A stretch of 64,000 nt of DNA from Minisyncoccota bacterium (GTDB lineage: Bacteria > Patescibacteriota > Minisyncoccia > JAHIHE01 > JAGLIN01): positions 29,978 to 93,977 of the forward strand of contig JAQVBZ010000002.1 in assembly GCA_028690055.1 (NCBI GenBank). The letters run 5' to 3'. The number at the start of each line of letters is the position of its first letter. The stretch's first letter is position 1. Under the pieces are notes generated by a model. That model was given only the letters and a program-made list of their open reading frames with translations. It ran no database searches and was not told the origin of the DNA. The translations under genes and the position numbers were made by a program. Shown here one piece after another: positions 1-64,000 of the stretch.

Positions 1-834
1 CTGAAAATCGGACTTATTGTTTGCTCTGTTCTTATCTTCATTTTCGGTTTTTGGGATGATATCAAAGAACTTTCTTGGAAAAAACAGATGGTATTCCAAG
101 TCATCATCGCGCTTATAATGATTTATGCGGGCTTAAGCGTGGATTATATCGCCAACCCTTTCGGGGGGAGGGAATTCCGGTTGGACAGTTTCTCTTTTAT
201 GGACTTTTCGGTTTTAGGCTCTCTCTTTGTAATCTTGTGGATCGTTGGTTTTATGAATGTGGTCAACTGGTTGGACGGGATGGATGGATTGGCGGGAGGC
301 GTAGGAGCAATCGGTGCGTTCACGATTTTTCTTTTAAGCACAAGCGATTTGGTAAATCAGCCTCCACTCGCTGTGATGGCTATCGCGCTAGTCGGTGCGC
401 TTCTGGGTTTTTTGTTTTTCAATTTTCATCCCGCTAAGATCTTTATGGGATCAAGCGGTGCGCTCTTTCTCGGTTTTATACTTGCGGTGCTAGCGATATT
501 TTCCGGTGGCAAAATTGCTACGGTATTTCTCGTGATGGGCTTTCCGATTCTGGACGCTTGTTGGGTAATATACAAGAGATTGCGCGCGGGAAAGTCGCCG
601 TTTCTGGGTGACCGCGGCCATTTTCATTATCAGCTTCTGGAACAAGGCTGGTCGGACAGAGAAGCTGTTTTATTTATATACTTCCTCTCCGCCGTTTTCG
701 GACTGTCGGCGCTGGCGTTCCAAGGGATTTATAAGTTCGTTGCCATCGTTGTTTTGTTCATAACCGTTCCGGTCTTGATAACGAGGGTGAAGTATGGCAA
801 AATCCATTCCCGCAAAATAGACAAAAGCAGATAA
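1..834 (+). CDS. Undecaprenyl-phosphate GlcNAc-1-phosphate transferase, WecA/TagO (PNPT) family; 5' end runs off the window
   Basis: Frame 1 is open from position 1 and continues the 88..834 ORF. Motifs FWDD, NVVNWLDGMDGLAGG and C-terminal GDRGHFHYQLL (DRxHxHH, typical of WecA/TagO rather than the MraY PxHHHxEL) are present. Multi-TM hydrophobic profile. Confidence 0.8.
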   Translation: MKIGLIVCSVLIFIFGFWDDIKELSWKKQMVFQVIIALIMIYAGLSVDYIANPFGGREFRLDSFSFMDFSVLGSLFVILWIVGFMNVVNWLDGMDGLAGGVGAIGAFTIFLLSTSDLVNQPPLAVMAIALVGALLGFLFFNFHPAKIFMGSSGALFLGFILAVLAIFSGGKIATVFLVMGFPILDACWVIYKRLRAGKSPFLGDRGHFHYQLLEQGWSDREAVLFIYFLSAVFGLSALAFQGIYKFVAIVVLFITVPVLITRVKYGKIHSRKIDKSR

Positions 835-879
835 AAATAGAGTGGATGAGATGAGAAAATTTGCACAAGTCGTATTTTC

Positions 880-1278
880 GTGGTAGTTTCGGTAGAAAGG
901 ACTGGTATTATGAAAAATGGTAAAGAAGCAGAAGTCTTTGTAAAAATTCTAAAAGAAAACATTCCAAGTGTCATGAAAAACTTTTCGGGAATGCTGGAAA
1001 TGCTTTCGGAAGAGTTTACGGACAAAAATGGTCCGATATCTCCAGAAGATATAGAATGTATAAAGGAGGAACTGTCAAAAGGCCTAGGCGATTTTCAATC
1101 TCTTTTTGAAAAAGAAAATACCGTAGTTTGGGACGAGTGGGAAAAATTGGAGTTTATTTTCGCTATCCGGATGTGGGAAGCGAAAAGAAGCGGGTGGGAT
1201 AAGCTCTTGCAGTTTTCCAATCTTTTCTTTGATGAATGTTTTGATCTTTATTATTGCGGTGGGATCGGTTCGAGATAG
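880..1278 (+). CDS. Hypothetical protein. Track start is GTG at 880; an ATG at 910 (MKNGKEAEV...) preceded by AAAGGA is the more likely start.
   Basis: ORF from the track, 132 aa, no recognisable domain. Followed by a clean rho-independent terminator at 1290..1321. Confidence 0.45.
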   Translation: MVVSVERTGIMKNGKEAEVFVKILKENIPSVMKNFSGMLEMLSEEFTDKNGPISPEDIECIKEELSKGLGDFQSLFEKENTVVWDEWEKLEFIFAIRMWEAKRSGWDKLLQFSNLFFDECFDLYYCGGIGSR

Positions 1279-1289
1279 AATCAAATTAC

Positions 1290-1321
1290 AGAACCTCTTT
1301 TAAGAAGGTTCTTCTTTTTTT
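1290..1321 (+). terminator. Rho-independent terminator
   Basis: agaacct-cttttaaga-aggttct hairpin followed by a run of 8 T. Confidence 0.6.
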
Positions 1322-1619
1322 GTATAATAAAAGAACCTTTAGTCGGGTAAAAAGGTCTTTATAAAGTTTTAGAGCAGCTTATTTGAACCTCTCCGGGTTT
1401 TTTATGTTTTTAGATTTATTTTTATTCCCGCTAATGTTTATTTTGCCTGCGCCTCCATAGCCAGTTCAAATTTATACCCGGAGTTAAGGCTATCTCCGGG
1501 ATATAGCGGGACCCAGATTTCATTGTTTTTTTCTAAGAGCGCGATAATTTTTTGTATCGCGTACATCTTGACTAGGATATAATAAACCGTAAGGGGCGTC
1601 AATTATCCCGCTATTTCTT

Positions 1620-1647
1620 TTGACATTATTTAAAAATTAGTTATAAT
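1620..1647 (+). promoter_or_regulatory. Sigma70-like promoter (TTGACA-16-TATAAT) upstream of ORF 1695
   Basis: TTGACA at 1620..1625, TATAAT at 1642..1647, 16-nt spacer. Confidence 0.4.
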
Positions 1648-1694
1648 AGCGAACATGTTAATCATGTGTCAAAAAAGAAAAATGGAGAGAGACA

Positions 1695-2048
1695 TTGAAT
1701 CATAAAGGATTGGATTATAAAAGGCGATTTGAGGTAGTAGCAGTCGGCGCAGACGGAGGAGAAAAAATAGTACTGATTTTTCCGTCTGAAGAGGCAGTAA
1801 AAGAATATTTCATGTATAGGCAATATTCTTCGTCCAATCTATCGTTGGCAATCAAGCTTAGCGTGAAGGCCTGCGCAAAAAGAATTTTCAAGAGATATGG
1901 AAGAGAGCGTGCGAAGAAAATCTGTCTAAGTATGACGAAGGTTATGGAGGAAACCTGTAAACAAATTAGAGAGAACGAAGTTTACAAAATAACATCGGTT
2001 GAAGGATTTCGTAGTTGTGCTATGGATGATTGTTCGGTCGATATATGA
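1695..2048 (+). CDS. Hypothetical protein (TTG start), 117 aa
   Basis: ORF from the track. GGAGAG 3 nt upstream of the TTG. No recognisable domain. Confidence 0.4.
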   Translation: MNHKGLDYKRRFEVVAVGADGGEKIVLIFPSEEAVKEYFMYRQYSSSNLSLAIKLSVKACAKRIFKRYGRERAKKICLSMTKVMEETCKQIRENEVYKITSVEGFRSCAMDDCSVDI

Positions 2049-2296
2049 AATTTACCGTATTCAGTAAAAAATATCGGTGATTCGCCAAAGCTGTAACCAA
2101 AATAGGATTACAGTTTTTTATTTTTGAAATGGCCTTTGACTGGGGGTATCGTGAGGTAGCAACAGTCGATAGGTATACATCCGAATCTATCGGTTTGCAA
2201 ATAAAACTTTGCGTTTAAACCTCTAGGCTTTGTGATTGTCCCGCTAAAATCTTCCCTGATGTCGAGATTTTTTCTTGAGAGGTTTTTTTAGCACTC

Positions 2297-2325
2297 TTGA
2301 CAAAAATCTAATAATAATATATAAT
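2297..2325 (+). promoter_or_regulatory. Consensus sigma70 promoter TTGACA-17-TATAAT
   Basis: TTGACA at 2297..2302, 17-nt spacer, TATAAT at 2320..2325. AAGGAG RBS at about 2361 ahead of the ATG at 2374. Confidence 0.55.
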
Positions 2326-2373
2326 GTCCAGTCAAATATATAAACAAAAATCAAAAAGAAAAGGAGACATTAC

Positions 2374-2838
2374 ATGGCAGTTATAAACCCGTTTGAACGA
2401 GAAATGCTAGAAAAAGAAACTCAGGTGGAGATAGCAGGCGGAATGAAATTTACTCTGACATTTTACGAAGAAGTTGGGCCTCTTAATTCCGGAGATCCTG
2501 GCTATGATCGTTATTGGACCGAAACACTTGGGGAGCCGCACCTTATGAAGATGCGGCTAACGAGCAAGACGTTTCTTTTTGAGAGGACCTTGGAGATGAG
2601 TTTTCAATACTGCAATTTTCCGGATAAGGAGATTAATGGGTGTATTAAGTACAGCTATAGTAAAATCTTACTCGGACGGAAACGTAAAGAATTTTCCGGT
2701 CAGACATATCGCAGAGTAAAAAACAGGAAGAATCTGTCGAACATATCCAGGGAGACTGTAGTTTTAGTTGTCAGAGAGGAATTAAATGAGAACGCCTGGG
2801 CAGAAAAACTCAGTAGAATCTGGAACATTGAAAATTAA
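2374..2838 (+). CDS. Hypothetical protein, 154 aa
   Basis: ORF with perfect upstream promoter and AAGGAG RBS. No recognisable domain. Confidence 0.5.
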   Translation: MAVINPFEREMLEKETQVEIAGGMKFTLTFYEEVGPLNSGDPGYDRYWTETLGEPHLMKMRLTSKTFLFERTLEMSFQYCNFPDKEINGCIKYSYSKILLGRKRKEFSGQTYRRVKNRKNLSNISRETVVLVVREELNENAWAEKLSRIWNIEN

Positions 2839-3053
2839 ACAAAAAATCAGATTAGGAGGATATATCGAATGGTTATGATAACGCCGGAAACAGCAAATAC
2901 GATCATGTCTATTATGGCTGCTTTCGCAGCCGGGAGCGCGATTGCCGGGCTGTGTTCGTTATATTGCAGCTACATATTCAGTGCCGACGAAGAATTGTGC
3001 TGTAATATTGCATCTACCCTGTTGGTGACGGCGAGTGTTGCTTTCTGTTCAAC

Positions 3054-3356
3054 TTGGAGGAATACTTCGGAACCTTGATTGATTCTTATATCGACCAAGC
3101 CAGTACACCGGAAAAGAAAGCGTCTCGTATTCTTTCAAAACAATTATGCAACTCTTTATATCAATTTCATTTTCACGGCCGTAACGTTGTGCAAATGAAG
3201 AAAGAGGTCATAGGCGCGATGTCCATGCTTTTGATAGAGGAGGTTGCTAAGGAAAAAGATTCAGGAGAAAAGGCGGTACCAAGAAGGAACTTAGGGTTTG
3301 TTCTAGCAATTTTTTTTTCTGCGGATCAAATTTATAATAATCAAGAAGGTGAATAA
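3054..3356 (+). CDS. Hypothetical protein, 100 aa. Possibly the downstream part of a frameshifted or overlapping pair with the small hydrophobic ORF 2869..3078.
   Basis: ORFs from the track in adjacent frames. No recognisable domain. Confidence 0.25.
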   Translation: MEEYFGTLIDSYIDQASTPEKKASRILSKQLCNSLYQFHFHGRNVVQMKKEVIGAMSMLLIEEVAKEKDSGEKAVPRRNLGFVLAIFFSADQIYNNQEGE

Positions 3357-3472
3357 TTCTGATCGAAAAGAACGATGCAGCTCTTAGGAGGTTCGTAGAA
3401 GAAAGCTCTGATGTTCTTACACGAGCACGACTTGTCGTACAGGCCATATTTTTTGGAAGGATTGACGGGGAA

Positions 3473-3736
3473 ATGGAACTGACAACAAAACGGGAGAAAA
3501 TTGATGTTCTAAAACTTTCAAAAAATATTTTTTTGAAGGCACGGACTCAGGAAAGCGGATTCTTTGATAAAAATATGGAAGAATTGAGGGAAGAACTTAC
3601 AAGGTCCATGTTCAGCGGTATAAATCGTGCTATCCAAGAGGAAGTGTCCCATGAAAAGAAGGAAATATTGCGCAAACATCTGCGGTTGGCAGGTGCGCTC
3701 TTCTTAAGTCCTTTAGGAGATAAAGTATTTGCCTGA
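3473..3736 (+). CDS. Hypothetical protein, 87 aa
   Basis: ORF from the track. Followed by hairpin ggaactaaca-atg-ttggttcc plus T-rich tract at about 3813..3840. Confidence 0.35.
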   Translation: MELTTKREKIDVLKLSKNIFLKARTQESGFFDKNMEELREELTRSMFSGINRAIQEEVSHEKKEILRKHLRLAGALFLSPLGDKVFA

Positions 3737-3924
3737 TGAAGAATTTGATCGAAGGGAGGTGTTAACCATGTATAATATTTAAATTTCAACTGCAAAATAG
3801 CAGTATTTAAGGAACTAACAATGTTGGTTCCTCTTTTATTGACACAAATAACCTTTTCTGATAACATAGCTTTGTTATCTAAAACTCCGTAAAACACTTA
3901 AAATAAATTAAATTTAAGACATAT

Positions 3925-4242
3925 ATGATCGCAGTCATCAAAACCGGCGGAAAGCAGTATAAGATTTCCCCCAAAGACAAGCTAAGAATCGAGAAATTAG
4001 AAGGAGAAGAGGGAGCTACAATCACTTTTGAAGAAGTTTTGCTCATTGCTTCCGAGGACGGTAAGGAGACTATTATCGGCGAGCCTTTTGTAAAAGGCGC
4101 CAAAGTCGAGGCTACTATCGTGAAACAAGGCAGGGCCAAGAAGATCGATATCGTGAAGCACATTCCGAAAAAACGTCACAACGTGAAGAACGGACACAGA
4201 CAGATGTTTACCGAAGTGCAGATTGAGAGCATTGTGAAGTAA
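3925..4242 (+). CDS. rplU: 50S ribosomal protein L21
   Basis: MIAVIKTGGKQYKISPKDKLRIEKLEG... matches the canonical L21 N-terminus (MYAVIKTGGKQYKV). 105 aa. Confidence 0.95.
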   Translation: MIAVIKTGGKQYKISPKDKLRIEKLEGEEGATITFEEVLLIASEDGKETIIGEPFVKGAKVEATIVKQGRAKKIDIVKHIPKKRHNVKNGHRQMFTEVQIESIVK

Positions 4243-4258
4243 GTTTGTGAGAATAATA

Positions 4259-4288
4259 AAAAGGACTCGTAAGGAGTTCTTTTTTTGT
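4259..4288 (+). terminator. Rho-independent terminator after rplU
   Basis: aaggactc-gtaa-ggagttctt hairpin followed by TTTTTTT. Confidence 0.55.
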
Positions 4289-4300
4289 TGTGCTTAATTG

Positions 4301-4384
4301 GGAGTAGCGGGATTCATCCCGCGCGCATTTCGGAAACGTAATGTCCCGGTTCGGACAGCTGCGCAGACTAAAGTCTGTTACTCC
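4301..4384. repeat. REP/BIME-like inverted doublet: GGAGTAGC + hairpin CGGGATTCATCCCG + GCGC ... GCGC + hairpin CAGACTAAAGTCTG + TTACTCC
   Basis: Left arm 4301..4326 and reverse-complement right arm 4358..4384. The same architecture recurs at 7342, 22659, 35175 and 44150. Confidence 0.7.
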
Positions 4385-4413
4385 ATGACACAATGCGCAT
4401 CCGAATGACGGGT

Positions 4414-5013
4414 TCATTCAAACTCTTTTCTCTCCTCCAACGCATGCGATACTGTCATTTCATCGGCGTATTCGAGGTCTGAGCCGGTGGAGAGGCCACG
4501 GGCCAGGTGGGTGATTTTGAGGTTGAATTCTTTGAGGCGTTTCACGAGATACATCGCCGTGGTTTCTCCTTCGATGTTGGGGTTGGTGGCTATGATTATT
4601 TCTTTGACTTCGCTTTTTTTGATTCTTTCGATCAATTGTTCGATATTCAATTTCTCCGGACCGGAGCCTTCGTGGGGCCTGATGGTGCCGCCTAGGACAT
4701 GGTAGAGGCCGTGGAATTTTTTGGTATTCTCGATGACCGGAATATTGATCGCTTCCTCGACAATGCAAATGATGGAACGGTCGCGCTTGGGATTGGAGCA
4801 GAATTCACACAAGTCCATTTCGGAGACATTGAAACAATTTTTGCAGATTTTGGTCTCACGTTTGAGCTCGAGTATGGCATCGGACAAGAGCTGTACTTCG
4901 GATTCGGATTTTCGGAGTAGATAAAAAGCGTAGCGGGTAGCGGTGCGGGGACCTACGCCCGGGAGCTTGGAAAATTCTTGGACGAGATTTTTTAGCGATT
5001 TCGGCTGTGACAT
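4414..5013 (-). CDS. recR: Recombination protein RecR
   Basis: N-terminal helix-hairpin-helix (LPGVGPRTATRYAFYLL), C4 zinc finger (CKNCFNVSE...CEFC) and Toprim region. 199 aa. Confidence 0.95.
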   Translation of the reverse strand: MSQPKSLKNLVQEFSKLPGVGPRTATRYAFYLLRKSESEVQLLSDAILELKRETKICKNCFNVSEMDLCEFCSNPKRDRSIICIVEEAINIPVIENTKKFHGLYHVLGGTIRPHEGSGPEKLNIEQLIERIKKSEVKEIIIATNPNIEGETTAMYLVKRLKEFNLKITHLARGLSTGSDLEYADEMTVSHALEERKEFE

Positions 5014-5118
5014 AAAACTATAGATAATTGTTTCTGTATTTTATAGAGATGCGTTGCACGCGTCTCGGATTTCAGGGTAAAATGTCATTGAAAATCAATA
5101 AGGTTAATTTTACCGATT

Positions 5119-5168
5119 CTTCTCCCTCGCACTGATCCTCTCCCGATGGGAGAGGGGAAGAGACTTTT
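5119..5168. repeat. CCTCTCCC-GATG-GGAGAGG hairpin repeat (family 3, short copy)
   Basis: tctccctcgcactgatCCTCTCCCgatgGGAGAGGggaagagac. Related copies at 12946, 33226, 40310, 50322 and 62322. Confidence 0.6.
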
Positions 5169-5201
5169 TTGGTGCATAGTAATCTAGGTTTATATGAACT
5201 C

Positions 5202-6599
5202 TTATTGCTCGCTGTGCTGTACATCCATATCTACGAAGCTGGTGTATTCTTGTTTGAAGTAAAGCTGTATTTCTCCGATTGGTCCGTTGCGGTGTTTGGC
5301 GATAATGATGTCGGCGATGCCGGTTTTTTCTTCGCTTCGTTTGGCGCGGTCTTCACGGTAAATGAACATTACTACGTCCGCATCTTGTTCGATGGATCCA
5401 CTTTCTCGCAGGTCGGAGAGTTTCGGTTTCTGGTCATCGCGTGATTCGACTCCACGCGAAAGCTGGGAGAGGGCGATAATAGGGATACGCAGCTCTCTCG
5501 CCAGTCCTTTGAGGGAACGGGAAATCTCACTGACCACCTGTACGCGGTTTTCGATATTGGCGCGGCCTTCGATGAGCTGGAGGTAATCGATGACAAGAAG
5601 GCCTAACCCGTGTTCGGCTTGAAGACGTCGTGCCATAGTGCGCATTTCCATCACATTCAGCCCTGCGGTATCATCAATGAAGAGAGGCGCTTCGGAGAGG
5701 GTTCCGATGGCGTGGCCGATGCGCGAGAAATCGTCATTTTCTCCATTAGAGGAGAGGTTGCCGGTGCGCATCTTCCAGAGATCGACGTGCGCTTGAGAAC
5801 AGATAAGTCTGTCGATGACTTCACTTTTGGACATTTCCAGAGAGAAGATGCCGACTGGAACTTTATGTTTGACGGCAGCCTGACGGGCGATGTCCATTGC
5901 GAACGATGATTTACCCATACTAGGGCGCGCACCTAAGATAACAAGGTTGGATTCTTGCAATCCCGACAGTAGACTATCCAGATCCCGAAAACCTGTCGGT
6001 ACACCGCGTAGTTGGCCTTTGTTTTTACTGAGATCGTCAATGCGTTCGAAAGCTTCCTCCAACATCGGTTTGACGGCGGTGAAGTCTTGGCGGATATGCT
6101 TCTGGGAAACGGAGAATATTTTTTGCTCTGCCAGGTCAAGTACTTCGTCCACTTCATTCTTCTCATCGTAAGCATTGCCGATGATTTGTGAGGCGCTGTC
6201 GATTAGCTTACGCAATATCGCTTTTTTCTCCACAATCTTGGCGTAATGAACGATGTTGGCGGCGGTAGGTACGGTATTGGCAAGTGATGCCAGATAGCTA
6301 TGGCCGCCGATCCTTTCCAAATGGTCGGTTTCCTTGAGTCGATTGGAGAGGCTGAGGAGGTCGATCGGCTCGTGCTTTTCGTAAAGGTATAGCATAGCCT
6401 CGAAAATCTTATTGTGAGAGTCTTTGTAGAAATCTTCCGGTGTGATGAAATCGGCGATTTTGATGACGGCATTTTTGTCAATCATAAGCGATCCCAACAC
6501 TGATTGTTCCGCTTCCACGTTTTGCGGTGGCATCCGGTCGGTACTGTTGAATTCAGTCTTGAATTCGGTTTTAGGCTCAGTTTTCTTTTTCTTCTCCAT
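5202..6599 (-). CDS. dnaB: Replicative DNA helicase DnaB
   Basis: N-terminal PPQNVEAEQSVLGSLMID motif; Walker A GARPSMGKSSFAMD; RecA-like C-terminal domain. 465 aa. Confidence 0.95.
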   Translation of the reverse strand: MEKKKKTEPKTEFKTEFNSTDRMPPQNVEAEQSVLGSLMIDKNAVIKIADFITPEDFYKDSHNKIFEAMLYLYEKHEPIDLLSLSNRLKETDHLERIGGHSYLASLANTVPTAANIVHYAKIVEKKAILRKLIDSASQIIGNAYDEKNEVDEVLDLAEQKIFSVSQKHIRQDFTAVKPMLEEAFERIDDLSKNKGQLRGVPTGFRDLDSLLSGLQESNLVILGARPSMGKSSFAMDIARQAAVKHKVPVGIFSLEMSKSEVIDRLICSQAHVDLWKMRTGNLSSNGENDDFSRIGHAIGTLSEAPLFIDDTAGLNVMEMRTMARRLQAEHGLGLLVIDYLQLIEGRANIENRVQVVSEISRSLKGLARELRIPIIALSQLSRGVESRDDQKPKLSDLRESGSIEQDADVVMFIYREDRAKRSEEKTGIADIIIAKHRNGPIGEIQLYFKQEYTSFVDMDVQHSEQ

Positions 6600-6707
6600 A
6601 TTTGATTTTCGTTAAATTACGTATGAAAGAAGTATAACATCGAAAGGTTTTTGGCAAAAGGGGACAGCTTGTGGATGAGATTTGCTGTGTATCTCGATAT
6701 TTTGTAT

Positions 6708-6753
6708 CGTGTCATTCCGGAATTTTGATACTGCAAAATATCCGGAATCCCCG
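6708..6753. repeat. Family-2 palindromic unit (cGTGTCATTCCGGAA...TCCGGAATCCCcg)
   Basis: A 46-bp long hairpin; reverse complement of the unit at 7292..7334. Confidence 0.6.
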
Positions 6754-6828
6754 TGCCAAGCCGATAAAATGTTATAATTTTCGGGTAATCTGTGATAGGA
6801 TAAAAATATAATTATTTTTTATGATCTT

Positions 6829-7203
6829 ATGTATGAAGTTCCGCCTAGTTTTGAAAAAAAACCGGAGCATATTCCAACTTTGGAAGAGATAAAATGGGTA
6901 TTGGAAGAATTAATGAAAGGAGAAAATTACAGTGAAGTCCGTTGCCTTAAAGATTCAGAGGGTATATATCTATTTGAAGTTAAAACTCGTGATAAATTAA
7001 CTGGTGAAATATTAGTACATAGCTATACAAGAAAAGGGCATCGCGAGAACTTCCCTAAGAGTTCTGAAACGGGGGTAGATATAGTCTATTACAAAGATGA
7101 AGATGCTTACAAAAAAGAGGATGTTGAATACGCAGAAGTTTTGGCAAAATATGTTGATGAAAATTGGGAGCTTCAAGCTAATGGAAATTGGGAAGATCTT
7201 TAA
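6829..7203 (+). CDS. Hypothetical protein, 124 aa
   Basis: ORF from the track; no convincing RBS; no recognisable domain. Confidence 0.35.
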   Translation: MYEVPPSFEKKPEHIPTLEEIKWVLEELMKGENYSEVRCLKDSEGIYLFEVKTRDKLTGEILVHSYTRKGHRENFPKSSETGVDIVYYKDEDAYKKEDVEYAEVLAKYVDENWELQANGNWEDL

Positions 7204-7291
7204 AAAAAGACATATTTTTATTTTTAAAAAATCCAGTCAGTTCGTTTCATTCGTAATATTCTGATATTATAAAGATACAAGGCATAATTAC

Positions 7292-7334
7292 GGGATTCCG
7301 GATATTTCGCAGTAGCGAAATTTCGGAATGACAG
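7292..7334. repeat. Family-2 palindromic unit (GGGATTCCGGATATTTCGC-AGTA-GCGAAATTTCGGAATGACAG)
   Basis: Same unit at 33366 and 45176, with compensatory stem changes (TTCAGGA/TTCTGGAA versus TTCCGGA/TTTCGGAA). Confidence 0.6.
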
Positions 7335-7341
7335 ATGAAAT

Positions 7342-7449
7342 GGAGTAGCAGGTTTCAACCTGCGCTGTTATCACATACAGGAACAATAAAACGTATATGT
7401 CGCATTTCTTCGGTTTGTTACAACCGCGCGGGATGAATCCCGCTACTCC
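7342..7449. repeat. REP/BIME-like inverted doublet (GGAGTAGC-CAGGTTTCAACCTG-GCGC ... GCGC-GGGATGAATCCC-GCTACTCC)
   Basis: Left arm 7342..7365; right arm 7426..7449 is the reverse complement of the GGAGTAGCGGGATTCATCCCGCGC type. Confidence 0.7.
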
Positions 7450-7522
7450 GCGAAGTATGTAATGTTTGGTCCGCGTAAATAGGGCACAAAATATTGTGTC
7501 CTTACGAATTGCAGCAGTATCG

Positions 7523-7552
7523 GGATAAAAAAATAGGCTCTTGCGAGCCTAT
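7523..7552 (-). terminator. Bidirectional rho-independent terminator at the cysS 3' end
   Basis: A-run / ATAGGCTC-ttgc-GAGCCTAT / T-run. The hairpin overlaps the cysS stop codon. Confidence 0.6.
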
Positions 7553-9003
7553 TTTATTTTGGTGATTTCAATTCCCTCCGGAGTATCTTTCGTTTCATAA
7601 CCCTTTTCTTTGAGTTCGTCACGGATACGGTCGGAGGTTAAAAAGTCTTTGGCGATGCGGGCTATTTCTCTTTCCTGAATAAGATTTAATATATATGCGG
7701 AGATGATGCTGCCGGTAGAATTCCGTATTGTAATGGTGCGATTTTCAGGGGAGGCAATGTTGATTGTCAGTGTTTCGGTCTCTATAGTGGAAACATTTGC
7801 CAGCCCGAGTCCCAAGACTTCGTCGAATTTGAGAAGGGTTACTTTTTTATCGATATCAGAAATTTCTTTGTTCTTTAGCAGTTCCCATACTAGGGCGATG
7901 GCGCGCGGTGTATCGAGGTTATCTTCTAGCGCAGCTTGGAATTTTTTTGCGTATTCGTCAAGCACTTTGCCTTCTTCCTGGTCGTCGATGGAGCTGATAA
8001 AATTGAATAATTTTTCCAAAGCATTTTCGCTGTCTTGTAAACTCTGCTCAGTGAAGTTCATCTGAGTTTGGAAATGGGCGGTTAGGCAGAGATAGCGGTA
8101 GGCGAGAGGATTAAAACCCTTGTTCTCGATATCCTTGAGGGTATAGAAATTGCCTTTGGATTTGGACATCTTTTCGCCGTTGACCAGTAGGAATCGGGCG
8201 TGCACCCAATAATTCACGAATTTCTTGCCAGTCGCACCTTCGCTCTGCGCTATTTCGTTTTCGTGGTGAGGGAAGATGTTATCTTCTCCGCCGGTATGGA
8301 TATCCAGCGTCTCGCCCAAGTTGGAGATACTCATTGCCGAACATTCGATGTGCCAGCCGGGATAACCCACGCCCCATGGGGATTCCCATTTCATCAGGTG
8401 CTCCTCTCCGGCTTTGAGCCAGAGTGCGAGGTCGTAAGGATTCTTCTTGTCGGGGTTGGCTTCGAGGCGCGCGCCGATTTTGAGATTTTCCAGAGCGTTG
8501 CCGGAAAGCTTGCCGTAGCCCTCGAATTTATCAATGTCATAGTAGACCGAGCCGTTCGATTCATAAGCGTATCCTTTTTCGAATAGTCTTTGGATGAGTT
8601 CAATCATCTGCGATATATATTCTGTGGCGCGAGTGAATTTGTTCGCAGGTAGGATGTGGAGCTTAGCCTCGTCCTCATGAAAAGCTTCTTCGTAAAATTT
8701 GGCGATGTCATAAGGATTTTTATTTTCCCGCTTGGCGGCTTTGAGCATCTTGTCTTCGCCGGCATCGATGTCGTCCTGCGTCAGGTGTCCGACATCTGTG
8801 ATGTTTTTGATATGTTTGACATTATAGCCTGAAAAAAGCAGGGTGCGGCGCAAAAAGTCCGCCATCATAAACGTGCGCAAGTTGCCGATGTGCACGTAAT
8901 CGTAGACGGTAGGACCGCAACTGTACATCGTTACCTCGTTGCCATCTATAGGTTTGAGTTCCTCGATTTGTTTGGAGAGAGTGTTGTATATTCTAAGGGT
9001 CAT
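7549..9003 (-). CDS. cysS: Cysteine--tRNA ligase
   Basis: HIGN motif ([12 protein letters not shown]) and KMSKS motif, class I aaRS. 484 aa with the typical CysS N-terminus [12 protein letters not shown]. Confidence 0.95.
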
Positions 9004-9819
9004 ATTTTTTGCTACGGATTAACTCTATAAATTATCGCATACTTGATTTTTTTGGCAAATAAAAACGGCCCTAAAGCCGGAAAAACGATAATATGACAAT
9101 TGTTGCCAATAAAAAAAGGCGCTAAAGCTGGTTGGTATGAGGAATTATGTGCGAGTAGGAAGCTCCCTGTTTTTTAAGTTGTTCCGTTTTTTTGTAATCC
9201 AACTTAGAAAAGCTTCCTAATAGGCAAGCTTCGGTCTATCGGAAAAAAGAATCATTGTAAAGGGTCCGTAATTAGCGGATTTTAAGTCGAAAAAATATGT
9301 CTTTTCGGGCGATGGCGCTTCGATAGGTCTTTTTATGAAATTATGAAAAAACAAAGTCTTATTGACTTTGTGTTTTGTTTGATTTTTTTTAGGGGGCAGT
9401 AAGGAAGAATTTGATAATAGAATAATAGAAAAGGTTTTTTCAAATTCTTCCTTACTGCAAAGGGTTTCCGTTCCAGGACGTTGGGGGTGTATCCGTGGAA
9501 AGCGGATATTCAGATAAGATCTTTTATTTTTGTCTTATCTCTTATTCTTTCTTTTCCAGAACTCTAGTATCGTAGCACATAAAAAATAAATCGTAAAGGG
9601 GTGTGAGATAAAATAAAACAGCCTTCCTTCAGTGAAAGCGTTTTTGTGGGAAGGGGGGGGGCAGTCTCGTGGCATATTTTTGGTATTGCAAACTTGAATA
9701 TCATGTTAAGGATTCCTCGCTCCTTTCCCCGGGTCTCATTTGTTATGACCTGCATTGAGTCTAGCCTAAGTCTTTTTTACCAAGGAAAGCAGATGCTTCG
9801 GAGTGACGCTTTCCAAAGA

Positions 9820-10737
9820 CTATAACCACTTCTTGTATTTGAAAAAGAAGAAAGAAAAAAGGCTGACACATACCATCATCAGCAGAATAAGTTCAAAACC
9901 GTGGTCTTGCTGCATAAAAGGCATACCCATGACGGTGTTCATTCCGAAGATGCTGGCGATGAGGGTGAGCGGGAGGACCATAACGGAGAAAGCGGTGAGG
10001 ATTTTCATCGTGTCGTTCAGGCGGTGGGAAAAAATGGATTCATTGGTCTGTTCCAGCGCCTCGATCATTTCTTTGTAATTTTCGAGTGTGTTCCATACCT
10101 TGATGTTGGAGCCGATGACCTCGGTAATCTCACGCCGATAGTCGTTGGGGGAAATCTTGGGCGTGAAATGGGATAAGCTCTCCAATACCGTGCGTTGCGG
10201 TTTCAGGGATTTGCGAAAGCCGATGACGTCATGTTTGACGTAGGCGATTTCTTGTAGGAGCTTTCTTTCATCACCGATAAACATTTTGGCCTCGATCTGG
10301 TCGATATGGTCGTCGATATGGTCGAGCATCGGCATACGGGTGTCTATGAGCTTATCCAATATGAGATAGAGCATACAGACTGCGTCTTTTTGCATATAAT
10401 AGTTTTTCACTTCTATCTCTTTCTCGCATTTATTAAAAACTCTTTTGAGTTCCGGCAGGTAACTGCAGTGGCTGGTAATCAAAGTATTGCGAAAAAGGAT
10501 CAAATCGAGTTCGGTCGAAGTGGTTGCGCGCGCTTCGGGATTAAAGATAGGGAAGTGAATAACAATAAAGAGATATTCACCGTAATCTTCCACTTTGGGG
10601 CGTTTGATACTGGGGATAAAATCCTTGAGGACATTCGGTGCGATATGATAATTCGCTTTCAGAAAATGCACCGAGCTCTTGTTGGGAGCAACGATATTTA
10701 CCCATGTGATATCTCCGTTTTTTATTTCCTTGATCAT
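9820..10737 (-). CDS. corA: CorA-family Mg2+/Co2+ transporter
   Basis: C-terminal two TM helices with a GMN motif (IFGMNTVMGMPF). 305 aa, typical CorA size. Confidence 0.85.
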   Translation of the reverse strand: MIKEIKNGDITWVNIVAPNKSSVHFLKANYHIAPNVLKDFIPSIKRPKVEDYGEYLFIVIHFPIFNPEARATTSTELDLILFRNTLITSHCSYLPELKRVFNKCEKEIEVKNYYMQKDAVCMLYLILDKLIDTRMPMLDHIDDHIDQIEAKMFIGDERKLLQEIAYVKHDVIGFRKSLKPQRTVLESLSHFTPKISPNDYRREITEVIGSNIKVWNTLENYKEMIEALEQTNESIFSHRLNDTMKILTAFSVMVLPLTLIASIFGMNTVMGMPFMQQDHGFELILLMMVCVSLFSFFFFKYKKWL

Positions 10738-11190
10738 TTTTGTTTCTATGATATTTATCTCGCATTAACTTGATTAGATTATAACCTTTTTGGATTTGAT
10801 TGACAAATGAAGCTTATATGTAAGCTGTCAATTTAGTCGTAACAAACAGGGACGCTTGCCGACCCATCGCACTCTTAACTTTTTATTCCAGCCAAAAGTT
10901 TCGATATGATGTATTTTGATTCCCCCATTGAGAGGGGTGGCGCCAACATAAGAATAGCGTTGTTGTCGCGCGAGGGGGGGCGGTCTGTGACTCATAACTT
11001 CAATATCACATAGCGATTGCGTTTATAGGACGTAAATCGTCAGTAATCAGCCGTTTAAACACATCCCCTCGCAACGTTATGACTAAAGTCATAACGGCTC
11101 TTTCCTCTCGGGAGGGGAATCTTTAAATTCGAACTCATTTGGAATTAAATATGTCATAGTAAGCGTAGGTGGGTTGGGTGGCACTTGTTC

Positions 11191-11218
11191 TTGACTTCAT
11201 TTTTAAAACTTATATAAT
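11191..11218 (+). promoter_or_regulatory. Sigma70-like promoter of the hrcA operon (TTGACT-16-TATAAT)
   Basis: TTGACT at 11191..11196, TATAAT at 11213..11218, immediately upstream of CIRCE. Confidence 0.55.
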
Positions 11219-11222
11219 GAGA

Positions 11223-11249
11223 TTAGCACTCTGGTAGGGCAAGTGCTAA
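11223..11249 (+). promoter_or_regulatory. CIRCE operator (HrcA binding site)
   Basis: TTAGCACTC-N9-AAGTGCTAA versus consensus TTAGCACTC-N9-GAGTGCTAA (1 mismatch), 19 nt upstream of the hrcA start. Confidence 0.9.
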
Positions 11250-11267
11250 TGAAGATTAAATATTTGT

Positions 11268-12041
11268 ATGACCGATAGGCAGGAAATAATTTTGGGGGCG
11301 ATTGTGCGGGAATATATCGACAGTGCGCTGGCGGTGAGTTCTTCGCTACTGGCTGAAAGATGTGATTTTGGTCTGAGCTCGGCTACGCTGCGCGCGGAGA
11401 TGATGGCACTGGAGGAAGAGGGGCATCTCTATCAACCACACACCTCGGCGGGCAGGATTCCTACCGACCGAGGATTCCGTTATTTCGTGGATAGATTGAT
11501 GGAAGAGAGGCCGCTCGGTCTGCGTGAGCAGAAGGCGCTTCAGGTGGAAGTCCTGAAACTCAAGGCGAAGAACAAGATGTTGGCGCGCCAGACGGCAAAA
11601 TTGCTTTCCACGATGTCGGACAGTTTGGCTTTGAGCGGGCTGATTGATTCCGAAGATTTTTATAAATCGGGTACGCAGAAGTTACTTTCCAAGCCGGAGT
11701 TCAATAATTTGGACAGCGTATGCAAGATGGCGGAAGTGCTTGACTATCTCGATGAGAATGTGGAAGATCTCTGGAAGCGGCTTGAAGGCAGTACTAACTC
11801 GGAGATATTTATCGGCAAAGAAGGTCCGATCGGAGGAGTTGATGAATGCAGCATGGTGGTTTCGCGCTACAATCTGGAAGGCGGGGAGCAGGGCATCTTG
11901 GCAATCATCGGTCCTAAAAGAATGAAATATTCGCGTAACGTTTCCATTATTGAGTATTTCAAAAAGCTCTTGGGCGGAAATCTGTCGGTTGTCGCGGCTA
12001 TTATCGTGGCACAGGATATATTTTATGAAATAAGATACTAA
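11268..12041 (+). CDS. hrcA: Heat-inducible transcription repressor HrcA
   Basis: N-terminal winged-helix region (ILGAIVREYIDSALAVSSSLLAE), adjacent CIRCE element, followed by grpE-dnaK. Confidence 0.9.
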   Translation: MTDRQEIILGAIVREYIDSALAVSSSLLAERCDFGLSSATLRAEMMALEEEGHLYQPHTSAGRIPTDRGFRYFVDRLMEERPLGLREQKALQVEVLKLKAKNKMLARQTAKLLSTMSDSLALSGLIDSEDFYKSGTQKLLSKPEFNNLDSVCKMAEVLDYLDENVEDLWKRLEGSTNSEIFIGKEGPIGGVDECSMVVSRYNLEGGEQGILAIIGPKRMKYSRNVSIIEYFKKLLGGNLSVVAAIIVAQDIFYEIRY

Positions 12042-12044
12042 TCT

Positions 12045-12572
12045 ATGGAAAATTCTAAAGATGAAATAAACGAGGAAGAGAAAGAGATAATAGAGGAGAT
12101 CGAAGATAAAGAGGTTCCGGAGCTGGGGGTACAGCTACAAGCCGCGGAAAAAATGGCGGAAGAAAACCTGGCGGGCTGGCAGAGGGCAAAAGCGGATTTT
12201 ATGAATTACAAGAGGGATCAGGAGAGGATGTTCGGAGATTTTCGTAAGTATGCCAATGAGGATATGATTATCGCACTCTTGCCGATAGTGGATAGCTTCG
12301 ATTTGGCGACCAAGCATCTTCCGGACGAGCTTAAAGATTCAGATTGGGTGAAGGGCGTTATCTGCATAAAAGGGATGTTCGAAAATTTCCTGAAAGAAGC
12401 GGGAGTGAGTGATATAAAAACGCTGGGAGAAAAATTCGATCCGAATATTTTTGAGGCGGTGGGAGAAGAAGAGACGGAAGCTGAATCGGGAACTGTAATC
12501 GAGGAAATGCAGAAAGGATATAAGATGGGAGAGAAAGTGATACGGGCAGCGAAGGTGAAAGTGGCAAAATAG
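12045..12572 (+). CDS. grpE: Nucleotide exchange factor GrpE
   Basis: GrpE signature DFMNYKRDQERM...LPIVDSFD; position between hrcA and dnaK. Confidence 0.9.
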   Translation: MENSKDEINEEEKEIIEEIEDKEVPELGVQLQAAEKMAEENLAGWQRAKADFMNYKRDQERMFGDFRKYANEDMIIALLPIVDSFDLATKHLPDELKDSDWVKGVICIKGMFENFLKEAGVSDIKTLGEKFDPNIFEAVGEEETEAESGTVIEEMQKGYKMGEKVIRAAKVKVAK

Positions 12573-12698
12573 CGAATAAACGCAATTTATGAAAAAACTA
12601 TTGTCGCAGAGTTTCAATGTGTCGACTGACGAAACAAGGCGATAGATGACAGAATTAATCAGATTATTTATTATAAATAAACAAATTAACATAAAATT

Positions 12699-12890
12699 AT
12701 GTCAAAATTATACAAATGTGCAAAAGGATGTGGAAGCATCGAAGAGACCGATGAGAAGCAGATCCCAGCTTGCTGTGGAGTCGATATGGTGGAAATCTCC
12801 GAAGACGAGGTCTTTGGATGTGGCGGTTGCTGTTCTTGTTGTGGCGGATGTGGAACGGGGGAAGATGAAGATGTTAAAGATAAGAAGTAG
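12699..12890 (+). CDS. Small Cys-rich protein (13 Cys in 63 aa): desulforedoxin-like N-terminus plus a CGGCCSCCGGCG tail
   Basis: LYKCAKGCGSIEE...PACCGVDMVEI matches the desulforedoxin Fe(Cys)4 motif (VYKCELCGQVVKV...LVCCGEDMVK). No obvious SD sequence. It sits between grpE and dnaK. Confidence 0.5.
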   Translation: MSKLYKCAKGCGSIEETDEKQIPACCGVDMVEISEDEVFGCGGCCSCCGGCGTGEDEDVKDKK

Positions 12891-12945
12891 CAGGTTGGTT
12901 CATATCATATCATAACAAAGAATGCGAATAGGTTTGACGGGCAAT

Positions 12946-12992
12946 TATTCTCCCTCACACTAGCTCTCTCCCAGTAGGAGGGGAGGGCGAGA
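12946..12992. repeat. Family-3 repeat (degenerate copy)
   Basis: ttctccctcacactagCTCTCTCCCagtaGGAGGGGAGggcgag. Confidence 0.5.
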
Positions 12993-13099
12993 TAATATTT
13001 GATTGATCATTATCTTTGAATCGGTATCGCATCATAATGGCTGGGCGAATTAAGAAATAATTGCATAACAATAATTAAAAAATAAGAAAGGAGAACTAA

Positions 13100-15022
<1,923 letters not shown>

Positions 15023-15064
15023 TTTTTCTGTGTCGGGTTAAAATATATTGTTTTGTATCCTGTA

Positions 15065-15092
15065 GAGACGCGATTTATCGCGTCTCTTTTGT
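15065..15092 (+). terminator. Rho-independent terminator after dnaK (GTAG + AGAGACGCGAT-tt-ATCGCGTCTCT + TTTT)
   Basis: Perfect 11-bp stem and T-run. The same hairpin sequence recurs as an inverted pair at 26225..26314. Confidence 0.75.
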
Positions 15093-15115
15093 AGTCGTCG
15101 ATCATTTTGTCGCAT

Positions 15116-15141
15116 GGAGTAGCGAGCTTTAGCCTACGCGG
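15116..15141 (+). repeat. Single REP-like unit GGAGTAGCGAGCTTTAGCCTACGCGG
   Basis: Shares the GGAGTAGC leader and GCG tail with the doublets; the hairpin is degenerate. An unrelated long hairpin follows at 15171..15230. Confidence 0.4.
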
Positions 15142-15685
15142 TCCGACCTCTAAGTCGAATTTGGATTACACTGGAAATGGTACGGATGCCGCGCGGAAAC
15201 GTTCTATAGCGTATCTCGTACCATTTCTGGTGTGATACGAAATGTCGAGAAAAAAGTTCTCTTCCTGTGAATCTTAATAAGCACGAAAAATACCTCCGCC
15301 ATCTTTCTCGGAAAAGTAAAACAGCGAGGGTATTTTTTGTATGTTTTTAGAACACTAAGATAGGATAAAATCGATAGTCGACTCAAACCATCCGTTTTCA
15401 GTGCCAGCGCGTAAAAATCCCAGGATTAGGAGGATTATCAATATATTTATAAAGCGGAGGGCGATTTTTTGTGAATCAGGCCGTCCCTGATACGCTGATT
15501 TTCTTATTCCTGCCATTTTTTCTAATTTATAGTGTATTACTTTACTCTTAATATACCGTAAAAATGCGGTATTGACAAGTTCACGATTTATGATAAAGTA
15601 TGAGTAAAGTTACTCTTCAAAAAAATGGTCTCCTAAATATAGGAAATAGGAGAAAAAACGGGGGAAGGGAAATTTAGAAATAAAA

Positions 15686-16093
15686 GTGAAGGTGAAGAAT
15701 ATGGATAAAAAGATTAGAATTGTTCGTACGAAGAAAGAAATCGAGAAAGACGAATTTGCCTCATTGAGATGGAGTCTTCTTTTGCCTAATGTTAGGAAAA
15801 TCGAAGAACAAGAAGCGGTGATTGCAAAATTCTCCCGCCACTCTCTTTCAACAGAGAAGAAACAAGAGCCTCTACCTACTTCGGAGGCTACCAATTTATT
15901 TAAGTGGATTCAATTTTCTAATAATCCTGCGGGGAGCACTGCTCCTACGCTAAAAGAGCTTGAGAGAAAGAAACTGAGTCTTCTTAGAGAGTCGGTGCTT
16001 CTAACTTGCACCGAGGATAGGATAGAAGAGATAGTGGTAGAGGTCGATCATATAGATAAAGTGTTGGGCAACTTTGTCTCTTTGCGTCCATAA
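15686..16093 (+). CDS. Hypothetical protein. Likely start is the ATG at 15701 (MDKKIRIV) with a GGTGA RBS.
   Basis: ORF from the track. No recognisable domain. Confidence 0.4.
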   Translation: MKVKNMDKKIRIVRTKKEIEKDEFASLRWSLLLPNVRKIEEQEAVIAKFSRHSLSTEKKQEPLPTSEATNLFKWIQFSNNPAGSTAPTLKELERKKLSLLRESVLLTCTEDRIEEIVVEVDHIDKVLGNFVSLRP

Positions 16094-16580
16094 TTTTTAT
16101 TGATGTTTAAAAATTTCCAGGAAATAGTTTGTTCAAACGGACAATAACCGTATTGCAAGCTATTTCCTGTGAGCATTTTTTTTGAATTAAGTCGTGTTTT
16201 AGCATAAACGCATTTTGGGGTGTGTTTTTTTGTTTGTTTGGAAGATATTTTGGGGTATTATAAGCTTAGATTTCAAAAACTCTTCCTGGAATCGTTCAGT
16301 CACCGTTTTCTGCCATAAACCCTCATTTTGTTATTTTGTAAGAATCTTCTGATAACTATCCGGTCTTGAAATGCAATTATAGCTGAATATTTTATTGCAG
16401 GGGGTATATGGAAGCTTATTCTCGGTCTGATCGGGGAATGATAGGATACGAACATTTATATGGGAGAGTGGATTTAGAGGGTTGATGAGGCATAGTTTTG
16501 AGATTCACGTATTGTAAATTTTGACAGTTTGACAGTTTTTTGATATGGTTTTAATGACATTGTAAATAAAAAAAGAAGAA

Positions 16581-16772
16581 TTGTTAAGAGGTATTAAATT
16601 GGTAAATGATATAATACCAGTTCTTGAAAGCGGCAGAGTAATCGCATATGAGAATGGAAAAGGGGATATAATCGAAAAAAAAGAAGATATAGAAAAATAC
16701 ATTTTTTTGGGCATAAATATCGATTCTGTTGAGCCTAGGACTGTATTTAACGGTGAAGATGGGGAAGAGTAA
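16581..16772 (+). CDS. Hypothetical small protein, 63 aa
   Basis: ORF only; weak support. Confidence 0.2.
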   Translation: MLRGIKLVNDIIPVLESGRVIAYENGKGDIIEKKEDIEKYIFLGINIDSVEPRTVFNGEDGEE

Positions 16773-16833
16773 AAACAGGCTAAAGATTAAAAAACGGAAA
16801 AAACGTTTTTCTTTTTTTGTCTCCAAAAACCGT

Positions 16834-16861
16834 TTGACATTCGCTTCATATTTGCTACAAT
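16834..16861 (+). promoter_or_regulatory. Sigma70-like promoter (TTGACA-16-TACAAT) upstream of the AbrB-like/efflux cluster
   Basis: TTGACA at 16834..16839, TACAAT at 16856..16861. Confidence 0.45.
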
Positions 16862-16911
16862 AAATCTGCAATCTTACATTTCCTACATATAGGATTTTAA
16901 TTCAAAAGTTT

Positions 16912-17160
16912 ATGAAAATGGTTAATCTAAATAAATCGTTTTATGGCATGACCACTTTGGGAGAGAAGGGGCAGATAGTGGTGCCGGCGGAGGCGCGCAA
17001 AGCTATGAAATTGGAAAAAGGGGAGAAGCTTCTGGTTTTCAGTATGGACGAAGACATCTTGATTTTGGCTAAGACTACCGGTTTGGAGAAATTTGCTTCT
17101 CATCTTGCGGAAAAGTTGAAGGATGTCAATGAAGTTATAAAAAATAAGAAGATTAAATAA
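16912..17160 (+). CDS. AbrB/MazE/SpoVT-family DNA-binding protein
   Basis: GQIVVPAEARKAMKLEKGEKLLV is the swapped-hairpin beta-barrel motif of AbrB/MazE. 82 aa. 12 nt upstream of the MFP gene. Confidence 0.7.
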   Translation: MKMVNLNKSFYGMTTLGEKGQIVVPAEARKAMKLEKGEKLLVFSMDEDILILAKTTGLEKFASHLAEKLKDVNEVIKNKKIK

Positions 17161-17171
17161 ACCATAAAGAT

Positions 17172-19013
17172 ATGAAAAATAGAACTAAACTTATTATCCT
17201 CGTTGTGATTCTGTCAGTGGCGGCATATATCGGATATAACTCTACCAAACAAACGCCGCTTAATTACACCGGCGCCAAGGTGGAACGGGGGGACGTTGTG
17301 CAAACTGTCTCAGCGACAGGTACGGTTGAGGCTGCGAAGAAAATCGATTTGAAGTTTATGAGTTCCGAGAAGATCAAGGAAATCAACGTCAAAGTCGGAG
17401 ATGAAGTAAAGGAAGGCGATATTTTGGCAAAATTGGATACTTCGAAATTGGATTCACAGCTTTTACAGGCGCAAGCATCTCTTGTGGCGGCGCAGGCCAA
17501 TCTGCAGACGGTTCTGAACGGATCGACCGACGAGCAGGTCAAGTCGGCAGTGACAACCGTAGATAATGCGGAGGTGGCCCTTCTGAGCGCCAAGCAGAGT
17601 CTGGAGGATACAAAAGCTTCCGCGCAAGAAGATATTGCCAGTGCGGAATTTTCATTGAAAAGCGCAAAAGTTTCTCTTGCCAGTGCCAATGCAAGTTTGG
17701 CGAACGTAAAAATTTCTAATGATAATAGTTTAAACAATGTCTATGAGGCGGCTTGGGACGGGGTGACTTCGGCTTTGGCGGTTTGTGACGACGCCTTAAA
17801 TACAAACACGACCGTTCTGGAAGATGATGATGCCAGTAATACCCTAGGTGTTTTGAATTCTCAATCTTTGCGTATTGCCGAAATCAGTGAATACGCGGCC
17901 CGAAGTTCTTATGATTCTGCCTTGGATTTTAAGATTGGCAATGCTTCCGGTCGTACGGAGACAACTATCGACGAGGCGATAACCAAGACTCAAGATGCTT
18001 TAGAAAAGACAAGGGTGACCCTTTCTGACACTTATTCGGTTTTGCAAGCGACGATCACTTCCTCGGATTTGACTCAAGCGGAATTGGACGCGCTCAAGGC
18101 GAATATTTCCGGCAGCAGGTCGAGTATTAATACTGCAATTGCCACGTTGACAAACAAAAAACAAGCGATTTCTACTCAGAAGACTGCGAATCAAACCAGT
18201 CTAACAAGTGCGGAGTCGGCCGTAAATTCGGCAAATAGTGCGGTTGCTGTTTCTGAAAGTAGTCTTTCTTCCGTAAAGTCATCGGCAGTTTCTAGAATCA
18301 ACAGTTCTCAAAATGCGGTCTATGCGAGCGAAGGAAGTCTGAGACAGGCGCAGGATAATTTAAATCAGGTGAGTGCTCGACCCGAGTCCTCCAAGATTAC
18401 GGCTTCAAGGGCGCAGGTGAATCAGGCGCGAGCTAGTGTGGATTTAATAAATAATCAGATGAACGATATGATTCTGATCGTTCCGCACGCTGGAATAGTA
18501 ACGGCGGTGAACGGAGAAGTGGGGGAGCTTGTTTCGGCATCTGTGCCTTTCGTGTCAATCATCATTTCCAATGGCTTTGAAATCAAGGCAAACATCTCAG
18601 AAGTGGAGATCTCGAAAATCAAAGTAGGCGATGAAGTGGATATCACTTTCGATGCCTTGGGAATGGATCAGGTGTTTAAAGGCGAAATCAGTGAAATTGA
18701 TCCGGCGGAGACAATTGTCTCGGGTGTTATTTACTATAAAGTCACAACACTGTTTGTGGGTGATGGCGAAATCATCAAGTCAGGCATGACCGCGAATCTG
18801 GATATTATGACAGCGAAGAAAGAAAATGTCTTGAAGATTCCATTCCAGGCACTCAAAGAAAAGGACGGGAATAAATATGTGCAGGTGGTAGTCGATAATA
18901 AAGTACAGGAGATCTCAGTTGAAGTCGGACTAAAAGGCGATTCAGATTATGAGATTATCGGAGGGGTCACAGAAGGACGAGAAGTCGTAACGTTCTTGGA
19001 GGAAACAGAATAA
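17172..19013 (+). CDS. HlyD/MacA-family periplasmic adaptor (membrane fusion protein) with an unusually long S/T/A/N-rich coiled-coil insertion
   Basis: N-terminal TM anchor, lipoyl/beta-barrel motifs (VGDEVKEGDILAKLD; ANISEVEISKIKVGDEVDITFDA). 613 aa versus about 370 aa for MacA. Confidence 0.8.
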   Translation: MKNRTKLIILVVILSVAAYIGYNSTKQTPLNYTGAKVERGDVVQTVSATGTVEAAKKIDLKFMSSEKIKEINVKVGDEVKEGDILAKLDTSKLDSQLLQAQASLVAAQANLQTVLNGSTDEQVKSAVTTVDNAEVALLSAKQSLEDTKASAQEDIASAEFSLKSAKVSLASANASLANVKISNDNSLNNVYEAAWDGVTSALAVCDDALNTNTTVLEDDDASNTLGVLNSQSLRIAEISEYAARSSYDSALDFKIGNASGRTETTIDEAITKTQDALEKTRVTLSDTYSVLQATITSSDLTQAELDALKANISGSRSSINTAIATLTNKKQAISTQKTANQTSLTSAESAVNSANSAVAVSESSLSSVKSSAVSRINSSQNAVYASEGSLRQAQDNLNQVSARPESSKITASRAQVNQARASVDLINNQMNDMILIVPHAGIVTAVNGEVGELVSASVPFVSIIISNGFEIKANISEVEISKIKVGDEVDITFDALGMDQVFKGEISEIDPAETIVSGVIYYKVTTLFVGDGEIIKSGMTANLDIMTAKKENVLKIPFQALKEKDGNKYVQVVVDNKVQEISVEVGLKGDSDYEIIGGVTEGREVVTFLEETE

Positions 19014-19051
19014 TTAACCCCAAGGACTTCGTTGCTCGCATAAAATATTTT

Positions 19052-19203
19052 TTGTCATCCCGAAAATCGTACTCGGTTGAGGGATCTGGGAAATACAAGA
19101 AGTCTGCAAAAATGTTATCTTACTGACAAAATTTCCTACTCGCATCGTACCCTTCCTAGATTCCTCAATCGCAGTAGCTCATTTCGGAATGACAAAACCG
19201 GAG
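19052..19203. repeat. Family-2 MITE-like element inside the efflux operon (TIR ttGTCATCCCGAAA ... TTTCGGAATGACaa)
   Basis: Terminal inverted repeats plus inner inverted repeat cggttgagggatc / gattcctcaatcg. Lies between the MFP and ATPase genes. Confidence 0.55.
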
Positions 19204-19228
19204 GGTCTCTGTAGCAATAAGATTTCTA

Positions 19229-19966
19229 ATGAAACAATATATGTCTATCCTTATAAAAGTTGAAGATGTCAAAAAGACTTTCCAAAGCGGTGAGCTTGAG
19301 ACGCAGATTATCAAAGGAGTGTCTTTTGGAATCGAGGAGGGGGATTTTGTGGCGATTATGGGATCTTCAGGAAGCGGGAAATCGACATTGATGTATATTC
19401 TCGGACTTTTAGATAAGCCTACCTCTGGTAAATATTATTTCGAGGGGTTGGATACGGGTGAGCTGGATGACGATAAATTGGCAGAATTTCGCAGTGAGAA
19501 AATCGGTTTTATATTCCAATCTTATAACCTTTTGGAGCGGACATCAGTGATGGACAACGTTCTTTTGCCGGCGACCTATCTTGATAATGGCGATATAAAC
19601 AAAGCGAAAAAAAAGGCGAAAGAGCTTTTGGAGAGGGTGGGGTTGGGACATCGTCTTGAATACAGCCCGAATAAGCTCTCGGGAGGAGAACAGCAGCGTG
19701 TGGCAATTGTCAGGTCGCTTATCAATAATCCGAAGCTTATTTTGGCGGACGAGCCGACGGGAAATCTGGATAGTAAATCAGGCAGGGAGATTATGGAGAT
19801 TTTGCAGAACTTGAACGATGATGGAGTGACTATTATAATGGTTACCCATGAGCAGCAGACGGCAGAATGTGCGAAAAGGATTCTGACCATAAAAGACGGG
19901 CTTATTTTGGAGGACAAAAGGAACGGACACAAGAGATTGGCATCCGGCGGAGAGTATAATAAATAG
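19229..19966 (+). CDS. ABC transporter ATP-binding protein, MacB/LolD/FtsE type
   Basis: Walker A GSSGSGKST, signature LSGGEQQRVAIVRSL, Walker B ILADEPTGNLD. Confidence 0.9.
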   Translation: MKQYMSILIKVEDVKKTFQSGELETQIIKGVSFGIEEGDFVAIMGSSGSGKSTLMYILGLLDKPTSGKYYFEGLDTGELDDDKLAEFRSEKIGFIFQSYNLLERTSVMDNVLLPATYLDNGDINKAKKKAKELLERVGLGHRLEYSPNKLSGGEQQRVAIVRSLINNPKLILADEPTGNLDSKSGREIMEILQNLNDDGVTIIMVTHEQQTAECAKRILTIKDGLILEDKRNGHKRLASGGEYNK

Positions 19967-19969
19967 TTT

Positions 19970-21202
19970 ATGAATACGAAATTTACCGTTAAATTTGCTT
20001 GGAAAAATATTATTGCCAACAAAAGGCGATCATTTTTGACAATGCTCGGAATGATTATCGGCGTGGGGTCGGTAATTGCGATTATGGCAATCGGTGCAGG
20101 TGCTGAGAGCTATGTCTTTTCTCAGCTGGAGGTTTTTGGTGGTAATCTGGTGGGCGTGACACCGGGAGCGAGCGAGGAGGATGGTCCGCCGGCTTCGGTT
20201 TTCGGTGTAGTGATTACGACACTTACCTATGAAGATGCAAAAGAAATCGGTAAAATTAATCATATTATGGCGGTGACGCCTTATGCGAATGGTAATACAA
20301 AAGTGAGCTATCGCGATAAGGCAAAAAACGTCGATTTTTCCGGAGTGACCTCGGACTTTTTGGAAGTAGAGAATTCTAAAATCGAGAAGGGGAGATTTAT
20401 CCTGGAGGATGAAAATGACAGCGTGGCAAGGAACGCGGTCTTGGGAAACGGAATTGCCAGAGATTTGTTTGAAGATGAAGACCCTCTGGGCAAGAAGATA
20501 AAGATAGGACAGGAGAGTTTCTCTGTGGTGGGGGTCCTGACCAAGAAGGGCTCATCGCTTCTTTCCAATCAGGATGAACAGATTTATGTTCCAGCCCGTA
20601 CGGCGCAGAAAGTTTTACTCGGGATAAATCATATTTCTATCTTGCGCGCCAAGGTTGATGAGGAGAAAAATATTGCTCCGGTAATCGCAGAGATGCAATC
20701 CATTCTGCGTAATCAACACGGCATTAAAACGGGAATGAACGATGATTTCTCGGTACGAAGTATGAGTCAGGCTTTGGATATCATCGGGACAGTGACGGGT
20801 GCAATCAGTGTTTTCTTGGGTGCGATTGCGGCTATTTCTCTTTTGGTGGGAGGTGTCGGTATTATGAATATCATGTTGGTGGCGGTGACCGAAAGAACTC
20901 GGGAAATCGGGCTTCGAAAGGCGATAGGTGCGAAAAGAAAAGATATAATTATGCAATTTCTGACAGAGGCGGTGATGCTGACTTTCATTGGCGCCGTGAT
21001 AGGGATTATCGGTGGTTCTGTTTTTTCGTATATCGTGGCGACGGTGGTCAGTGCCGTTGGTTATCATTGGGAATTGATTATCACCTTGAACTCGGTATTG
21101 CTTTCCGTTTCGGTTGCGGCGATTATCGGACTTGTATTTGGGATTTATCCCGCATATAAAGCGGCGAAATTAAATGCGATTGAATCGCTGCGGTATGAAT
21201 AG
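19970..21202 (+). CDS. ABC transporter permease, FtsX/MacB family
   Basis: N-terminal TM, large periplasmic MacB-PCD-like domain, C-terminal FtsX 3-TM domain. 410 aa. Confidence 0.85.
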   Translation: MNTKFTVKFAWKNIIANKRRSFLTMLGMIIGVGSVIAIMAIGAGAESYVFSQLEVFGGNLVGVTPGASEEDGPPASVFGVVITTLTYEDAKEIGKINHIMAVTPYANGNTKVSYRDKAKNVDFSGVTSDFLEVENSKIEKGRFILEDENDSVARNAVLGNGIARDLFEDEDPLGKKIKIGQESFSVVGVLTKKGSSLLSNQDEQIYVPARTAQKVLLGINHISILRAKVDEEKNIAPVIAEMQSILRNQHGIKTGMNDDFSVRSMSQALDIIGTVTGAISVFLGAIAAISLLVGGVGIMNIMLVAVTERTREIGLRKAIGAKRKDIIMQFLTEAVMLTFIGAVIGIIGGSVFSYIVATVVSAVGYHWELIITLNSVLLSVSVAAIIGLVFGIYPAYKAAKLNAIESLRYE

Positions 21203-21227
21203 GGATGATTAATGAGATATAAATAAT

Positions 21228-21316
21228 GTGTCATTCTGAACGCAGTGTAACGGAGCGAATAATCCCGTCACTACGTGGGACATGGCGGGATTCTTCGGGG
21301 TACCTCAGAATGACAG
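21228..21316. repeat. Family-2 MITE-like element between the two permease genes (GTGTCATTCTGAA ... CCTCAGAATGACAG)
   Basis: TIRs plus an internal CCCGTCACTACGTGGGAC hairpin; the right half matches 47794..47836. Confidence 0.55.
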
Positions 21317-21354
21317 GTAAAATAAAAAAGTAATTGTTAATATTTGAATAGCAT

Positions 21355-22626
21355 ATGTCAATATATTCTCCGAAAATCCTGAAGACTATGAAACTGGCTT
21401 GTGCCGGGCTTACTTCTAATAAGACTCGGACTGGGCTTTCTGTGCTCGGAATTGTAATCGGGGTGGCGGCGGTGATTATAATCGTGTCGATGGGTCAGGG
21501 GCTCAAGTCTCTTATTTTGGGGCAGCTTACCTCTTTCGGTTCGGACGTGATGTCTATAGAGATAAAAATTCCTGGATCTGATCTGGCTAGCAGTTCGCGC
21601 TCAATGGCGCAGGGGGTGGTCATTACCTCTCTTAAATCAGCGGATGCAGAGGCGCTTCGTAATAAGGATAGATTTCCTTATATTGATGTGGTATCAGGGT
21701 ATTCTTCCGGCATGGAGTTGGCGACCTATAAAGAAGAGGAAAAACAGGCTATGATTATTGCTTCCGATGCTTATTATCAGGGAATAGACACTTTGACGGT
21801 GGCGAAAGCGGGGAGATTTTTTACTCAAGCCGAGAATGACAGTGTGGCGCAGGTGGTTCTGATAGGTTCGGATATCGCCAAGAAATTTTTTGGCGAGGAT
21901 GATCCTGTGGGCAAAAATATCAAAATCAAGAACAAGAATTTTCTGGTCATAGGAGTATTGAAGGAAAGAGGCTCGGTAATGACTTTCAATATGGACGAGC
22001 TTCTGATTATCCCGATCAAAACTTCGCAGAAGATATTACAGGGAGTGGACCATATCCAAGAAATCGGAATCAGACTGGAAGATAAAAAATATCTGGCGCA
22101 GGCAAAATATGAAATCGCAGGTCTAATGCGTGAGCAGCATAAGATTGAAGACCCTAAGAATGATGATTTTCAAATCGTTACGATGGATGAGGCTTTGAAA
22201 ACAGTAGATTCTATCACGACCGCCATTTCGATTCTGCTAGGGCTTCTGGCTGCCATTTCGCTTTTTGTGGGTGGTATCGGTATTATGAATATCATGCTGG
22301 TAATAGTAGCGGAGAGAACTAGGGAAATCGGACTGCGCAAAGCGGTAGGCGCGCGCTATCGGGACATTATGAATCAATTCGTGATGGAAGCGATGGCTAT
22401 TTCGCTCATAGGCGGACTGATAGGAATCGTAATCGGGGTGTCTTTTTCTTTCCTAGTGTCGCAAATCATAACGTATTATCTGGGGATGGATTGGCCGTTT
22501 GTAATTTCCTCGGGCGCTATTTTGATATCTTTCGTGGTGGCGGCTGTGTTCGGTATGGTTTTCGGATGGTATCCCGCCAAAGAGGCCGCGCAGTTGAGTC
22601 CGATTGAGGCGCTGAGGAAGAATTAG
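21355..22626 (+). CDS. Second FtsX/MacB-family ABC permease (paralog of 19970..21202)
   Basis: Same architecture; conserved GGIGIMNIMLV...ERTREIGLRKA motif. 423 aa. Confidence 0.85.
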   Translation: MSIYSPKILKTMKLACAGLTSNKTRTGLSVLGIVIGVAAVIIIVSMGQGLKSLILGQLTSFGSDVMSIEIKIPGSDLASSSRSMAQGVVITSLKSADAEALRNKDRFPYIDVVSGYSSGMELATYKEEEKQAMIIASDAYYQGIDTLTVAKAGRFFTQAENDSVAQVVLIGSDIAKKFFGEDDPVGKNIKIKNKNFLVIGVLKERGSVMTFNMDELLIIPIKTSQKILQGVDHIQEIGIRLEDKKYLAQAKYEIAGLMREQHKIEDPKNDDFQIVTMDEALKTVDSITTAISILLGLLAAISLFVGGIGIMNIMLVIVAERTREIGLRKAVGARYRDIMNQFVMEAMAISLIGGLIGIVIGVSFSFLVSQIITYYLGMDWPFVISSGAILISFVVAAVFGMVFGWYPAKEAAQLSPIEALRKN

Positions 22627-22658
22627 CATAAGTATGGTTGTAAATTTTATAAATATAT

Positions 22659-22785
22659 GGAGTAGCAGGTTTCAACCTGCGCGGTTATCTCAAACCGATG
22701 GATATGTTTTTCTATAGCACGGGGTATTATACCGCTATAGCATTCATTCACATCGGACAGCCGCGCGGGATGAATTCCATTACTC
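22659..22785. repeat. REP/BIME-like inverted doublet
   Basis: GGAGTAGCAGGTTTCAACCTGCGC at 22659..22682 and degenerate inverted GCGCGGGATGAATTCCATTACTC at 22763..22785. Confidence 0.6.
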
Positions 22786-23144
22786 TCTGTGACAGTTCAT
22801 TCAATTCGCGCTATACGATAAGGCGAGTTTTTTATACCTAAAGCACTCCGTCTTTGACAATCATACGCCCTTCTGCTAGTATTAAATTGTATTTAAGCAA
22901 ATTAATTTTTTCGGTTGGTTGGACTTAATGGATGCGTTTATATTCTAGAAAATGATAAAAATATGCTGTTTTACTTCTTAAAATTTGGACATTTGCCCCA
23001 AAACGGCTTGATTTCGAAAAATAAATTTTTTAAGACCCTAATGGATAAAAGGGCTGGTCTTTTCTTGTAGAAAGACGCCTTTGTCCGGCTTTTGCATATT
23101 TTTCGCATACTTAAATCTCCTCTAACTGGACTTAGGAGAAAAAA

Positions 23145-24665
23145 ATGGACATAGTAATTGTTAGTTTGGGAACCCTCCTTTTGGGAGGGGTGATAGGTTA
23201 TTTTAGTAGACAGTTTTTCGCCAAAAAACAGGTGGAGAGCGCGGAAGCCAAAGTGGGCAAGATTTTCTCGGATGCTAAAGATAAGGCGGCGGAGACGGTT
23301 CTGGAAGCGCAGAATAAGGCAGTGAAGATTTTGGAAGATGCAAAGGCGGATGAGAGCGAGCGCGTGAGGCAGATTGCTCGCAACGAGGAAAGGGTTGCCA
23401 AAAAGGAAGATTCGTTGGATAAGAAGTCGACGGACATCGACAAGCAGAAAGAGGGCTTGCAGGAAAAGAGCAAGCAGATTATGAGCATCAAAGAAGAAGT
23501 TGAGAAAATCAAGGAGGAACAATTGGAGAAGCTCCAGAAAATCGCGGAATTGGATCAGGAAAAAGCGAGGGCTATTATTATCGACAGGGTGGAGAAAATG
23601 CATCAGGAAGAAATTCTCAAGCGGATTAAAATCCTGGAGGCGGAAGGTATGGAAGAGGTTAATAAGAAAGCCAATAATATAATCGTGCAGGCTATCCAGA
23701 AATATTCCGGTACGCACACAGCGGAGACGACTACTTCGACCGTGGAAATTCCCAGCGACGAAATGAAAGGAAGAATCATCGGACGGGAAGGTCGCAACAT
23801 TCGTACGCTTGAACAGTTGACCGGAGTTGAAGTTATTATCGACGATACTCCTGAAACCATCATCATTTCCGGTTTTGATCCTATCCGTCGGCAAGTGGCC
23901 AAGCTTTCTTTGGAAAAGCTCATTTCTGACGGCAGAATCCATCCGGCACGCATTGAGGAGGTGGTGGATGAAACCAAGAAGGAAATCATCAATTCCGTCA
24001 AGGAAGCGGGAGAGGTGGCTGTAGCTGATTTGGGCGTGGTGGGATTCGATCCCAAGTTGGTCCAGCTTATCGGCCGTCTCAAATACCGGACCAGTTATGG
24101 GCAAAACGTGCTTTTGCACTCTGTCGAGGTTGCGAGACTGTCGGCGTCAATCGCTTCTGAATTGAAAGCGGACGTGACCATCGCGAAGAAGGCGGGGTTA
24201 TTGCACGACATCGGCAAGGCAGTGGATCACGAGATACAAGGTACTCATGTCGAAATTGGAATCAATATTCTTAAGAAATTCGGTATTTCAGAAGATGTCA
24301 TCATCGCCATGAAATCTCATCACGAAGATTTCCCTTACGAAAGCACCGAGGCGGTCATCATCAAAGTTGCGGATGCGATTTCGGCATCGAGACCGGGCGC
24401 GCGCAAAGATACTCTGGAAAACTATATCAAGCGTTTGGAGGAATTGGAGAATATCGCCAACTCGTTTGAAGAGGTCGAGAAGAGTTATGCGATCCAAGCG
24501 GGCAGGGAAGTTCGCGTATTCGTTACTCCGGAAAAGATTGACGATATGGGCGCGATGAAACTATCGCGTAAGATTGCCGATCGTATCGAGGAGACGCTGA
24601 ACTATCCGGGAGAAATTAAGGTGCACGTAATCCGCGAGACAAGGGCGGTGGAGTATGCGAGATAA
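23145..24665 (+). CDS. rny: Ribonuclease Y
   Basis: N-terminal TM, coiled coil, KH domain (GRIIGREGRNIRTLEQLTG), HD domain (LLHDIGKAVDHE). 506 aa. Confidence 0.93.
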   Translation: MDIVIVSLGTLLLGGVIGYFSRQFFAKKQVESAEAKVGKIFSDAKDKAAETVLEAQNKAVKILEDAKADESERVRQIARNEERVAKKEDSLDKKSTDIDKQKEGLQEKSKQIMSIKEEVEKIKEEQLEKLQKIAELDQEKARAIIIDRVEKMHQEEILKRIKILEAEGMEEVNKKANNIIVQAIQKYSGTHTAETTTSTVEIPSDEMKGRIIGREGRNIRTLEQLTGVEVIIDDTPETIIISGFDPIRRQVAKLSLEKLISDGRIHPARIEEVVDETKKEIINSVKEAGEVAVADLGVVGFDPKLVQLIGRLKYRTSYGQNVLLHSVEVARLSASIASELKADVTIAKKAGLLHDIGKAVDHEIQGTHVEIGINILKKFGISEDVIIAMKSHHEDFPYESTEAVIIKVADAISASRPGARKDTLENYIKRLEELENIANSFEEVEKSYAIQAGREVRVFVTPEKIDDMGAMKLSRKIADRIEETLNYPGEIKVHVIRETRAVEYAR

Positions 24666-24702
24666 TTTAGACTTTTTGCCATAGGGGGTGTCATTATGAG
24701 TT

Positions 24703-24731
24703 GTAGGGGCACAATATCTTGTGCCCTTTGT
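24703..24731 (+). terminator. Rho-independent terminator after rny (REP-like: GTAG + GGGCACAA-tatc-TTGTGCCC + TTTG)
   Basis: 8-bp GC-rich stem followed by T-rich tract. Confidence 0.55.
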
Positions 24732-24781
24732 AAAAGGTTGGATACGGAATTATGGTTTATCTTTTTTTGTGCTCCTACCGC

Positions 24782-24871
24782 CGTGTCATCCTGAGGTAAG
24801 CACGAAGGATCCCGTTATGTCCCACATATTGACGGGATTCTTCGCTCCGCTCTGCTGCGCTCAGAATGACG
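24782..24871. repeat. Family-2 MITE-like element (cGTGTCATCCTGAGG ... GCTCAGAATGACg)
   Basis: TIRs and an internal ATCCCGT...GACGGGAT hairpin. Confidence 0.55.
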
Positions 24872-24939
24872 TGCTTATCCGGTTGCGCTTATAGCTTTTT
24901 TGTTATAGGTTATCAGTGATTAGTTATAAGTTATTTTTT

Positions 24940-25743
24940 ATGCGTATACTTTTTTTGGGAGATATGGTAGGGAAGCCAGCTAGGGCTGCGGTTGCGAAAT
25001 TTATCGCGGAGAAAAAGTCCGAAATGGGCGTGGACGTGGTTATTGCCAACAGTGACAACCTGGCGCACGGTAGGAGCGTCACGCGTAAGACCGTTGAGGA
25101 GATGCTTAGCTCCGGAGTCGATATTATGACTTGCGGAGATCATGCTTGGGATAATACCCAGGCTTTTGATATCTTACAGGCGGGAGATTTGGATTTTATC
25201 TGTCCCTGCAATCTGCCCGGATTGGATTCGGGTTTGAGTGGGAAAATATTTGAAAAGATGGGAACGAAGATTTTGGTAATCAATCTGATCGGTAGAGTTT
25301 TTATTGACAAGGAGTTGACTTCGCCTTTTGATGCGGTGACGGAGATTTTGCGGCACAATGAAAAAGAAGAACGGGTAAAAATCATCATAGTGGATTTTCA
25401 TGCGGAGACCACTAGCGAGAAGAAGGCGTTAGGCAGATTCCTGCGCGGCAAGGTGTCGGCGGTTTTGGGCACGCACACGCATGTACAGACGGCGGATGAA
25501 GAGCTTTTGGGCGATTATACGGCTTATATTACGGATGTGGGAATGGTCGGGGTGGAGGATTCGATCCTGGGCTGTGACGAAAAAGCAGTACTGGAACAGT
25601 ATGTCAGTGGCGCGCCTTTCAAATATAAGCTAGCGGAAGATAACCGCGTAATGATCCAGGGAGTGCTTTTGGATATCGATGAAAAAAGCGGCAAGACGAT
25701 GAAAATTGAAAGGGTGCAAGAGGGGATTTTACCCGAAGTTTAA
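24940..25743 (+). CDS. ymdB: YmdB-family metallophosphoesterase (2',3'-cyclic-nucleotide phosphodiesterase)
   Basis: MRILFLGDMVGKPAR...GDHAWDN is the TIGR00282 family signature. Follows rny as in Bacillus. The track start 24916 is upstream; the ATG at 24940 is preferred. Confidence 0.85.
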   Translation: MRILFLGDMVGKPARAAVAKFIAEKKSEMGVDVVIANSDNLAHGRSVTRKTVEEMLSSGVDIMTCGDHAWDNTQAFDILQAGDLDFICPCNLPGLDSGLSGKIFEKMGTKILVINLIGRVFIDKELTSPFDAVTEILRHNEKEERVKIIIVDFHAETTSEKKALGRFLRGKVSAVLGTHTHVQTADEELLGDYTAYITDVGMVGVEDSILGCDEKAVLEQYVSGAPFKYKLAEDNRVMIQGVLLDIDEKSGKTMKIERVQEGILPEV

Positions 25744-25866
25744 AAAGCTTGCCTTATCCTAGCCATTTGTGTATAATGCCTGTATAAATTTGTATGCGTA
25801 TAAGATTTTCAAAATATAGCATTTAATTTGGTGCTTAATCAATTTAAGAAGAAGGGAGGTGTATCA

Positions 25867-26142
25867 ATGACAAAAGATGAATTGATCGATAGTGTTGCTT
25901 CCAAAACTGACTCTTCCAAAAAAGACGTAGAGAGGATTCTTAGCGCTATAATGGAAACTATCACCAACTCTTTGACCGATGGTGAAAAAGTTGCTTTGAC
26001 CGGTTTCGGAACCTTCGACATCAGCAAAAGAGCTGCTCGAGTAGGTGTTAACCCACAGAACCCGGGCCAGAAGATTCAGATCCCAGCTATGACTGTTCCT
26101 AAGTTCAAAGCCGGAAAGAGTCTAAAGGACGCTGTAAAGTAA
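25867..26142 (+). CDS. hup: DNA-binding protein HU
   Basis: MTKDELIDSVA...GFGTF...RAARVGVNPQNPGQKIQIPAMTVPKFKAGK; GGGAGG RBS. The track start 25828 is probably too far upstream. Confidence 0.93.
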   Translation: MTKDELIDSVASKTDSSKKDVERILSAIMETITNSLTDGEKVALTGFGTFDISKRAARVGVNPQNPGQKIQIPAMTVPKFKAGKSLKDAVK

Positions 26143-26224
26143 ATGCTTTTAAATAAGAAATCTCAATCGACCCGAAAGGGGAGGTTGGGGTTTTTTGTTT
26201 GTAGGGATGATTGATCTATGTGTG

Positions 26225-26314
26225 CCTGTAGAGACGCCGATTTATCGCGTATGATCCATCGAAAAAAACACATTACTCCGCATTCCGAGACGCGATAAAT
26301 CGGCGTCTCTACAG
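26225..26314. repeat. 26-bp near-perfect inverted repeat (CCTGTAGAGACGCCGATTTATCGCGT / ACGCGATAAATCGGCGTCTCTACAG) with a 36-bp spacer
   Basis: 25/26 complementary; the same hairpin sequence as the dnaK terminator. Confidence 0.7.
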
Positions 26315-26407
26315 ATAACGGTTTTTGTCCTGTCTGTGATTATTTTAGGCGATAGGCTTGACATATGTTAAGTAAGTTACTACCATATGGAGAAAGCGGA
26401 GGATTGC

Positions 26408-26674
26408 ATGGGTAAACATATAAAAGAGAATGAGAAGATACGAGAATTAAAAAAAGAACTGATAGAAAAATATGGAGTGAAATTGTTTGACGTGGAAAAT
26501 GGGAGGTTGTCGTTTACTCTTCAGAGAGAAAGACATTATTTTCGATTCGAAGAAGGTGGCTGTTGTCAGTGGTTGCCCTCGATTAAATCAGGCGATGCCG
26601 AGAAATTTATTAGAGAGCTTCTTGCCATAGGTTTCATAAAAAAAGACGGAGGATACCTCGATTGGTGGGAATAA
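26408..26674 (+). CDS. Hypothetical protein, about 88 aa
   Basis: GGAGGA RBS 6 nt upstream of the ATG at 26408 (the track start 26387 is in the same frame); contains a CC pair. No recognisable domain. Confidence 0.35.
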   Translation: MGKHIKENEKIRELKKELIEKYGVKLFDVENGRLSFTLQRERHYFRFEEGGCCQWLPSIKSGDAEKFIRELLAIGFIKKDGGYLDWWE

Positions 26675-26854
26675 AAAAGAGTATTAACCGTAAAAAGTGA
26701 AGATATTATCTTATCTTCCATTTTTCCAAGTTCGCAATGATTTGCGGGTTTAGAAAAGTTTGTACGATAAGGGTAAGAGCACTGCCTATGGGCGGTGTTT
26801 TTTTGTTGCACAAATTATTGGAGTAGGGGATTATCACATTATTAGGCTAATCGA

Positions 26855-26892
26855 AAAAAGGACTGTCCTTACAGAATCAAAAGGACAGTTCT
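26855..26892. repeat. Double AAGGAC(T/A)GTCCTT palindrome separated by ACAGAATCAAA
   Basis: A near-identical copy at 47686..47722 carries swapped (compensatory) central bases. Confidence 0.6.
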
Positions 26893-26934
26893 TGCTTGTC
26901 ATTGCGGGAGTGTGCAAAGTAATCTCGCCGGAGC

Positions 26935-27085
26935 GTGGTCTCCAGACCCGGTCCATAGGTTTGAAACATCAAAAATTCATCCTCTTATCATGTCTCTTTA
27001 TAAATGCCGTGGAATATAAAATTGTGTTTGCTTTGTGCTGTCTTGTCCCGAAATCAAAACGTTACGAAACCGGCCTGGAGACCAG
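26935..27085. repeat. Element bounded by a 13-bp inverted repeat TGGTCTCCAGACC / CCTGGAGACCAGT; contains a GGAGCAGGTTCAAACCTGCTCC hairpin
   Basis: IR at 26935..26947 and 27073..27085; the internal hairpin is related to the REP hairpin type CAGGTTTCAACCTG. Confidence 0.4.
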
Positions 27086-27187
27086 TTCCGGCAGGGGAGC
27101 AGGTTCAAACCTGCTCCCGCCTCTCTCCTGCATCTCAATAGTTGTTTGACTTAAACGCATATTTTACCTAAAATGAATTAGTAATGA

Positions 27188-28345
27188 TTGAATAAGCTTA
27201 TTAGGTTACCCTTTATGAAAATAGCCATCGATGCGCGTAGTTTGGAGGGGGATAAGACCGGAGTAGGGAGGTATTTGGAGAACATATTGAAGGTCTGGAA
27301 AGGCAGAGAGGACTGCAGTTTTATTTTGTATTTCAAGGATGAAATTCCGAAACGAGACTTTTTGAGCGGCAAAAATTTCGAGCTTAAGAGGCTGGAGAAT
27401 CCGTTATTTCGGTCCAGTAATTTTTTCTTTCAGCACTTTTTACTGCCTTATAGCTTGAAGAAAGACAAGGCGGATTTTTTCTTTTCGCCTTTTTATCTAC
27501 GGCCGTTTATCTGTCCGGTCCGGTCCGCAATCACACTGCATGACATATCTTACGAGGCGCATCCGGAGTGGTTTGATAAGAAGAGCCAGTTTATTTTGAA
27601 AATGCTTTCCAAAATGAGCGCCCGCAAGGCCGATGTCATCTTTACTGTCTCGGATTACAGCAAGGGCGAGATTATGAAATATTATGGTACTGCTGCCGAT
27701 AAGATCGTTGTTACGCCGTTGGCGCCGGACGGGAGCTTTTATTTTGAAGAGGATACGCAAAAAAATGAGATAACGAAAAATAAATATGGGCTTTCGAAAT
27801 TTATCTTGTGCGTGGGGACGATGTTTACTCGCAGGCACACTGAGGAAATCATCGAGGCTTTCGAGAAATATTCCGCGGATAATGACGGCTATCAACTCTG
27901 CCTTGTCGGGAAGAATAAGACATTCCCCACAGTCGATATCGAAAAGATGATAGACGGGGTGAACGTGAGATTTAAAGAGAAAAAAATCGTTCACATAGAC
28001 TCCGTGTCGGAAGGCGAGCTGATGACGCTCTACAGCTGTTGTTATGCGGTCATCTATCTTTCTGATTATGAGGGTTTCGGGCTGCCCGTAGTGGAGGTAC
28101 AGTTCTTCCGAAAGCCGGTCATCACCAGCCGTAACACTTCGCTAATCGAAGTAGGTGGCGAGTCGGTAGAGTTCGTATCCAAAAACGAGATTGAGGATAT
28201 TCTGCGGGGCTTGAAAAAAGTTTTGAATGATCAAATTTATTATAACTATCTAGTTGCGAAGGGGGAGGACAACATCCGGAGATTCGGCTGGAAGTCGTGC
28301 GCCGATCGGACACTCTCGGCCATATCAAAATTAAAAAAAGTTTAA
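27188..28345 (+). CDS. Glycosyltransferase family 4 (GT-B, group 1). Alternative start ATG at 27215 (MKIAIDAR...).
   Basis: The N-terminus MKIAIDARSLEGDKTGVGRY and the C-terminal EGFGLPVVE motif are typical of GT4. Confidence 0.85.
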   Translation: MNKLIRLPFMKIAIDARSLEGDKTGVGRYLENILKVWKGREDCSFILYFKDEIPKRDFLSGKNFELKRLENPLFRSSNFFFQHFLLPYSLKKDKADFFFSPFYLRPFICPVRSAITLHDISYEAHPEWFDKKSQFILKMLSKMSARKADVIFTVSDYSKGEIMKYYGTAADKIVVTPLAPDGSFYFEEDTQKNEITKNKYGLSKFILCVGTMFTRRHTEEIIEAFEKYSADNDGYQLCLVGKNKTFPTVDIEKMIDGVNVRFKEKKIVHIDSVSEGELMTLYSCCYAVIYLSDYEGFGLPVVEVQFFRKPVITSRNTSLIEVGGESVEFVSKNEIEDILRGLKKVLNDQIYYNYLVAKGEDNIRRFGWKSCADRTLSAISKLKKV

Positions 28346-28356
28346 AAGGACCTTTT

Positions 28357-30021
28357 ATGAAAAATTTGACACAAGCGCTCTGGCTATCGGAATTCGCGCT
28401 AGCCCTGCTCATTATTACTGGTGTGGCGGATGCGACCATGGCGTATATCTCGCTCTTCGTACTGCTCTTCGGGATATGGAAACTCAGCAATCTGGAAGCT
28501 TTGCGGCTTTATATATATTCAATACCTATTTTTGTAACCCTTCCCCCCAGCGTTTTTTCGGAGGCGATGAGCGTGTGGAGGTTTGCGCTTTTATTTTTTG
28601 TTTTTAAGATATTTTTGGAAAGATTCGAAATTCTAGCGACCTTTCGCAATCGGGGGCTGACTTTCAAAGATAAGAAGAGTGAAATCTATTCGCGCTTCGG
28701 AGACTTTATCGCCATAGCCAAGACTTCTAATTATTACGGCATTTTGTATCCGACGGTGCTTTTTGGTATCATCGGCATATTGTCCTTGTTTTCTGCTCAG
28801 AGTCTTGGGGCGGGTGTTAAGAAGATGGTTTTTTTGGGGAGCGTGTTTTTGCTTTTCAGTGTCGTTTCTTTCGCTGTGCGGAAGAAAGAGGACGTGGAGA
28901 AGGTACTGAAGTCCGTCTTTGCCTCGGGTGTGGGTATCTTGGCCATCGGCTATCTCCAGCTAGGCGCCACTTTTGGTATGACTCTTTATGATTTTTGGGG
29001 AATGTGGGATAAATATGTGATCCAGGCATTCTATGGTGAGCGTACCATGCATCTGCTCAGTTACAGCAATACCTGGTTTTCCTATTACGATGCGAGTGGC
29101 GAAATCCCGCCGACGTTGCGGATGTTTTCGGTGATGCCGGACTCACATTCTTTTTCGATGCTGATGATAATTTTCATACCATTCGCGCTTTTTTATGCTT
29201 TCGCGGCGAAGAAAAAATCCGTCAAAGCAAAATATTTAGCAGTTTTGGCGCTGATGTTTTTGGCTATATATTTTTCCGGTTCGCGCGGCGCCTGGGTCGG
29301 GTGGTTGGGGGCTCTGGCGGTCGCCCTTTATTTCTATCTGCTTGAAAAGATGCCACGTGGAATCAAGATTGTGAACGCGGGGGATTACGCAAAACTAAAA
29401 AATGTTTATAAAAAGGCTTTGGGGGCGATGCTGATTTTTATCGTGATCATTCCCGTCGCATCTCTGGTATTGAATCTTAATCAGGACTCTCAACTCATCC
29501 GTGAGGGGAGGATGCTGAGTGCGGAACAAAAAAAGAATGCTCTGTTGCACAGGACGTGGTCCATTTCTGATATGGAAGAGACTTCTAATAAAGGACGGAT
29601 GGAAATCTGGGGCGACAGTGCGAATTCAGTCATTCGCCATCCGCTACTGGGTATCGGTATCGGGAATTTTCCATTTGCGCTTGAGGAAAAAATCGGCACG
29701 AGTAAAATGGGGGCCTCTGCACACAACATCTATCTGGATATTGCGGTTGAGATGGGGTTGGCAGGTGCGTTAATCTTTTTGTGGATGTCATGGAAGATCG
29801 CCGAGAAACTCTTCTTGCTCTCACGAAAGTTCAAGGAGGAAAGATTCCGTCTGTTGGCGTTTTCAATCCTGCTATCCTTCGTGTGGATTTGCGCTTACGG
29901 ATTATTCGATGTGGTTATTCTCAATGACAAGGTCCTGATGTTCATCGTTATCATCCTCGCCGTTCTTTACAAATTGGAGGACCTGGAAGAGAGGGAAAGT
30001 GTGGGCAAAACCGCCCTATAA
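28357..30021 (+). CDS. O-antigen ligase-like (Wzy_C domain) polytopic membrane protein
   Basis: More than 10 TM helices; FSGSRGAWVGWLGALAV and a periplasmic loop carrying conserved R and H residues. The track start 28297 overlaps the upstream gene; an ATG at 28357 with an AAAGGA RBS is preferred. Confidence 0.7.
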   Translation: MKNLTQALWLSEFALALLIITGVADATMAYISLFVLLFGIWKLSNLEALRLYIYSIPIFVTLPPSVFSEAMSVWRFALLFFVFKIFLERFEILATFRNRGLTFKDKKSEIYSRFGDFIAIAKTSNYYGILYPTVLFGIIGILSLFSAQSLGAGVKKMVFLGSVFLLFSVVSFAVRKKEDVEKVLKSVFASGVGILAIGYLQLGATFGMTLYDFWGMWDKYVIQAFYGERTMHLLSYSNTWFSYYDASGEIPPTLRMFSVMPDSHSFSMLMIIFIPFALFYAFAAKKKSVKAKYLAVLALMFLAIYFSGSRGAWVGWLGALAVALYFYLLEKMPRGIKIVNAGDYAKLKNVYKKALGAMLIFIVIIPVASLVLNLNQDSQLIREGRMLSAEQKKNALLHRTWSISDMEETSNKGRMEIWGDSANSVIRHPLLGIGIGNFPFALEEKIGTSKMGASAHNIYLDIAVEMGLAGALIFLWMSWKIAEKLFLLSRKFKEERFRLLAFSILLSFVWICAYGLFDVVILNDKVLMFIVIILAVLYKLEDLEERESVGKTAL

Positions 30022-30125
30022 GACAGGTAAAAAGGCGAAGCTGGGAGAGCTTCTTTCGGCTTTGATTTTTTATTGTGATTGTAGTATCATAGTATTGTGT
30101 TTAATAACTTAAAAACTGCTAATAT

Positions 30126-31259
30126 ATGGTTTATATTGATGATGAAAATAAGTTCGAAGTCCGGGAGATCAGAGAGCCGGAGGCGAAACCTTCGGAGTTG
30201 GGGGAACTAAAGAAAAAGAGGAAAAAACGAAAAATTTTCAGATTAAGAAATATTTTTCTGGCCGTTATTATTATGGCGCTATTGGGGGGCGGATATTTTT
30301 TCTATAAGACGAGCAATGCCTTTGACCAGATTACGGGAGAGAGTAATTCTCTTATCAAAAGCATTATCAGAATGATTCCGCTGGGGGACAGTTTTAATAT
30401 TTTGCCTAATGAAGGGGGCGTGTCTTCACCTATTGACGAGATCCGTAATGACAAACTGGATAGACTCAATATTTTGCTGTTGGGGTTGCGCGGTGTGGAT
30501 GATCCCAACGGAGGCCTGCTGACCGATACGATGATGGTGGTCAGCTTTAAACCAAAAACTAATGAAGTAGCCCTTATTTCCATTCCGCGTGATCTGTACG
30601 TGTCGATACCCGATACCAATACCAAAGGAAAGATAAATGAAGTCTATGCTCATGGGATGAATAATGGTGACTGGAAGGATGGACTCGAATACAGCAAACA
30701 GGAAATAGAAGAAGTGACCGGACTGGATATCCATTATGTGGCGAGTGTAGATTTCTTGGCTTTCAAGGAAATCATCGACACTCTGGGCGGAGTAACTGTT
30801 TATCTTGACAAGCCCTTTGTTGAAAGTGTGCCTTTCGAGGAGGGGTATATATCGCTACCCGCAGGAAAGAACACTCTCGACGGGCAGAAGGCGCTCCTTT
30901 ATTCTCGCGCCAGATACAGTAGCAGCGATTTTGATCGGGCTAGACGACAGCAACAAGTTTTGGTGGCAGTGAAGGACAAAGCATTGAATTTGGGCATTCT
31001 CTCCAATCCGATAAAATTGGTTGCCATACTGGACTCAGCGGGCAATCATGTACGGACGGATGCTGAGCTTTGGGAGATAAAGGAAATGGCGGAGCTTTTT
31101 CGCAACGCGAATACCGGCACTATCAAACATAAAGTTTTTGATACCAGCGAGGAGGGGCTGCTCAATCAGACGCACAATTCTGTCGGACAATATATCCTTC
31201 TGCCTGTAGGCGGCAATTACGACAAGATCTACGAAGCCTGCCGGAATATTTTTGATTAA
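30126..31259 (+). CDS. LytR-CpsA-Psr (LCP) family cell-wall glycopolymer transferase
   Basis: N-terminal TM; LNILLLGLRGVDD...DTMMVVSF...ISIPRDLYVSIPD is the LCP core motif. Confidence 0.85.
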   Translation: MVYIDDENKFEVREIREPEAKPSELGELKKKRKKRKIFRLRNIFLAVIIMALLGGGYFFYKTSNAFDQITGESNSLIKSIIRMIPLGDSFNILPNEGGVSSPIDEIRNDKLDRLNILLLGLRGVDDPNGGLLTDTMMVVSFKPKTNEVALISIPRDLYVSIPDTNTKGKINEVYAHGMNNGDWKDGLEYSKQEIEEVTGLDIHYVASVDFLAFKEIIDTLGGVTVYLDKPFVESVPFEEGYISLPAGKNTLDGQKALLYSRARYSSSDFDRARRQQQVLVAVKDKALNLGILSNPIKLVAILDSAGNHVRTDAELWEIKEMAELFRNANTGTIKHKVFDTSEEGLLNQTHNSVGQYILLPVGGNYDKIYEACRNIFD

Positions 31260-31308
31260 ATATAAGGGACCGACTGATTACACAATAAAAAATAACATTC
31301 AAATCTAG

Positions 31309-32517
31309 ATGCAAAATAATAGAAAAAGTCTGGTTCTGATGGCGACCCTGCTCGTAATTTCTTTCGGGTTCGGTTTTAATTATGGACGTAACAGCCTGCC
31401 GTCGCAGGGTGGTGCGAAAGATATTTTCGGGCTGGTGAAGGGGGATAAATCGGTGGTTGAGGAAAATGCGGACTTCGGTGTATTTTGGGAAGCGTGGGAT
31501 TTGATAGAAAAAAACTATATTTTAGGACCGCTGAACCGGCAGAAGATGGTGTACGGGGCGGTTACCGGTATGGTGGATTCTTTGGGTGATCCGTATTCAA
31601 CTTTTTTGACACCCGAGGAGAATAGTGCCCTCAATGATGACCTGAAAGGTGTTTTTGGTGGCATCGGAGCCGAAGTGGGGTATCGAGAAGAGGCTATTAC
31701 CATTATTGCTCCGCTCAAAAACAGCCCTGCTGAGAAAGCCGGATTAATGGCGGGTGATCAGATCGTGGGGGTGGACAATAAAAGTACAGAGGGCTTGAAC
31801 GTGGACGAGGTGGTGGAGATGATTAGGGGGGAGAAAGGAGTTTCGGTAAAAATTGCCGTGGTGCGGGGAGAGGAAACGCTCACTTTCGATATTGTGCGCG
31901 ATACTATCGTGGATAAAACTGTGAGATGGGAAATGAAAGAAGGACAGGTGGCTTACATTGAAATCACGCAATTCAAACAAGATACGGCCACTGAACTGGA
32001 CGCACAGATAGGAGATATTCTGGCGCAGGATCCCAAGAGTGTCGCGCTGGATTTGCGCAACAATCCGGGAGGATATCTGAATGTGGTCGTGGACGTGGCC
32101 AGCAGATTTATCGATGAAGGGCAGATTGTCGTAACTGAGGAATCGGGGGAATCCAACCAGGTCTACAAAGCGAGTGGAGGCAAGAGATTTAGTAATCTGC
32201 CGATAGTAGTTCTTGTAAACGAAGGAAGCGCAAGTGCGGCTGAAATTTTGGCGGGCGCCTTGAAGGACCATCATCTGGGTACGTTGGTAGGAAAGCAGAC
32301 TTTCGGTAAAGGATTGGTGCAGGGTATTTCCGAATTGCAGGATGGCTCAGCTTTGAAGATCACAGTTGCTAAATGGTTGACTCCCGATGGCAATAATATC
32401 AATAAGGACGGTATCGCTCCGGATGTGGAGGTAGAATATACTATGGACGACTTTAAGGCGGGCAAGGATCCTCAGTTGGACAAGGCATTGGAGATATTGA
32501 GAGCGAATAACCAATAG
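31309..32517 (+). CDS. ctpA: C-terminal processing peptidase (S41, CtpA-like) with a PDZ domain
   Basis: Signal/TM; PDZ (SPAEKAGLMAGDQIVGVDNKS); S41 catalytic region (LVNEGSASAAEILAGALKD...GKGLVQ). Confidence 0.88.
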   Translation: MQNNRKSLVLMATLLVISFGFGFNYGRNSLPSQGGAKDIFGLVKGDKSVVEENADFGVFWEAWDLIEKNYILGPLNRQKMVYGAVTGMVDSLGDPYSTFLTPEENSALNDDLKGVFGGIGAEVGYREEAITIIAPLKNSPAEKAGLMAGDQIVGVDNKSTEGLNVDEVVEMIRGEKGVSVKIAVVRGEETLTFDIVRDTIVDKTVRWEMKEGQVAYIEITQFKQDTATELDAQIGDILAQDPKSVALDLRNNPGGYLNVVVDVASRFIDEGQIVVTEESGESNQVYKASGGKRFSNLPIVVLVNEGSASAAEILAGALKDHHLGTLVGKQTFGKGLVQGISELQDGSALKITVAKWLTPDGNNINKDGIAPDVEVEYTMDDFKAGKDPQLDKALEILRANNQ

Positions 32518-32658
32518 TTGAATATGACTATAGCTTGTATCTCCTTGTGTCTTGCGTTTTTGCTTCCTAGTATTGATTTCTTTCTGATATTGGTATAGAA
32601 TGTCTTATAGATACTGGAGGGGTAAGTATTTAGAGATTATTAAACTTAAAATAAACCT

Positions 32659-33102
32659 ATGAAGGTCATTCTTATTAAGGATGTACAAAATCTGGGGCAT
32701 ACTGGAGACGTAAAGGAAGTGAGCGGAGGATATGCCAAGAATTTTCTCATCCCCGGGGGCTACGCAAAAGTGGCTACCGAAAGTATCATCAAGAAAGCTG
32801 ATGAAATGAAAGCGCAGAAAGATAAAGAAAAAGAGACTGAACTCGAGAAAGCCAAAGAGGTCGTCGCAAAGATCCAAGGTCAGAGTGTCACTATCAAGGC
32901 CAAGGCTGACCCATCAAAGAAGCTATACGCCGCGGTAAAAGCCGAGGAGATCGCTGAAGCTCTAACGACAAAAGGTTTTGAAGTCGATAAAGATAGCGTA
33001 GTAATCGACGAACCGATCAAAGAACTGGGGGATTTTGAAGTCACTTTAAATTTAGAACATGGGCTTGAAGCAAGGATAGGAGTCACTGTCGAGGCAGAAT
33101 AA
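32659..33102 (+). CDS. rplI: 50S ribosomal protein L9
   Basis: MKVILIKDVQNLGHTGDVKEVSGGYAKNFLIPGGYA is the L9 N-domain signature. Confidence 0.93.
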   Translation: MKVILIKDVQNLGHTGDVKEVSGGYAKNFLIPGGYAKVATESIIKKADEMKAQKDKEKETELEKAKEVVAKIQGQSVTIKAKADPSKKLYAAVKAEEIAEALTTKGFEVDKDSVVIDEPIKELGDFEVTLNLEHGLEARIGVTVEAE

Positions 33103-33109
33103 CAAAATT

Positions 33110-33135
33110 GGGGATTTTATCCCCATTTTTTTATT
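33110..33135 (+). terminator. Rho-independent terminator after rplI
   Basis: GGGGAT-ttt-ATCCCC followed by TTTTTTTATT. Confidence 0.6.
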
Positions 33136-33225
33136 GGGCAGAAGTTTATCATTGCGAGGAGGTACTCCGCGGCAATCCCGAAACTATGCAGACAAAATAC
33201 ACTAAATTAACTAAGTCTGTGAAAT

Positions 33226-33335
33226 AATTATTTCACTTTTATTCCCCTTCACCCCGACCCTCTCCCGGTTGGAGAGGGAGAAATTCCAAATGCAGTGTGA
33301 CTGGATTGTAGAACAGCTTTAGTTAATTTGGTATC
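33226..33335 (+). repeat. Family-3 ~110-bp element (TTATTCCCCTTCACCCCGACCCTCTCCC-GGTT-GGAGAGGGAGAAATTCC...GATTGTAGAAC...TTAATTTGGTAT)
   Basis: Near-identical to 40310..40415 along the full length; lies upstream of pyrG. Confidence 0.65.
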
Positions 33336-33365
33336 AGTGTGTCAGACGTATCGTGGTTACGGGAT

Positions 33366-33407
33366 TCAGGATATTTCGCAGTAACGAAATTCTGGAATGA
33401 CAGGTAA
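33366..33407. repeat. Family-2 palindromic unit (GGGATTCAGGATATTTCGCAGTAACGAAATTCTGGAATGACAG)
   Basis: Carries compensatory stem substitutions relative to 7292..7334. Confidence 0.6.
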
Positions 33408-33494
33408 TGGAGAAGAATTGTCATGCTCCGTTTATCGCAATCGCTCGCAATTATATAGAAAATATTTAAATAAGCTAATAAAATAAAAAATCAT

Positions 33495-35141
33495 ATGGCG
33501 AAAACAAAGTTCATCTTTGTGACAGGAGGGGTAATGTCGGGTATCGGTAAGGGGGTTGCAACCTCCTCTATCGGCAAGATTCTGCAAAGTAAAGGCTACA
33601 GCGTGACTGCGATCAAGATTGATCCGTACATCAATGTCGATGCAGGCACGATGACGCCGACCGAGCATGGGGAAGTCTTCGTAACTGACGATGGATTGGA
33701 GACTGATCAGGATTTGGGGAATTACGAGCGCTTTTTGGACACGAACATTTTGTCGGGTAACTATATGACTACAGGACGGGTTTACCTTTCGGTTATCAAT
33801 CGCGAAAGAAATCTGGAATACGGGGGCAAGAACGTGGAAGTAGTGCCGGATATTCCCTTGGAGGTCATATCGCGCATCAAGAGGGCGGCCAAAACCACTA
33901 AAGCGGACTTTGTGTTGATCGAGATTGGCGGCACGGTGGGGGAATATCAGAATATTTTGTTTTTGGAGGCGGCTCGTATGCTCAAGACGGAAAATCCTGA
34001 AGATGTGTTGATTTTCTTGGTAAGTTATCTGCCGGTGCCTAATAAAATTGGAGAGATGAAGACCAAGCCGACACAGTACGCTGCTCGTTCGCTCAACTCG
34101 GTGGGAATCCAGCCTGATTTTATTTTGTGCCGTAGCGAACAGCCGGTGGATGAAGTCCGCAAGAATAAGATTGCGCTTTTTTGCAGTGTTCCCAAGAATC
34201 ACGTGATCGCTTCGCCGGATGTCGATTTTATTTATGAAATCCCGGTAAATTATGATGATGAGAGGCTGGGAGAAAAAATCTTATCTGCTCTCAAGCTGAA
34301 AGTAAAAACCAAGGATTTGAAAGATTGGAGGAAAGAAGTGGAGAGAATCCGTGGCATCGACAAAAAAATCAAAATCGGTATCGTGGGTAAATATTTTAAC
34401 TCTGGTAACTTCATGTTGGCAGATTCATATATTTCAGTTATCGAGTCAGTAAAGCAGGCAGCGTGGTCGAATGGTTATAAACCCGAAATCGAATGGATCA
34501 GCTCTGAAGATTTTGAAGAGGACCCGAAGAGTATTAAGAGACTCAAGCAGTTGGACGGGGTAATCATTCCAGGCGGTTTCGGTTCTCGTGGTATCGAAGG
34601 AAAAATCAGTACGGTCAAATTTTTGCGCGAGAACAATATTCCACTGCTCGGTATTTGTTACGGTATGCAGATCATCTGTATCGAGTTTGCGCGCAACGTT
34701 TGCGGACTCAAGGGTGCCAACACTACAGAGATAGATCAGGAAACTAAATATCCGGTAATAGATATCATGCCGGAGCAGAAGAAGAATCTCAAAGAAAAGA
34801 ATTATGGCGCTACGATGCGACTGGGTGCTTATCCTGCGCAATTGAAGACCGGTACTATCGCTTATAGCACTTATAAGACTGAAGCAATCTCCGAGCGCCA
34901 CAGGCACCGATGGGAAGTGAGCCCTGAATATATAGAAACCTTGGAGAGTAAAGGGCTTGTCTTCTCCGGTAAATCTCCTAATGGTAAATTGATGGAAATT
35001 GCGGAACTCAAGCAAAAAGATCATCCTTTCCTCTTAGGCACACAATTTCATCCTGAATTCAAGACCCGCTTTATGAAACCACATCCTATTTTCAACGCCT
35101 TTATGAAAGCGGCGGTCAAGGGGAAAGAGGGGAAGAAGTAG
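33495..35141 (+). CDS. pyrG: CTP synthase
   Basis: N-terminal synthetase domain (KFIFVTGGVMSGIGKG), C-terminal GATase (GICYGMQ; H-E catalytic region). 548 aa. Confidence 0.97.
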   Translation: MAKTKFIFVTGGVMSGIGKGVATSSIGKILQSKGYSVTAIKIDPYINVDAGTMTPTEHGEVFVTDDGLETDQDLGNYERFLDTNILSGNYMTTGRVYLSVINRERNLEYGGKNVEVVPDIPLEVISRIKRAAKTTKADFVLIEIGGTVGEYQNILFLEAARMLKTENPEDVLIFLVSYLPVPNKIGEMKTKPTQYAARSLNSVGIQPDFILCRSEQPVDEVRKNKIALFCSVPKNHVIASPDVDFIYEIPVNYDDERLGEKILSALKLKVKTKDLKDWRKEVERIRGIDKKIKIGIVGKYFNSGNFMLADSYISVIESVKQAAWSNGYKPEIEWISSEDFEEDPKSIKRLKQLDGVIIPGGFGSRGIEGKISTVKFLRENNIPLLGICYGMQIICIEFARNVCGLKGANTTEIDQETKYPVIDIMPEQKKNLKEKNYGATMRLGAYPAQLKTGTIAYSTYKTEAISERHRHRWEVSPEYIETLESKGLVFSGKSPNGKLMEIAELKQKDHPFLLGTQFHPEFKTRFMKPHPIFNAFMKAAVKGKEGKK

Positions 35142-35174
35142 TCACGGATGTGACGCATGGTGTGATTTTACGCA

Positions 35175-35280
35175 CGGAGTAGCAGACTTTAGTCTGCGCT
35201 GCTATCCTATGCGGATAGAACGTGCGATTGCGAAGGGTTTAGCGGTTTTGGATAAACGCGCAGGTTGAAACCTGCTGCTC
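35175..35280. repeat. REP/BIME-like inverted doublet (GGAGTAGC-CAGACTTTAGTCTG-GCGC ... GCGC-AGGTTGAAACCT-GCTGCTCC)
   Basis: Arms at 35175..35198 and 35257..35280. It overlaps the track's 35265 start of the next ORF, which argues for the later start at 35433. Confidence 0.7.
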
Positions 35281-35432
35281 CAAGATTTGAGATGTTTTTT
35301 AAGTTAGGGGAAAAATCACAAAATGTATCCATTCGATACCCAAGAGAAGAAGAGGTAAAATCGATAGCAGGACAAAATATATTTATGGTGACATTATCAT
35401 ATCAAGATAATAATTTAACGCTGAAGAAGAGA

Positions 35433-36263
35433 ATGAAAATTGAAATTGAGAAATTCAAGAACCTGAACAAGGATATCCGTAGTTTTCCTCTGACCGTACT
35501 CGGTGCCTGTCTTGTGTTGATAATAGCGGCCTTTTTCGGTTATATGATGCTTTTGTACGGTGATATGGATAAGCTCGGAACGCAGAATGATATTTCCGAG
35601 AAGTTCTACAATCAGCCAAAGGAGCCGGATGTGGCGGTAAAAGAAGATGCCGGTACCACTGAAGCTGTTGAAACGGTTCCTGATGATAAAACAACGCAAG
35701 AGGTGGTTGCGGCTAATGAAGTGGTGAAAATCCTAGCTAACGAAGATAGGACGGTCTTTGAGATTTGGAATCGCGGTGTAAAGGCAGGAGAGATAGAACA
35801 GGATTATCCGGCGCAAGTGAGCCTTTGGCGTGAAGTTAACGGCAATATCTATTTGGGAGTGAGCTATACGGGTCGAGGCGGATATATTTTGTTTGGTGGA
35901 CCTGACGAGGTTTATAAATTGGAAACTATTAAAAACTCTCTTAGTAAAGTATATGGCAGGGAAGATAAGAATGGATACGTATCGGACATTTCCTTGGATG
36001 AAGAACGATTGATAACCGTGAAGACGCCTGTTTCAGGCGCTTTATCTATCGTAGTATATGATATCGCTTCGCAAAGCATTCAACCATATCCAGTGCCTGC
36101 CCGATATAGTACTGCCGGTGAAGCTCGTTTTTCCCACGCGGGAGGGAAAATCTTATATGAAGCGGCGGTGGGAGACCCCAGTGCCGAGGAGTATGCGATG
36201 TTTATGATTGATCTTTCGACGGGGAAGCAGACTCAAGTAGGCAATCCTGAAATTATACGGTAG
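35433..36263 (+). CDS. Membrane-anchored hypothetical protein, paralog A of a tandem pair
   Basis: N-terminus MKIEIEKFKNLNKD with a TM helix, aligned to the paralog B N-terminus. Shared core TVFEIWNRGVKAGEIE...YLGVSYTGRGGYILFGGPDEVYKLET. The track start 35265 lies inside a REP doublet. Confidence 0.55.
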   Translation: MKIEIEKFKNLNKDIRSFPLTVLGACLVLIIAAFFGYMMLLYGDMDKLGTQNDISEKFYNQPKEPDVAVKEDAGTTEAVETVPDDKTTQEVVAANEVVKILANEDRTVFEIWNRGVKAGEIEQDYPAQVSLWREVNGNIYLGVSYTGRGGYILFGGPDEVYKLETIKNSLSKVYGREDKNGYVSDISLDEERLITVKTPVSGALSIVVYDIASQSIQPYPVPARYSTAGEARFSHAGGKILYEAAVGDPSAEEYAMFMIDLSTGKQTQVGNPEIIR

Positions 36264-36391
36264 GAGGAAGTTTATTGTTGATTTTTTATGATTCTGCGAT
36301 ATCTTTGGGCTCGGTCATTTCGACCGGGCCTTTTGTTTTGGAGCTATAGTGATATAATGGCCTTAAGCATAATCTATATGAGTCATCAAAA

Positions 36392-37249
36392 ATGAAAATC
36401 CATTACGAAAAATTTAAGGATCTGCCTAAAGATCTTATCGGCTTGCCGTCACTGATTGTTAAGGTTATTTTGGGTATGGCGCTGTTGCTGTTTTTGGGCT
36501 ATATTTTTTTGACGGGGGATAGTTTGCAGGATAAAAACGACGGGGCGGTAGATGAAAACATCGAAGTAAAGGACGATACTGTGGTTTCGGAAGGTGGGAG
36601 CGACGAGATACAGCAGGCGGCTATTTTAGGAGAGTCGGCCTTGTCGGAAACGAATATTATTTCGGGCGATATTAAGATTTCAAGCAATAAAGACCTGACA
36701 ATTTTTGAAATCTGGAACGGTGAAACTAAAGCGGGAGAAATTGAGAGAGAGGGTCCTTCACAGGTTGCGGTCTGGAAAGAAATAGGAGGCAGTGTATATT
36801 TGGGGGTAAATAACGACGGATTGGGCGGGTATATACTGTTTGGTGGACCCGATGAGGTTTATAAACTTGATACGAAAAAAGGTTCACTGACTAGGGCATT
36901 AACTAAGATATTCGACCGGGACATGTTTGCTTCGGATATTTCTGCGGATGAGAAACACCTAGCTTCTGTGGAGACTTTCTTTATGGGAGAGGAGATCCAT
37001 AATTATATCAATGTTTACAATTTGGCTGACTATAAATCTGAATCTTATCAGGTACCCGTCAAATATAGAGTTGCAGGCAACGCTTTCTTCTCTAGAGACG
37101 GCAAAAAAGTAGTGTATGAGGCGGCCGTGTCCGATCCTGAGAATGAGGAATTTGCGATGTTTGTGATTGATTTGACGACAGGAAAGCAAACACAAATCGG
37201 CGGGACCGATGTTTACGGTAAAGCTGAGGAATGGGCAAAGGATAATTAA
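36392..37249 (+). CDS. Membrane-anchored hypothetical protein, paralog B
   Basis: MKIHYEKFKDLPKD + TM; about 45-50% identity to paralog A across the C-terminal 200 aa, including the FAMFVIDLTTGKQTQIG motif. Confidence 0.6.
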   Translation: MKIHYEKFKDLPKDLIGLPSLIVKVILGMALLLFLGYIFLTGDSLQDKNDGAVDENIEVKDDTVVSEGGSDEIQQAAILGESALSETNIISGDIKISSNKDLTIFEIWNGETKAGEIEREGPSQVAVWKEIGGSVYLGVNNDGLGGYILFGGPDEVYKLDTKKGSLTRALTKIFDRDMFASDISADEKHLASVETFFMGEEIHNYINVYNLADYKSESYQVPVKYRVAGNAFFSRDGKKVVYEAAVSDPENEEFAMFVIDLTTGKQTQIGGTDVYGKAEEWAKDN

Positions 37250-37676
37250 TGTTTTTCGCAACCTAGGAGCCTATCTTATTTTTTGTACTTATTATCATAG
37301 AAATTTCCCCTTTTTTCTTGTCAAAGCGATGATATCGTGCTAGTTTGTAAATATGTTTGATAAAGATGAAGCAAAAACAGAAGCGACAGGAATAGGAGAA
37401 AAATGGCCGAAGGGAGGTTATTCTCCGAGAAACTCATTGTCTGAGTCTGGTTAGCCCATTATAAAAGAATTAGGAGGATCGATTTATTATTGCGGCATAA
37501 TATGTATTGCATATATTCTAGGGCTTACGATGTTGATTCTGGGAGTTATTATTTCCTGTTGTTTTAGAAAAAAAGATATCTATTAAAATTTTTTTAAGAT
37601 TATCGTCGCAGACTTTTAAAGTATTTGCTGTTAATAGGATAAACTTCTTAACAGCTTTTTTATTTGATAATAAGGT

Positions 37677-38213
37677 TTGAATGTGCTATCTTTCTTAAAG
37701 CAGAATAAAAATATAAAGGAGGTAGATAAAATAACAGAGGAAATATTTTCTATTCCAGTTTCTTTGAAGATAGAGTTAAAAAAAGTTCGAGAGATTTGCG
37801 ACTCATTGGCGCTGGCAGAAGCTAGAGTTAGGGAGTTAATCGCTTCGATATACGAAAAAACGCAAAGGTTTAACGAAACAAGCGGATGCTTGTTTGTGGA
37901 TACTGAACAGATGATTCCTGACTGGAATCCTCACTGTACCTTCGGTAGCTTGGATGAAACGGTGCACTTTCTGGTGAGGAGGGTAGGAAGGCGTGAAGGC
38001 GTTGTCGGGGAAGCGGAACTCGAGAAAATGAGGTGCGACCTGCAGGAATTTCTGATGAAAGCGTTTGATGGTGAGGAGACACAGATAGAAGTGGAATTTA
38101 CTCGGGATTGTCTCGGGTACGAACCAAAAAAATATGGACATAAGAAAAAAGAAACGGCCGAGAGCGATTCGTGCTCTGCAATTCTGTTTTCAATAGAGAA
38201 TCAGATCAGCTGA
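37677..38213 (+). CDS. Hypothetical protein, 178 aa
   Basis: ORF from the track. No recognisable domain. Confidence 0.4.
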   Translation: MNVLSFLKQNKNIKEVDKITEEIFSIPVSLKIELKKVREICDSLALAEARVRELIASIYEKTQRFNETSGCLFVDTEQMIPDWNPHCTFGSLDETVHFLVRRVGRREGVVGEAELEKMRCDLQEFLMKAFDGEETQIEVEFTRDCLGYEPKKYGHKKKETAESDSCSAILFSIENQIS

Positions 38214-38342
38214 TTCTTTTTTATTACAATCAAAACCAACCCCGATTCTGCCGATGTGTGAGTTTAGAGCGATAGCTTCCTTATAAGGATAACACTATGA
38301 TCGCCTGATCATTATTCCCTTGCATCTACATAATCCCAAAAC

Positions 38343-38431
38343 CGTGTCATCCTGAACTTGTTTCAGGATCTTTGTCCTATTAAGCATTAACGATATACAA
38401 TGAAGATTCCGGATTAAGTCCAGAATGACAT
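38343..38431. repeat. Family-2 MITE-like element; the left TIR GTGTCATCCTGAACTTGTTTCAGGATC is identical to the TIRs of the tandem elements at 51748..52172
   Basis: Left hairpin ATCCTGAA-cttgt-TTCAGGAT; right end CCAGAATGACAT. Confidence 0.6.
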
Positions 38432-38585
38432 ATAGAGAAAGCAATATACCATGAAAAACAGATATGAAATTACAGTAAGCATTAAAATACGTATTAAATA
38501 GATTTGAATCAATAGAGCCTGTCAAAGTAATGTGTCCAACCCGCCAAACCGATACCCTTGGCGATTAAGCCGGAGGTATAGTCAT

Positions 38586-38618
38586 TAAAAAAAACAGGCC
38601 CTTTCGAGCCTGTCTTTT
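38586..38618 (-). terminator. Bidirectional rho-independent terminator downstream of rpmA
   Basis: A-run / ACAGGC-cctttcga-GCCTGT / TTTT. Confidence 0.65.
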
Positions 38619-38638
38619 GAAACTTAGACCAAAAAATA

Positions 38639-38953
38639 TTATTTGGTAGTTTTCTTTTCCGGATGGGTGGGAATGTGGTCTTTGACGACGCTGACAAATT
38701 GTACTCTCTTCTTTCTTCCGTCGAAATTAGTAATCTGTTTCTCTGAGAATTTTACAAAACCTTCTGAGATTGAGAAAATTGTGCGGTCTTTACCTTCTTT
38801 TACGCCTGTGCCGGGTCGGAATTTGTTGCCGATCTGCTTGATGATGATGCCTCCGTCTTTGACGAACTGATTACCAAAAACTTTGACACCGAGATATTTC
38901 GGCTTGCTGTCTTTTAGGTTGGACGCTGTTCCACCAGCTTTCTTATGTGACAT
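38639..38953 (-). CDS. rpmA: 50S ribosomal protein L27
   Basis: MSHKKAGGTASNLKDSKPKYLGVKVFGNQFVKDGGIIIKQIGNKFRPG matches the L27 signature. 104 aa with a C-terminal extension. Confidence 0.93.
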   Translation of the reverse strand: MSHKKAGGTASNLKDSKPKYLGVKVFGNQFVKDGGIIIKQIGNKFRPGTGVKEGKDRTIFSISEGFVKFSEKQITNFDGRKKRVQFVSVVKDHIPTHPEKKTTK

Positions 38954-38968
38954 GGTATTTGTACTTAA

Positions 38969-40222
38969 CTATTTATTATTCTTTAAAACTATTATTTCAC
39001 GAGCTACTTTCTGCTCAGGTCGGGAATAAATGATGGTATTCCTCTTGGTGATCCGAGTGTCTGCGCTCTCAAATTGCTTATCAAGTGGACACACCCTAGA
39101 ATAACCTAATTTTTCCCAACTGTCAATGAATTCTCCAAAAACGTACTCCTTGAGTTTGAGCTGATAAGCGGGGAGAGTAATCACGATTCTGCCGCCATTT
39201 TTGAGGATCGGTTTGACGTTCTGCAGGAAGCTGGTATAGAGTTTTTTCAAAGTGGAATAGTTTTCTTTGATTTCGACATTGTTAGGCATTTTTTTATAGA
39301 CCGGGCCCAAGGTCGACTCAGTGACAATGGCGTCGATAGAGTCTGGTTTGAATCTTTTGATCGCTTCGTTGTAGCTAGCTTGGAATATTTTATATTCGCC
39401 GTAAGTCAGGACATATTGTTTAGAGAGCCACTCGAGATTTTCTTTGCATTTCTCGATTTGCCTGTCGTTGGCATCTGAGCCGACGACGCGATAATCATCA
39501 AGGAGTGCTTCTTGGAGAATCGTACCGGTACCACAGAAGGGGTCGAAAATGGTCTGTCCTTCTTTGACCTGCGCCAGGTTGACCATCACCTGCGCCAGTT
39601 TGGGTGGCATCATACCGATTTTGGCGTCCTTTCCCGGTTTGTCATAGTCGCGTGCTCCGTAGCTTTCGATATCCTGCACAATAAGGGTTCGGCCCAGTAT
39701 GATTTTCTTGCCGTCGTAGATGATATCGAATTCGATACCCTTGTTGGTGTAAGTGAGCTTGTTGTTAAAAATGGTTGCAGTGGAAAGGGTGCTCTCTCGC
39801 GGGAGGGGGTAGACGATGCGTATGGAAAAATCTTTGAGCTCTTCCCGTTTGATTTTGGAGAAAGCGTCCAGAAAGAATGCCTGTGCGTCTTCTTCTTTAT
39901 TTTTTTCCGTTTGTTTGGTAAAATAAACGCTATAACCGACACTTTTCTTTCCTGATTTTTCTTCCAGAGATTTTCTGATATAAGACACGATTTCTTCGCG
40001 CACTTTGTCTTCGGTGCAATCTTTCAGCGCCTCGGCTATTTTGAGCGTTCCTCCCATCTGTACGAAGAGATTGCGTACGTCCAGCGGCTCTTTCATGTCC
40101 AAGATGAGGAATTTAGGGTCGAGAAGAACGACGCTGTAATCGACCTTGTATTTTTCCAGCATAGCCTGAATCTCACTGAGCGACATGGAAGGGGTCCGTC
40201 CCAAGAAAAAAATGTATTGCAT
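38969..40222 (-). CDS. THUMP-domain SAM-dependent RNA methyltransferase (UPF0020 / Trm14-RlmL-like)
   Basis: Motif I FDPFCGTGTILQEA and an N-terminal THUMP-like region. Cotranscribed with rpmA. 417 aa. Confidence 0.7.
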   Translation of the reverse strand: MQYIFFLGRTPSMSLSEIQAMLEKYKVDYSVVLLDPKFLILDMKEPLDVRNLFVQMGGTLKIAEALKDCTEDKVREEIVSYIRKSLEEKSGKKSVGYSVYFTKQTEKNKEEDAQAFFLDAFSKIKREELKDFSIRIVYPLPRESTLSTATIFNNKLTYTNKGIEFDIIYDGKKIILGRTLIVQDIESYGARDYDKPGKDAKIGMMPPKLAQVMVNLAQVKEGQTIFDPFCGTGTILQEALLDDYRVVGSDANDRQIEKCKENLEWLSKQYVLTYGEYKIFQASYNEAIKRFKPDSIDAIVTESTLGPVYKKMPNNVEIKENYSTLKKLYTSFLQNVKPILKNGGRIVITLPAYQLKLKEYVFGEFIDSWEKLGYSRVCPLDKQFESADTRITKRNTIIYSRPEQKVAREIIVLKNNK

Positions 40223-40309
40223 ATTTTTTAAAAAATTGATTTATAGATAAATTATAACAGATTAGCCGGAGTTGTGATACGACGCCGAATTAACTTAATC
40301 TGTGACATG

Positions 40310-40415
40310 ATGATTTTACTTTTATTCCCCCTCACCCCGACCCTCTCCCGATGGGAGAGGGGGAAATTTCATACTGTACGATTGGATTGTAGAATAAATT
40401 AATTTAATTTGGCAT
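40310..40415 (+). repeat. Family-3 ~110-bp element (TTATTCCCCCTCACCCCGACCCTCTCCC-GATG-GGAGAGGGGGAAATTTC...GATTGTAGAAT...TTAATTTGGCAT)
   Basis: Best-preserved copy; see 33226. Confidence 0.65.
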
Positions 40416-40648
40416 GATTTGTATTTTTAGGGTTTACTCATTTTTAATCAAAATCCTTCGATAACGTTTCCTCTTCTACCGGGAGAGTGGCAGGGCCCGC
40501 CCTTGATCCTCGATCAGGTCGAGGACAGGCTCTGATCGGGGGGGGGCAAGGGGTAATAAAAATTCAAAATGGCGCAAATTTTAAATTGAATCAGAAATAA
40601 ATCAGTCTTAAAATTAAGATAATATTTAAATCCGATAAAAATAAAAAT

Positions 40649-41095
40649 ATGTCGGCAGATGAAATCATTGACAAGTATCAGGTAAAAATCAAGATACTGT
40701 CCGTTTGCGTTTTGATTTTTTCTCTGGGCTTTGCCTGCGGTTATTATTATCTCAGTGAGAATAAAAGCGGAGCCGAAGTTGCCATAGAGGATAAAAGCGC
40801 GGACTGTTCAGCTCTTTTTGAAAGAAACGCCCGGGTAGCTGTCGTTAGTACTGTCACCGCTTCGAATTCTCAAAATGAAACGGCACAAGACTCGGCAGGT
40901 ATGGTTCTTTCCGAAACTATCTCCGGTGCAGAGGTAGTCGAGCATCAATTCGCGGCAAGTAAAAACAGTACTCTTTATCATACCCGAAATTGCCAATATG
41001 TCAAACGTATCAAGCCGGAAAATCTGGTATGGTTCAATTCGGCCGCGGAGGCAGAGGCAGCAGGCAAGACGGCGCATAGTTGTGTTGATGAGTGA
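40649..41095 (+). CDS. Hypothetical exported or membrane-anchored protein with an Ada-like metal-binding motif at the C-terminus
   Basis: N-terminal TM. C-terminal HTRNCQYVKRIKPENLVWFNSAAEAEAAGKTAHSC resembles the Ada_Zn_binding fold (C...ENxxFFxSxxEAxxAGFRPC). Confidence 0.45.
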   Translation: MSADEIIDKYQVKIKILSVCVLIFSLGFACGYYYLSENKSGAEVAIEDKSADCSALFERNARVAVVSTVTASNSQNETAQDSAGMVLSETISGAEVVEHQFAASKNSTLYHTRNCQYVKRIKPENLVWFNSAAEAEAAGKTAHSCVDE

Positions 41096-41232
41096 TTTTG
41101 ACTTTAAAGTTTGTTGGTGTTAGACTTTAGATAAGAAAAAGCACCTTGAAAAAGAGCGTAGGAAAAGATTCCTGGGCTCTTTTCGTACATTGAAAAATTA
41201 TCCCTTCACAGAAACAAAGGGGTGCGTGAAAT

Positions 41233-42195
41233 ATGTCGAGAGAAGCAAAGTGGGAAAGAGGTGTTCAATGGCCGGATAGGGATTGGACTTACCAATCCAG
41301 GTATATAAAGATGTGGCAATTAGAACAGATCGAAGATATGACCGGGCGCAAGCTGTCTAATCTTAAGAGAAAAAACCAACATCATCCTGTCCCCTCGGTT
41401 TTGGCGGATACGGTTGGATATCTTATGCGAATAGATTTTCAAACCGAAGATTCTCACTATTCTTTTATCATTAAGAATATCAGGAATTTGCTGAAACAGA
41501 TGGATTGTGCGGAGGAAGATATAGGGCAAAAAACCGAAGACAACAAAAATGGTAAGGGGAAAAAAGATGTCAGCATCAAGAAGATTAAGAATAAATTAAA
41601 AAGTTTGATTCTAGAGCTTGCGAGCCAAAACTATTATTATGTACCGCAGTTCTTGCACGAATTATTCAACAGGCTTTTTGCCGGCGAGCTTACTCCGGCA
41701 GAGGTTTTGCTCAAGCTGGAGTGGATGTTCGACAAGAGAAGAAATTATTGCGGAGAAAATAAAGAGAACCTTGTGGATTTTCTTTTAAGCGTATGCATCT
41801 TGGAAAAAAAACGCATCTTTACGAAGGCGGAAAAAGAAAGAATTCGCGTTATCAGAAATAGTGCGGATGATGTCCACCCCGTATTGTTGCTGAAAACGTT
41901 GGGGTTGGAAATAAGCGACATTGTAGATGCGCTGTCTCGATATTTTTTCCATCCCTATTGGGGAATGGAGAGATTCAAGAAGCATTTCTTGTTGCTGATG
42001 TTCTTAAAACCTCCCGATCGGCTGAAAAAAACTAACATGTCCATGTATTTGGAATACTACAAGCACAATGGTATCCATAATGTTTTGCGCAATATGAACG
42101 AGGAGGAGATACGGCTCTTAAAGTATTTTTTGAATCGTTTCTCACAAATGGAATGGGAAGACTCTAAAGAATCTCATCTGGATCAACATCAATGA
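41233..42195 (+). CDS. Hypothetical protein, 320 aa
   Basis: ORF from the track. Its 3' end overlaps the priA 3' end convergently by 32 nt. Confidence 0.45.
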   Translation: MSREAKWERGVQWPDRDWTYQSRYIKMWQLEQIEDMTGRKLSNLKRKNQHHPVPSVLADTVGYLMRIDFQTEDSHYSFIIKNIRNLLKQMDCAEEDIGQKTEDNKNGKGKKDVSIKKIKNKLKSLILELASQNYYYVPQFLHELFNRLFAGELTPAEVLLKLEWMFDKRRNYCGENKENLVDFLLSVCILEKKRIFTKAEKERIRVIRNSADDVHPVLLLKTLGLEISDIVDALSRYFFHPYWGMERFKKHFLLLMFLKPPDRLKKTNMSMYLEYYKHNGIHNVLRNMNEEEIRLLKYFLNRFSQMEWEDSKESHLDQHQ

Positions 42196-44134
42196 TCCAG
42201 TCTTTTTTTATAGAGCCAAGCAGCGTATCGCGGACTTGTCTATCAAGCCCGTTTTTATATTTGATGATGATGTGGTAGCGATATTTGCCGTATTCGCGGA
42301 AGCTTTGGGCGGGGAAGGGCGGCATAATTTCGAAATGGTCGCGCCAATTGCGGGTGAAAAGTTCTTTTTGCAATATTTCGTATTGCCACTTAGCTTCTTT
42401 CTGGCAGGCGTAGCGGTCGGTGTTTTTATAAATGAGCTTGATGAGTTTTCCTGCCGGAGGATAAGGAAAAGGCGACAGGCTCACACTCCGGTTTTTTAAT
42501 TCTTTTTTGTAGAAATCCGCGGCGGTTTGGTGTCTGATTTCATCGAAATATTTGTGCTCGGGTTTGCGGCTTTGGATGATGACGGTTTTGTTCTCGGCGA
42601 GCTGATAGATTTTACTCAGGAATTGGCGCGATTTCTCGTGCGAGCGGAAGCCGGGTGAGCTGAAAATTATTTCCGGGAAGATGACGGCTATTACGGACAG
42701 GTTGTTCATAGTAAAATTTTTCCAGACCATTTGTGTCCCTATGAGTATGTCGATTTTGCCTTTCTGGAAATCCGCGAAAACTTTCTGGTTCTGCTTGGCG
42801 TCTTTGGAAGTGCCGCTGTCCAGCTGGACGATGCGGATATTTTTGCCCTCGAAAAGCGTCGCGACTTCTTCGAAGATGCGTTCCGAGCCGCCGCCTCCGG
42901 ATCTGATGTTTTGCCCGTGGCACTCCGGGCATTCGTGCAGAGGCTCGTGGAGCTCCTTGCAGCGTGAGCAGTATAGTTTGCTCTTGAAGCCGATGAGCGG
43001 GCCTTGGCAGGTCTCACACTCTGCAATGTAGCCACAATCCTTACATTGATAGACAGTCTTTTCTCCGAGGCGGGGGATGAAGATCAGTACTTGTTTCTTA
43101 GCGTAGATATTTGTGAAGAGTGCCTCTTGCAATTTTTCGGAGATAAAAGTGTAATTGCCCAGCTTCCTCTCGGTGTCCATATCGATGAGCTGTGGTCGGG
43201 CCTGCGGTTTTGTGGAAATGTTGATGAGATGGAAGTCGTTTTGCGCGCGGTAATAGCTTTCCAAGGAAGGCGTGGGGGAGGAGAGGATGATGTTTGCTTT
43301 GTGGAGGGATGCGAGACGAATAGCGGCGTCTATGCCGTGATAGCGAGGGTTCTGGTCCCATTGTTTGTAGCTGGAATTGTGCTCTTCATCCGCTATGATG
43401 AGTTTTAATTTCGCGAAAGGGGCGAAGACCGCTTGACGGGACCCGATAATTATTTTTGCCTGTCCGCTTTTCACTTTTTGCCATTCGCTGAAATATTGGT
43501 TCTGGGTGATATCGCCCGAGAGGATGGCTACACGGTCCTCGCCGAAGCGGTCGATATAGAATTGCGCGATGCCGTAGATATCGAAAGACTCCGGCATCAT
43601 CAGCAGGGTTTGAGATTTCTCGCTTTGCTTTTCGATGAGGCGTCGATATAGGTCGTGCCTTTCCGAGCCGAGGCTGTGCAGGAGCAGGCAGTGGTCCGAA
43701 GTCTTGATTTCTCGGCGGACAGTTGTTTCTGTTTCTTTTGCAATAGCTTCCACTTTCGGCGCGGGGTTAAGTTTGATTTTCGTGCGCGCGGCGCGTTTGG
43801 TGACGGGAGGGAAGATTATTTTTATCACGAGCGACAGCGATACGAAATAATAATCGCTGACGAAGCGGGCGATTGCCAGTTGAGACTCCGACAAACTGAA
43901 GTCCGGCAGTAGCTCTTTGATATTCTTGAGCTTGAACTTGGTTTCGCTTTCTTTTCCGAAGGAAGCGACCACCCCCATAAGCTCTTTTCGGCCGAAAGGG
44001 ATTTTCACCGCGTCGCCGACCCGTATACTTTTTTGCATCTCAGGCGGAATCCGATAACTCCAAAATTGCGCCAAGTCTCGAGGGAGATTGGCGGCAGGAA
44101 TGACTTCGGCGATTTTGATTTCTTTTTGCAACAT
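42164..44134 (-). CDS. priA: Primosomal protein N' (PriA replication-restart helicase)
   Basis: N-terminal 3'-DNA-binding domain, Walker A and DEAH-type (ADEEH) helicase motifs, Cys4 zinc-binding region CKDCGY...CETCQGP...CSRCKE...CPECHG. The track start 44212 lies inside a REP element; the ATG at 44134 (MLQKEIKIAEV) is preferred. Confidence 0.9.
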   Translation of the reverse strand: MLQKEIKIAEVIPAANLPRDLAQFWSYRIPPEMQKSIRVGDAVKIPFGRKELMGVVASFGKESETKFKLKNIKELLPDFSLSESQLAIARFVSDYYFVSLSLVIKIIFPPVTKRAARTKIKLNPAPKVEAIAKETETTVRREIKTSDHCLLLHSLGSERHDLYRRLIEKQSEKSQTLLMMPESFDIYGIAQFYIDRFGEDRVAILSGDITQNQYFSEWQKVKSGQAKIIIGSRQAVFAPFAKLKLIIADEEHNSSYKQWDQNPRYHGIDAAIRLASLHKANIILSSPTPSLESYYRAQNDFHLINISTKPQARPQLIDMDTERKLGNYTFISEKLQEALFTNIYAKKQVLIFIPRLGEKTVYQCKDCGYIAECETCQGPLIGFKSKLYCSRCKELHEPLHECPECHGQNIRSGGGGSERIFEEVATLFEGKNIRIVQLDSGTSKDAKQNQKVFADFQKGKIDILIGTQMVWKNFTMNNLSVIAVIFPEIIFSSPGFRSHEKSRQFLSKIYQLAENKTVIIQSRKPEHKYFDEIRHQTAADFYKKELKNRSVSLSPFPYPPAGKLIKLIYKNTDRYACQKEAKWQYEILQKELFTRNWRDHFEIMPPFPAQSFREYGKYRYHIIIKYKNGLDRQVRDTLLGSIKKDWIIDVDPDEIL

Positions 44135-44149
44135 AGTTTGTTTATAAAT

Positions 44150-44256
44150 GGAGTAGCGGGATTCATCCCGCGCGGTTGTCCGATGCAAAAAAGAACATTT
44201 GAAACGGCTCATTCTGTCTGGCTTGGGATAGCAGCGCAGACTAAAGTCTGCTACTT
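44150..44256. repeat. REP/BIME-like inverted doublet (GGAGTAGC-GGGATTCATCCC-GCGC ... GCGC-AGACTAAAGTCT-GCTACT)
   Basis: Arms at 44150..44174 and 44235..44256; same hairpin pairing as the 4301 doublet. Confidence 0.7.
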
Positions 44257-44793
44257 ACTCTGTGTTTCTTTGTATTTTGTAACGCTAAAGCGGAACAGTG
44301 AATGTTCTTCTCTCTCGATATCTATTCCACCTTTGCGCGCCGCAATCTCGATCTGATAGAGCGGAGAATCCACACCCTCGATATCGGGGAGGAGCAGTCC
44401 GCAGCGACCGTCGGTGGTTTTGACGATAACGCCATATCTTTTGGTATCCAAGTCAGCGTGCGAATAAATCTGTTCCGGTGGCTCAAGTTGGCTCACTTCA
44501 TAACTCAGGTCGCCCAATTCGTCGGCAGTGATGGGGCTGAAGCGATTATCTTCTTGCGAGGCAAAGATGGCGTTTTGGATTATCTCTTGTGCGATATCGT
44601 CTTTGGTCGGCGCGAATGTTCCGACACATCCGCGCAGATTTTTCTCGCCGCCTTCATTTTTGTATATCGTCACAAAGACGCCTTTACGCGCACGATAAAA
44701 ATCCTTCGGCAGATTCTGCGGTGCAGGGATTGCTTTGCCGGTTTTGGCATAAGTTTCCACAGTTTGTCGCGCAAGCGCGGTATATTCGTCCAT
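44251..44793 (-). CDS. AMMECR1-domain protein
   Basis: About 180 aa; conserved RGCVGT motif and overall AMMECR1 profile. Confidence 0.8.
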   Translation of the reverse strand: MDEYTALARQTVETYAKTGKAIPAPQNLPKDFYRARKGVFVTIYKNEGGEKNLRGCVGTFAPTKDDIAQEIIQNAIFASQEDNRFSPITADELGDLSYEVSQLEPPEQIYSHADLDTKRYGVIVKTTDGRCGLLLPDIEGVDSPLYQIEIAARKGGIDIEREEHSLFRFSVTKYKETQSK

Positions 44794-45094
44794 ATCTTCA
44801 TTCTATATGATTGCGCGGGGATAGTAAAATGGGGTCATACGCAATATATGTTTCTAATTGATGTCTTTAATTGAAGTTTTATATGATTTTAATAAACGGT
44901 TTAAACATAAAAAAACTTTTTTCTTGCAACATAACCCATCTTTTGTCATTCCGCAGGAATCCCTTAAACTATCTATTTCTAAAAATATAAATATTATGCT
45001 ACTGATAAGGGCATAAGGGGCTCTTACCGGAATTATACAAATTAAACAATTCGCTGACAAAACACCACATAAATTTCATCTATATGATATCTTT

Positions 45095-45218
45095 CGTGTG
45101 TCATGCCGGGCTTGACCCGGTATCTTTGTTATATTCCGCTTTTACTCTGCTACAAAGCTTAATCGTTATACTTCGTAGATTCCGGATATTTCGCAGTAAC
45201 GAAATTCCGGAATGACAA
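45095..45218. repeat. Family-2 MITE-like element (cGTGTGTCATGCCGGGCTTGACCCGG ... GATTCCGGATATTTCGCAGTAACGAAATTCCGGAATGACAaat)
   Basis: Left hairpin CCGGG-cttga-CCCGG; the right end is the canonical family-2 unit. Confidence 0.55.
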
Positions 45219-45650
45219 ATATCGTGGATTTAGTGTTTAAGAAGAATTCTTCGAAATATTTTATACAAAAGCTGTCAGCGGATTAAGTAACTCATACAAG
45301 AATGACAAAAATGATGGTTTTATAGCGAGAAATACTATTCGGCAGGTTTGATAGAGCAGCTCCGATGTCGCGTATGACTCGAAAAAAGATTTAGAAAGCC
45401 GCTATGGCTTGACATAGTCCTATTTTGGAGTTATCTTGACTTTACAATCTTTTCGGTCATCTCTGTCACCTCTTTATATGCCAATAGAGGTGATGACGAG
45501 CGTGAAAAAAATGGAGAGGCGAAAAGATTGCAAAAATAAGCTGGATCAAAAAACGTCGAGCGGCTCGTTTGATAATGTTATCTGACAGCCGCTCTTATTC
45601 TTTATTGTTGACTAATTGTTCTTTTTCTTATAACATACAAAAGTAGCTCA

Positions 45651-45723
45651 CGGGGCGTAGCGTAACGGCTATCGCGCTTGGTTTGGGACCAAGAGACTCC
45701 GAGTTCGAATCTCGGCGCCCCGA
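45651..45723 (+). tRNA. tRNA-Pro (anticodon TGG)
   Basis: Manual cloverleaf: acceptor CGGGGCG/CGCCCCG, anticodon stem CTTGG/CCAAG, loop TTTGGGA (34-36 = TGG), T-loop GTTCGAATC, discriminator A. CCA is not encoded. Confidence 0.85.
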
Positions 45724-45790
45724 CAGATGAAGACGGCCTTTAACGGGCTGTTTTATTGACATAAATATGAGGTAATGATAAAGACCATTT

Positions 45791-46267
45791 ATGAAGACGA
45801 TCAGATGTCAAAACAATTACGGGGAAATAGTGGAACTGCCGCTTACGAAATTTAAGCCACGTCTTTCGGCCTATGCTATTTTTAAAAAAGATGGCCGTGT
45901 TTTGGTTTGCGCGACCAAAAGCACGGGAAAATTGTGGCTGCCCGGCGGAGGAGTAAATCCGGAGGAAACACACGAGGAAGCTTTGCGCAGGGAAGTAAAA
46001 GAAGAAGCGGGCATAGAGAATTTTGTAATCAAAAGATTTATCACTGATTTCAGGCATTACGGCTATTACGCGCCGGAGGATGATGCTTTCGATGGGCATC
46101 TCTATTTTTATGAGTGCGAAACGGAGCAGGAGACCGTCAAATCAAATGACGAGATCGAAGACGGCGAGGCGATAGACTTCGAGTGGATGACTATGGTGCG
46201 GATCGAGGAAATAGGCTTTTGCGACGTGGACGGGGAAATACGGGATATTCTGGATTCTTTGGATTAA
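45791..46267 (+). CDS. NUDIX hydrolase
   Basis: Nudix box GGGVNPEETHEEALRREVKEEAGI (GX5EX7REVXEEXGI). 158 aa. Confidence 0.8.
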   Translation: MKTIRCQNNYGEIVELPLTKFKPRLSAYAIFKKDGRVLVCATKSTGKLWLPGGGVNPEETHEEALRREVKEEAGIENFVIKRFITDFRHYGYYAPEDDAFDGHLYFYECETEQETVKSNDEIEDGEAIDFEWMTMVRIEEIGFCDVDGEIRDILDSLD

Positions 46268-46305
46268 AAATAATGGAAGCAAAGCAGTCAAATAGGCTTT
46301 TCTTA

Positions 46306-46333
46306 TTTACTAATTTAGAAATCGTAGTATAAT
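46306..46333 (+). promoter_or_regulatory. Promoter TTTACT-16-TATAAT for tRNA-Pro(CGG)
   Basis: A near-identical 30-nt module (GTAGTATAATACTnATGTTCnTTCGGGG) precedes tRNA-Pro(GGG) at 47529..47556. Confidence 0.5.
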
Positions 46334-46346
46334 ACTTATGTTCGTT

Positions 46347-46419
46347 CGGGGCGTAGCGTAACGGCTATCGCGCTTGGTTCGGGATCAAGAGATTCCGGGT
46401 TCGAATCCCGGCGTCCCGA
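46347..46419 (+). tRNA. tRNA-Pro (anticodon CGG)
   Basis: Same scaffold as 45651..45723 with anticodon loop TTCGGGA (34-36 = CGG); acceptor has one G-U pair. Confidence 0.85.
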
Positions 46420-46521
46420 CAGGGGAATTGATGGCGGCTGATGTGGCCGCCTTTTGCAGATATATGAAATCGGCGGTTTTGTTATCGTTAAGTTTATGTG
46501 TGAATCATAAAAGCAAAAAAT

Positions 46522-47523
46522 ATGAAGTACGAAGATAGAGTTTATGGAGAATGCGAAATCACAGAAGCAGTGGTCTTGGACCTTATCGGGTCATCTTCTT
46601 TGCAAAGATTGAAGGGGATAGACCAGTCGGGCTATCGGGCACTGTGGGTTCAGCCGGAAACGGAATTGGGGGAATATGATAATAGCCGTTTTGCGCATTC
46701 GGTGGGGGTATATCTTTTGCTCAAAAAATACGGCGCGCCGCTGGAAGAACAGCTTGCCGGTCTTATCCATGATGTTTCGCATACGGCATTTTCACACTGC
46801 ATCGACTACGTTTTGAATGTGGGTAGTGAAGCAAAGCAGGATCATCAGGACAATGTATTCGAAGCTTTTGTCAGGAAATCGGAGATACCGAATATATTGG
46901 AAAAGCATGGTCAAAATGTCGATCGTTTGCTTGACGATGGCAATTTTCCTCTGAAGGAAAATATTCTGCCCGATTTGTGCGCGGATCGTATAGATTATTC
47001 TATGAGAACGGCAGTACTTTTCGGTGAAATCGATTTTAAACAGGCGCAAGAAATCCTGGACGGACTTGCCGTGAAAGATAACATTTGGTTCTTCAGGGAT
47101 TTCGAGAGTGCAAAAAGATACGCGGAACTGTTTAGTCGTGTCAATGATATTCATTATGCCGGATTGGATTCGGCGCGGATGTACGAAGCGGTGCGAGGTT
47201 TCGTCGTGTATGCCATGGCAAAGGATTATATTTACGAGGAATATCTGTATCGGGGCGATGAAGCGGTTATCGCGAAGATTAATGAGCATCTGGAGGAGGA
47301 TGTCGAGCTTCAGAAGCTTTTTGACCGAATGAATGACAAGTCGAAGATTTCAGAGAGCGTCGTCGGTTATGACGCTGAGGTGGTTTGTAAATCCAGAATA
47401 GTCGATCCATGGTTTTCTGATAGTGGGATATTACGAAGGGTCTCCGATGCCGATTCGTCTTGGGGAAAAGTCGTGAGGGAAAAGTTGAAGCCCAAAAGAT
47501 ATTTTTTGAAATATAAGAATTGA
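46522..47523 (+). CDS. HD-domain metal-dependent phosphohydrolase
   Basis: H...HD motif (FAHSVGVYLL...LIHDVSHTAFSH). 333 aa. Confidence 0.8.
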   Translation: MKYEDRVYGECEITEAVVLDLIGSSSLQRLKGIDQSGYRALWVQPETELGEYDNSRFAHSVGVYLLLKKYGAPLEEQLAGLIHDVSHTAFSHCIDYVLNVGSEAKQDHQDNVFEAFVRKSEIPNILEKHGQNVDRLLDDGNFPLKENILPDLCADRIDYSMRTAVLFGEIDFKQAQEILDGLAVKDNIWFFRDFESAKRYAELFSRVNDIHYAGLDSARMYEAVRGFVVYAMAKDYIYEEYLYRGDEAVIAKINEHLEEDVELQKLFDRMNDKSKISESVVGYDAEVVCKSRIVDPWFSDSGILRRVSDADSSWGKVVREKLKPKRYFLKYKN

Positions 47524-47528
47524 TGCAA

Positions 47529-47556
47529 TTTACTTTTCTTTGAAGAGTAGTATAAT
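47529..47556 (+). promoter_or_regulatory. Promoter TTTACT-16-TATAAT for tRNA-Pro(GGG)
   Basis: See 46306..46333. Confidence 0.5.
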
Positions 47557-47569
47557 ACTAATGTTCTTT

Positions 47570-47642
47570 CGGGGCGTAGCGCAGCTGGTAGCGCGCAGGG
47601 CTGGGGGTCCTGAGGTCGCAGGTTCGAATCCTGTCGCCCCGA
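47570..47642 (+). tRNA. tRNA-Pro (anticodon GGG)
   Basis: Acceptor CGGGGCG/CGCCCCG, D-arm GCGC/GCGC, anticodon stem CAGGG/TCCTG, loop CTGGGGG (34-36 = GGG), T-loop GTTCGAATC. Confidence 0.8.
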
Positions 47643-47685
47643 CATATAGTCAACTTTTTTAGAGAAGGTTGTTTTTTGTTGTAAT

Positions 47686-47722
47686 AAGGACAGTCCTTAC
47701 AGAATCAAAAGGACTGTCCTTC
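47686..47722. repeat. Double AAGGAC(A/T)GTCCTT palindrome (copy of 26855..26892)
   Basis: TAAGGACAGTCCTTACAGAATCAAAAGGACTGTCCTT. Confidence 0.6.
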
Positions 47723-47793
47723 CTGATTGGAATCTTTCATATCTGTTATGTGCTATCCCTGTACGTAGCGGAGTGAAGTGTCTTATTTTATTA

Positions 47794-47836
47794 CGCGGGA
47801 TATAACGGGACCCTTCGGGGTACCTCAGGATGACAG
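47794..47836. repeat. Family-2 half element (CGCGGGAT...GGGACCCTTCGGGGTACCTCAGGATGACAG)
   Basis: Matches the right end of 21228..21316. Confidence 0.5.
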
Positions 47837-47964
47837 ATAATCGAGGGGGTCCAGAAGGCTTTGATGGAAGAACCTTTTTGCCTAAAACTCTCAAAAAGAG
47901 TAAACTGAAATTAAGAAATCCCTGTTTTTGGTTTTAATTTTTATTAAAAAGCTAAAACAAAAAA

Positions 47965-50277
47965 ATGAACAAACAAAAGGACTCTTCGCAGTCTAATGTG
48001 CCGCTTGCTTCCGAGGTCAGTTCGAGTTCGCCAAGCAAGCAAAAAAAAGTTTACATTGCTTTGTCGGCGACAGCTAGTCTAGTACTCGTCATATTGTTGG
48101 TGAGCTATTTTAATTTCACTTGGAAACAGATGGAATCACAACAGCAGCAGGAGGAACAAGTCTCAAGCGAGGAAGTGGCGGAGGAGACGGAAGAGGTCCC
48201 GACTTACGTGCTCTCGTCGCAGTTTGCCAACTGGGAGGATACGCCGGTCGATATTACGCCACAGGTCGCGGCCTATACGGTTGATGCGGATCTGGGTAAC
48301 GTGACCAATGCGGGCGATTTTACTTTGAGCGATGATGCCAAGGCGCTGCTTGTTAAGAACGCTTTTGCGGTTATATCTTCGAACAAGGAGGAGTTCTATC
48401 CGCTCTATGAATCTAATCGCTACGGACAGATTCCCAATTTTATCACTACGGATTCGACACTGCACAGCTATCATCTGATGTTTGATGATTTGCTCAAGAA
48501 ATTGGAGGAGGGCAAGCTCTCTCCCGAGCTCAAGAACCTCAACGCGGCGATGCTTGCCGACTCGCTCGCGCAGTACCAGTCTCTCAAAGGAACGGAGTGG
48601 GAAAATGCGGCTAAGCGGAATGTGGGGTTCTTTGCGGTGGGAAGCAAGCTGCTTGATCCGAACGTGAATATTCCTGACATCGTGAAGAGCGAGGTGGAGC
48701 AGGAGATGGTCTTTATCGATGCACACGAGGCGATTGATATTTCGCCGGTGATGAATATCGGTCTGTCACAGGAGGATTTGGCGAAATACGAGCTGGATTC
48801 CATAAAAGAAGATTATACACAATATATTCCAAGAGGACATTATACTAAAACCGAAGAGCTCAAGAGATATTTCAAATCGATGATGTGGTACGGCAGGCTC
48901 ACTTTCCGTTTGAAGAGTCCGGATGAGGTCAAATCGGCGCTCTTGATCAGCGAGGCCCTGGGAAGCAAAGGTAGCAGCCAAGAGAGTTGGGATAAAATTT
49001 ATGAGCCGATAAATTTCTTCGTGGGCAAGAGCGACGATATCACTTATTACCAGTTCCGCGATACGATGCAAAAAGTTTATGGCGATGAAATTACTTTGGG
49101 CAGTGTAAAGAGCGATGATACCAAGCTGGAGAGTTTCATCGCCGAGGCGGATAAATTGGACGCGCCGCAAATCAATTCAATGCCTATTTTCGATGCGAGT
49201 ATCCAGCCGGATCGGGAAAAAGAGATCAAAGGTTTTCGTTTTATGGGACAGAGGTTTACGGTTGATGCTTCTATTTTCCAAAGATTGATTGTCAGGGAAG
49301 TAGGGCAAAAGACGGATAAATGTTCTGACGCGCCGTTTGCCAAAGGCAGGGGCCTTCCGAACGGTTTGGATATTCCGGCGGCGATGGGGTCAAGCGAAGC
49401 TTACAGTATCTTGCAGTCGGAAGGCGAAACCGATTACGCCTGCTACAAGGAGAATTTGGGCAAGATGAAGACATATGTTGCCGGTTTGGATAAGAATATG
49501 TGGACGCAGAATTTGTATTGGGGCTGGCTTTATTCTCTGAAACCTCTTGCTGAAGAAAAGGTCGCCGGTTATCCCAGCTTTATGACCAATACCGCCTGGC
49601 AGAGGAAGGACCTTAATACCTATCTCGGCAGCTGGACGGAGCTCAAGCGTGATACGATTCTCTATGCCAAGCAGGCTTATGCGGAGATGGGCGGAGGAGG
49701 AGACGAAGAACCCAAAGATTACCGCGGATATGTGGAACCGGAGCCTTACGTCTATGCGCGTTTGGTGTCGCTCATCAAGATGACCAAGGCGGGGCTGGAG
49801 GGCAGAGGACTTCTGGACGAAGGCAATACGGAAAGTCTCGATAAGCTGGAGGAGATTGCGCTTGCGCTGAAGACCATTTCAGAAAAAGAACTGAATGGCA
49901 CGGCGCTTACCGATGAGGAAAATGATTTCATCAAGGCTTACGGCGGAAACTTGGAACATATCTGGGCTGATATCTTCTACCCGGATGGTGGACCGCGGGT
50001 ATTGGATGATAAGACCAATGCGCCAGTGATTGCGGATGTCGCGACCGATCCCGGGACGATGACGGCGTTGGAAGAGGGGACCGGCTATGTTTCGGAAATT
50101 TATGCCGTGGTGCCGATTGATGGCAAATTGCGCATCGCCAAAGGTGCGGTCTATTCACATTACGAATTTGCCCAGCCGATTGCTGATCGTTTGACAGATG
50201 AGAAATGGAAAGAAATGCTCAAATCCGGCACAGCTCCGGCGATGCCGACCTGGACACAGGCGTTTATGACAAAATAA
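47965..50277 (+). CDS. Large hypothetical secreted or membrane-anchored protein, 770 aa
   Basis: N-terminal TM/signal anchor, S-rich linker, acidic EEQ stretch. No recognisable catalytic motif. Confidence 0.6.
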   Translation: MNKQKDSSQSNVPLASEVSSSSPSKQKKVYIALSATASLVLVILLVSYFNFTWKQMESQQQQEEQVSSEEVAEETEEVPTYVLSSQFANWEDTPVDITPQVAAYTVDADLGNVTNAGDFTLSDDAKALLVKNAFAVISSNKEEFYPLYESNRYGQIPNFITTDSTLHSYHLMFDDLLKKLEEGKLSPELKNLNAAMLADSLAQYQSLKGTEWENAAKRNVGFFAVGSKLLDPNVNIPDIVKSEVEQEMVFIDAHEAIDISPVMNIGLSQEDLAKYELDSIKEDYTQYIPRGHYTKTEELKRYFKSMMWYGRLTFRLKSPDEVKSALLISEALGSKGSSQESWDKIYEPINFFVGKSDDITYYQFRDTMQKVYGDEITLGSVKSDDTKLESFIAEADKLDAPQINSMPIFDASIQPDREKEIKGFRFMGQRFTVDASIFQRLIVREVGQKTDKCSDAPFAKGRGLPNGLDIPAAMGSSEAYSILQSEGETDYACYKENLGKMKTYVAGLDKNMWTQNLYWGWLYSLKPLAEEKVAGYPSFMTNTAWQRKDLNTYLGSWTELKRDTILYAKQAYAEMGGGGDEEPKDYRGYVEPEPYVYARLVSLIKMTKAGLEGRGLLDEGNTESLDKLEEIALALKTISEKELNGTALTDEENDFIKAYGGNLEHIWADIFYPDGGPRVLDDKTNAPVIADVATDPGTMTALEEGTGYVSEIYAVVPIDGKLRIAKGAVYSHYEFAQPIADRLTDEKWKEMLKSGTAPAMPTWTQAFMTK

Positions 50278-50321
50278 TCAGTCCATACTCGCATATCTTA
50301 CTCACATATCTTTGATTTTGT

Positions 50322-50375
50322 TTTCTCCCTCTCCCGTCGGGAGAGGGTCGGGGTGAGGGGGAATAACAATTAATT
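50322..50375 (-). repeat. Family-3 repeat, reverse orientation
   Basis: The reverse complement reads TTATTCCCCCTCACCCCGACCCTCTCCC-GACG-GGAGAGGGAGAAAAC. Confidence 0.6.
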
Positions 50376-50401
50376 CCTTTGGTGTTTAATAATAAAGTGC
50401 G

Positions 50402-51289
50402 ATGACGAAGCAGAACCGATCAGTTGTAATCTTGGCTATGGTAATTATTTTTGCCTTGATTGCGGCAATCGGTTTTTTGCTTGTCAGAGGCAGTTTGCAA
50501 GACAGCTCTAATCCTCAAAGCAGTTTCAATAATGAAAAAGTCGAAGATGCTGTCGCTTTATTTTCGGATTTTAAAGCGTGTAAAGAAAAAGTTCTATCGC
50601 AGTACGTTAATAATTCTCATAACCCCGTGTCATTGCCGGAAGAGAGTCAGTTTTTCTGTTGGAATAAGGAAAAAGAAACTTTTGAAAAAACAGATTTCGG
50701 TCTAACAAATGAAAACCCCGATCTTTCTCGCGACAGGCTTTCCAAAACACAAAGCGCTGATCTCGATAGCGACGGCATCAATGAAGAATATATATTGCAA
50801 GGCGGTAAATTGACCATTCGAGGAAACGCAGAGACAATCTGGCAATCCGCCGACGATTGGTGGGTAGAAGATTTCGCTATCGCCGATTCGACCAATGATG
50901 GCGTGGCGGACATAAATCTCTCAGTCTGGAAATCAGGCAGTTTCGGAAAATTCAAACCTATCTGGGTCAAGAATAATGATCCCAGTGTCAAAAATCATTT
51001 TTTTATTTTCAACTGGGAAGACGGAAAAATAAAACCGGTCTGGCAATCTTCGAATCTGGACGCTCCGAATTGCCAAATCTTGATTGATGATATTAACGAC
51101 GATGGAGAAAATGAGATTATTGTCCTTGAGGGCGACTACGCCGACGTTCCGGATTGCAGTGGCAAATATATCGCGGTGTGGAAGTGGGGAGAGTGGGGTT
51201 TTTTGAATGAGTGGAGGAGCGAGGAAGGGGAGTTTGAGGGGATGGGGGTTGAGGAGGTTGGAGAAAATAAGTGCTTTATAGGATTTTGA
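50402..51289 (+). CDS. Hypothetical membrane-anchored protein with FG-GAP/VCBS-like D-x-[DN]-x-D-G repeats
   Basis: N-terminal TM; repeats DLDSDGINEE, DSTNDGVADINL, DDINDDGENEIIVL. Confidence 0.55.
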   Translation: MTKQNRSVVILAMVIIFALIAAIGFLLVRGSLQDSSNPQSSFNNEKVEDAVALFSDFKACKEKVLSQYVNNSHNPVSLPEESQFFCWNKEKETFEKTDFGLTNENPDLSRDRLSKTQSADLDSDGINEEYILQGGKLTIRGNAETIWQSADDWWVEDFAIADSTNDGVADINLSVWKSGSFGKFKPIWVKNNDPSVKNHFFIFNWEDGKIKPVWQSSNLDAPNCQILIDDINDDGENEIIVLEGDYADVPDCSGKYIAVWKWGEWGFLNEWRSEEGEFEGMGVEEVGENKCFIGF

Positions 51290-51429
51290 TATTTTATTTT
51301 CTGCGAAACGACATCTTTCGTGTGTCATCCTTGTTTCAGGATCCTCGTTATAAAAAATAATAACTAGTAATGCGGGCTAGACTTTCTATTTAGTCTTTCT
51401 CGTATGTTTATTTGTTTAAATCATATAAT

Positions 51430-51714
51430 ATGGAAAAGACCTATTATATCTATATTATGACTAACGTTACCAACAATGCCCTGTATATCGGTGTCACTAA
51501 TAATCTACGAAGACGAGTCTACGAACACAAAAATAAACTAGTGGATGGTTTTTCTGCGCAATACAATCTTTGTAAGCTGGTTTATTATGAATCAACAAAC
51601 GATGTCCGTGCCGCCATTGAGAGAGAGAAACAACTGAAAAGATGGCATAGGGAGTGGAAGATGAACCTGATAAAGGAAAATAACCCTGAGTTTGATGATT
51701 TAAATATTAATTAG
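51430..51714 (+). CDS. GIY-YIG nuclease-domain protein (UPF0213 type)
   Basis: YYIYIMTNVTNNALYIGVTNNLRRRVYEHK is the GIY-YIG motif. The track start 51412 is a TTG; the ATG at 51430 is preferred. Confidence 0.8.
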   Translation: MEKTYYIYIMTNVTNNALYIGVTNNLRRRVYEHKNKLVDGFSAQYNLCKLVYYESTNDVRAAIEREKQLKRWHREWKMNLIKENNPEFDDLNIN

Positions 51715-51747
51715 TATCGTATCGTTTTGACCTTATTGAGTGTTTCA

Positions 51748-52172
51748 TGCTGAACTCGTTTCTGTATTTTTGTCATTCTGAACTTGTTTCAGAATCTTCT
51801 GTATCTTTCGCTTTGACTTTGTTTAATTCACTTCACTTAATATTACGCTTTTTAGAATAGCGTGGAATCATCCGTTTGATGCGGGATAGATATTTTTCGT
51901 GATAGATAATGAGGATCCTGAAACAAGTTCAGGATGACAAAGTAAAATAGTAAATTGCAGAAACTATTTCTCTTGTGATGTGTCATCCCGAATCTATTCC
52001 TGTATTTCTGTCATTCTGAACTTGTTTCAGAATCTTCTGCATATTTCGCTTTGACTTTATTAAATTCACTTCACTAAATATTACGCTTTTTAGAATAGCG
52101 TGAAATCTTCCATTCGATTCGGGATAAATACTTCCAGTTATATACATCAAGGATCCTGAAACAAGGATGACA
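51748..52172. repeat. Tandem duplication (2 x ~239 bp, about 85-90% identical) of a family-2 MITE; each unit has TIRs TGTCATTCTGAACTTGTTTCAGAATC / GATCCTGAAACAAG(TTCAG)GATGACA
   Basis: Unit 1 at 51748..51940 and unit 2 at 51987..52172, aligned by eye. Each contains hairpins ATTCTGAA-cttgt-TTCAGAAT and ACGCT...AGCGT. Confidence 0.75.
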
Positions 52173-52256
52173 AATTATCTTCTTCCTTGCTGAGAGTTAA
52201 GTTGCTCTATCAAAAAAACCGCCTTTCAGGCGGTTTTTATATTGTCCAAACGATTA

Positions 52257-52451
52257 TTACATCAAATCCTTGATATCTTTGCCCTGCTTGATAGCGGTGC
52301 TGATACACTTGGCACAGACCTTGATCTTTTGTCCATCGATGTTCTTAGTCTGGATATTGATTCTCTGGGTTCTCTTGGTTGCAATGTTGGAGTGGCTGCG
52401 GGATTGGCTGGATGTTGTGCCTCTCTTGCAAACTTGACATGTTCTGCTCAT
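52257..52451 (-). CDS. rpmB: 50S ribosomal protein L28
   Basis: MSRTCQVCKRGTTSSQSRSHSNIATKR matches the L28 N-terminus (MSRVCQVTGKRPxxGNNRSHAxNATKR). Confidence 0.9.
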   Translation of the reverse strand: MSRTCQVCKRGTTSSQSRSHSNIATKRTQRINIQTKNIDGQKIKVCAKCISTAIKQGKDIKDLM

Positions 52452-52524
52452 ATGAAATAATTAGGTTATTATGTTTCGATAATTGCTACGCAATACTTAG
52501 ATATCTTAGACTATATTATTAATT

Positions 52525-53181
52525 TTGGCAAGTATGATTGTAACTATTCAGATTTTTGGTTTTCTTGTTCTGATTTTCTCGATAGTCATCCACGAATTTT
52601 CGCACGGATGGATGGCAGATCAGTTGGGGGATCCGACGGCGCGCTTTATGGGAAGGCTGACGCTTAATCCGATTCCGCATATTGATCCGCTGGGGTCGGT
52701 GATTGTGCCATTATTCCTTTTGCTGACAAGGGCTGGTTTTGTTATCGGTTGGGCCAAGCCGGTGCCGTATAACCCTTACAATCTCAAAGACCAGAAGAAG
52801 GGGCCAGCATTGGTGGCGCTGGCAGGTCCGCTTTCTAACCTAATGGTTGCTGTCATTTTTGGGGTGGTAGTAAGACTACTTGTTGCACAGGGCAATACTG
52901 CTAATATGACGATTGCACTGTTCGATTTAATTATTCTTTATAATGTCATGCTGGCGATGTTTAACCTGGTGCCGCTTCCTCCTTTGGACGGTTCCAAAAT
53001 ACTTGAGGCTATCTTGCCACAGTCGATGCGGGGGGGTATGCAATTTTTGGAAAAGAATTATATGCTCTTTTTGCTGATTTTCATTTTCTTTGGCTTTCAG
53101 TACATCGCGCCTGTTATGGCAATTCTGTATTACGTTATAGCGGGAGTTCCAGCGGGGAATATGCTAACTTTAGTATTATAA
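52525..53181 (+). CDS. Peptidase M50 family (site-2 protease-like) membrane metalloprotease
   Basis: HEFSH (HExxH) in TM1 and LNLVPLPPLDGSK (the LDG motif of M50). Confidence 0.8.
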   Translation: MASMIVTIQIFGFLVLIFSIVIHEFSHGWMADQLGDPTARFMGRLTLNPIPHIDPLGSVIVPLFLLLTRAGFVIGWAKPVPYNPYNLKDQKKGPALVALAGPLSNLMVAVIFGVVVRLLVAQGNTANMTIALFDLIILYNVMLAMFNLVPLPPLDGSKILEAILPQSMRGGMQFLEKNYMLFLLIFIFFGFQYIAPVMAILYYVIAGVPAGNMLTLVL

Positions 53182-53566
53182 TACAGACACAGCAGGAGGC
53201 TTCGATTGATTCTTTGTTATTTCTGTGTAGGCGGGCGTCTATGGTTTATTCTTTAATTTTCTTAAAGAATAAAGCCTATATCTTTTCTATTTTATTAAAT
53301 CATTTCTCATTTTTCTTGTTTTTCTTATTCTAGATTCCCGCCTGCGCGGGAATGACATAAGCTATAATTGCATAATGAGGGGGGGGTAAGTTTTTGGCAA
53401 CCTAAAGAGGTGTCTTAACCGCTAATTTTACGCGTTCTTGACATCATTCAGCCTTTCTGCTAGTCTGATAACAAGGAAAAACTCGTTAATAGCTATACTC
53501 ACATGGGTCTGCTAACCCTTGTGTGATTTTGTTTCGTTAGTGTTTTTTAAGTAATCAAAAACAAGA

Positions 53567-54001
53567 ATGTCAACCATACAACAGCTGGTTAGAAAACCAA
53601 GAAAGAGCACAGCCAAGAAACCAAAATCTCCGGCATTGCTTAGGAATTTTAATTACATCAAGAACAAGCCGACTGACGCTACCCGTGGTGGGAAGAGGGG
53701 AAACCCTTTCAAGAGAGGCGTCTGTGTTAAGGTTGGAACCATGACTCCTAGAAAGCCGAACTCGGCGCTGCGAAAGTTTGCCAGAGTCAAGCTAACCAAC
53801 GGCATGGAAGTTACCGCTTACATCCCGGGAATCGGACACAACCTGCAGGAGCATTCCGTAGTTATGATCCGTGGTGGAAGAGTTAAAGACCTCGCCGGTG
53901 TGCGTTATCACATCGTTCGTGGTGTTTTGGATGCGGGAGGTGTTGAAAACCGCAAGCAGGAACGTAGCAAGTATGGAGCTAAAAGACCTAAGAAGGCGTA
54001 G
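53567..54001 (+). CDS. rpsL: 30S ribosomal protein S12
   Basis: [12 protein letters not shown]...[10 protein letters not shown]...[18 protein letters not shown]...[17 protein letters not shown]. Confidence 0.95.
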
Positions 54002-54002
54002 A

Positions 54003-54146
54003 ACCTGTCTGAAAAGTCCTTTTTCTACTGCAACCGTAAAATTTCGGCTGCAAAAGGTTCAAGTCTCGTCTACGTTATTAACCAATTTCACTTTTTTCGT
54101 TCGAAATTTTACGGTTTCGTGACGAAAGTGACTTTCCAGACAGGCT
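54003..54146 (+). promoter_or_regulatory. Structured rpsL-rpsG spacer: nested inverted repeats CCTGTCTGAAAAGTC / GACTTTCCAGACAGG and CCGTAAAATTTCG / CGAAATTTTACGG
   Basis: A 175-nt spacer versus under 100 nt in most bacteria. Candidate S7 translational operator or inserted palindromic element. Confidence 0.4.
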
Positions 54147-54176
54147 CTTAAATCATAAATTAGTTATCTAATCAAA

Positions 54177-54644
54177 ATGGGAAGAAGAAAAAAAGTATAT
54201 ACCAGGCACTATGAGCCGGATTTCAAGTACAACAATGTACAGGTCGGACGCTTCATCAATTACATCATGCAGGATGGAAAGAAGACTGTCGCTTCCAAGA
54301 TTGTTTACGGAGCTTTCGATATCATCCAGGACAAGACCAAACAGGACCCGATCGAGATATTCGACTCGGCTATCAATAAGGTCGCACCTATCTTGGAAAT
54401 CAAGTCCAAGCGTGTCGGTGGGGCAACCTACCAGGTCCCGATGGAAGTCAGGGGCAATCGCAGGATGTTGCTAGCTTTCCGTTGGATGCTGATTGCGGCC
54501 AAAGCGCGCAAAGGCAGGCCGATGGCGGAAAAACTGGCAGCGGAAATTCTGGACATCCAGAATGGTACCGGTGCTGCTATCAAGAAACGAGACGATGTAC
54601 AGAAGATGGCAGAATCAAATAGAGCATTCGCGCATTTTGCATAG
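54177..54644 (+). CDS. rpsG: 30S ribosomal protein S7
   Basis: MGRRKKVYTRHYEPDFKYNN...KRVGGATYQVPMEVRGNRRMLLAFRWM...AHFA. Confidence 0.95.
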   Translation: MGRRKKVYTRHYEPDFKYNNVQVGRFINYIMQDGKKTVASKIVYGAFDIIQDKTKQDPIEIFDSAINKVAPILEIKSKRVGGATYQVPMEVRGNRRMLLAFRWMLIAAKARKGRPMAEKLAAEILDIQNGTGAAIKKRDDVQKMAESNRAFAHFA

Positions 54645-54654
54645 TAAAATCATA

Positions 54655-54680
54655 AAAAAGGACTTTGTGTCCTTTTTTTG
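54655..54680 (+). terminator. Rho-independent terminator after rpsG
   Basis: AAGGAC-tttgt-GTCCTT followed by TTTTTTG. Confidence 0.6.
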
Positions 54681-54848
54681 TTTAAAGGCAAAAACTATTC
54701 TTTTTAAGATAAGAGCGTGCGTTTAGAGTAGCAGCTCTCGTGTAAAAATAAATTCTCTTGACACGAAGCCTGTTATTATGTTGCTTTAAAAAATCAGAAC
54801 GGTTATAATGAAGTTAATGAAGGAGGGTTTTATAAAATTTAAAATTTT

Positions 54849-56174
54849 ATGCTCAATACAAAAAGGATTCGAAAGTCATTTCCTGCCATACGGTGCGGAA
54901 GAATGATTTCCAATAATGCTGCAAGCACCCAAATTCCGGTCCAGTTATTGGATTTGATGAAAAAGCTTGCCGTGAGTTATGATAATGTCCATAGAGGGCA
55001 GTCTCGGTCTTCGATATTGACGACAGAAGCGTTTGAGTCATCTTATGACACTATCGCGCAATTCATTGGTGCTCCGTCGCGGAGGAACATCGTGTTGTAC
55101 AGGAATACCACGGAGGCAATCAACGCCGTAATGTATTCCCTGATGACTGAATTTCACGATGGGGATAATGTGGTTACGACGTACATGGAACATAATTCGA
55201 ACTATGTCCCGTGGTACGGGCTTACGCATGAGATATTGCCTAAGTTTGGAATTAATGTCGAATGCAGGCTCGCAAAATTTGACAAGGAAACAGGAAAACT
55301 CGACCTTGATCATTTGAGCTCGCTGGTGGACAAGAAGACCAAACTTGTCTGCTGTACGGGAGCTTCAAACTTTTTGGGTACCAAAACTCCGATAAAAGAA
55401 ATTCGAAGGATAGCGGATGCGAGCGGATACAAGCAGCCGACAGGTGAGAATAAATCCTACCTACTTATTGATGGTGCTCAGACTGTTCCGAACACCTATA
55501 TAAATGTGAAGGAATTGGATATCGATTTTCTTGCCTGGTCTTTTCACAAGATGATTTCTCCTTTCGGTGTCGGAGCTTTGTATGCGAAAGAAGACTTATT
55601 GAAAAATATGAGGCCGTTTCTCTATGGCGGGGATATGATTGCCGACGGGATGGTAACGCCGGAGAAAGTGTCATATAATTCGCTGCCTTGGAAGTTTACA
55701 GCAGGGACCCCCAATATTCTGGGAACCATATTGTCCGCTCAAGGTTTGCGATTGCTTATGGATTTTTCTTTAGACAAGAAAAAATATTTTATGACTGGCA
55801 AGGCGCTGGATTCTTCCGATATAAAGACAGCTATGGAAAATATAGAAGCGCACGAAACAGCTTTGATAGGAGAAGCGATGAAGATACTGAGCGAAATTCC
55901 GTCACTTAAAATTTATGGACCAAAGGATCCCAAGGATAGGACCTCTTTGGTTTCTTTTAATTATGAAGGCATAAGCCCCTTTAAGATTGCGGAGGAGCTG
56001 AATGAATTCAATGTAGAATCCAGAGCCGGATGCCATTGCGCTACTCTGGCACACTACTACTATGGTTTGACCTTACCGGCAAGTTGCAGGTTGAGTTTTT
56101 ATGTTTATAACGACATTAAAGATGTTAGAAAGGCTTGCGATGCAGTCAAAAAATGTGTACAATTTAAGAGCTGA
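54849..56174 (+). CDS. Class V aminotransferase, cysteine desulfurase-like (SufS/CsdA family)
   Basis: PLP fold; the Lys-bearing motif SFHKMISPFGVGALY (SxHK) and the C-terminal Cys-loop region ...SRAGCHCA... 441 aa. Confidence 0.85.
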   Translation: MLNTKRIRKSFPAIRCGRMISNNAASTQIPVQLLDLMKKLAVSYDNVHRGQSRSSILTTEAFESSYDTIAQFIGAPSRRNIVLYRNTTEAINAVMYSLMTEFHDGDNVVTTYMEHNSNYVPWYGLTHEILPKFGINVECRLAKFDKETGKLDLDHLSSLVDKKTKLVCCTGASNFLGTKTPIKEIRRIADASGYKQPTGENKSYLLIDGAQTVPNTYINVKELDIDFLAWSFHKMISPFGVGALYAKEDLLKNMRPFLYGGDMIADGMVTPEKVSYNSLPWKFTAGTPNILGTILSAQGLRLLMDFSLDKKKYFMTGKALDSSDIKTAMENIEAHETALIGEAMKILSEIPSLKIYGPKDPKDRTSLVSFNYEGISPFKIAEELNEFNVESRAGCHCATLAHYYYGLTLPASCRLSFYVYNDIKDVRKACDAVKKCVQFKS

Positions 56175-56199
56175 ATCCTAAAGAACTAAAATAAAAAAC

Positions 56200-56625
56200 A
56201 TGCAACAATGTTCAATCTATGATAAATCTCTAAGATTTTCTAGATTTGTTTATAGTGTTATGGTTTTGTGTGCATATTTCCTCCAAGACAAATGGCTGGT
56301 TTTGACTGTAAGTATCTTAACGATTATGGGCGCATTTTCTTTGAGTTTTAATATTCCTTATCATCTTCACAGGCTTTACTCAAAGAGAAATAATATTGGT
56401 CCGTCAAATAAGGATTTCGGAGAGCTGAGCTTCGTTTCTGGCATTACCGGTATATTGCTTCTAGCAGGATTCCTGTTATTGCAGTATACTGAATATACTA
56501 CTTTCGCTTGGGCTTATATCTTAGTAGTTGTCGCGATGTTATTTATGGCCTGCCTTGTCGGTTTTTGCGTAGCGACGCTGATGTATATCCTTATAAGAAA
56601 CAAATTCAATCATAAACGTGGCTAA
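56200..56625 (+). CDS. Hypothetical membrane protein (4 predicted TM helices)
   Basis: Hydrophobic ORF abutting the HK gene. Confidence 0.45.
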   Translation: MQQCSIYDKSLRFSRFVYSVMVLCAYFLQDKWLVLTVSILTIMGAFSLSFNIPYHLHRLYSKRNNIGPSNKDFGELSFVSGITGILLLAGFLLLQYTEYTTFAWAYILVVVAMLFMACLVGFCVATLMYILIRNKFNHKRG

Positions 56626-57944
56626 TGAGTTTAAAAACAAAAAATCAAATCACACCGAGAGAGGCCGTAAAAAGCTGTAATTTTAATAGCAGTTGCTGGC
56701 TAGTGGACAATCTTCAATATCCTCCCTATAAGCGCTGTCAATACTGCGAACTTAAGTTTCGCAAGTGTTTGTTCCTGCAATATCAGGTTATTACTTTCGT
56801 TTTGATAGTCTTTTCTTTTTCTTCGCTGTTCTTATTCGAAAAAAGGATATCGCCTCCTGTAATCATAGTCGTATTCGTTATGGTTGTCGTTTATGGATAT
56901 TTTTTCAATAGCAGCACTGAAAAAATCATCAAGTCTCATTTTTTGGAAAGAAAAGCTAAAAATGAGTTGAAAGAGCTTTCGGAAAAGCTGGAAGAAAAGG
57001 TTGAGGGGCAGACAAGAGATATGCGGGAACAGAATTTGCATTTAGAAGAGCTTTTGAATATGAAGGGTGATTTTTTGCGCACAGTAAATCATCAGCTCAA
57101 TACTCCGCTGACGATAATGAAGAATGCCTTTGCTATGATGAAAGACAAATCTCTTTCAAGCGAACAGGGGATGAAAATAGCCGCACATGGGCTGGAAAGG
57201 ATGAGCAGTACGATTGAGGATTTTTGGAATGCCTTCGAATTGGATGAGCAGAAGGAGCCTGTGGATCTGGCTGAAACGGATATAGAGACGATTGTCAAAG
57301 ATATGATGAAGGAGAAGAAAAAAATGGAGCTGGCTATTGCCAGGAAACTATCGATCAGATTGATTAAGCCGGATTGGGCTGTGCCGAAAGTATTGTGCGA
57401 TCATAGGACGATAGGGCAGGCGATTTCCAATTTGTTGGATAATGCGGTCTTTTATACTCAGAAGGGGTCAATCAAGGTCTGGTTTGAAAAGATAAGGATA
57501 TGTGGGAAGGATTTCCTAAAAATATTTATCTCAGATACGGGAGAGGGCATTTCTCTGGAAGACCGGGAAGATATATTTGAAAAATTTTTCAGAGGTTCGG
57601 CGACAGCCTCCATCAATCCGAATGGGTCGGGGCTCGGTCTCTATATAGCAAGAAATATCGTGGAAAGCAGTGGGGGGGAGATTAAGTTGGAGCAAACAGA
57701 TGTAGGCAGAGGTACTACTTTCAGTTTCACTCTGAGAATCGCAAAATCAGAAAATAAGGCGAAGAAGTTGGCTTCGAAAAGGGCAGTCGCTGATTGCGGT
57801 AAAAGCGCTCAAAGACAGCCCGATGGTGGAAAAGTTGGCAGCGGAAATTTTGGACATCTGGAACGTAACGGTGCCGTTATCAAGAAACGAAGTGATGTGC
57901 AGGAAATAGCAGAATCAAACGGAGTGTTTGCGCATTTTACATAA
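56625..57944 (+). CDS. Sensor histidine kinase (HisKA + HATPase_c) with a C-terminal extension derived from a duplicated rpsG 3' end
   Basis: H-box FLRTVNHQLNTPL; N, G1 and G2 boxes (LLDNAVFYT; SDTGEGI; GSGLGLYIARNIVE). The last ~49 codons are about 85% nt-identical to rpsG 54489..54644. Confidence 0.8.
   Translation: MSLKTKNQITPREAVKSCNFNSSCWLVDNLQYPPYKRCQYCELKFRKCLFLQYQVITFVLIVFSFSSLFLFEKRISPPVIIVVFVMVVVYGYFFNSSTEKIIKSHFLERKAKNELKELSEKLEEKVEGQTRDMREQNLHLEELLNMKGDFLRTVNHQLNTPLTIMKNAFAMMKDKSLSSEQGMKIAAHGLERMSSTIEDFWNAFELDEQKEPVDLAETDIETIVKDMMKEKKKMELAIARKLSIRLIKPDWAVPKVLCDHRTIGQAISNLLDNAVFYTQKGSIKVWFEKIRICGKDFLKIFISDTGEGISLEDREDIFEKFFRGSATASINPNGSGLGLYIARNIVESSGGEIKLEQTDVGRGTTFSFTLRIAKSENKAKKLASKRAVADCGKSAQRQPDGGKVGSGNFGHLERNGAVIKKRSDVQEIAESNGVFAHFT
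57799..57944 (+). repeat. Direct repeat: degenerate copy of the rpsG 3' terminus (54489..54644), with indels; the last 23 codons are in the S7 frame (AVIKKRSDVQEIAESNGVFAHFT versus AAIKKRDDVQKMAESNRAFAHFA)
   Basis: Manual nucleotide alignment: gctgattgcgg...cgcattttacataa versus gctgattgcgg...cgcattttgcatag. A terminator-like hairpin follows both copies. Confidence 0.85.
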
Positions 57945-58094
57945 ACAAAGAAAAAAGAATCTTTTGATTCATTTTTTTGTTGTATGTGCTATAATAATTA
58001 TAGAAATATATTATTAGCAATAGACAGTGGATAACGGAAAAGTGGCGTTAGATTCCACCGTGAAGTTAGATCGTTAGGGGGGGGTAATAAACCA

Positions 58095-59186
58095 ATGACG
58101 CAAATAAAAAATATGGAAATTGAGAAAAAAGAACAGGAATCTCTTTTTGACTATTATCATTTTACAAAGACTGAAGCAAAGAAATATATCGTCTTGGAGA
58201 GGGTTTTTGTAGAACTTACTCCGAAGAAAATACGGCAGAAGGTAAATGCTCTACGGGGTTTGGAATTGCCGGACGAGCTAATGAAATGGATTAAGGAATA
58301 TGACAAAATAGGCAGGCGCAACCCGCTTACATGGAAAAGAACATATGGACATTCCTGTATAGTGAATTTTTCGGATGCCACGGTTGAGAATCGGGCATTT
58401 CTAGAGAATACTAAGTTTCTTATGTTTATGTTTATAATCCTCCTCGATGATGTTGCGGATGTTTGGCAAAGTAAAACCTTGTTGGATGAAATATTGAAAA
58501 TTCCCTATGAGGAGAAAGATATAGACTTCAACAAATTGGATGAGAGAGAGCAAAAATATCTGAAATTTACTTTAAAACTTTGGAAGAATTTGCTTAGAAG
58601 GCTTAAAACTTTCAAGAACTATAAAGAATTCGAGGGATTGTTAGAATATAATATCAGGCAGATGCTTCATGGGAGAAGGTACGGTTATTTGATGAATAAA
58701 AAGCCGTGGCTTATTAATAAAATCGAGTTACAGTCATATCTTACTGCCAGTGTTTGCAGCATGCAAATTCTGGAAGACTTCACTATTGATTTTATGTTTG
58801 CTCAGAACCTTGCTATCAGCGAGTATGGCAAGATAAGAGAGCTGACTTTCAGGACACAGCAGATGACTAGAAGAGGGAATTGGGTAAGCGGTTGGATTAA
58901 GGAGATAGAAGAATTGGATTTTACGAGCGGAGTGGTCGCCTATGCTTTAGATGAAGGGGCTATTACTTCTGAGGACTTGTTGAATACGACTAGGGAGAAC
59001 TATATGGTTGTTGTTGAAAAAATTAGAAAGTCAAATGCGGAAAAAGAACTTTTGATGGAGTGGGAAGATAATTTTCATAAAAATATTGAGACAGCAAAGA
59101 AGATTAAAAGTATGAATGCTGAAAAATACGTTTTGGGAGTCGAGCAGCTCCTTGGCATGGTGTTGATTTCGGCACACGCTTCGTAG
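58095..59186 (+). CDS. Hypothetical protein, 363 aa, with a single DDxxD (LLDDVAD) motif
   Basis: ORF from the track between two orphan HK genes. No confident family assignment. Confidence 0.5.
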   Translation: MTQIKNMEIEKKEQESLFDYYHFTKTEAKKYIVLERVFVELTPKKIRQKVNALRGLELPDELMKWIKEYDKIGRRNPLTWKRTYGHSCIVNFSDATVENRAFLENTKFLMFMFIILLDDVADVWQSKTLLDEILKIPYEEKDIDFNKLDEREQKYLKFTLKLWKNLLRRLKTFKNYKEFEGLLEYNIRQMLHGRRYGYLMNKKPWLINKIELQSYLTASVCSMQILEDFTIDFMFAQNLAISEYGKIRELTFRTQQMTRRGNWVSGWIKEIEELDFTSGVVAYALDEGAITSEDLLNTTRENYMVVVEKIRKSNAEKELLMEWEDNFHKNIETAKKIKSMNAEKYVLGVEQLLGMVLISAHAS

Positions 59187-59229
59187 TATATCGCGAATTG
59201 TTTACGGTAAAAATCTAAAAAAGCTTACA

Positions 59230-61455
59230 ATGGACATTAACCTTGTGGATGAGAATGTGGTGTTTGTTACTTTGATTGTTATCGCGGACATCTATCTCGG
59301 GTGTTGGGTTTATCTTAGCAATAAAAAATCGAATGCTAACAGGCAGTTTCTTGGTTTAACTCTGCTTCTCTTTTTGTGGGCATTATTCTGCTACGAGAAA
59401 AGTATTCTTCCCGCGTATATCAGTATCGTTCTTGTAAGATCCGCCTATGCCGTGGTTGCTTTATTTTTTGCTTTATTCCATTTCTTTCTTAACAATTTTC
59501 CCAAAGAAGGGAAGACTAATCGGATTTTTGACAAAATAATTCTTTGTGTCGGTGCTTTTCTCGCACTTTTTTCTTTCGATGAAAGTATGGTGGAAGGTAT
59601 AATTGTCATTAATGATAAAAACGTTCCCGCGCTGGGTGACGGACGGTTTATTTATTTGGGTCTGATATCACTTTTGATTTTATTTATTACAGTCAAATTC
59701 TTCAGGAAATATCGGAATTTTTCTAAAGTAGAGAAACTCAAGGCGGAATATTTTTTTATTGGATTTGTTATTTTTATAGCCATAAACTTTGTTTTTAATA
59801 TAGCTATTCCTGTATTGCAGGGGAATGCTCAATATTCTTGTCTGGGAAATCATGCGGCAATATTTTTTTTGGTTTTGACTGCTTATGCAATCGTCAAGCG
59901 TGAACTTATGGATATAGAGACTCTGCTTGCACAGATGTTGGTTGTAATTATTTCTTTTTTACTCTTTCTGGATATAATCTTTTTTTCAAATAGTTCCAGT
60001 ATCCAAGTGATAAAAATCGGCATCTTGCTGATATTTATTTTTTTAGGTAAGAAATTAGTAAAAAGTGTAAAGTCGGAAATCGAAGCGAAAGAAAAAATAC
60101 AGAAGGTGAATTCCAGTCTAAAGGAGAGAAATCAAGACCTTCACACTCTGTTCGAGACGAGCAATCGAGTGAGCCAAAGCCTTGATTCCAAAAAGATTTC
60201 ACAGGACGTTGTGGATAGCATACCTAAAGATTTGAAATATTTGGGTTATGCGTTCGGTGTAATCGCGCTTTATGATAAAGAAAAGGATTGTCTATGCGTA
60301 TATGCAGTTACAGATTCTGCATTGATGCGTAAGATGGAGGAAGAGACCCAGATTTCCATCAGCCAATTCCGCAAACACTTGTCTACGCATAATAATCTTA
60401 TAATCCGTACTATTAAAGATAAGAAGACTTACGTCGGCGACAATCTGGAGGATTTTTTTAGCGGTCTCATAGAAAAGGAAAAAAATGAGGAGATGCAGAA
60501 GATTTTGAAAGTGGGATCTTTTGTTTCGGTTCCTCTTTTTTCGTCCAGACGGGCGATAGGTGCTATTATTTTCGCTAATGAGAAGCAGGTCGGTTCTATC
60601 ACGGAAAGGAGCAAGGATATTATTTGCGCCTTTGCGTCTCACATCGGATCCTCTATTGAAAACGCGCAGCTTTACGAGAAGACTAACTCTCAGATGAAGG
60701 AAAAAGCACATCTTAACATAAGCTTACGTAAAGCGAATATTAAACTCAATGAGCTTTTGGAAATGAAGAATGAATTTTTACACATAACCTCTCATCAACT
60801 CAGGACTCCGATGACCGCCATCCGTGGAATGATTTCAATGTGGATCGAGGGAGACTTTGATAAGATGCCCAAGAAGAGAAAGGGTGAGATGCTAAGTAGG
60901 ATTTATGCCAGCGCGGAACGTCTCAATAATATCACTAACGATATGCTGGATGCATTGGAGTTTGAAGGTGGTGTTACGCAGATAACTTTCCAAAAGGTTA
61001 ACGTAGTGGAAATTATTAATGGCATGATAGAGACATTGAAATCGGAATATGATAAGAGGGGTTTATACCTGAGGCTCAGTGCTGTCAAGGAAGAGATTCC
61101 GGAAGTGGAGGGTGAGGCAAATTATTTGGGGCAGGTGTTTATGAATCTCATCGACAATGCCTGCAAGTATACGCGGAAGGGAGGGGTAAAAATTACTGTG
61201 AAAGCCGGCGTCAAATACGTCTACGTTTCTATTAGTGATACTGGTATCGGTATAGATCGGGAAGATAAAGGGAAAATTTTCGATAAATTTACTCGAGGTA
61301 AGAACGCTATGACGGAAAACGCTTCGGGGAGCGGCTTAGGTCTTTTTGTTGTTAAAAAGATCCTTGATGAGCATAACGGTAAAATAGCGATAAAAAGCAA
61401 TGGTGTGAGGAAGGGGACGACCTTTGAAGTTTCTCTTCTTATAAAGCAAAAATAA
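59230..61455 (+). CDS. Sensor histidine kinase with N-terminal multi-TM sensor, GAF-like domain, HisKA and HATPase_c
   Basis: About 8 TM helices; H-box FLHITSHQLRTPMTAI; N and G boxes (LIDNACKYT; SDTGIGI; GSGLGLFVVKKIL). Confidence 0.85.
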   Translation: MDINLVDENVVFVTLIVIADIYLGCWVYLSNKKSNANRQFLGLTLLLFLWALFCYEKSILPAYISIVLVRSAYAVVALFFALFHFFLNNFPKEGKTNRIFDKIILCVGAFLALFSFDESMVEGIIVINDKNVPALGDGRFIYLGLISLLILFITVKFFRKYRNFSKVEKLKAEYFFIGFVIFIAINFVFNIAIPVLQGNAQYSCLGNHAAIFFLVLTAYAIVKRELMDIETLLAQMLVVIISFLLFLDIIFFSNSSSIQVIKIGILLIFIFLGKKLVKSVKSEIEAKEKIQKVNSSLKERNQDLHTLFETSNRVSQSLDSKKISQDVVDSIPKDLKYLGYAFGVIALYDKEKDCLCVYAVTDSALMRKMEEETQISISQFRKHLSTHNNLIIRTIKDKKTYVGDNLEDFFSGLIEKEKNEEMQKILKVGSFVSVPLFSSRRAIGAIIFANEKQVGSITERSKDIICAFASHIGSSIENAQLYEKTNSQMKEKAHLNISLRKANIKLNELLEMKNEFLHITSHQLRTPMTAIRGMISMWIEGDFDKMPKKRKGEMLSRIYASAERLNNITNDMLDALEFEGGVTQITFQKVNVVEIINGMIETLKSEYDKRGLYLRLSAVKEEIPEVEGEANYLGQVFMNLIDNACKYTRKGGVKITVKAGVKYVYVSISDTGIGIDREDKGKIFDKFTRGKNAMTENASGSGLGLFVVKKILDEHNGKIAIKSNGVRKGTTFEVSLLIKQK

Positions 61456-61752
61456 TATTATGGGATTCGTTGGAGGAATGAAGTGGGTATTAAAAACAAT
61501 TTTGAGAATAAATTTAAGCTCAAGTCAATTCCTTTAATTTCCGATATTGCAACGGCGAACGTGATGGAACAATTGTCGGACAAATCTTTGCAAATCGGAA
61601 ATGATTTTGAGGGAAAAATAGCTAGTGGGGAATAACTTTATATTAAATATAGAAACTCAGCTGTGGATAGCCGAGTTTTTTGATATGTTTTTGCGGTAAA
61701 TATGGCTATATAGAGCCAATAAATGGCTATTTCTGACTTTGGGGAGATAGTA

Positions 61753-61781
61753 TTGGCAAATGTCTTGAAGTGGTGTATAAT
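61753..61781 (+). promoter_or_regulatory. Promoter TTGGCA-17-TATAAT of the mraZ/dcw operon
   Basis: TTGGCA at 61753..61758; TATAAT at 61776..61781. Confidence 0.5.
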
Positions 61782-61790
61782 GGAGTTACA

Positions 61791-61840
61791 GGTGGTAAAA
61801 GTGGATGAAAGTGGGGAAAACCTGGATAAATTGTGGATAA
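61791..61840 (+). promoter_or_regulatory. MraZ-box array: five direct 10-bp repeats (GGTGGTAAAA / GTGGATGAAA / GTGGGGAAAA / CCTGGATAAA / TTGTGGATAA)
   Basis: GTGG-containing direct repeats with 10-bp periodicity immediately downstream of the -10 element and upstream of mraZ. Confidence 0.6.
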
Positions 61841-61849
61841 CTCAAACAA

Positions 61850-62281
61850 ATGTTCATCGGGGAATACAATCACAACTTGGATGAGAAGGGAAGATTGGCC
61901 ATACCGGTCAAGTTTCGCGATGAACTAAAAGGCGGTGCGGTAGTGACTAAAGGTCTTGATGGTTGTTTGTTTATGTATCCGATGAACGAATGGAAGGTTT
62001 TGGCGGATAAACTCAGTCAATTGCCTATCAGCCAGGCGAATACCCGGGCTTTTGCGAGATTGATGCTTGCCGGCGCCATGGATGTTTCTTTGGATAAGCA
62101 GGGAAGGATTATGATTCCTGATTATCTAAGGAAATATATCAATCTATCTAAGAAGGTTATAATCAATGGGCTTTATAACCGCTTGGAAATCTGGGACGAA
62201 GACGGTTGGGATGAGTACAAAAAGAAGACTGAAGCTGACAGTGGGACAATCGCTGAGCAGTTGGGCGGAATCGGGATTTAA
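61850..62281 (+). CDS. mraZ: Transcriptional regulator MraZ
   Basis: MFIGEYNHNLDEKGRLAIP...DKQGRIMIP is the duplicated MraZ/SpoVT-AbrB-like motif. 143 aa. Confidence 0.92.
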   Translation: MFIGEYNHNLDEKGRLAIPVKFRDELKGGAVVTKGLDGCLFMYPMNEWKVLADKLSQLPISQANTRAFARLMLAGAMDVSLDKQGRIMIPDYLRKYINLSKKVIINGLYNRLEIWDEDGWDEYKKKTEADSGTIAEQLGGIGI

Positions 62282-62321
62282 AAATAATCAAATACTTTAA
62301 GCTGTTAAAATACAGGTCATT

Positions 62322-62412
62322 ACTCTCTCTCATCCCGACCTCTTTCCTAATGGGAGAAGGGGGGGCTGGTATCCGCAATGATGAAACAGTAAAAACGAAT
62401 TTAATTTGGCAT
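62322..62412 (+). repeat. Family-3 repeat (degenerate: CATCCCGACCTCTTTCC-TAAT-GGGAGAAGGGGGGG ... TTAATTTGGCAT)
   Basis: Retains the 3' TTAATTTGGCAT tail found at 40401; lies just upstream of rsmH. Confidence 0.5.
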
Positions 62413-62431
62413 AAATCTAATAAATATATAA

Positions 62432-63379
62432 ATGTCCTATTCTCATATTCCAGTTTTACTAAATGAGGTATTGCAATTCCTCGATCCCCAGCCGGGAGAG
62501 AATTTGATTGATGGTACGGTAGGCGGTGGTGGACATAGCAAGGCGATTCTGGAAAAGACTGGTCCGGATGGAAAGCTATTGGGAATTGATATGGATGCGG
62601 AGGCGATTGAAGCTTGCCGGATGAATCTCGACAAATTTGAGAATAGAATAATCTTGGAAAGAGACAATTACTTGGATTTTAAAAGGCTGAAGGAAAAGAA
62701 CGATTTTGAGTCACTGGATCTTTTCTTTCTTGATTTGGGAATATCTTCCAAGCAATTGGACGATGAGATGCTCGGAATTTCGTTTTTGAAGAATTCGCCG
62801 TTGGATATGCGTTTGGGCGGAGAGGAGATTACCGGCGGGGTAAGCGCGGAGAAGATACTCAATAGTTACAGTGAAGAAAAGATTTTCGATATAATAAAAA
62901 ATTACGGCGAAGAGAGATATGCAAAGCTCATTGCCAGAGAAATAGTCAAGGTAAGGAAAGAAAAAAGGATTGAAAGCACGAAAGAACTCGTGGATATCAT
63001 CAGTGATTCGGTGCCGGGGAAATACAAGCATGGCAGGATCCATTTCGCTACGCGCACTTTCCAGGCGCTGCGTATCGCGGTAAATGCTGAGCTGATCAAC
63101 TTGGAGAAAGTCTTGCCGCAGATACTTGAGGAGATGGAAGTCGGTGGACGGATCGGAATCATCTCTTTCCATTCGCTGGAAGACCGGATTGTGAAGAGAT
63201 TCTTTGCTACCGAGTCTCGGGACTGCATCTGCGGACCGGAAGTTCCCGTTTGTGTTTGTGGGCATCAGAAGAGACTGCAGCTTCTTACAAAAAAACCGGC
63301 CAGAGCGTCGTTGGAAGAGATGGAAAGAAATCCCCGAGCCCGGAGCGCCAAGCTCAGAGTTGCAAAAAAAATAATCTAA
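62432..63379 (+). CDS. rsmH: 16S rRNA (cytosine1402-N4)-methyltransferase RsmH (MraW)
   Basis: HIPVLLNEVL...DGTVGGGGHS...SFHSLEDRIVK. Confidence 0.93.
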   Translation: MSYSHIPVLLNEVLQFLDPQPGENLIDGTVGGGGHSKAILEKTGPDGKLLGIDMDAEAIEACRMNLDKFENRIILERDNYLDFKRLKEKNDFESLDLFFLDLGISSKQLDDEMLGISFLKNSPLDMRLGGEEITGGVSAEKILNSYSEEKIFDIIKNYGEERYAKLIAREIVKVRKEKRIESTKELVDIISDSVPGKYKHGRIHFATRTFQALRIAVNAELINLEKVLPQILEEMEVGGRIGIISFHSLEDRIVKRFFATESRDCICGPEVPVCVCGHQKRLQLLTKKPARASLEEMERNPRARSAKLRVAKKII

Positions 63380-63400
63380 ACAATAACAAAGATAAATAAG

Positions 63401-63778
63401 ATGGCAAAGTTAAGAAGCCGAAGCTCACGCTTTGAAAAAAAGAAAATCGTATTTGCAAGTGCGAAAAGAAAGACGGTATCCCAAAAGTTGAGGGACAGCG
63501 AATCTTTTCTTACTATTTTATCGATTTTTTGTTTGACTATAATCGGCGTTTCTTATATTTTCCAAACCAACAGTATGGCAACATCGGGATATGAGGTAGA
63601 AGAATATCAAAATCGGCTGGATGCTCTTCGCAATGATAATCAGAATATGAAAAATGAGGAGGCAGAACTGCGTTCTATCAAGAACTTGGAGGATGAGAAG
63701 GGCAGGCTTTGCGAGGTGGACTCTTCGGAAATTGATTATGTGACTTATACAGATACGGCGGTTGCCATGAGACGATAG
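63401..63778 (+). CDS. ftsL: FtsL-like cell-division protein (single TM + coiled coil)
   Basis: Basic N-terminus, TM helix LTILSIFCLTIIGVSYIF, coiled coil LDALRNDNQNMKNEEAELRS. Position between rsmH and ftsI. Confidence 0.6.
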   Translation: MAKLRSRSSRFEKKKIVFASAKRKTVSQKLRDSESFLTILSIFCLTIIGVSYIFQTNSMATSGYEVEEYQNRLDALRNDNQNMKNEEAELRSIKNLEDEKGRLCEVDSSEIDYVTYTDTAVAMRR

Positions 63779-63808
63779 ATATAATTAATATTTGGGGGCT
63801 CTGCAAGA

Positions 63809-64000
63809 TATGAAAGCGAAAAGAAAAGCAAAAAAAGTAAGTGGGTCAGACTCGCGGATGCAGTTCTTAATCACTGCGATTTTTTTGTTATTTGCTCTAA
63901 TTTTTTTGAGGTTGTGTCAATTGCAGGTCTTCAAGCACGGATTTTACAGCGCTCTTGCCCAGGGACAGCATGAACTATATACCAAGATCATTCCGCAGCG
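63809..64000 (+). CDS. ftsI: Penicillin-binding protein (FtsI/PBP2-like), N-terminal fragment running off the window
   Basis: ATG at 63809; MKAKRKAKK...RMQFLITAIFLLFALIFLRLCQLQVFKHGFYSALAQGQHE is the typical PBP N-terminal TM plus dimerisation-domain start. Confidence 0.7.

Follow-up and report, generated by a model that had tools for sequence, protein, structure and literature searches.

The window, i.e., the whole 64 kb stretch of DNA analysed here, includes a 24-nt unit, GGAGTAGC-N4-TTYA-N4'-GCGC, that occurs exactly 11 times, always in intergenic DNA; ten of the copies pair up in five inverted, head-out doublets, 84-128 bp long, and the eleventh is a solo arm. Each unit associates a conserved head (Y-GGAGTAGC) with a 6-bp hairpin stem made of G7-C8 and four inner pairs that vary freely as long as they remain complementary; the loop, TTYA, is likewise conserved, and the tail is GCGC, beyond which the arm runs on into the weaker motif nGnTnTCC. 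Position -1 displays a pyrimidine preference only (T 58%, C 37%). According to the sequence of the inner pairs, the stems occurring in the window are named X, Y and Z. The loci are listed below, together with the scores of their arms in a covariance model and the members of a second hairpin family, B.

The repeat loci of the window

Doublet E1, 4301..4384, 84 bp: between the convergent rplU and recR genes, directly past the rplU terminator hairpin (4258-4284); arms at 39.2 and 36.4 bits
E1 left arm, 4301-4324, plus strand: type Y, stem GGGA/TCCC
E1 right arm, 4361-4384, minus strand: type Z, stem AGAC/GTCT, head GGAGTAAC
Doublet E2, 7342..7449, 108 bp: between a convergent 124-aa ORF and cysS
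E2 left arm, 7342-7365, plus strand: type X, stem AGGT/ACCT
E2 right arm, 7426-7449, minus strand: type Y
Family B hairpin, 15062..15088, plus strand: GTAG-AGACGCGA-TTTA-TCGCGTCT followed by a T run; the dnaK terminator
Solo arm, 15116..15139, plus strand: located after dnaK and the dnaK terminator; stem imperfect (GAGC-TTTA-GCCT), with ACGC as tail; 22.7 bits
Doublet E3, 22659..22786, 128 bp: 33 bp past a macB/ftsX-type permease gene, upstream of rny; arms at 38.3 and 23.7 bits
E3 left arm, 22659-22682, plus strand: type X
E3 right arm, 22763-22786, minus strand: decayed type Y, head AGAGTAAT
Family B head-out doublet, 26226..26314: arms 26226-26250 and 26290-26314
Doublet E4, 35176..35281, 106 bp: 35 bp past pyrG; arms at 41.5 and 33.7 bits
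E4 left arm, 35176-35199, plus strand: type Z
E4 right arm, 35258-35281, minus strand: type X, head GGAGCAGC
Doublet E5, 44150..44257, 108 bp: between two minus-strand genes, one of the AMMECR1 family and priA; arms at 39.2 and 30 bits
E5 left arm, 44150-44173, plus strand: type Y
E5 right arm, 44234-44257, minus strand: type Z, head TAAGTAGC

Allowing up to two mismatches, the pattern GGAGTAGC-N12-GCGC matches the window 15 times, versus 2.1 +/- 1.5 times in shuffled sequences (maximum 7); ten of these matches correspond to the reported arms, three fall on the 5' portions of the three tRNA-Pro genes, and the last two represent noise. The covariance model, derived from 73 distinct arms, was applied unfiltered to the window and returned the 11 arms at 22.7-41.5 bits, with the next match at 11.6 bits, and thereby recovered all six loci of shared architecture described in the original prediction. 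The combinations Y/Z, X/Y, X/Y, Z/X and Y/Z it had given for the doublets are correct, but hairpin X, previously written CAGG-TTTCAA-CCTG, consists of a 6-bp stem closed by a TTYA loop (GCAGGT-TTCA-ACCTGC), and the extents, previously set at about 105-125 bp, are 84, 108, 128, 106 and 108 bp. Three of the arms show decayed heads or stems; the remaining eight either match perfectly or deviate at a single position. The solo arm has no partner detected in the window. Doublet E5 is considered intergenic because the PriA domain begins at residue 17 of the short priA reading. Neither direct repeats nor target-site duplications occur at the doublet borders in the inspected flanks of the window loci and of other arms of the family.

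Other hairpins starting with GTAG had also been pointed out. Two of them, the dnaK terminator and the inverted repeat at 26226-26314 (I18), whose 25-nt arms are 100% complementary, belong to a real second repeat family, with five near-identical copies in loci of the related MAG JBAXYM01; the rny terminator (24703) is an isolated GTAG hairpin, a single case.

Spread of the unit and diversity of its stems

Some 17 public genome assemblies, nearly all of them under a Patescibacteria/CPR label, contain the 24-nt unit in abundance, and several of these are syntenic with the window at 65-84% nucleotide identity. The pattern of the unit, worth about 40 bits, is matched at over 87 loci across public assemblies, for about one chance match expected from an estimate based on information content; a search of 2.9 million viral contigs returned no match. 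The GTAG is conserved beyond the window, the exact GGAGTAGC head being found in 165 of 195 arms. A biased sample of 659 kb of fetched loci contains 224 arms. Adjacent plus-then-minus pairs measure 49-177 bp in 63 of 66 cases, and solo, tandem and tail-to-tail arrangements (spacings of 54-94 bp for the latter two) are common besides the head-out doublets, up to a cluster of 10 arms within 2 kb (locus L074). Homodimers account for 4 of 71 doublets versus 12.6 expected (P about 0.003). Near-identical whole doublets, with spacers 92-100% identical, recur within relatives (L081 and L098); in the window, the spacers have diverged and are conserved neither in length nor in sequence.

The three hairpin types recognized at first hold for the window, but the family as a whole contains at least 28 N4/N4' stem sequences across the 73 distinct copies, X, Y and Z being three of them, and up to 25 occur in a single MAG. 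Complementarity is nevertheless kept: 94.7% of the stem cells of these copies are paired, versus at most 55.5% in slid controls, and double-sided changes number 111, versus 37.7 +/- 8.4 in shuffles, so that the stem covaries across copies. Arms outside the fetch-pattern selection are 85% Watson-Crick, versus 42% in shuffles.

Orthologous sites in related genomes bear each genome's own stem types, e.g., the E1 site of JBAXYM01 (L009), which is a doublet too but with other stems. The E3 site is occupied in L041, retains a degenerate arm alone in L032 and has no detectable arm in L084, and E2 is unaltered in strains devoid of the adjoining 598-bp segment.

RAYT genes and the origin of the repeats

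A gene of roughly 175 aa, flanked by the units in related genomes, passes the NCBIfam model for REP-associated tyrosine transposases (RAYTs; NF047646 REP_Tyr_transpos, cutoff 80 bits), with 99.1 bits for ORF L061:1893-2414 and 87.4 bits for ORF L081:2911-3438. Against the IS200 model NF033573 the same ORFs reach 29.8 and 24.8 bits, below the cutoff of 55, which does not support the IS200-type TnpA of an IS200/IS605 insertion sequence. REP arms occur on both sides of the gene in L061, L081, L092, L098 and L186, the last three of which, encoding homologues P0004, P0002 and P0003, respectively, show clusters of the same arms; around a third RAYT copy, in L074, arms are visible on one side only because the contig ends. 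Among solved structures, P0002 is best matched by 4ER8, E. coli TnpAREP (26.9 bits, E 3e-5), with HYH aligned on HMH (H59-M-H61) and NYIHHNPVKH, through YIHHNPVKH on YIYINPVKH, on Y115...N119...H123, residues whose roles in 4ER8 (HUH, catalytic Tyr) are taken from PMC3479197. The catalytic motifs of the RAYT genes beside the units are intact.

The gene order RAYT-HisKA is kept in five genomes and continues as RR-T2SSE-T2SSF in four of them, i.e., in all those with a long enough contig. From this conserved synteny the RAYT appears to be a single-copy gene. More distant homologues occupy other genomic neighbourhoods, and those sharing 39-55% identity (L101, L103, L105) are flanked by co-varied variants of the unit, namely GGAGTTC-N4-TTTA-N4-GTAA, GGAGTA-TAAAAC-TTTA-GTTTTA and GGATTyC-ACGC-TTTA-GCGT; the head tetranucleotide of the more distant lineages drifts to GTTC, GTAT or ATTC.

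Taking into account the directly observed anatomy of the repeat, its covariation, its spread among relatives and its physical association with RAYT genes, the loci probably represent a GTAG-type REP family of a Patescibacteria/CPR clade, organized mainly in REPIN-like, head-out heterotypic doublets and linked to a RAYT. Since a matching RAYT, with the same repeats on either side, is encoded by relatives, the element is of a known kind, and the initial reading of the loci as GTAG-tagged, BIME-like REPs of a RAYT is supported in the form of a GTAG-type REP/REPIN-RAYT system. By analogy with E. coli TnpAREP and the Pseudomonas REPIN-RAYT system, the RAYT would be a monomeric HUH/Y1 single-strand-DNA endonuclease/transferase, which might bind the folded hairpin and GTAG head on single-stranded DNA, e.g., at the replication fork, and then cleave and rejoin nearby, allowing REP units or doublets to spread and persist in intergenic DNA. 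The RAYT may well be what moves the units, the doublet may be the mobile unit, and the genome of the window may still possess an active RAYT.

The RAYT between inverted copies is indeed found in related genomes but not for the window's own organism: neither the gene nor the genes of its neighbourhood were found in the window, and the search of contigs from the same samples yielded RAYTs that seem to come from two different, co-occurring relatives rather than from that organism. It is therefore possible, if somewhat unlikely, that the window copies are relics, spread by an ancestral RAYT in a genome that has since lost the enzyme, and now decaying or persisting by host use. A RAYT truncated after about 24 codons in JBAXYM01 (L028) shows that the copies could be such relics, and the three decayed arms and the diverged spacers agree with it, as does the lack of any REP insertion or deletion among strains 96-100% identical to the window. 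The sole indel of a unit, a 36-bp change in a tandem array of another genome, could be due to slippage or an assembly artefact, and no pair of filled and empty sites with clean borders was found. On the other hand, the eight perfect or nearly perfect arms and the intact RAYTs of at least three co-occurring relatives speak against loss, and the window is only a part of the genome.

It is unlikely that the hairpins are maintained by selection rather than transposition, serving mainly to stabilise RNA 3' ends, to terminate transcripts or to bind proteins on the DNA, even though every copy closely follows a gene or separates two convergent ones, two genomes about 81% identical at the E1 site both have it occupied, the related family B doubles as the dnaK terminator, and such a function has been proposed for E. 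coli BIMEs. The arms are devoid of T runs, those of E1 and the solo arm come after separate intrinsic terminators, both orientations are found, and occupancy of the sites varies between relatives. Moreover, G:T and A:C stem mismatches are about equally frequent (14 versus 18), and thus offer no strand-specific RNA signature. A service to the host would nevertheless be compatible with the RAYT explanation, since the two are not exclusive.

Two other readings are highly improbable. If the arms were the terminal inverted repeats of MITEs from a DDE-type insertion sequence, this would account for the inverted ends of the 84-128 bp doublets but not for flanks free of target-site duplications, the common solo, tandem and tail-to-tail arrangements, a Y1/HUH RAYT as the sole transposase-like gene found flanked by arms, or a stem covariation indicating that a folded hairpin is what is recognised. 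Small structured RNA genes forming a family, with one RNA per doublet, would agree with the single-strand DNA folds, which show the hairpins and in four of the five doublets are better than shuffles (z -3.4 to -4.7), but E5 does not outperform its shuffles (z -1.5 and -1.7), the two strands are about equal in folding, the loci match no Rfam family, the window spacers are not conserved, arms also occur solo and in arrays, and the promoter-plus-terminator logic is absent.

Within the REP/REPIN-RAYT reading, doublets with 50-60 nt spacers 85-100% identical often differ in fully complementary stems, which suggests module exchange. That the four inner stem pairs are cassettes swapped or rewritten between copies by an active process seems quite unlikely; the swapping could occur, for example, through strand transfer catalysed by the RAYT or through very short-patch conversion from one REP to another, with selection against long perfect palindromes added on top. 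If true, such swapping would represent an undescribed DNA-level diversification activity of a RAYT.

Comparison with known REP systems

E. coli BIMEs are characterized by Y, Z1 and Z2 REPs, defined linkers, and the binding of IHF and gyrase. The parallel drawn with them is one of organisation, not homology. As in the E. coli REP/BIME system (PMC3479197), a GTAG stands 5' of the hairpin and the inverted pairs and clusters are assembled from several hairpin types, but the repeat sequences are unrelated and the E. coli stems are longer, bulged and associated with defined linker types; CT cleavage sites are a further feature of the E. coli system. Similarly, the Y1/HUH enzyme shares with TnpAREP (4ER8; PMC3479197) the same constellation of HUH, Tyr, Asn and His (YxxxNPxxH), in spite of the low protein identity reflected in the above score.

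A close likeness in architecture is with the GTAG REP superfamily, whose units are short (20-40 bp) and have GT[AG]G at the 5' foot of the hairpin. Its head-out dimers were already known to be heterotypic and its stems to covary (Di Nocera et al. 2013, PMC3733652), so that the architecture itself is not new. In both, the GTAG head abuts a GC-rich stem (6-9 bp) with a very short loop (T-[TY]-A here, "TY" loops being common there), complementary stem changes set sub-families apart, head-out (HH) dimers with 20-100 bp spacers are preferentially heterodimers, copies lie downstream of genes, and RAYT genes are flanked by the repeats. The present family differs by its sequence, with GGA before GTAG and the tail GCGC-nGnTnTCC, by an unusually high stem diversity (28 or more variants), and by its Patescibacteria/CPR host, outside the eight phyla surveyed in that paper. 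Among the papers searched, none linked REP, REPIN or RAYT with Patescibacteria/CPR; that the family is undescribed is thus plausible, its kind being known but, as far as we found, not reported from this group of bacteria.

With the Pseudomonas REPIN-RAYT system (Bertels & Rainey 2011; PMC5581495), the family shares inverted doublets as a possible replicating unit and a syntenic, apparently vertically inherited RAYT flanked by them. In Pseudomonas, however, most REPINs are homotypic and a single long hairpin can form, whereas the arm stems here are almost always different, and the 6-7 Mb Pseudomonas genome contrasts with a host genome that is likely very small, judging from the CPR affiliation. 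Finally, a Y1 HUH transposase recognising subterminal hairpins of single-stranded DNA and the lack of target-site duplication would be common to IS200/IS605 and its palindrome-associated derivatives, from which the present system departs in that its proteins score below the IS200 cutoff, no series of identical gene copies was seen, and the short repeats vastly outnumber the gene.

The repeat unit and its copies in the window

The six intergenic loci read in the window have in common a 24-nt unit, or arm, made of GGAGTAGC, twelve bases and GCGC. The single architecture announced for them in the original prediction holds as regards this unit, present at all six, while the borders given for the hairpin and the spacing stated for the doublets were slightly off. 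The combinations predicted for the inverted doublets (Y/Z, X/Y, X/Y, Z/X and Y/Z, where X, Y and Z designate the stems AGGT/ACCT, GGGA/TCCC and AGAC/GTCT) are correct on reading the loci. A search of the window for the unit with up to two mismatches gave 15 matches, against 2.1 ± 1.5 in dinucleotide-preserving shuffles, consisting of 10 reported arms, the 5' parts of three tRNA-Pro genes and two noise matches. A covariance model derived from 73 distinct arms, when applied without filters to the whole window, delimits exactly 11 arms, with scores of 22.7-41.5 bits, the next score being 11.6 bits. All 11 arms are intergenic and they are distributed into one solo arm and five doublets, in each of which the GGAGTAGC heads are directed outward.

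Repeat arms of the window
4301-4384: doublet E1, between rplU and recR
7342-7449: doublet E2, between a 124-aa ORF and cysS
15116-15139: solo arm, after dnaK
22659-22786: doublet E3, after a macB-type permease gene
35176-35281: doublet E4, after pyrG
44150-44257: doublet E5, between an AMMECR1-family gene and priA

The density of arms in the window amounts to 0.17 per kb, and that of REPs in E. coli to about 0.13 per kb; the window is thus similar to or above the E. coli level, in a genome that is likely very small. Folded as single-stranded DNA, four of the five doublets are more stable than their shuffles (z -3.4 to -4.7), with two local hairpins formed inside a larger imperfect palindrome, and E5 folds no better than its shuffles (z -1.5 and -1.7).

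Other repeats occur in the same region. A second GTAG-headed hairpin family, family B (GTAG-AGACGC(C)GA-TTTA-TCGCGTCT), provides the dnaK terminator and a head-out doublet with 25-nt arms of 100% complementarity, and the related MAG JBAXYM01 has five almost identical copies of it, flanked by T runs (loci L004, L005, L040, L069 and L082). Small palindromic elements of roughly 86-170 bp with TGTCATyCyGrA termini, unrelated to the REP arms and for which no transposase was identified, include in one cluster a 238-bp tandem duplication. A 598-bp segment, which carries the 124-aa ORF (no Pfam match) and is bounded in the window by 42-nt inverted repeats of the TGTCAT family, is missing from two strains about 96% identical to the window (L090, L091), where the short palindrome GTCATTCCGGATTGAC stands at the site; doublet E2, at a distance of 8 bp, is unaffected, and this indel is unrelated to the REPs. 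A GC-rich hairpin repeat of 41-84 nt (...CACCCCGACCCTCTCCCGATGGGAGAGGG...) has five window copies in both orientations, and similar sequences occur in the related MAG loci L076, L077 and L083. The three tRNA-Pro genes (TGG, CGG and GGG anticodons), 0.7 and 1.2 kb apart, also resemble one another over about 45 nt just upstream of each gene (117-nt repeat, 68-75% identical). Finally, two neighbouring genes share 76-85% identity at their 3' ends and immediately beyond, with the copies 3.3 kb apart, which looks like a recent paralogous duplication.

Other repeated features of the window
15062-15088: family B, dnaK terminator
26226-26314: family B, head-out doublet
6710-7333, 19053-19194, 21229-21320, 24784-24871, 33357-33403, 38345-38430, 45172-45218, 51323-52172: TGTCAT-family palindromic elements
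51741-52165: 238-bp tandem duplication
6722-7319: 598-bp segment
5117-5157, 12945-12985, 33205-33288, 40288-40371, 50322-50376: CACCCCGACCCTCTCCCGATGGGAGAGGG hairpin repeat
45609-47644: three tRNA-Pro genes
54488-54659 and 57789-57959: similar gene 3' ends

Covariation, arrangement and distribution of the arms

A scan of 185,579 species-representative genomes with one degenerate pattern covering types X, Y and Z yielded more than 87 matching loci (designated by L numbers, like all loci fetched from public assemblies and metagenomes), for about one match expected by chance in that collection, as estimated from the ~40 bits of the pattern. About 17 assemblies account for most of the matches, and nearly all of them carry a Patescibacteria/CPR label. 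Together, the window and the 87 loci (659 kb) contain 224 arms with the consensus Y-GGAGTAGC-N4-TTYA-N4'-GCGC-nGnTnTCC. At the inner four stem pairs, at least 28 distinct sequences are seen, with full complementarity in 203 of these arms. Across the 73 distinct arms, 94.7% of cells are paired (at most 55.5% in slid controls) and double-sided stem changes number 111, against 37.7 ± 8.4 in shuffles. Since the fetch pattern itself favours complementarity, the pairing test was repeated on the 49 distinct arms falling outside that pattern, which reach 85% Watson-Crick pairs versus 42% in shuffles (largest 54%). G:T and A:C stem mismatches are nearly equal in number (14 and 18), so that nothing points to selection on one transcribed strand. 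In the loop, T13 and A16 could pair, leaving a two-base TY loop; among the known GTAG REPs, TY loops are the most frequent (PMC3733652).

With respect to their arrangement, plus-then-minus (head-out) neighbours predominate (63/66 within 49-177 bp), and tail-to-tail and tandem neighbours, 54-94 bp apart, are found in clusters, the densest locus gathering ten arms in 2 kb (L074). Homodimers account for 4 of 71 doublets against 12.6 expected under random pairing within genomes (P about 0.003), a preference for heterodimers already known in REP families and attributed to the avoidance of long perfect palindromes (PMC3733652).

Synteny with the window, at 65-84% nucleotide identity, is seen in several MAGs labelled 'Candidatus Saccharibacteria', 'Candidatus Paceibacterota' or 'Patescibacteria group' (L009, L015, L032, L041, L054 and L084). 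At such synteny their class-level labels cannot all be right, and a spread across CPR classes is therefore not claimed. A few matching contigs are labelled Gammaproteobacteria, Clostridia or Dehalococcoidales, among which L075 resembles the window clade.

Several other readings of the repeat are rejected. An origin from tRNA might be proposed from the three tRNA-Pro genes, which match at one mismatch, but only via the GTAGC...GCGC of the acceptor/D-arm, and the stem and loop of the repeat fit no tRNA arm; Rfam at gathering thresholds finds the three tRNAs only and no known RNA family for the repeat. A DDE-type MITE is rejected in the absence of target duplications. Integron attC sites, CRISPR and DNA-uptake sequences, assessed on the anatomy of the repeat, are dismissed, given the housekeeping neighbours and the lack of spacer arrays, and would leave unexplained both the covarying hairpin and its association with a RAYT (REP-associated tyrosine transposase, of the Y1/HUH type). 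The repeat has no match in the viral contig collection that would indicate carriage by phages, and the literature returned primer coincidences only for the motif.

The RAYT enzyme and its repeats

Listing the ORFs located between more widely spaced arms led to two proteins of ~175 aa (L061:1893-2414 and L081:2911-3438) with the motifs HYHLL and NYIHHNPIKHG, which both match Pfam Y1_Tnp and pass the NCBIfam model NF047646 'REP-associated tyrosine transposase' with 99.1 (L061) and 87.4 bits (L081), for a cutoff of 80. Both fall short of the IS200 model, on which ground an IS200/IS605 element is rejected. Among solved structures, the homologue P0002 (L098) is best matched by 4ER8, the CT-cleaving TnpAREP of E. 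coli bound to a REP. The HUH motif and the Tyr...Asn...His residues are aligned; the roles of these active-site residues come from work on the E. coli enzyme (PMC3479197). A third copy adjoins the ten-arm cluster of L074, and a protein search gave 41 homologues (P numbers), most of them on very short contigs; this is what one would expect of assemblies that repeats interrupt around the gene. Arm clusters occur on both sides of the RAYT in the placed homologues, i.e., L092 (P0004), L098 and L099 (P0002), and L186 (P0003). The REP/BIME-RAYT interpretation first proposed from the window was essentially right: a clade of CPR bacteria has a REP family of the GTAG type together with the corresponding RAYT, and the observation is real.

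Distant RAYT homologues (39-55% identity) are flanked by variants of the unit, with concerted changes in head and closing pairs, namely GGAGTTC-N4-TTTA-N4-GTAA, GGAGTA-TAAAAC-TTTA-GTTTTA and GGATTyC-ACGC-TTTA-GCGT. The occurrence of variant units beside diverged enzymes indicates that repeat and enzyme co-vary, the GGA head and the TTTA loop being most constant. The order RAYT-HisKA is found in five of five related genomes, followed in the four where the contig is long enough by a response regulator and type IV pilus genes, and the RAYT looks like a vertically inherited resident gene rather than a hopping insertion sequence.

The arm nearest the RAYT start codon is atypical, GGAGTGGC-GCGA-TTTA-TTGT-GCGC (L098 651-683, L061 1834-1866), and is directly followed in both loci by TGTTATAAT, which forms a perfect extended -10 element about 30 bp ahead of the ATG. 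Because this arm abuts the -10 element, the putative binding site of the RAYT may overlap its own promoter, and the enzyme may regulate its own expression in this way. The core of family B, CGCGATTTATyGCG, resembles this odd arm.

Neither a RAYT nor its neighbourhood occurs in the 64-kb window. The RAYTs P0002 (L098, L099) and P0003 (L186) stem from samples in which contigs with 96-97% identity to the window also occur. L098, however, is 78-86% identical to the related assembly JAQUYG01 and about 70% to JBAXYM01, and the part of HisKA covered by L186 shows 92.7% identity with JBAXYM01, whereas the window shares 73-84% with JBAXYM01 and 65-76% with JAQUYG01 (over different genes). From these identities, P0002 and P0003 appear to belong to co-occurring JAQUYG01-like and JBAXYM01-like lineages rather than to the window organism. 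The digester samples ERZ27247350 and JGI 3300014204 harbour these lineages. Tetranucleotide correlation was non-discriminating for this assignment, and a single metagenome scan gave no window-lineage orthologue of the HisKA neighbouring the RAYT. In JBAXYM01 the RAYT ends after about 24 codons (L028 490-780, JBAXYM010000005.1), an unrelated TGTCAT-family palindromic element lying just downstream; its intact orthologue is P0003 (L186, sample ERZ27247350), with 23 of 24 N-terminal residues identical. This truncation indicates that loss of the enzyme occurs in the clade, and the REP copies of the window may be relics.

Turnover of the repeats and comparison with known systems

Among contigs 96-100% identical to the window, no REP insertion polymorphism was found and all REP sites are kept. 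The only indel of a REP unit concerns one 36-bp unit (L092 10586-10621, compared to L095) in a tandem array just downstream of the RAYT of another genome, on two 20-kb contigs otherwise four substitutions apart, and could result from slippage or assembly collapse. A stronger conservation of the arms between strains is not retained (0 differences in 120 nt, P about 0.07, not significant, with an incomplete gene list). Several fetched loci being syntenic with the window, REP sites can be compared between relatives. The rplU/recR site carries a doublet in both the window and JBAXYM01, with stems of each genome's own types (a bulged GCA(T)GGC stem in both arms of JBAXYM01). The gap between two macB genes is devoid of arms in the window and contains three in JAQUYG01. 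After the second macB, the window and CAZKLR01 both have an occupied site, while CAZDCJ01 has only a degenerate arm and none was detected in JAQUYG01. Occupancy therefore changes over the divergence of these genomes.

Stems also differ between doublets with similar spacers. Among 32 doublet pairs with spacers at least 80% identical, both stems agree in only 4 pairs and neither does in 12. When spacer identity is 85% or higher (21 pairs), differences affect 21.4% of stem, 9.0% of spacer and 5.4% of head/loop/tail frame positions, these pairs being non-independent and the spacer figure biased downward by selection on spacer identity. In L098, for example, doublets 333-440 and 468-575 have spacers 95% identical and right arms AGGT/ACCT versus AGAA/TTCT, so that two stem pairs differ on either side and no intermediate is seen. 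These data hint at a short-patch exchange of stems between copies. Stepwise compensation also occurs, since 21 of the 224 arms have three of four pairs and resemble G:T or A:C intermediates.

To our knowledge, work on REP/REPIN-RAYT systems (a REPIN being an inverted REP doublet) has dealt almost only with Proteobacteria with large genomes, and few known genomes are as small and streamlined as those of Patescibacteria. The searchable library yielded no literature linking REP, REPIN or RAYT to Patescibacteria, Parcubacteria, Saccharibacteria or CPR, and a phylogenomic survey of Y1 enzymes leaves Patescibacteria/CPR groups unmentioned. Deposited MAGs would already have such genes labelled by the NCBI model, and the presence of RAYTs is thus implicit in the databases. 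REPs in minimal genomes offer a natural test of tolerated parasites versus useful parts. They also provide a compact substrate to decipher how a RAYT reads its hairpin, with a constant head, loop and tail, a freely covarying stem, and RAYT/REP pairs that co-vary across lineages. In practice, they can break or mis-join CPR MAGs. Neither the REP density nor the possible exchange of stem cassettes overturns current understanding, and the novelty resides in the sequence family and the host group. All the architectural features have counterparts in the GTAG-tagged REP superfamily (PMC3733652) and agree with the concept of REPIN-RAYT systems (PMC5581495), from the GTAG head, the short GC-rich stem, the tiny loop and the complementary stem sub-families to the head-out heterodimers with 20-100 bp spacers, the position downstream of genes and the repeat-flanked RAYT.

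Follow-up and report, generated by a model that had tools for sequence, protein, structure and literature searches.

The window, a 64-kb stretch of Patescibacteria DNA, carries a family of intergenic hairpin repeats and, among them, a gene for a small GIY-YIG nuclease (ssn, 51430 to 51714, + strand). Judged by their sequence, the repeats fall within the REP superfamily with CGTC/TGTC tags (Di Nocera, De Gregorio and Rocco, BMC Genomics 2013; PMC3733652), of which Rickettsia RPE-4/RPE-6 and the Neisseria dRS3/NTS and SRM class are also members. We estimate a probability of roughly 0.75 that the elements are TGTC-tagged CGTC-REP/NTS/SRM hairpins and the cognate DNA sites of the encoded nuclease. 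The window is a new example, in the Patescibacteria (candidate phyla radiation), of a system described in 2025, the "Ssn-related motif" (SRM)-Ssn pairs, among them Neisseria NTS/dRS3 and SsnA (Chenal et al., Nat Commun 2025; PMC11893778). We document the family identity of the repeats, the homology of the nuclease, the association of gene and repeats, and the covariation of the stems. The initial annotation of the window had seen the repeats but overlooked the cognate gene. It treated the family as a possibly new MITE, a reading that by its own criterion falls if a known characterized element matches; these two classes are such matches (PMC3733652, PMC11893778).

Anatomy and distribution of the hairpin units

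Reading every TGTCAT site in the window, we found about 22 hairpin units across 12 intergenic spacers between positions 6710 and 53357, a density of about 1 per 3 kb. All lie between ORFs, as eight inverted pairs with their tags outward versus four single units. Members were curated in this way because a scan for tag, hairpin, and C was noisy (35 matches versus 11.5 in shuffles). The exact motif TGTCATYCYGR occurs 15 times in the window versus 0.24 expected, a count equaled in none of 100 shuffles, and GTGTCATYCYGA at one mismatch or fewer occurs 14 times versus 0.84 expected. The termini are therefore shared above chance, as the initial annotation had proposed; its range of 6708 to 53360 contains all units, and its element sizes are borne out (about 45 nt for single units, 86 to 169 bp for inverted pairs). 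The exact GGGATTCC core that it also described is not enriched (4 matches versus 2.35 expected, one within a coding region) and was dropped as a defining feature for that reason; conservation instead covers the end of the stem and the tail, GRAT-C(C/T).

Each unit starts with an unpaired tag, TGTC or CGTC, followed by a hairpin whose first two pairs are A-T and T-A and by a C immediately past the stem. The GTC of the tag is present in 22 of 22 units and the 3' C in all except the degenerate unit at 51981. When folded as single-stranded DNA, the hairpin opens straight after TGTC and closes just ahead of the C, with z-scores of -2.4 to -6.6 for seven single units (about -3.5 to -6.6 for six of the seven). 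At least four stem classes occur in the window versus one ssn gene. An 8- to 9-bp stem with a 4- to 5-nt loop is seen in the ATYCTGAA-cttgt and NTS-like units and not in the units with GA internal loops or in the long-stem units, in which 8 bp, a bulge, and a further 6 to 7 bp give stems of up to about 14 bp. Searched with Rfam at gathering score, the window yielded three tRNAs only and no family at the unit sites. GTAG-tagged REP-like hairpins are also present in the window.

Two long-stem units, at 6710 to 6749 (+; 8 bp, bulge, 6 bp; dG -10.6 kcal/mol, z -5.6) and, inverted relative to it, at 7294 to 7333 (-), bracket a 124-aa orphan ORF (6829 to 7203) on its left and right. This ORF has only five homologues and no family match. 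Its orthologue in a relative (L131) occupies the same syntenic position and is likewise bracketed by units, so we regard it as a resident gene between old units and not as demonstrable mobile cargo.

Two inverted pairs lie inside the MacAB-like efflux operon, at both of the spacers named in the initial annotation. A 142-bp pair (19053 to 19194; units 19053 to 19086 [+] and 19159 to 19194 [-]) occupies the spacer between the HlyD-type membrane fusion protein (MFP) and ABC ATPase genes, and an 87-bp pair with GA/GA internal loops (21229 to 21315; dG -19.3 kcal/mol, z -4.3) lies between the two MacB/FtsX permease genes, with a CCCGYCA...TGRCGGG hairpin in its center between the two units. No terminator-like call or T-run falls within any unit of the window, and cotranscription of the elements inside the efflux operon is thus plausible from the sequence. 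The RNase Y/YmdB spacer holds an 88-bp pair of the same subtype (24784 to 24871), the right unit of which carries the tag CGTC.

The single long-stem unit in the L9/CTP synthase spacer (33363 to 33402, -) has two pair-breaking CpG transitions: CCGG has become CAGG in one arm and CTGG in the other, with the loss of two base pairs and a fold of -4.9 kcal/mol versus -12.4 kcal/mol for the intact sister copy. This unit, TTCAGGA/TTCTGGAA, is one of four examples of compensatory change listed in the initial annotation and is the one that does not qualify. Farther along, an 86-bp pair (38345 to 38430; units 38345 to 38370 [+] and 38405 to 38430 [-]) adjoins the L27 gene, and a minimal unit, TGTC ATTCC gca GGAAT C (44944 to 44961, +), precedes a 119-bp pair (45099 to 45217; z -4.3) made of the unit at 45099 to 45124 (+; stem ATGCCGGG/CCCGGTAT) and a long-stem unit at 45178 to 45217 (-). 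A single unit of the GA-internal-loop subtype (47809 to 47835, -) lies between a tRNA gene and a DUF3160 gene.

The ssn gene and its flanking repeats

The mechanically called ssn ORF begins at TTG 51412; ATG 51430 is the likelier start and gives a 94-aa single-domain GIY-YIG nuclease (Pfam GIY-YIG, E = 1.1e-17). The product is identical to the 94-aa protein P0001, "GIY-YIG nuclease family protein [Ca. Pacebacteria]," and is a homologue of Neisseria SsnA, whose sequence we took from two N. gonorrhoeae chromosomes. BLASTP against the N. gonorrhoeae SsnA orthologue gave a gap-free alignment with 47% identity (E = 2e-31), in which Y8, Y19, and E66 of the window protein align with the catalytic Tyr/Tyr/Glu residues Y6, Y17, and E64. 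A tblastn search of the N. gonorrhoeae chromosome matched one place, with an E value (3e-21) below the published homology threshold for Ssn (tblastn E < 1e-10; PMC11893778); the matched ORF has 94 aa, contains Y6, Y17, and E64, and has NTS copies on its flanks. A PDB sequence search with the ssn product returned only a marginal match to SLX1 and hence no solved Ssn structure for comparison.

Units lie on both sides of ssn. The upstream unit (51323 to 51343, +; TGTC ATCCT tgtttc AGGAT C), 107 nt from the gene, is a 5-nt-deletion variant that recurs inverted at 52152 to 52172. Downstream, a 169-bp pair (51771 to 51939; units 51771 to 51796 [+] and 51914 to 51939 [-]) has stems, ATTCTGAA/TTCAGAAT versus ATCCTGAA/TTCAGGAT, that are one compensated pair apart. 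A tandem second copy of this module (51981 to 52172) consists of a degenerate unit at 51981 to 52008 (+) and a pair at 52009 to 52034 (+) and 52152 to 52172 (-); the self-match between 51737 to 51927 and 51976 to 52165 is 84%. The unit directly 3' of ssn is degenerate and in + orientation, whereas the canonical orientation is -. The last unit, TGTCATTCCCGCGCAGGCGGGAATCTAG (53330 to 53357, -), is single and shares 27 of 28 bases with the Neisseria NTS.

The same association recurs among 80 metagenomic loci encoding ssn relatives of 53 to 69% identity. A GTC-hairpin-C unit lies within 500 bp of ssn in 62 of the 80 loci, and both flanks carry units in 37 of the 57 evaluable loci. Unit density is 2.58 per kb close to ssn versus 0.195 per kb farther off, a 13-fold local enrichment. 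The usual layout is a + unit upstream and a - unit downstream, that is, an outward-facing inverted pair; the exact NTS core occurs in many of these loci, as does the ATYCTGAA-cttgt type of the window, and some units are nested within the loops of others. Upstream and downstream hairpins were of the same class in 27 loci and mixed in 2. Ssn identity is higher within a hairpin class than between classes (62.3% versus 58.3%; permutation P < 0.0005), a difference confounded by shared ancestry. The ssn cassettes of two relatives (L006 and L131) are likewise flanked by units, and in L131 units of the long-stem class lie on the flanks of a second ssn gene.

Stem covariation, turnover, and rival explanations

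We assessed covariation in 51 units picked solely by their position next to ssn and by loop sequence. In this set, 99.3% of cells were paired, compared with 18 to 55% in slid controls, and two-sided changes occurred at six of eight stem pairs, which none of 500 shuffles equaled. The proposal in the initial annotation that a single family of repeats is selected for its hairpin, not for its primary sequence, agrees with these results. In a scan of stems from related and metagenomic loci, position 1 is A-T in 173 of 173 and position 2 is T-A in 159 of 173. Single mismatches comprised 6 G.T and 10 A.C, a weak test with only 16 informative cases; since G.T is not in excess over A.C, DNA fits better than RNA. 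Of the two forms that the initial annotation had left side by side, single-stranded DNA or RNA, the former is most likely the selected one.

We propose that a unit would fold into its hairpin once its tagged strand becomes single-stranded (at replication forks, in transforming DNA as it enters, or in transcription bubbles). By homology to Neisseria, Ssn would then bind the stem and the following C and nick that strand a few nucleotides to the 5' side of GTC; neither double-stranded DNA nor RNA would be a substrate. Such a requirement for a single-stranded DNA hairpin would explain the strict Watson-Crick covariation, the invariant tag and 3' C, and the defined orientation of units. In the Neisseria NTS, the three bases 5' of the palindrome set cleavage and the C after the palindrome sets binding (PMC11893778); these are the two features invariant in the window units, whose anatomy therefore matches the published class. 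By analogy, the window protein is predicted to cut the window hairpins, and consequences for DNA uptake or recombination may ensue. Neisseria SsnA lost its activity when the sequence of the stem was altered and the hairpin kept (PMC11893778), and so one Ssn enzyme may not serve all of the stem classes found beside the one ssn gene here.

Orthologous spacers show that the elements turn over. The spacer orthologous to 19053 to 19194 is empty in one related species (L004), contains two tandem related pairs in another (L002), and contains a decayed ssn cassette in a third (L006); the RNase Y/YmdB spacer is empty (21 to 35 bp) in L003, L004, and L039 and contains different pairs in L002 and L006. 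These species share 65 to 82% DNA identity, a divergence too great for target-site duplications to be deduced from empty versus filled spacers. Within the population, six to seven independent assemblies showed no strain-level insertion polymorphism, and in the 425-bp spacer that holds the pair at 38345 to 38430 the sole difference between strains is a SNP in the stem of the right unit. Several short contigs terminate inside repeats.

The short inverted pairs look like gene-less derivatives of the ssn cassette, since the same outward-facing inverted arrangement brackets ssn genes. A tentative extension, to which we give well under even odds, is that the tag-hairpin/ssn/hairpin-tag cassette is an autonomous selfish element, with the gene-less 86- to 169-bp pairs as its miniatures, and spreads via Ssn nicks through homing-like or recombination-dependent copying or some strand transfer. 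It is favored by the outward-facing layout in most of the 80 loci, by the nested units, and by orthologous spacers in which there is no element, a miniature pair, or a decayed ssn cassette, and it is opposed by the absence of insertion polymorphism between strains in six to seven assemblies and of visible target duplications. Given the reported strand specificity of SsnA, the nicks predicted at an inverted pair would fall on opposite strands, to which IS200-style single-strand excision would not apply. We know of no strand-transfer chemistry for Ssn, and the mobility mechanism of REP/RAYT systems thus cannot be assumed.

We also weighed whether the pairs are ordinary MITEs moved by a DDE or Y1 (RAYT/IS200-type) transposase encoded elsewhere, with the GIY-YIG gene incidental. 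Their TIR-like TGTCAT...ATGACA ends, lengths of 86 to 169 bp, strictly intergenic positions, and presence or absence at orthologous spacers are what such elements would show, but units also occur singly, and the target-site duplications that the initial annotation had suggested checking are not visible at any copy. The GTAG-tagged hairpins in the window are of a kind that accompanies RAYTs elsewhere; however, none of the 41 distinct window ORFs scanned against Pfam has a transposase domain, Y1_Tnp included, over a search scope of 64 kb of the genome. We found no gene other than ssn enclosed by such ends, either here or in 62 of 80 independent loci, and a search by Di Nocera et al. for transposases with CGTC repeats on their flanks returned none (PMC3733652). 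Taken together, these points make the MITE explanation quite improbable.

Nor is it likely that the selected function lies in RNA, where the hairpins would act as stabilizers, RNase processing sites, or partial attenuators tuning operons such as the MacAB-like one. Two elements do lie between cotranscribed-looking genes, but close relatives with the same operon have no element in these spacers, so the hairpins are dispensable for its function. Hairpins of such stability would form in RNA too, yet the stems have no G.U-type wobble excess, and the units contain no T-run or terminator-like call and match no Rfam family. REPs of other bacteria have been proposed as RNA elements, and the RNase Y gene adjoins one element here; against this, units point either way with respect to neighboring genes, mostly as inverted pairs, although tag and tail are strand specific, and Neisseria SsnA shows no binding to the hairpin as RNA (PMC11893778). 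A secondary RNA effect of the hairpins is possible. A chance pattern or assembly artifact might be suspected because the window was assembled from a metagenome and several short contigs end within repeats, but this explanation is refuted by independent assemblies from at least five samples with the same elements at the same positions; the enrichment is also about 60-fold over shuffles, and other species as well as 80 unrelated loci contain related units.

Significance and relation to known systems

An unexplained repeat family of a reduced Patescibacteria genome is now tied to a named enzyme-site system and is therefore not to be pursued as a new MITE. The published SRM pattern, HGTCWYN(0-2)YYVSBRHN(0-5)WNVSBRGN(0-2)RNCYNB (PMC11893778), matches the window once (53330 to 53357; 0.12 matches in shuffles), and the stem compositions or lengths of the other 21 of 22 units lie outside it. 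This pattern is a search device and not a biochemical definition. Because most units escape it, such repeats and the genomes carrying them have probably been undercounted. At about 1 unit per 3 kb, a genome of about 1 Mb would by extrapolation contain some 300 units, in line with reports that repeat-rich Ssn hosts are enriched among symbionts. One spacer that is found empty, with a miniature pair, or with a decayed gene offers a concrete system for asking whether Ssn cassettes move; if they are selfish elements, a GIY-YIG single-stranded DNA nuclease would drive bacterial mobile elements of a new class. Ssn enzymes are under development as site-specific single-stranded DNA cutters, and a clade with several distinct stem classes is a source of candidate new Ssn specificities.

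Like REP/REPIN-RAYT systems, the proposed system pairs short tagged hairpins recognized as single-stranded DNA, often in inverted doublets, with a single-copy enzyme gene flanked by copies; in contrast, its tag is TGTC and not GTAG, and its enzyme is a GIY-YIG nuclease and not a Y1 (HUH) transposase. With the CGTC-REP superfamily the units share a tag that is CGTC or often TGTC, a stem starting with A-T and T-A, a short unpaired tail opening with C, prevailing head-to-head dimers, intergenic positions, and several subfamilies per genome. The described families, from five phyla, have 8- to 9-bp stems, 4- to 5-nt loops, and a CCA tail (PMC3733652), whereas units in the window have CCC, CTT, or CTA tails and, in two subtypes, stems that are interrupted or much longer; that study found no dedicated enzyme, while here a GIY-YIG gene adjoins the units.

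Likeness to the NTS/SRM-Ssn system extends to both partners. In each, a GTC tag precedes an AT-initiated palindrome with a C right after it, the partner protein has 94 aa and a single domain, GIY-YIG (its identity to SsnA is 47% in the window), the nuclease gene is bracketed by repeats, repeat density is high, and some other genes are repeat bracketed (NTS-gene-NTS). The window differs in its stems of up to about 14 bp with a bulge or GA/GA internal loops, in having several stem classes beside one ssn gene in 64 kb, and in its host, the Patescibacteria (CPR) being absent from the text of PMC11893778. The Neisseria system has been characterized biochemically, whereas the window system, for which a link to natural transformation would be hypothetical, is known from its sequence.

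Number and anatomy of the tagged hairpins

The terminus motif TGTCATYCYGR occurs 15 times in the window against 0.24 expected, an enrichment of about 60-fold that none of 100 dinucleotide shuffles equaled. The longer terminus form given in the initial annotation, with one mismatch permitted, yields 14 matches against 0.84 expected. These counts uphold the shared hairpin-repeat termini claimed there; the exact GGGATTCC core, also put forward as a family feature, shows no enrichment, and the conserved part is the stem end plus tail. Inspection of all 57 TGTCAT sites, together with the surrounding sequence, identified about 22 units, which lie between 6710 and 53357 and are distributed over 12 intergenic spacers. 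In all of them the tag is unpaired (TGTC, or CGTC in one), the stem opens with an A-T and then a T-A pair, and a C stands directly 3' of the stem. When folded as ssDNA, the hairpin starts exactly after TGTC and stops exactly before this C, with single units at −4.9 to −12.4 kcal/mol (z of −2.4 to −6.6).

The majority of units form inverted pairs with their tags outward (19053-19194, 21229-21315, 24784-24871, 38345-38430, 45099-45217, 51771-51939, and 52009-52172). Another pair, 6710-6749 with 7294-7333, flanks a 124-amino-acid (aa) ORF, and single units lie at 33363-33402, 44944-44961, 47809-47835, and 53330-53357. Two elements had been placed inside a MacAB-like operon, and Pfam matches bear this out: the surrounding genes encode an HlyD-type MFP, an ABC ATPase, and two MacB_PCD/FtsX permeases, with elements between genes 1 and 2 and between genes 3 and 4.

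That the family is an artefact is excluded by independent assemblies, which reproduce the units; the region is recovered from several samples at 98.8 to 100% identity. The window's RNase Y shares 93% identity with a protein of a Patescibacteria MAG and about 60% with Moranbacteria, and NCBI entries labelled Candidatus Pacebacteria include exact matches to two window proteins. In one otherwise 99.96% identical contig (L001, sample ERZ27247361), nucleotides 1 to 141 are unrelated to window positions 45459-45599; this divergent segment, just upstream of the tRNA gene at 45651, reflects a structural variant or else a chimera at the end of the contig.

A nuclease gene beside the repeats

The ORF at 51412-51714 contains a clear GIY-YIG domain (Pfam E = 1.1e-17). 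Read from the ATG at 51430, this gene (ssn, plus strand) encodes 94 aa, identical to an equally long database protein. For comparison with Neisseria, whose SsnA nuclease cuts the NTS hairpin repeats, we used two chromosomes of N. gonorrhoeae that are catalogued as plasmids in a plasmid collection. Against each, the window Ssn gave one single match (E = 3e-21), at a 94-aa ORF with Tyr6, Tyr17, and Glu64 and with NTS copies around it; these are the SsnA residues mutated by Chenal et al. (PMC11893778). BLASTP aligned the two proteins without gaps over 85 residues (47% identity, E = 2e-31), pairing Y8/Y19/E66 of the window protein with Y6/Y17/E64 of the gonococcal one. A profile of 120 relatives found no second ssn copy in the window.

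Repeat units surround the gene. One lies at 51323, 107 nt upstream, and a pair-containing module follows downstream in two tandem copies (51771-52172). Scanning metagenome contigs with an alignment of Ssn relatives, we recovered 80 loci (53 to 69% identity), 62 of which carry a GTC-hairpin-C unit within 500 bp of the ssn relative; units occupy both sides in 37 of 57 evaluable loci. Unit density is 2.58 per kb near ssn relatives versus 0.195 per kb further away. The commonest layout places a plus-strand unit 35 to 100 nt upstream and a minus-strand unit 10 to 60 nt downstream, which turns the tags outward, the arrangement of the window's short pairs. Many of the 80 loci contain the exact NTS core, many contain the window's ATYCTGAA-cttgt-TTCAGRAT type, and some contain its GA-internal-loop type. 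Upstream and downstream hairpin classes agreed at 27 loci and were mixed at 2, and Ssn protein identity was 62.3% within a stem class versus 58.3% between classes (P < 0.0005 by a crude permutation).

The exact unit TGTCATYCTGAACTTGTTTCAGRATC also occurs on 18 predicted viral contigs from IMG/VR (L137-L154), usually with 1 to 4 units per stretch and 12 in one. No ssn homologue was found in the examined stretches of these contigs, which could be phages with host-type sites or misclassified host DNA.

Stem covariation, turnover, and neighboring palindromes

For covariation analysis, units were picked solely by their position beside ssn and their loop sequence, and four window units were added. 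In this set, 99.3% of cells are paired, with two-sided changes at 6 of 8 stem positions (58 cells); none of 500 shuffles equaled the observed value, and sliding the partner by 1 to 3 columns reduced pairing to 18 to 55%. Within the window, the units at 51771 (ATTCTGAA/TTCAGAAT) and 51939 (ATCCTGAA/TTCAGGAT) are a single, fully compensated pair apart. Among stems with a single mismatch, G.T (6) is not preferred over A.C (10), which, in this small sample, fits DNA pairing better than RNA pairing. An RNA-level role of the hairpins is unlikely other than as a possible side effect: the units show no terminator features, match no Rfam family, are present in both orientations, and are missing from the same operon in relatives. 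Together, these results sustain the initial reading of selection on the hairpin, which probably acts on it as ssDNA. One of the four compensatory examples offered for that reading is wrong, however: in unit 33363-33402, CCGG has become CAGG in one arm and CTGG in the other, and two pairs are broken. The stem defects in this unit and in 38405-38430 are transitions of CCGG to CTGG or CAGG, which could reflect deamination of methylated cytosine. Position 38414 is polymorphic, with a C and a perfect stem in strain L157 as the sole difference across a 425-bp spacer.

Four related species show good synteny with the window at 65 to 82% DNA identity. Between RNase Y and YmdB, L003, L004, and L039 have an empty spacer of 21 to 35 bp, and differing tagged pairs occupy it in the window, L002, and L006. 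Between MFP and ATPase, L004 has no element, the window has the 142-bp pair, L002 has two related pairs in tandem, and L006 has a 455-bp cassette (4211-4665) in which outward-facing units flank a frameshifted ssn. A single site is thus found in empty, miniature-pair, and decayed-gene forms, and the comparative data give hints of ssn cassette mobility. No insertion polymorphism was found among near-identical strains, and no target-site duplications, which the initial annotation had raised, are visible. Nested or abutting units, with a second hairpin copy within the outer unit's loop or directly after a truncated unit, occur at 51981-52034 and in the flanks of L053, L057, L058, and L062, which suggests that new copies inserted into units already in place or arose there by duplication.

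On their inward side, the long-stem units continue into a conserved stretch, CCCCGTGCCAAGCCGATAAAATGTTATAAT, that resembles an extended −10 box (window 6750-6780; about 300-400 and 2690-2720 in L131, a relative with a second ssn). In the window it precedes the 124-aa ORF, and in L131 it precedes an ssn gene. The element end may carry its own promoter here; a simple sigma-70 scan did not call it. The 124-aa ORF (6829-7203), flanked by inverted units, has no Pfam or NCBIfam match and only five homologues among 5.8 billion proteins; a relative has it in the same gene order, DnaB-ORF-CysRS.

Other palindromes share the window. GTAG-tagged hairpins of REP type (GTAG AGACGCGA ttta TCGCGTCT; GTAG GGGCACAA tatc TTGTGCCC) lie at 15062-15085, 24703-24726, and 26226-26314, together with a perfect 25-nt inverted repeat (CTGTAGAGACGCCGATTTATCGCGT and its complement), and are probably the palindromic family annotated first. 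Such hairpins elsewhere accompany RAYT transposases; the window showed no RAYT gene. A GGAGTA(A/G)CAG(G/A)(T/C)TT..CTGCGC family of long imperfect palindromes (e.g., 7342-7449), which also occurs in a related species, has at least four window copies (4384 on the minus strand, 7342, 22659, and 35176) and lies at about 3960-4050 in L004. A third, small family, CCCTCTCCC(G/A)(A/T)(T/C)GGGAGAGGG, often with TCGGGGTGAGGGGGAA after it, lies at 5137-5160, 40335-40365, and 50328-50350 and also in L131. The rpsL-rpsG spacer (54000-54148) is taken up by an inverted repeat whose 59-nt arms are 75% complementary; in strain variant L045, 14 nt are inserted between these arms, at 54086.

Proposed mechanism and relation to known families

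Nothing supports movement of the units by a conventional transposase: the window yielded none, and Di Nocera et al. (PMC3733652) found none with CGTC repeats. By homology with Neisseria, where SsnA substrates are neither dsDNA nor RNA (PMC11893778), the tagged strand, once single-stranded, would fold into the hairpin, and Ssn would bind the stem and following C and then nick a few nucleotides 5' of the tag. We infer that the window Ssn cuts the window hairpins in this way. In an outward-facing pair, the two predicted nicks would lie on opposite strands, which would make IS200-type single-strand excision inapplicable. At least four stem classes coexist with one ssn gene in the window, and in L131 the second ssn is flanked by the long-stem class. 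Because Neisseria SsnA is sensitive to stem sequence (PMC11893778), and given this second ssn and the class concordance across loci, several enzyme-site pairs per genome are plausible.

A full-text search with motif strings located the 2025 study of Chenal et al. (PMC11893778), in which the Neisseria NTS is CGTCATTCCCGCGMAVGCGGGAATCYRG and includes dRS3. Window unit 53330-53357 (TGTCATTCCCGCGCAGGCGGGAATCTAG) matches it at 27 of 28 bases. Cleavage there is controlled by three bases 5' of the palindrome, and the C right after it is the most important base for binding (PMC11893778); it is these two features that are invariant throughout the window family. The published search pattern for the Ssn-related motif (SRM) fits 1 of 22 window units. 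The family also agrees in tag, stem start, tail C, and dimer habit with the "CGTC-tagged REP" superfamily defined in 2013 by Di Nocera et al., whose members, including dRS3 and Rickettsia RPE-4/6, often have a TGTC tag, an AT stem start, a C-initial tail, and predominantly head-to-head dimers; no dedicated enzyme was then known (PMC3733652). The initial interpretation is therefore correct only in part: the family is not new but a Patescibacteria representative of the CGTC-REP/SRM-Ssn kind, whose nuclease gene also lies within the window; modestly new are the host group, stem architectures beyond the published pattern, and the hints of cassette mobility.

What the first reader, a model, noticed from the sequence alone, without database searches (positions are those of the whole stretch)
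12699..12890. Desulforedoxin-like, extremely Cys-rich mini-protein inserted in the hrcA-grpE-dnaK operon; dnaJ absent
The 63-aa ORF has 13 cysteines. Its N-terminal half matches the desulforedoxin Fe(Cys)4 motif (YKC-x2-CG...CCG-x-DM), and its tail is CGGCCSCCGGCG, metallothionein-like. It occupies the grpE-dnaK spacer. The usual dnaJ, whose own zinc finger is Cys-rich, does not follow dnaK; a terminator and about 650 bp of non-coding DNA follow instead. The ORF has no SD sequence, so translation is uncertain.
Basis: partly seen in the sequence, partly recalled or inferred. Interest (0 to 1): 0.6.

Follow-up and report, generated by a model that had tools for sequence, protein, structure and literature searches.

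The report
Cysteine-rich mini-protein in heat-shock operon
A real, conserved 63-residue protein gene sits inside the heat-shock chaperone operon of a small group of ultra-small (Patescibacteria) bacteria; its front half resembles the iron-binding protein desulforedoxin and its back half is a second cysteine cluster, so it is probably a stress-induced metal/redox protein whose exact role is untested.

Summary
The ORF at 12699-12890 (+) is real, but it has 10 cysteines, not 13, and its first knuckle is C-x3-C, not C-x2-C.

It is a protein-coding gene under purifying selection. Non-synonymous differences are 0.10-0.28 while synonymous sites are saturated.

In all roughly 20 lineages found, all Patescibacteria/Paceibacteria, it lies inside hrcA-grpE-(hsp20)-dnaK behind a single CIRCE operator. 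One lineage has the order hrcA-mini-hsp20-grpE-dnaK.

Residues 1-40 are desulforedoxin (Dx)-like:
- The family profile hits only desulfoferrodoxin and desulforedoxin in all PDB sequences (best E 0.009).
- Two AlphaFold models have 1DXG, 1DFX and 2JI2 as top Foldseek matches.
- Pfam's own Dx model does not score it.

Residues 41-52 form a second cluster of 4-6 Cys.

The missing Shine-Dalgarno (SD) site is normal for this genome. dnaJ is absent from the operon, from about 72 kb around it and from ±6-10 kb in relatives. Absence from the whole genome was not testable, and CPR bacteria generally keep dnaJ.

Best reading: an HrcA-controlled two-site metal-thiolate stress protein. A redox or electron-transfer role is slightly favoured over a DnaK/sHsp accessory role. 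The family is tiny (9 clusters among 1.84 billion representatives) and unannotated. Interest is moderate.

The parts
11191..11218 (+). sigma-70-like promoter TTGACT-16-TATAAT of the operon
   Evidence: 11 of 12 consensus match. This is a consensus match only, not shown to be functional.
11223..11249 (+). CIRCE operator (HrcA binding site) TTAGCACTC-N9-AAGTGCTAA
   Evidence: One mismatch to consensus, with 0.02 expected by chance. It is the only CIRCE in the window. A CIRCE is found upstream of hrcA in every related locus L001-L021 except L011.
11268..12041 (+). hrcA
   Evidence: PF01628 on the identical gene in L001.
12045..12572 (+). grpE
   Evidence: PF01025.
12699..12890 (+). the mini-protein gene (63 aa, 10 Cys)
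   Evidence: ORF listed. 19 + 8 homologue clusters found. Purifying selection shown. Position in the operon is conserved.
12699..12818 (+). residues 1-40: desulforedoxin-like Cys4 domain (C7, C11, C25, C26) plus the conserved acidic linker EISEDE
   Evidence: AF2 pLDDT about 85. Foldseek top hits are 1DXG, 1DFX, 2JI2 and 1VZG. The family profile hits only Dfx/Dx among PDB sequences, E 0.009-0.14.
12819..12854 (+). residues 41-52: second cysteine cluster CGGCCSCCGGCG
   Evidence: C44 and C51 are invariant and C41 is nearly so. Each homologue has at least 4 Cys here, except L022 which has 3. The minimal form is C-x2-C-x2-C-x3-C. AF2 confidence is below 50.
12855..12887 (+). residues 53-63: variable acidic tail TGEDEDVKDKK
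   Evidence: Not conserved in length or sequence across homologues, and basic in L029.
12945..12993 (+). copy of a dispersed intergenic hairpin repeat that lengthens the mini-dnaK spacer; not part of the gene
   Evidence: 4 copies in the window against 0 expected. Alignment A3. Relatives have spacers of 40-54 nt here.
13103..15022 (+). dnaK, with an AAGGAG SD sequence
   Evidence: PF00012. SD shown.
15064..15087 (+). intrinsic terminator closing the operon
   Evidence: 10-bp stem with 6 GC pairs, followed by a T tract.

Best explanation
Shown:
- The ORF is a translated, selected gene of a small lineage-specific family.
- It is co-transcribed with hrcA-grpE-(hsp20)-dnaK from one CIRCE-controlled promoter. 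It is therefore made when HrcA repression is lifted by heat or proteotoxic stress.
- Its first 40 residues adopt the desulforedoxin fold and keep all four metal-ligand cysteines.
- It carries a second cluster of 4-6 cysteines on a flexible acidic tail.

Inferred:
- The Dx-like site binds one metal ion through four thiolates. Iron is expected, as in every characterised Dx domain; zinc is possible.
- The tail binds a second ion or a small cluster.
- The protein acts as a stress-induced redox-active metal-thiolate module in these anaerobes. It would pass electrons to oxidative-stress enzymes such as the Dx-less 1Fe superoxide reductase that lies next to the operon in some lineages. It could also buffer thiols or metals released when metalloproteins unfold.
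- Sitting in the chaperone operon gives it stress-inducible expression in a genome with few regulators.
For: Real gene:
- pN 0.10-0.28 against saturated pS. Third codon positions vary about twice as much as the first two.
- The protein is 65-75% identical across lineages. That is similar to HrcA and higher than GrpE.

Operon membership:
- The gene is in the operon in every lineage examined. One lineage, L018, has a rearranged order.
- In relatives the spacers to its neighbours are mostly 25-55 nt.
- There is a single conserved CIRCE.

Dx homology:
- The profile search hits only Dfx and Dx in PDB.
- hhalign gives P = 8.7e-4.
Rmsd to 1DXG is 1.4 A over 33 columns.
- Similarity extends into the Dfx linker (DMxxMSEN against DMVEISED).
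- P0023 keeps the canonical C-x2-C knuckle.

Link to superoxide reductase (SOR):
- A 117-aa PF01880 SOR without a Dx domain lies 0.9-1.6 kb downstream of dnaK in L009/L015, L014 and L016.

Metal chemistry of Dx/centre I as Fe(Cys)4: PMC3116461.
Against: - The Pfam Dx model (PF06397) does not score the protein.
- The ligand spacing is CX3CX13CC, not CX2CX15CC.
- The Foldseek E-values (0.7-1) are not significant on their own.
- No SOR or rubredoxin is found in the 64-kb window. The SOR neighbour is seen in only 3-4 lineages and is separated from dnaK by a convergent gene.
- An electron-carrier role explains neither the second Cys cluster nor the strict retention of the gene between chaperone genes.
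- No metal binding, expression or interaction data exist.
Confidence: 0.38

Rival explanations
1. Chaperone accessory. The mini-protein binds a component of the DnaK system (DnaK, GrpE, Hsp20 or HrcA). Its Cys4 sites would serve as structural zinc or as a redox switch. It would act like an escort, assembly or sensor factor, comparable to Hep1/Zim17, DafA or the Hsp33 zinc switch. It might take over functions from a dnaJ that has left the operon.
For: - The gene is retained inside the operon in 100% of lineages, even when the gene order changes. It is always next to hsp20 where hsp20 is present (L018, L014, L009, L024).
- Intergenic distances are tight.
- dnaJ is missing within ±6-10 kb in all mini-bearing loci. 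More distant CPR relatives without the gene have dnaK followed by dnaJ (L036, L039, L054).
- HrcA C152/C194, GrpE C107 and DnaK C314 are cysteines specific to the mini-bearing clade.
Against: - There is no homology to any co-chaperone: no J domain, no zf-DNL, no CxxCxGxG repeats.
- L035 has hrcA-grpE-hsp20-dnaK without the mini gene and also without a nearby dnaJ. Loss of dnaJ from the operon is therefore not tied to the mini gene.
- The clade-specific cysteines are confounded with phylogeny.
- The Dx fold has no known chaperone-binding role.
Confidence: 0.3
2. Pure metal buffer, like a metallothionein. The protein would sequester Zn, Cu, Cd or Fe released during proteotoxic stress and would have no redox or partner function.
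For: - Cysteine makes up 16% of the protein, with CC and CxxC motifs and a Gly-rich tail predicted to be disordered.
- Derived members add further Cys doublets.
- The corA Mg/Co transporter gene is a conserved divergent neighbour of hrcA.
Against: - No metallothionein family hit.
- The minimal members have only 7-8 Cys, arranged as two discrete four-Cys sites rather than a multinuclear cluster.
- The folded Dx-like domain is the most conserved part of the protein.
Confidence: 0.14
3. Iron-sulfur carrier or scaffold that works with DnaK, by analogy with IscU-HscA. The C-x2-C-x2-C-x3-C tails of a Dx-type dimer would hold [4Fe-4S] or [2Fe-2S] clusters for the repair of damaged Fe-S proteins.
For: - The minimal tail motif has ferredoxin spacing (L009, L014, L016, L018, P0023).
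- Dx itself is a homodimer (general knowledge, PDB 1DXG).
- The gene is adjacent to an Hsp70 gene.
Against: - No Fer4 or any other Fe-S family hit.
- No Pro follows the fourth Cys, and the tail has no hydrophobic shielding.
- Many members change the spacing to C-x2-CC-x2-C-x2-C.
- The class-V aminotransferase in the window is 42 kb away.
Confidence: 0.1
4. Ribosomally made peptide precursor (RiPP). The N-terminus would be a leader and the Cys/Gly-rich C-terminus a core modified by a maturase.
For: - The Gly/Cys/Ser-rich C-terminal stretch superficially resembles thiazole/oxazole or ranthipeptide cores.
- A SPASM-domain gene lies upstream of grpE-mini in L023.
- A MacB-type exporter cluster lies downstream in many loci.
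Against: - The SPASM gene is present in only one lineage.
- No radical-SAM, YcaO or Lan enzyme was found among 46 window ORFs scanned.
- The supposed leader is itself a folded four-Cys domain.
- The exporter linkage is lost in L011 while the operon position of the mini gene is kept.
Confidence: 0.03
5. Chance ORF in a GC-rich repeat, not a gene.
For: - No SD sequence.
- No database family hit.
- The tail DNA is internally repetitive.
Against: - The protein sequence is conserved while synonymous sites are saturated.
- Flanking spacers are not conserved.
- Most genes in this genome lack an SD sequence.
Confidence: 0.01

Closest known systems
Desulforedoxin (D. gigas Dx, PDB 1DXG) and the N-terminal centre-I domain of 2Fe superoxide reductase / desulfoferrodoxin (1DFX, 2JI1, 1VZG; Pfam PF06397)
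   Same: - About 36-40 residue beta-hairpin fold.
- YKC..CG...CCGxxM signature with an adjacent Cys pair, and four Cys ligands.
- Similarity continues into the Dfx inter-domain linker.
- These are the only PDB relatives by profile search and the best by fold search.
   Different: - The first knuckle is C-x3-C in 20 of 21 lineage copies, and the inter-knuckle loop is two residues shorter.
- The protein is not recognised by the Pfam model.
- It carries an extra 4-6 Cys tail in place of nothing (Dx) or an SOR domain (Dfx).
- It is encoded in a heat-shock operon of Patescibacteria rather than with redox genes.
Metallothioneins
   Same: High Cys density, CC and CxxC motifs, and a tail that is disordered without metal.
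   Different: - No sequence homology.
- Only 4-6 Cys in the tail.
- Half of the protein is a discrete folded domain.
DnaJ zinc-finger-like region (4 x CxxCxGxG)
   Same: A Cys- and Gly-rich metal-binding element that belongs to the DnaK system.
   Different: - The motif is not present in the window protein. Only a partial CxxCxG is seen in L009, L014 and L016.
- No J domain and no Pfam hit.
- Related CPR lineages have a normal type-I DnaJ.
Hep1/Zim17/Tim15 (zf-DNL Hsp70 escort protein; PMC3461517, PMC4890766)
   Same: A small Cys4 metal-ribbon protein dedicated to an Hsp70. This is a functional analogy only.
   Different: - Eukaryotic organellar protein with a different fold family and 2 x CxxC.
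- No sequence or fold match here.
DafA of Thermus thermophilus (DnaK-DnaJ assembly factor; PMC3727329)
   Same: A lineage-restricted small protein associated with the DnaK chaperone system. That DafA is encoded within the dnaK operon is from my own knowledge, not from the cited passage.
   Different: DafA is not reported to be Cys-rich or metal-binding (own knowledge), and no homology was detected here.
C(P)XCG zinc-finger micro-proteins of Haloferax volcanii (PMC11241148, PMC6562870)
   Same: Proteins under 70 aa built around Cys knuckles, several of them linked to stress adaptation.
   Different: Archaeal, with one zinc site and a different motif. No link to a chaperone operon.

Membership tests
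Desulforedoxin / Dx domain (centre I, PF06397) | Four Cys ligands with CX2CX15CC spacing (PMC3116461) | tested here: not met
   The window protein is CX3CX13CC. 20 of 21 lineage copies are CX3C, and one (P0023/L023) is CX2CX13CC. All four Cys, including the adjacent pair, are invariant.
Desulforedoxin / Dx domain (centre I, PF06397) | Scores above the Pfam/NCBIfam family threshold | tested here: not met
   No hit at E<=10. The reverse search does work: the family profile finds 1DFX at E 0.0088, 1VZG at 0.02, 2JI1/2JI2 at 0.033 and Dx at 0.14, and nothing else in PDB.
Desulforedoxin / Dx domain (centre I, PF06397) | Dx fold | tested here: met
   Two AF2 models have N-terminal-domain pLDDT of about 80-85. 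1DXG is the top Foldseek hit for both (rmsd 1.4 and 2.0 A; TM-score normalised to the target 0.67 and 0.63), followed by Dfx chains. The E-values themselves are not significant because the domain is so small.
Desulforedoxin / Dx domain (centre I, PF06397) | Binds Fe in a distorted tetrahedral Fe(Cys)4 site and forms a homodimer | not testable with these tools
   Requires expression and spectroscopy.
Metallothionein | Homology to a metallothionein family, with multinuclear thiolate clusters | tested here: not met
   No Pfam or NCBIfam hit. The tail has only 3-6 Cys. Metal stoichiometry is not testable here.
DnaJ-type zinc finger (PF00684) | Repeated CxxCxGxG motifs | tested here: not met
   The tail CGGCCSCCGGCG contains no CxxCxGxG motif, and there is no Pfam hit.
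Hsp70 escort protein zf-DNL (PF05180) | DNL zinc ribbon with 2 x CxxC | tested here: not met
   No Pfam hit. The fold search returns Dx, not zf-DNL structures.
Bacterial ferredoxin [4Fe-4S] motif | CxxCxxCxxxCP within a Fer4 fold | tested here: inconclusive
   The spacing C-x2-C-x2-C-x3-C is present in L009, L014, L016, L018 and P0023, and embedded in the window's tail. There is no Pro, no Fer4 hit, and no confident fold for the tail.
RiPP precursor | Adjacent, co-conserved maturase gene | tested here: not met
   A SPASM gene is found only in L023. No maturase was found among the window ORFs scanned.
HrcA/CIRCE heat-shock regulon | Located in a transcription unit preceded by a CIRCE inverted repeat | tested here: met
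   CIRCE at 11223-11249 with one mismatch, conserved in relatives. No terminator is predicted between hrcA and the end of dnaK. Co-transcription itself has not been measured.

The most novel reading that the evidence does not exclude
The mini-protein is a previously unknown kind of Hsp70/small-Hsp accessory factor. It would be a two-site metal-thiolate micro-protein that docks on DnaK, GrpE or Hsp20, couples chaperone activity to the redox or metal state of the cell, and partly takes over the zinc-finger role of a dnaJ that has left the operon in this clade.
Probability: 0.2. Interest if true: 0.75.

Novelty: new variant of a known kind. Interest (0 to 1): 0.47.

Why it matters
Patescibacteria have very small genomes, so a gene kept inside their main chaperone operon across many species is likely to matter for survival under stress.

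The family is unannotated ('hypothetical protein', no Pfam or NCBIfam model). It joins a recognisable iron-thiolate redox domain to a second cysteine cluster in a setting where no such protein has been described.

- If it is a redox helper, it shows how oxygen-sensitive ultra-small bacteria tie oxidative defence to the heat-shock response.
- If it binds the chaperones, it would be a new type of bacterial Hsp70 cofactor.

Either way, at 55-70 residues it is a tractable target for expression, spectroscopy and binding assays.

Tried and rejected
- **Single-sequence searches:** Pfam, NCBIfam and PDB phmmer gave nothing.
- **RNA families:** Rfam on 10.7-17 kb found only sub-threshold noise.
- **RNA structure in the two spacers:** not better than shuffled sequence, z about -0.4.
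- **hsp20 relic in the window's 212-nt spacer:** none detectable. The extra length comes from a dispersed hairpin repeat.
- **dnaJ:**
  - tblastn with E. coli DnaJ found nothing in the window. The weak hits lie in the PriA Cys region.
  - Nothing was found in any mini-bearing locus.
  - Extending by about 6 kb to the right and 2 kb to the left of the window also found none.
  - The whole genome could not be reached.
- **SOR or rubredoxin in the window:** none.
- **Mimicry of the DnaK C-terminus (EEVKDKK) by the mini tail:** compositional only and limited to a subclade.
- **Clade-specific cysteines in HrcA, GrpE and DnaK:** real but confounded by phylogeny.
- **RiPP idea:** rejected on context.
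- **Literature:** no paper links desulforedoxin to a dnaK operon gene of this kind or to CPR bacteria.

Full report
**1. Observation**

The window holds an ATG ORF at 12699-12890 (+) that encodes MSKLYKCAKGCGSIEETDEKQIPACCGVDMVEISEDEVFGCGGCCSCCGGCGTGEDEDVKDKK. It lies between grpE (12045-12572) and dnaK (13103-15022).

Two details in the finding are wrong. There are 10 cysteines, not 13. The first knuckle is C-AKG-C (C-x3-C), not C-x2-C.

A strong stem-loop terminator follows dnaK at 15064-15087. No dnaJ follows.

**2. Is it a gene?**

Single-sequence searches of Pfam, NCBIfam and PDB found nothing, even at E<=10.

The 5.8-billion-protein search returned 19 clusters of 55-80 aa. All that carry a name are 'hypothetical protein' from Patescibacteria, Paceibacteria or Pacebacteria MAGs. 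An exhaustive profile search of 1.84 billion representatives found only 9 clusters. The family is therefore real but very small.

In alignments A1 and A2, C7, C11, C25, C26, C44 and C51 are invariant and C41 is nearly so, together with K3, G12, P23 and M30.

Between lineages, non-synonymous differences are 0.10-0.28 per site while synonymous sites are saturated at 0.64-1.07. Over 21 lineage copies, differences at codon positions 1/2/3 are 0.26/0.22/0.55.

The protein is 65-75% identical across lineages. That matches HrcA and exceeds GrpE. The flanking spacers are not alignable apart from the dnaK ribosome-binding site.

The missing Shine-Dalgarno sequence is not informative. hrcA, grpE, dnaB, cysS, rplI, pyrG and most other genes here also lack one. 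The chance-ORF reading is refuted.

**3. Context**

A sigma-70-like promoter (11191-11218) is followed by a one-mismatch CIRCE element (11223-11249) just upstream of hrcA. It is the only CIRCE in the window. The equivalent site is present in every related locus L001-L021 except L011.

The mini gene lies inside the operon in every lineage recovered:
- hrcA-grpE-mini-dnaK in the window, L005, L006, L010, L011, L012, L016, L017, L019-L022 and L027-L034. In L016 a decayed hsp20 start lies between the mini gene and dnaK (see section 8).
- hrcA-grpE-mini-hsp20-dnaK in L009/L015, L014 and L023/L024.
- hrcA-mini-hsp20-grpE-dnaK in the most divergent genome, L018, where DnaK is 62% identical.

The wider neighbourhood changes while this linkage holds. 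L010 has a phage integrase upstream and L011 has RNase Y downstream.

Only 10 of 185,579 GTDB species representatives carry the gene.

Relatives found through GrpE show where the family ends:
- Every locus with GrpE at least 66% identical carries the mini gene, apart from L030, whose contig ends about 200 bp after grpE.
- L035 (DnaK 78% identical) has hrcA-grpE-hsp20-dnaK with an empty 315-nt spacer.
- More distant CPR loci have grpE-hsp20-dnaK, or grpE-dnaK followed 1-1.3 kb later by a canonical type-I dnaJ.

**4. dnaJ**

No J-domain or DnaJ match was found in the 64-kb window. The weak hits there fall in the Cys-rich region of PriA. None was found within ±6-10 kb of any mini-bearing locus. 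None was found in about 8 kb of extra flank reached from the window edges.

Absence from the whole genome could not be tested. A survey of more than 30,000 genomes states that CPR bacteria retain DnaK/DnaJ/GrpE (PMC12641178). dnaJ is therefore most likely elsewhere in this genome.

L035 lacks both the mini gene and a nearby dnaJ. The two features are not obviously coupled.

**5. What the protein is**

AlphaFold2 with the family alignment gives a confident beta-rich domain for residues 1-40 (pLDDT about 85) and no confident structure for residues 42-63. A second member, P0016, gives the same result.

Foldseek against 350,542 PDB chains ranks desulforedoxin 1DXG first for both models. Rmsd is 1.4 and 2.0 A over 33 columns. 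The Dx domains of desulfoferrodoxins 1DFX, 2JI1/2JI2 and 1VZG follow. The E-values are about 1, as expected for a 36-residue domain.

Independently, the family profile searched against all 177,635 distinct PDB sequences returns only these same proteins: 1DFX at E 0.0088, 1VZG at 0.02, 2JI1/2JI2 at 0.033 and Dx at 0.14. hhalign against Dx gives P = 8.7e-4.

The alignment continues into the Dfx linker (DMKLMSEN against DMVEISED). One family member, P0023, has the canonical C-x2-C knuckle.

The N-terminal half is therefore a divergent Dx-type domain. It does not satisfy the curated CX2CX15CC pattern (PMC3116461) or the Pfam model.

The tail always contains C44 and C51, nearly always C41, and at least one of C47 or C48. 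Minimal members read C-x2-C-x2-C-x3-C, with 8 Cys in total. The window's version adds C45 and C48. The residues after C51 vary, are usually acidic, and are basic in L029.

**6. Mechanism**

Shown:
- The gene is selected.
- It belongs to a CIRCE-headed chaperone operon.
- It has a Dx-like Cys4 domain and a second Cys cluster.

Inferred: the protein is a stress-induced, two-site metal-thiolate protein.

I slightly favour a redox or electron-transfer and thiol/metal-protective role (0.38). Three points support this:
- Every characterised Dx domain is an Fe(Cys)4 redox centre.
- The hosts appear to be anaerobes (inferred from Paceibacteria ecology and the presence of SOR, not tested here).
- Three to four lineages place a Dx-less 1Fe superoxide reductase just downstream of dnaK.

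The main rival is a direct accessory of DnaK, GrpE or Hsp20 (0.30). Its support is the unbroken operon linkage and the constant adjacency to hsp20.

Lesser rivals:
- a metallothionein-like buffer (0.14);
- an Fe-S carrier using the ferredoxin-spaced tail (0.10);
- a RiPP precursor (0.03). A SPASM gene is adjacent in one lineage only, and no maturase was found in the window.

**7. Comparison and novelty**

The closest known relatives are desulforedoxin and centre I of 2Fe-SOR. Functional analogies are Hep1/Zim17 (PMC3461517), DafA (PMC3727329), the Hsp33 zinc switch (own knowledge) and the haloarchaeal zinc-finger micro-proteins (PMC11241148).

Literature searches found no description of such a gene in a dnaK operon or in CPR bacteria.

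I rate it a new variant of a known kind: a Dx-type domain with a new appended Cys cluster and a new genomic setting. Interest is moderate. The family is narrow and its function is unproven, but the gene is small, well conserved and easy to test.

**8. Side observations**

- A conserved 53-aa membrane-type ORF lies on the minus strand in the supposed non-coding DNA after dnaK.
- A dispersed, roughly 45-nt hairpin repeat has four copies in the window. One copy accounts for the long spacer between the mini gene and dnaK.
- L016 carries a decayed hsp20 start between the mini gene and dnaK.

Noticed in passing
window 15355-15516 (-): A conserved 53-aa ORF, probably a small membrane protein, with the motif Y.G.P...GF..AG...GWF. 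Homologues sit in the same position in L006, L009, L010 and L014. No Pfam hit.
   Followed up: partly
window 12945-12993 (+), about 33239-33290 (+), about 40322-40370 (+), about 50330-50386 (-); also L029 4521-4570: A dispersed intergenic hairpin repeat of about 45 nt (TTATTCCCCCTCACCCCGACCCTCTCCC-N4-GGGAGAGGG). There are four copies in the window against zero expected. One copy lies in the mini-dnaK spacer. It may be a REP/MITE-like or terminator-like element.
   Followed up: partly
L016 10229-10267: A truncated hsp20 start (MDIIKWSPSIGV*) between the mini gene and dnaK. hsp20 appears to have decayed in this lineage, which suggests that hrcA-grpE-mini-hsp20-dnaK is the older arrangement.
   Followed up: partly
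L014 13630-13983, L016 13953-14306, L009 11571-11769: A 117-aa 1Fe superoxide reductase (PF01880) with no Dx domain lies 0.9-1.6 kb downstream of dnaK. In L014 an ArsR-type HTH gene follows it. The window has no equivalent.
   Followed up: partly
L029 4224-4499: The mini-protein homologue here is 91 aa. It carries a long lysine-rich basic C-terminal extension (KKVSATKKKVSKPKAAK...) in place of the usual acidic tail.
   Followed up: no
window-wide (e.g. starts at 11268, 12045, 32659, 33495): Most genes lack a Shine-Dalgarno sequence, whereas dnaK (AAGGAG) and rny (AGGAG) have one. Translation initiation in this organism is largely SD-independent.
   Followed up: partly
window HrcA C152/C194 (11721-11723, 11847-11849), GrpE C107 (12363-12365), DnaK C314 (14042-14044): These cysteines are conserved in 13-15 of 15 mini-bearing lineages. 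At three of the four positions they are absent from relatives that lack the mini gene; DnaK C314 occurs in 3 of 8 of them. They could be partner ligands or simply markers of the clade.
   Followed up: partly
L023 3-458: A SPASM-domain (radical-SAM accessory) gene lies directly upstream of grpE-mini, in place of hrcA. It is seen in this one lineage only.
   Followed up: partly
window 15686-16093 (+), 6829-7203 (+), 35265-38213 (+), 40649-42195 (+): Several conserved ORFs of 120-330 aa have no Pfam family. One is the 130-aa gene that occupies the slot where relatives have SOR.
   Followed up: no
window 54849-57944 (+): A class-V aminotransferase (cysteine-desulfurase-like) is followed by a DUF4395 gene and then a histidine kinase (56625-57944), apparently as one unit. 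A second histidine kinase lies further downstream at 59230-61455.
   Followed up: no
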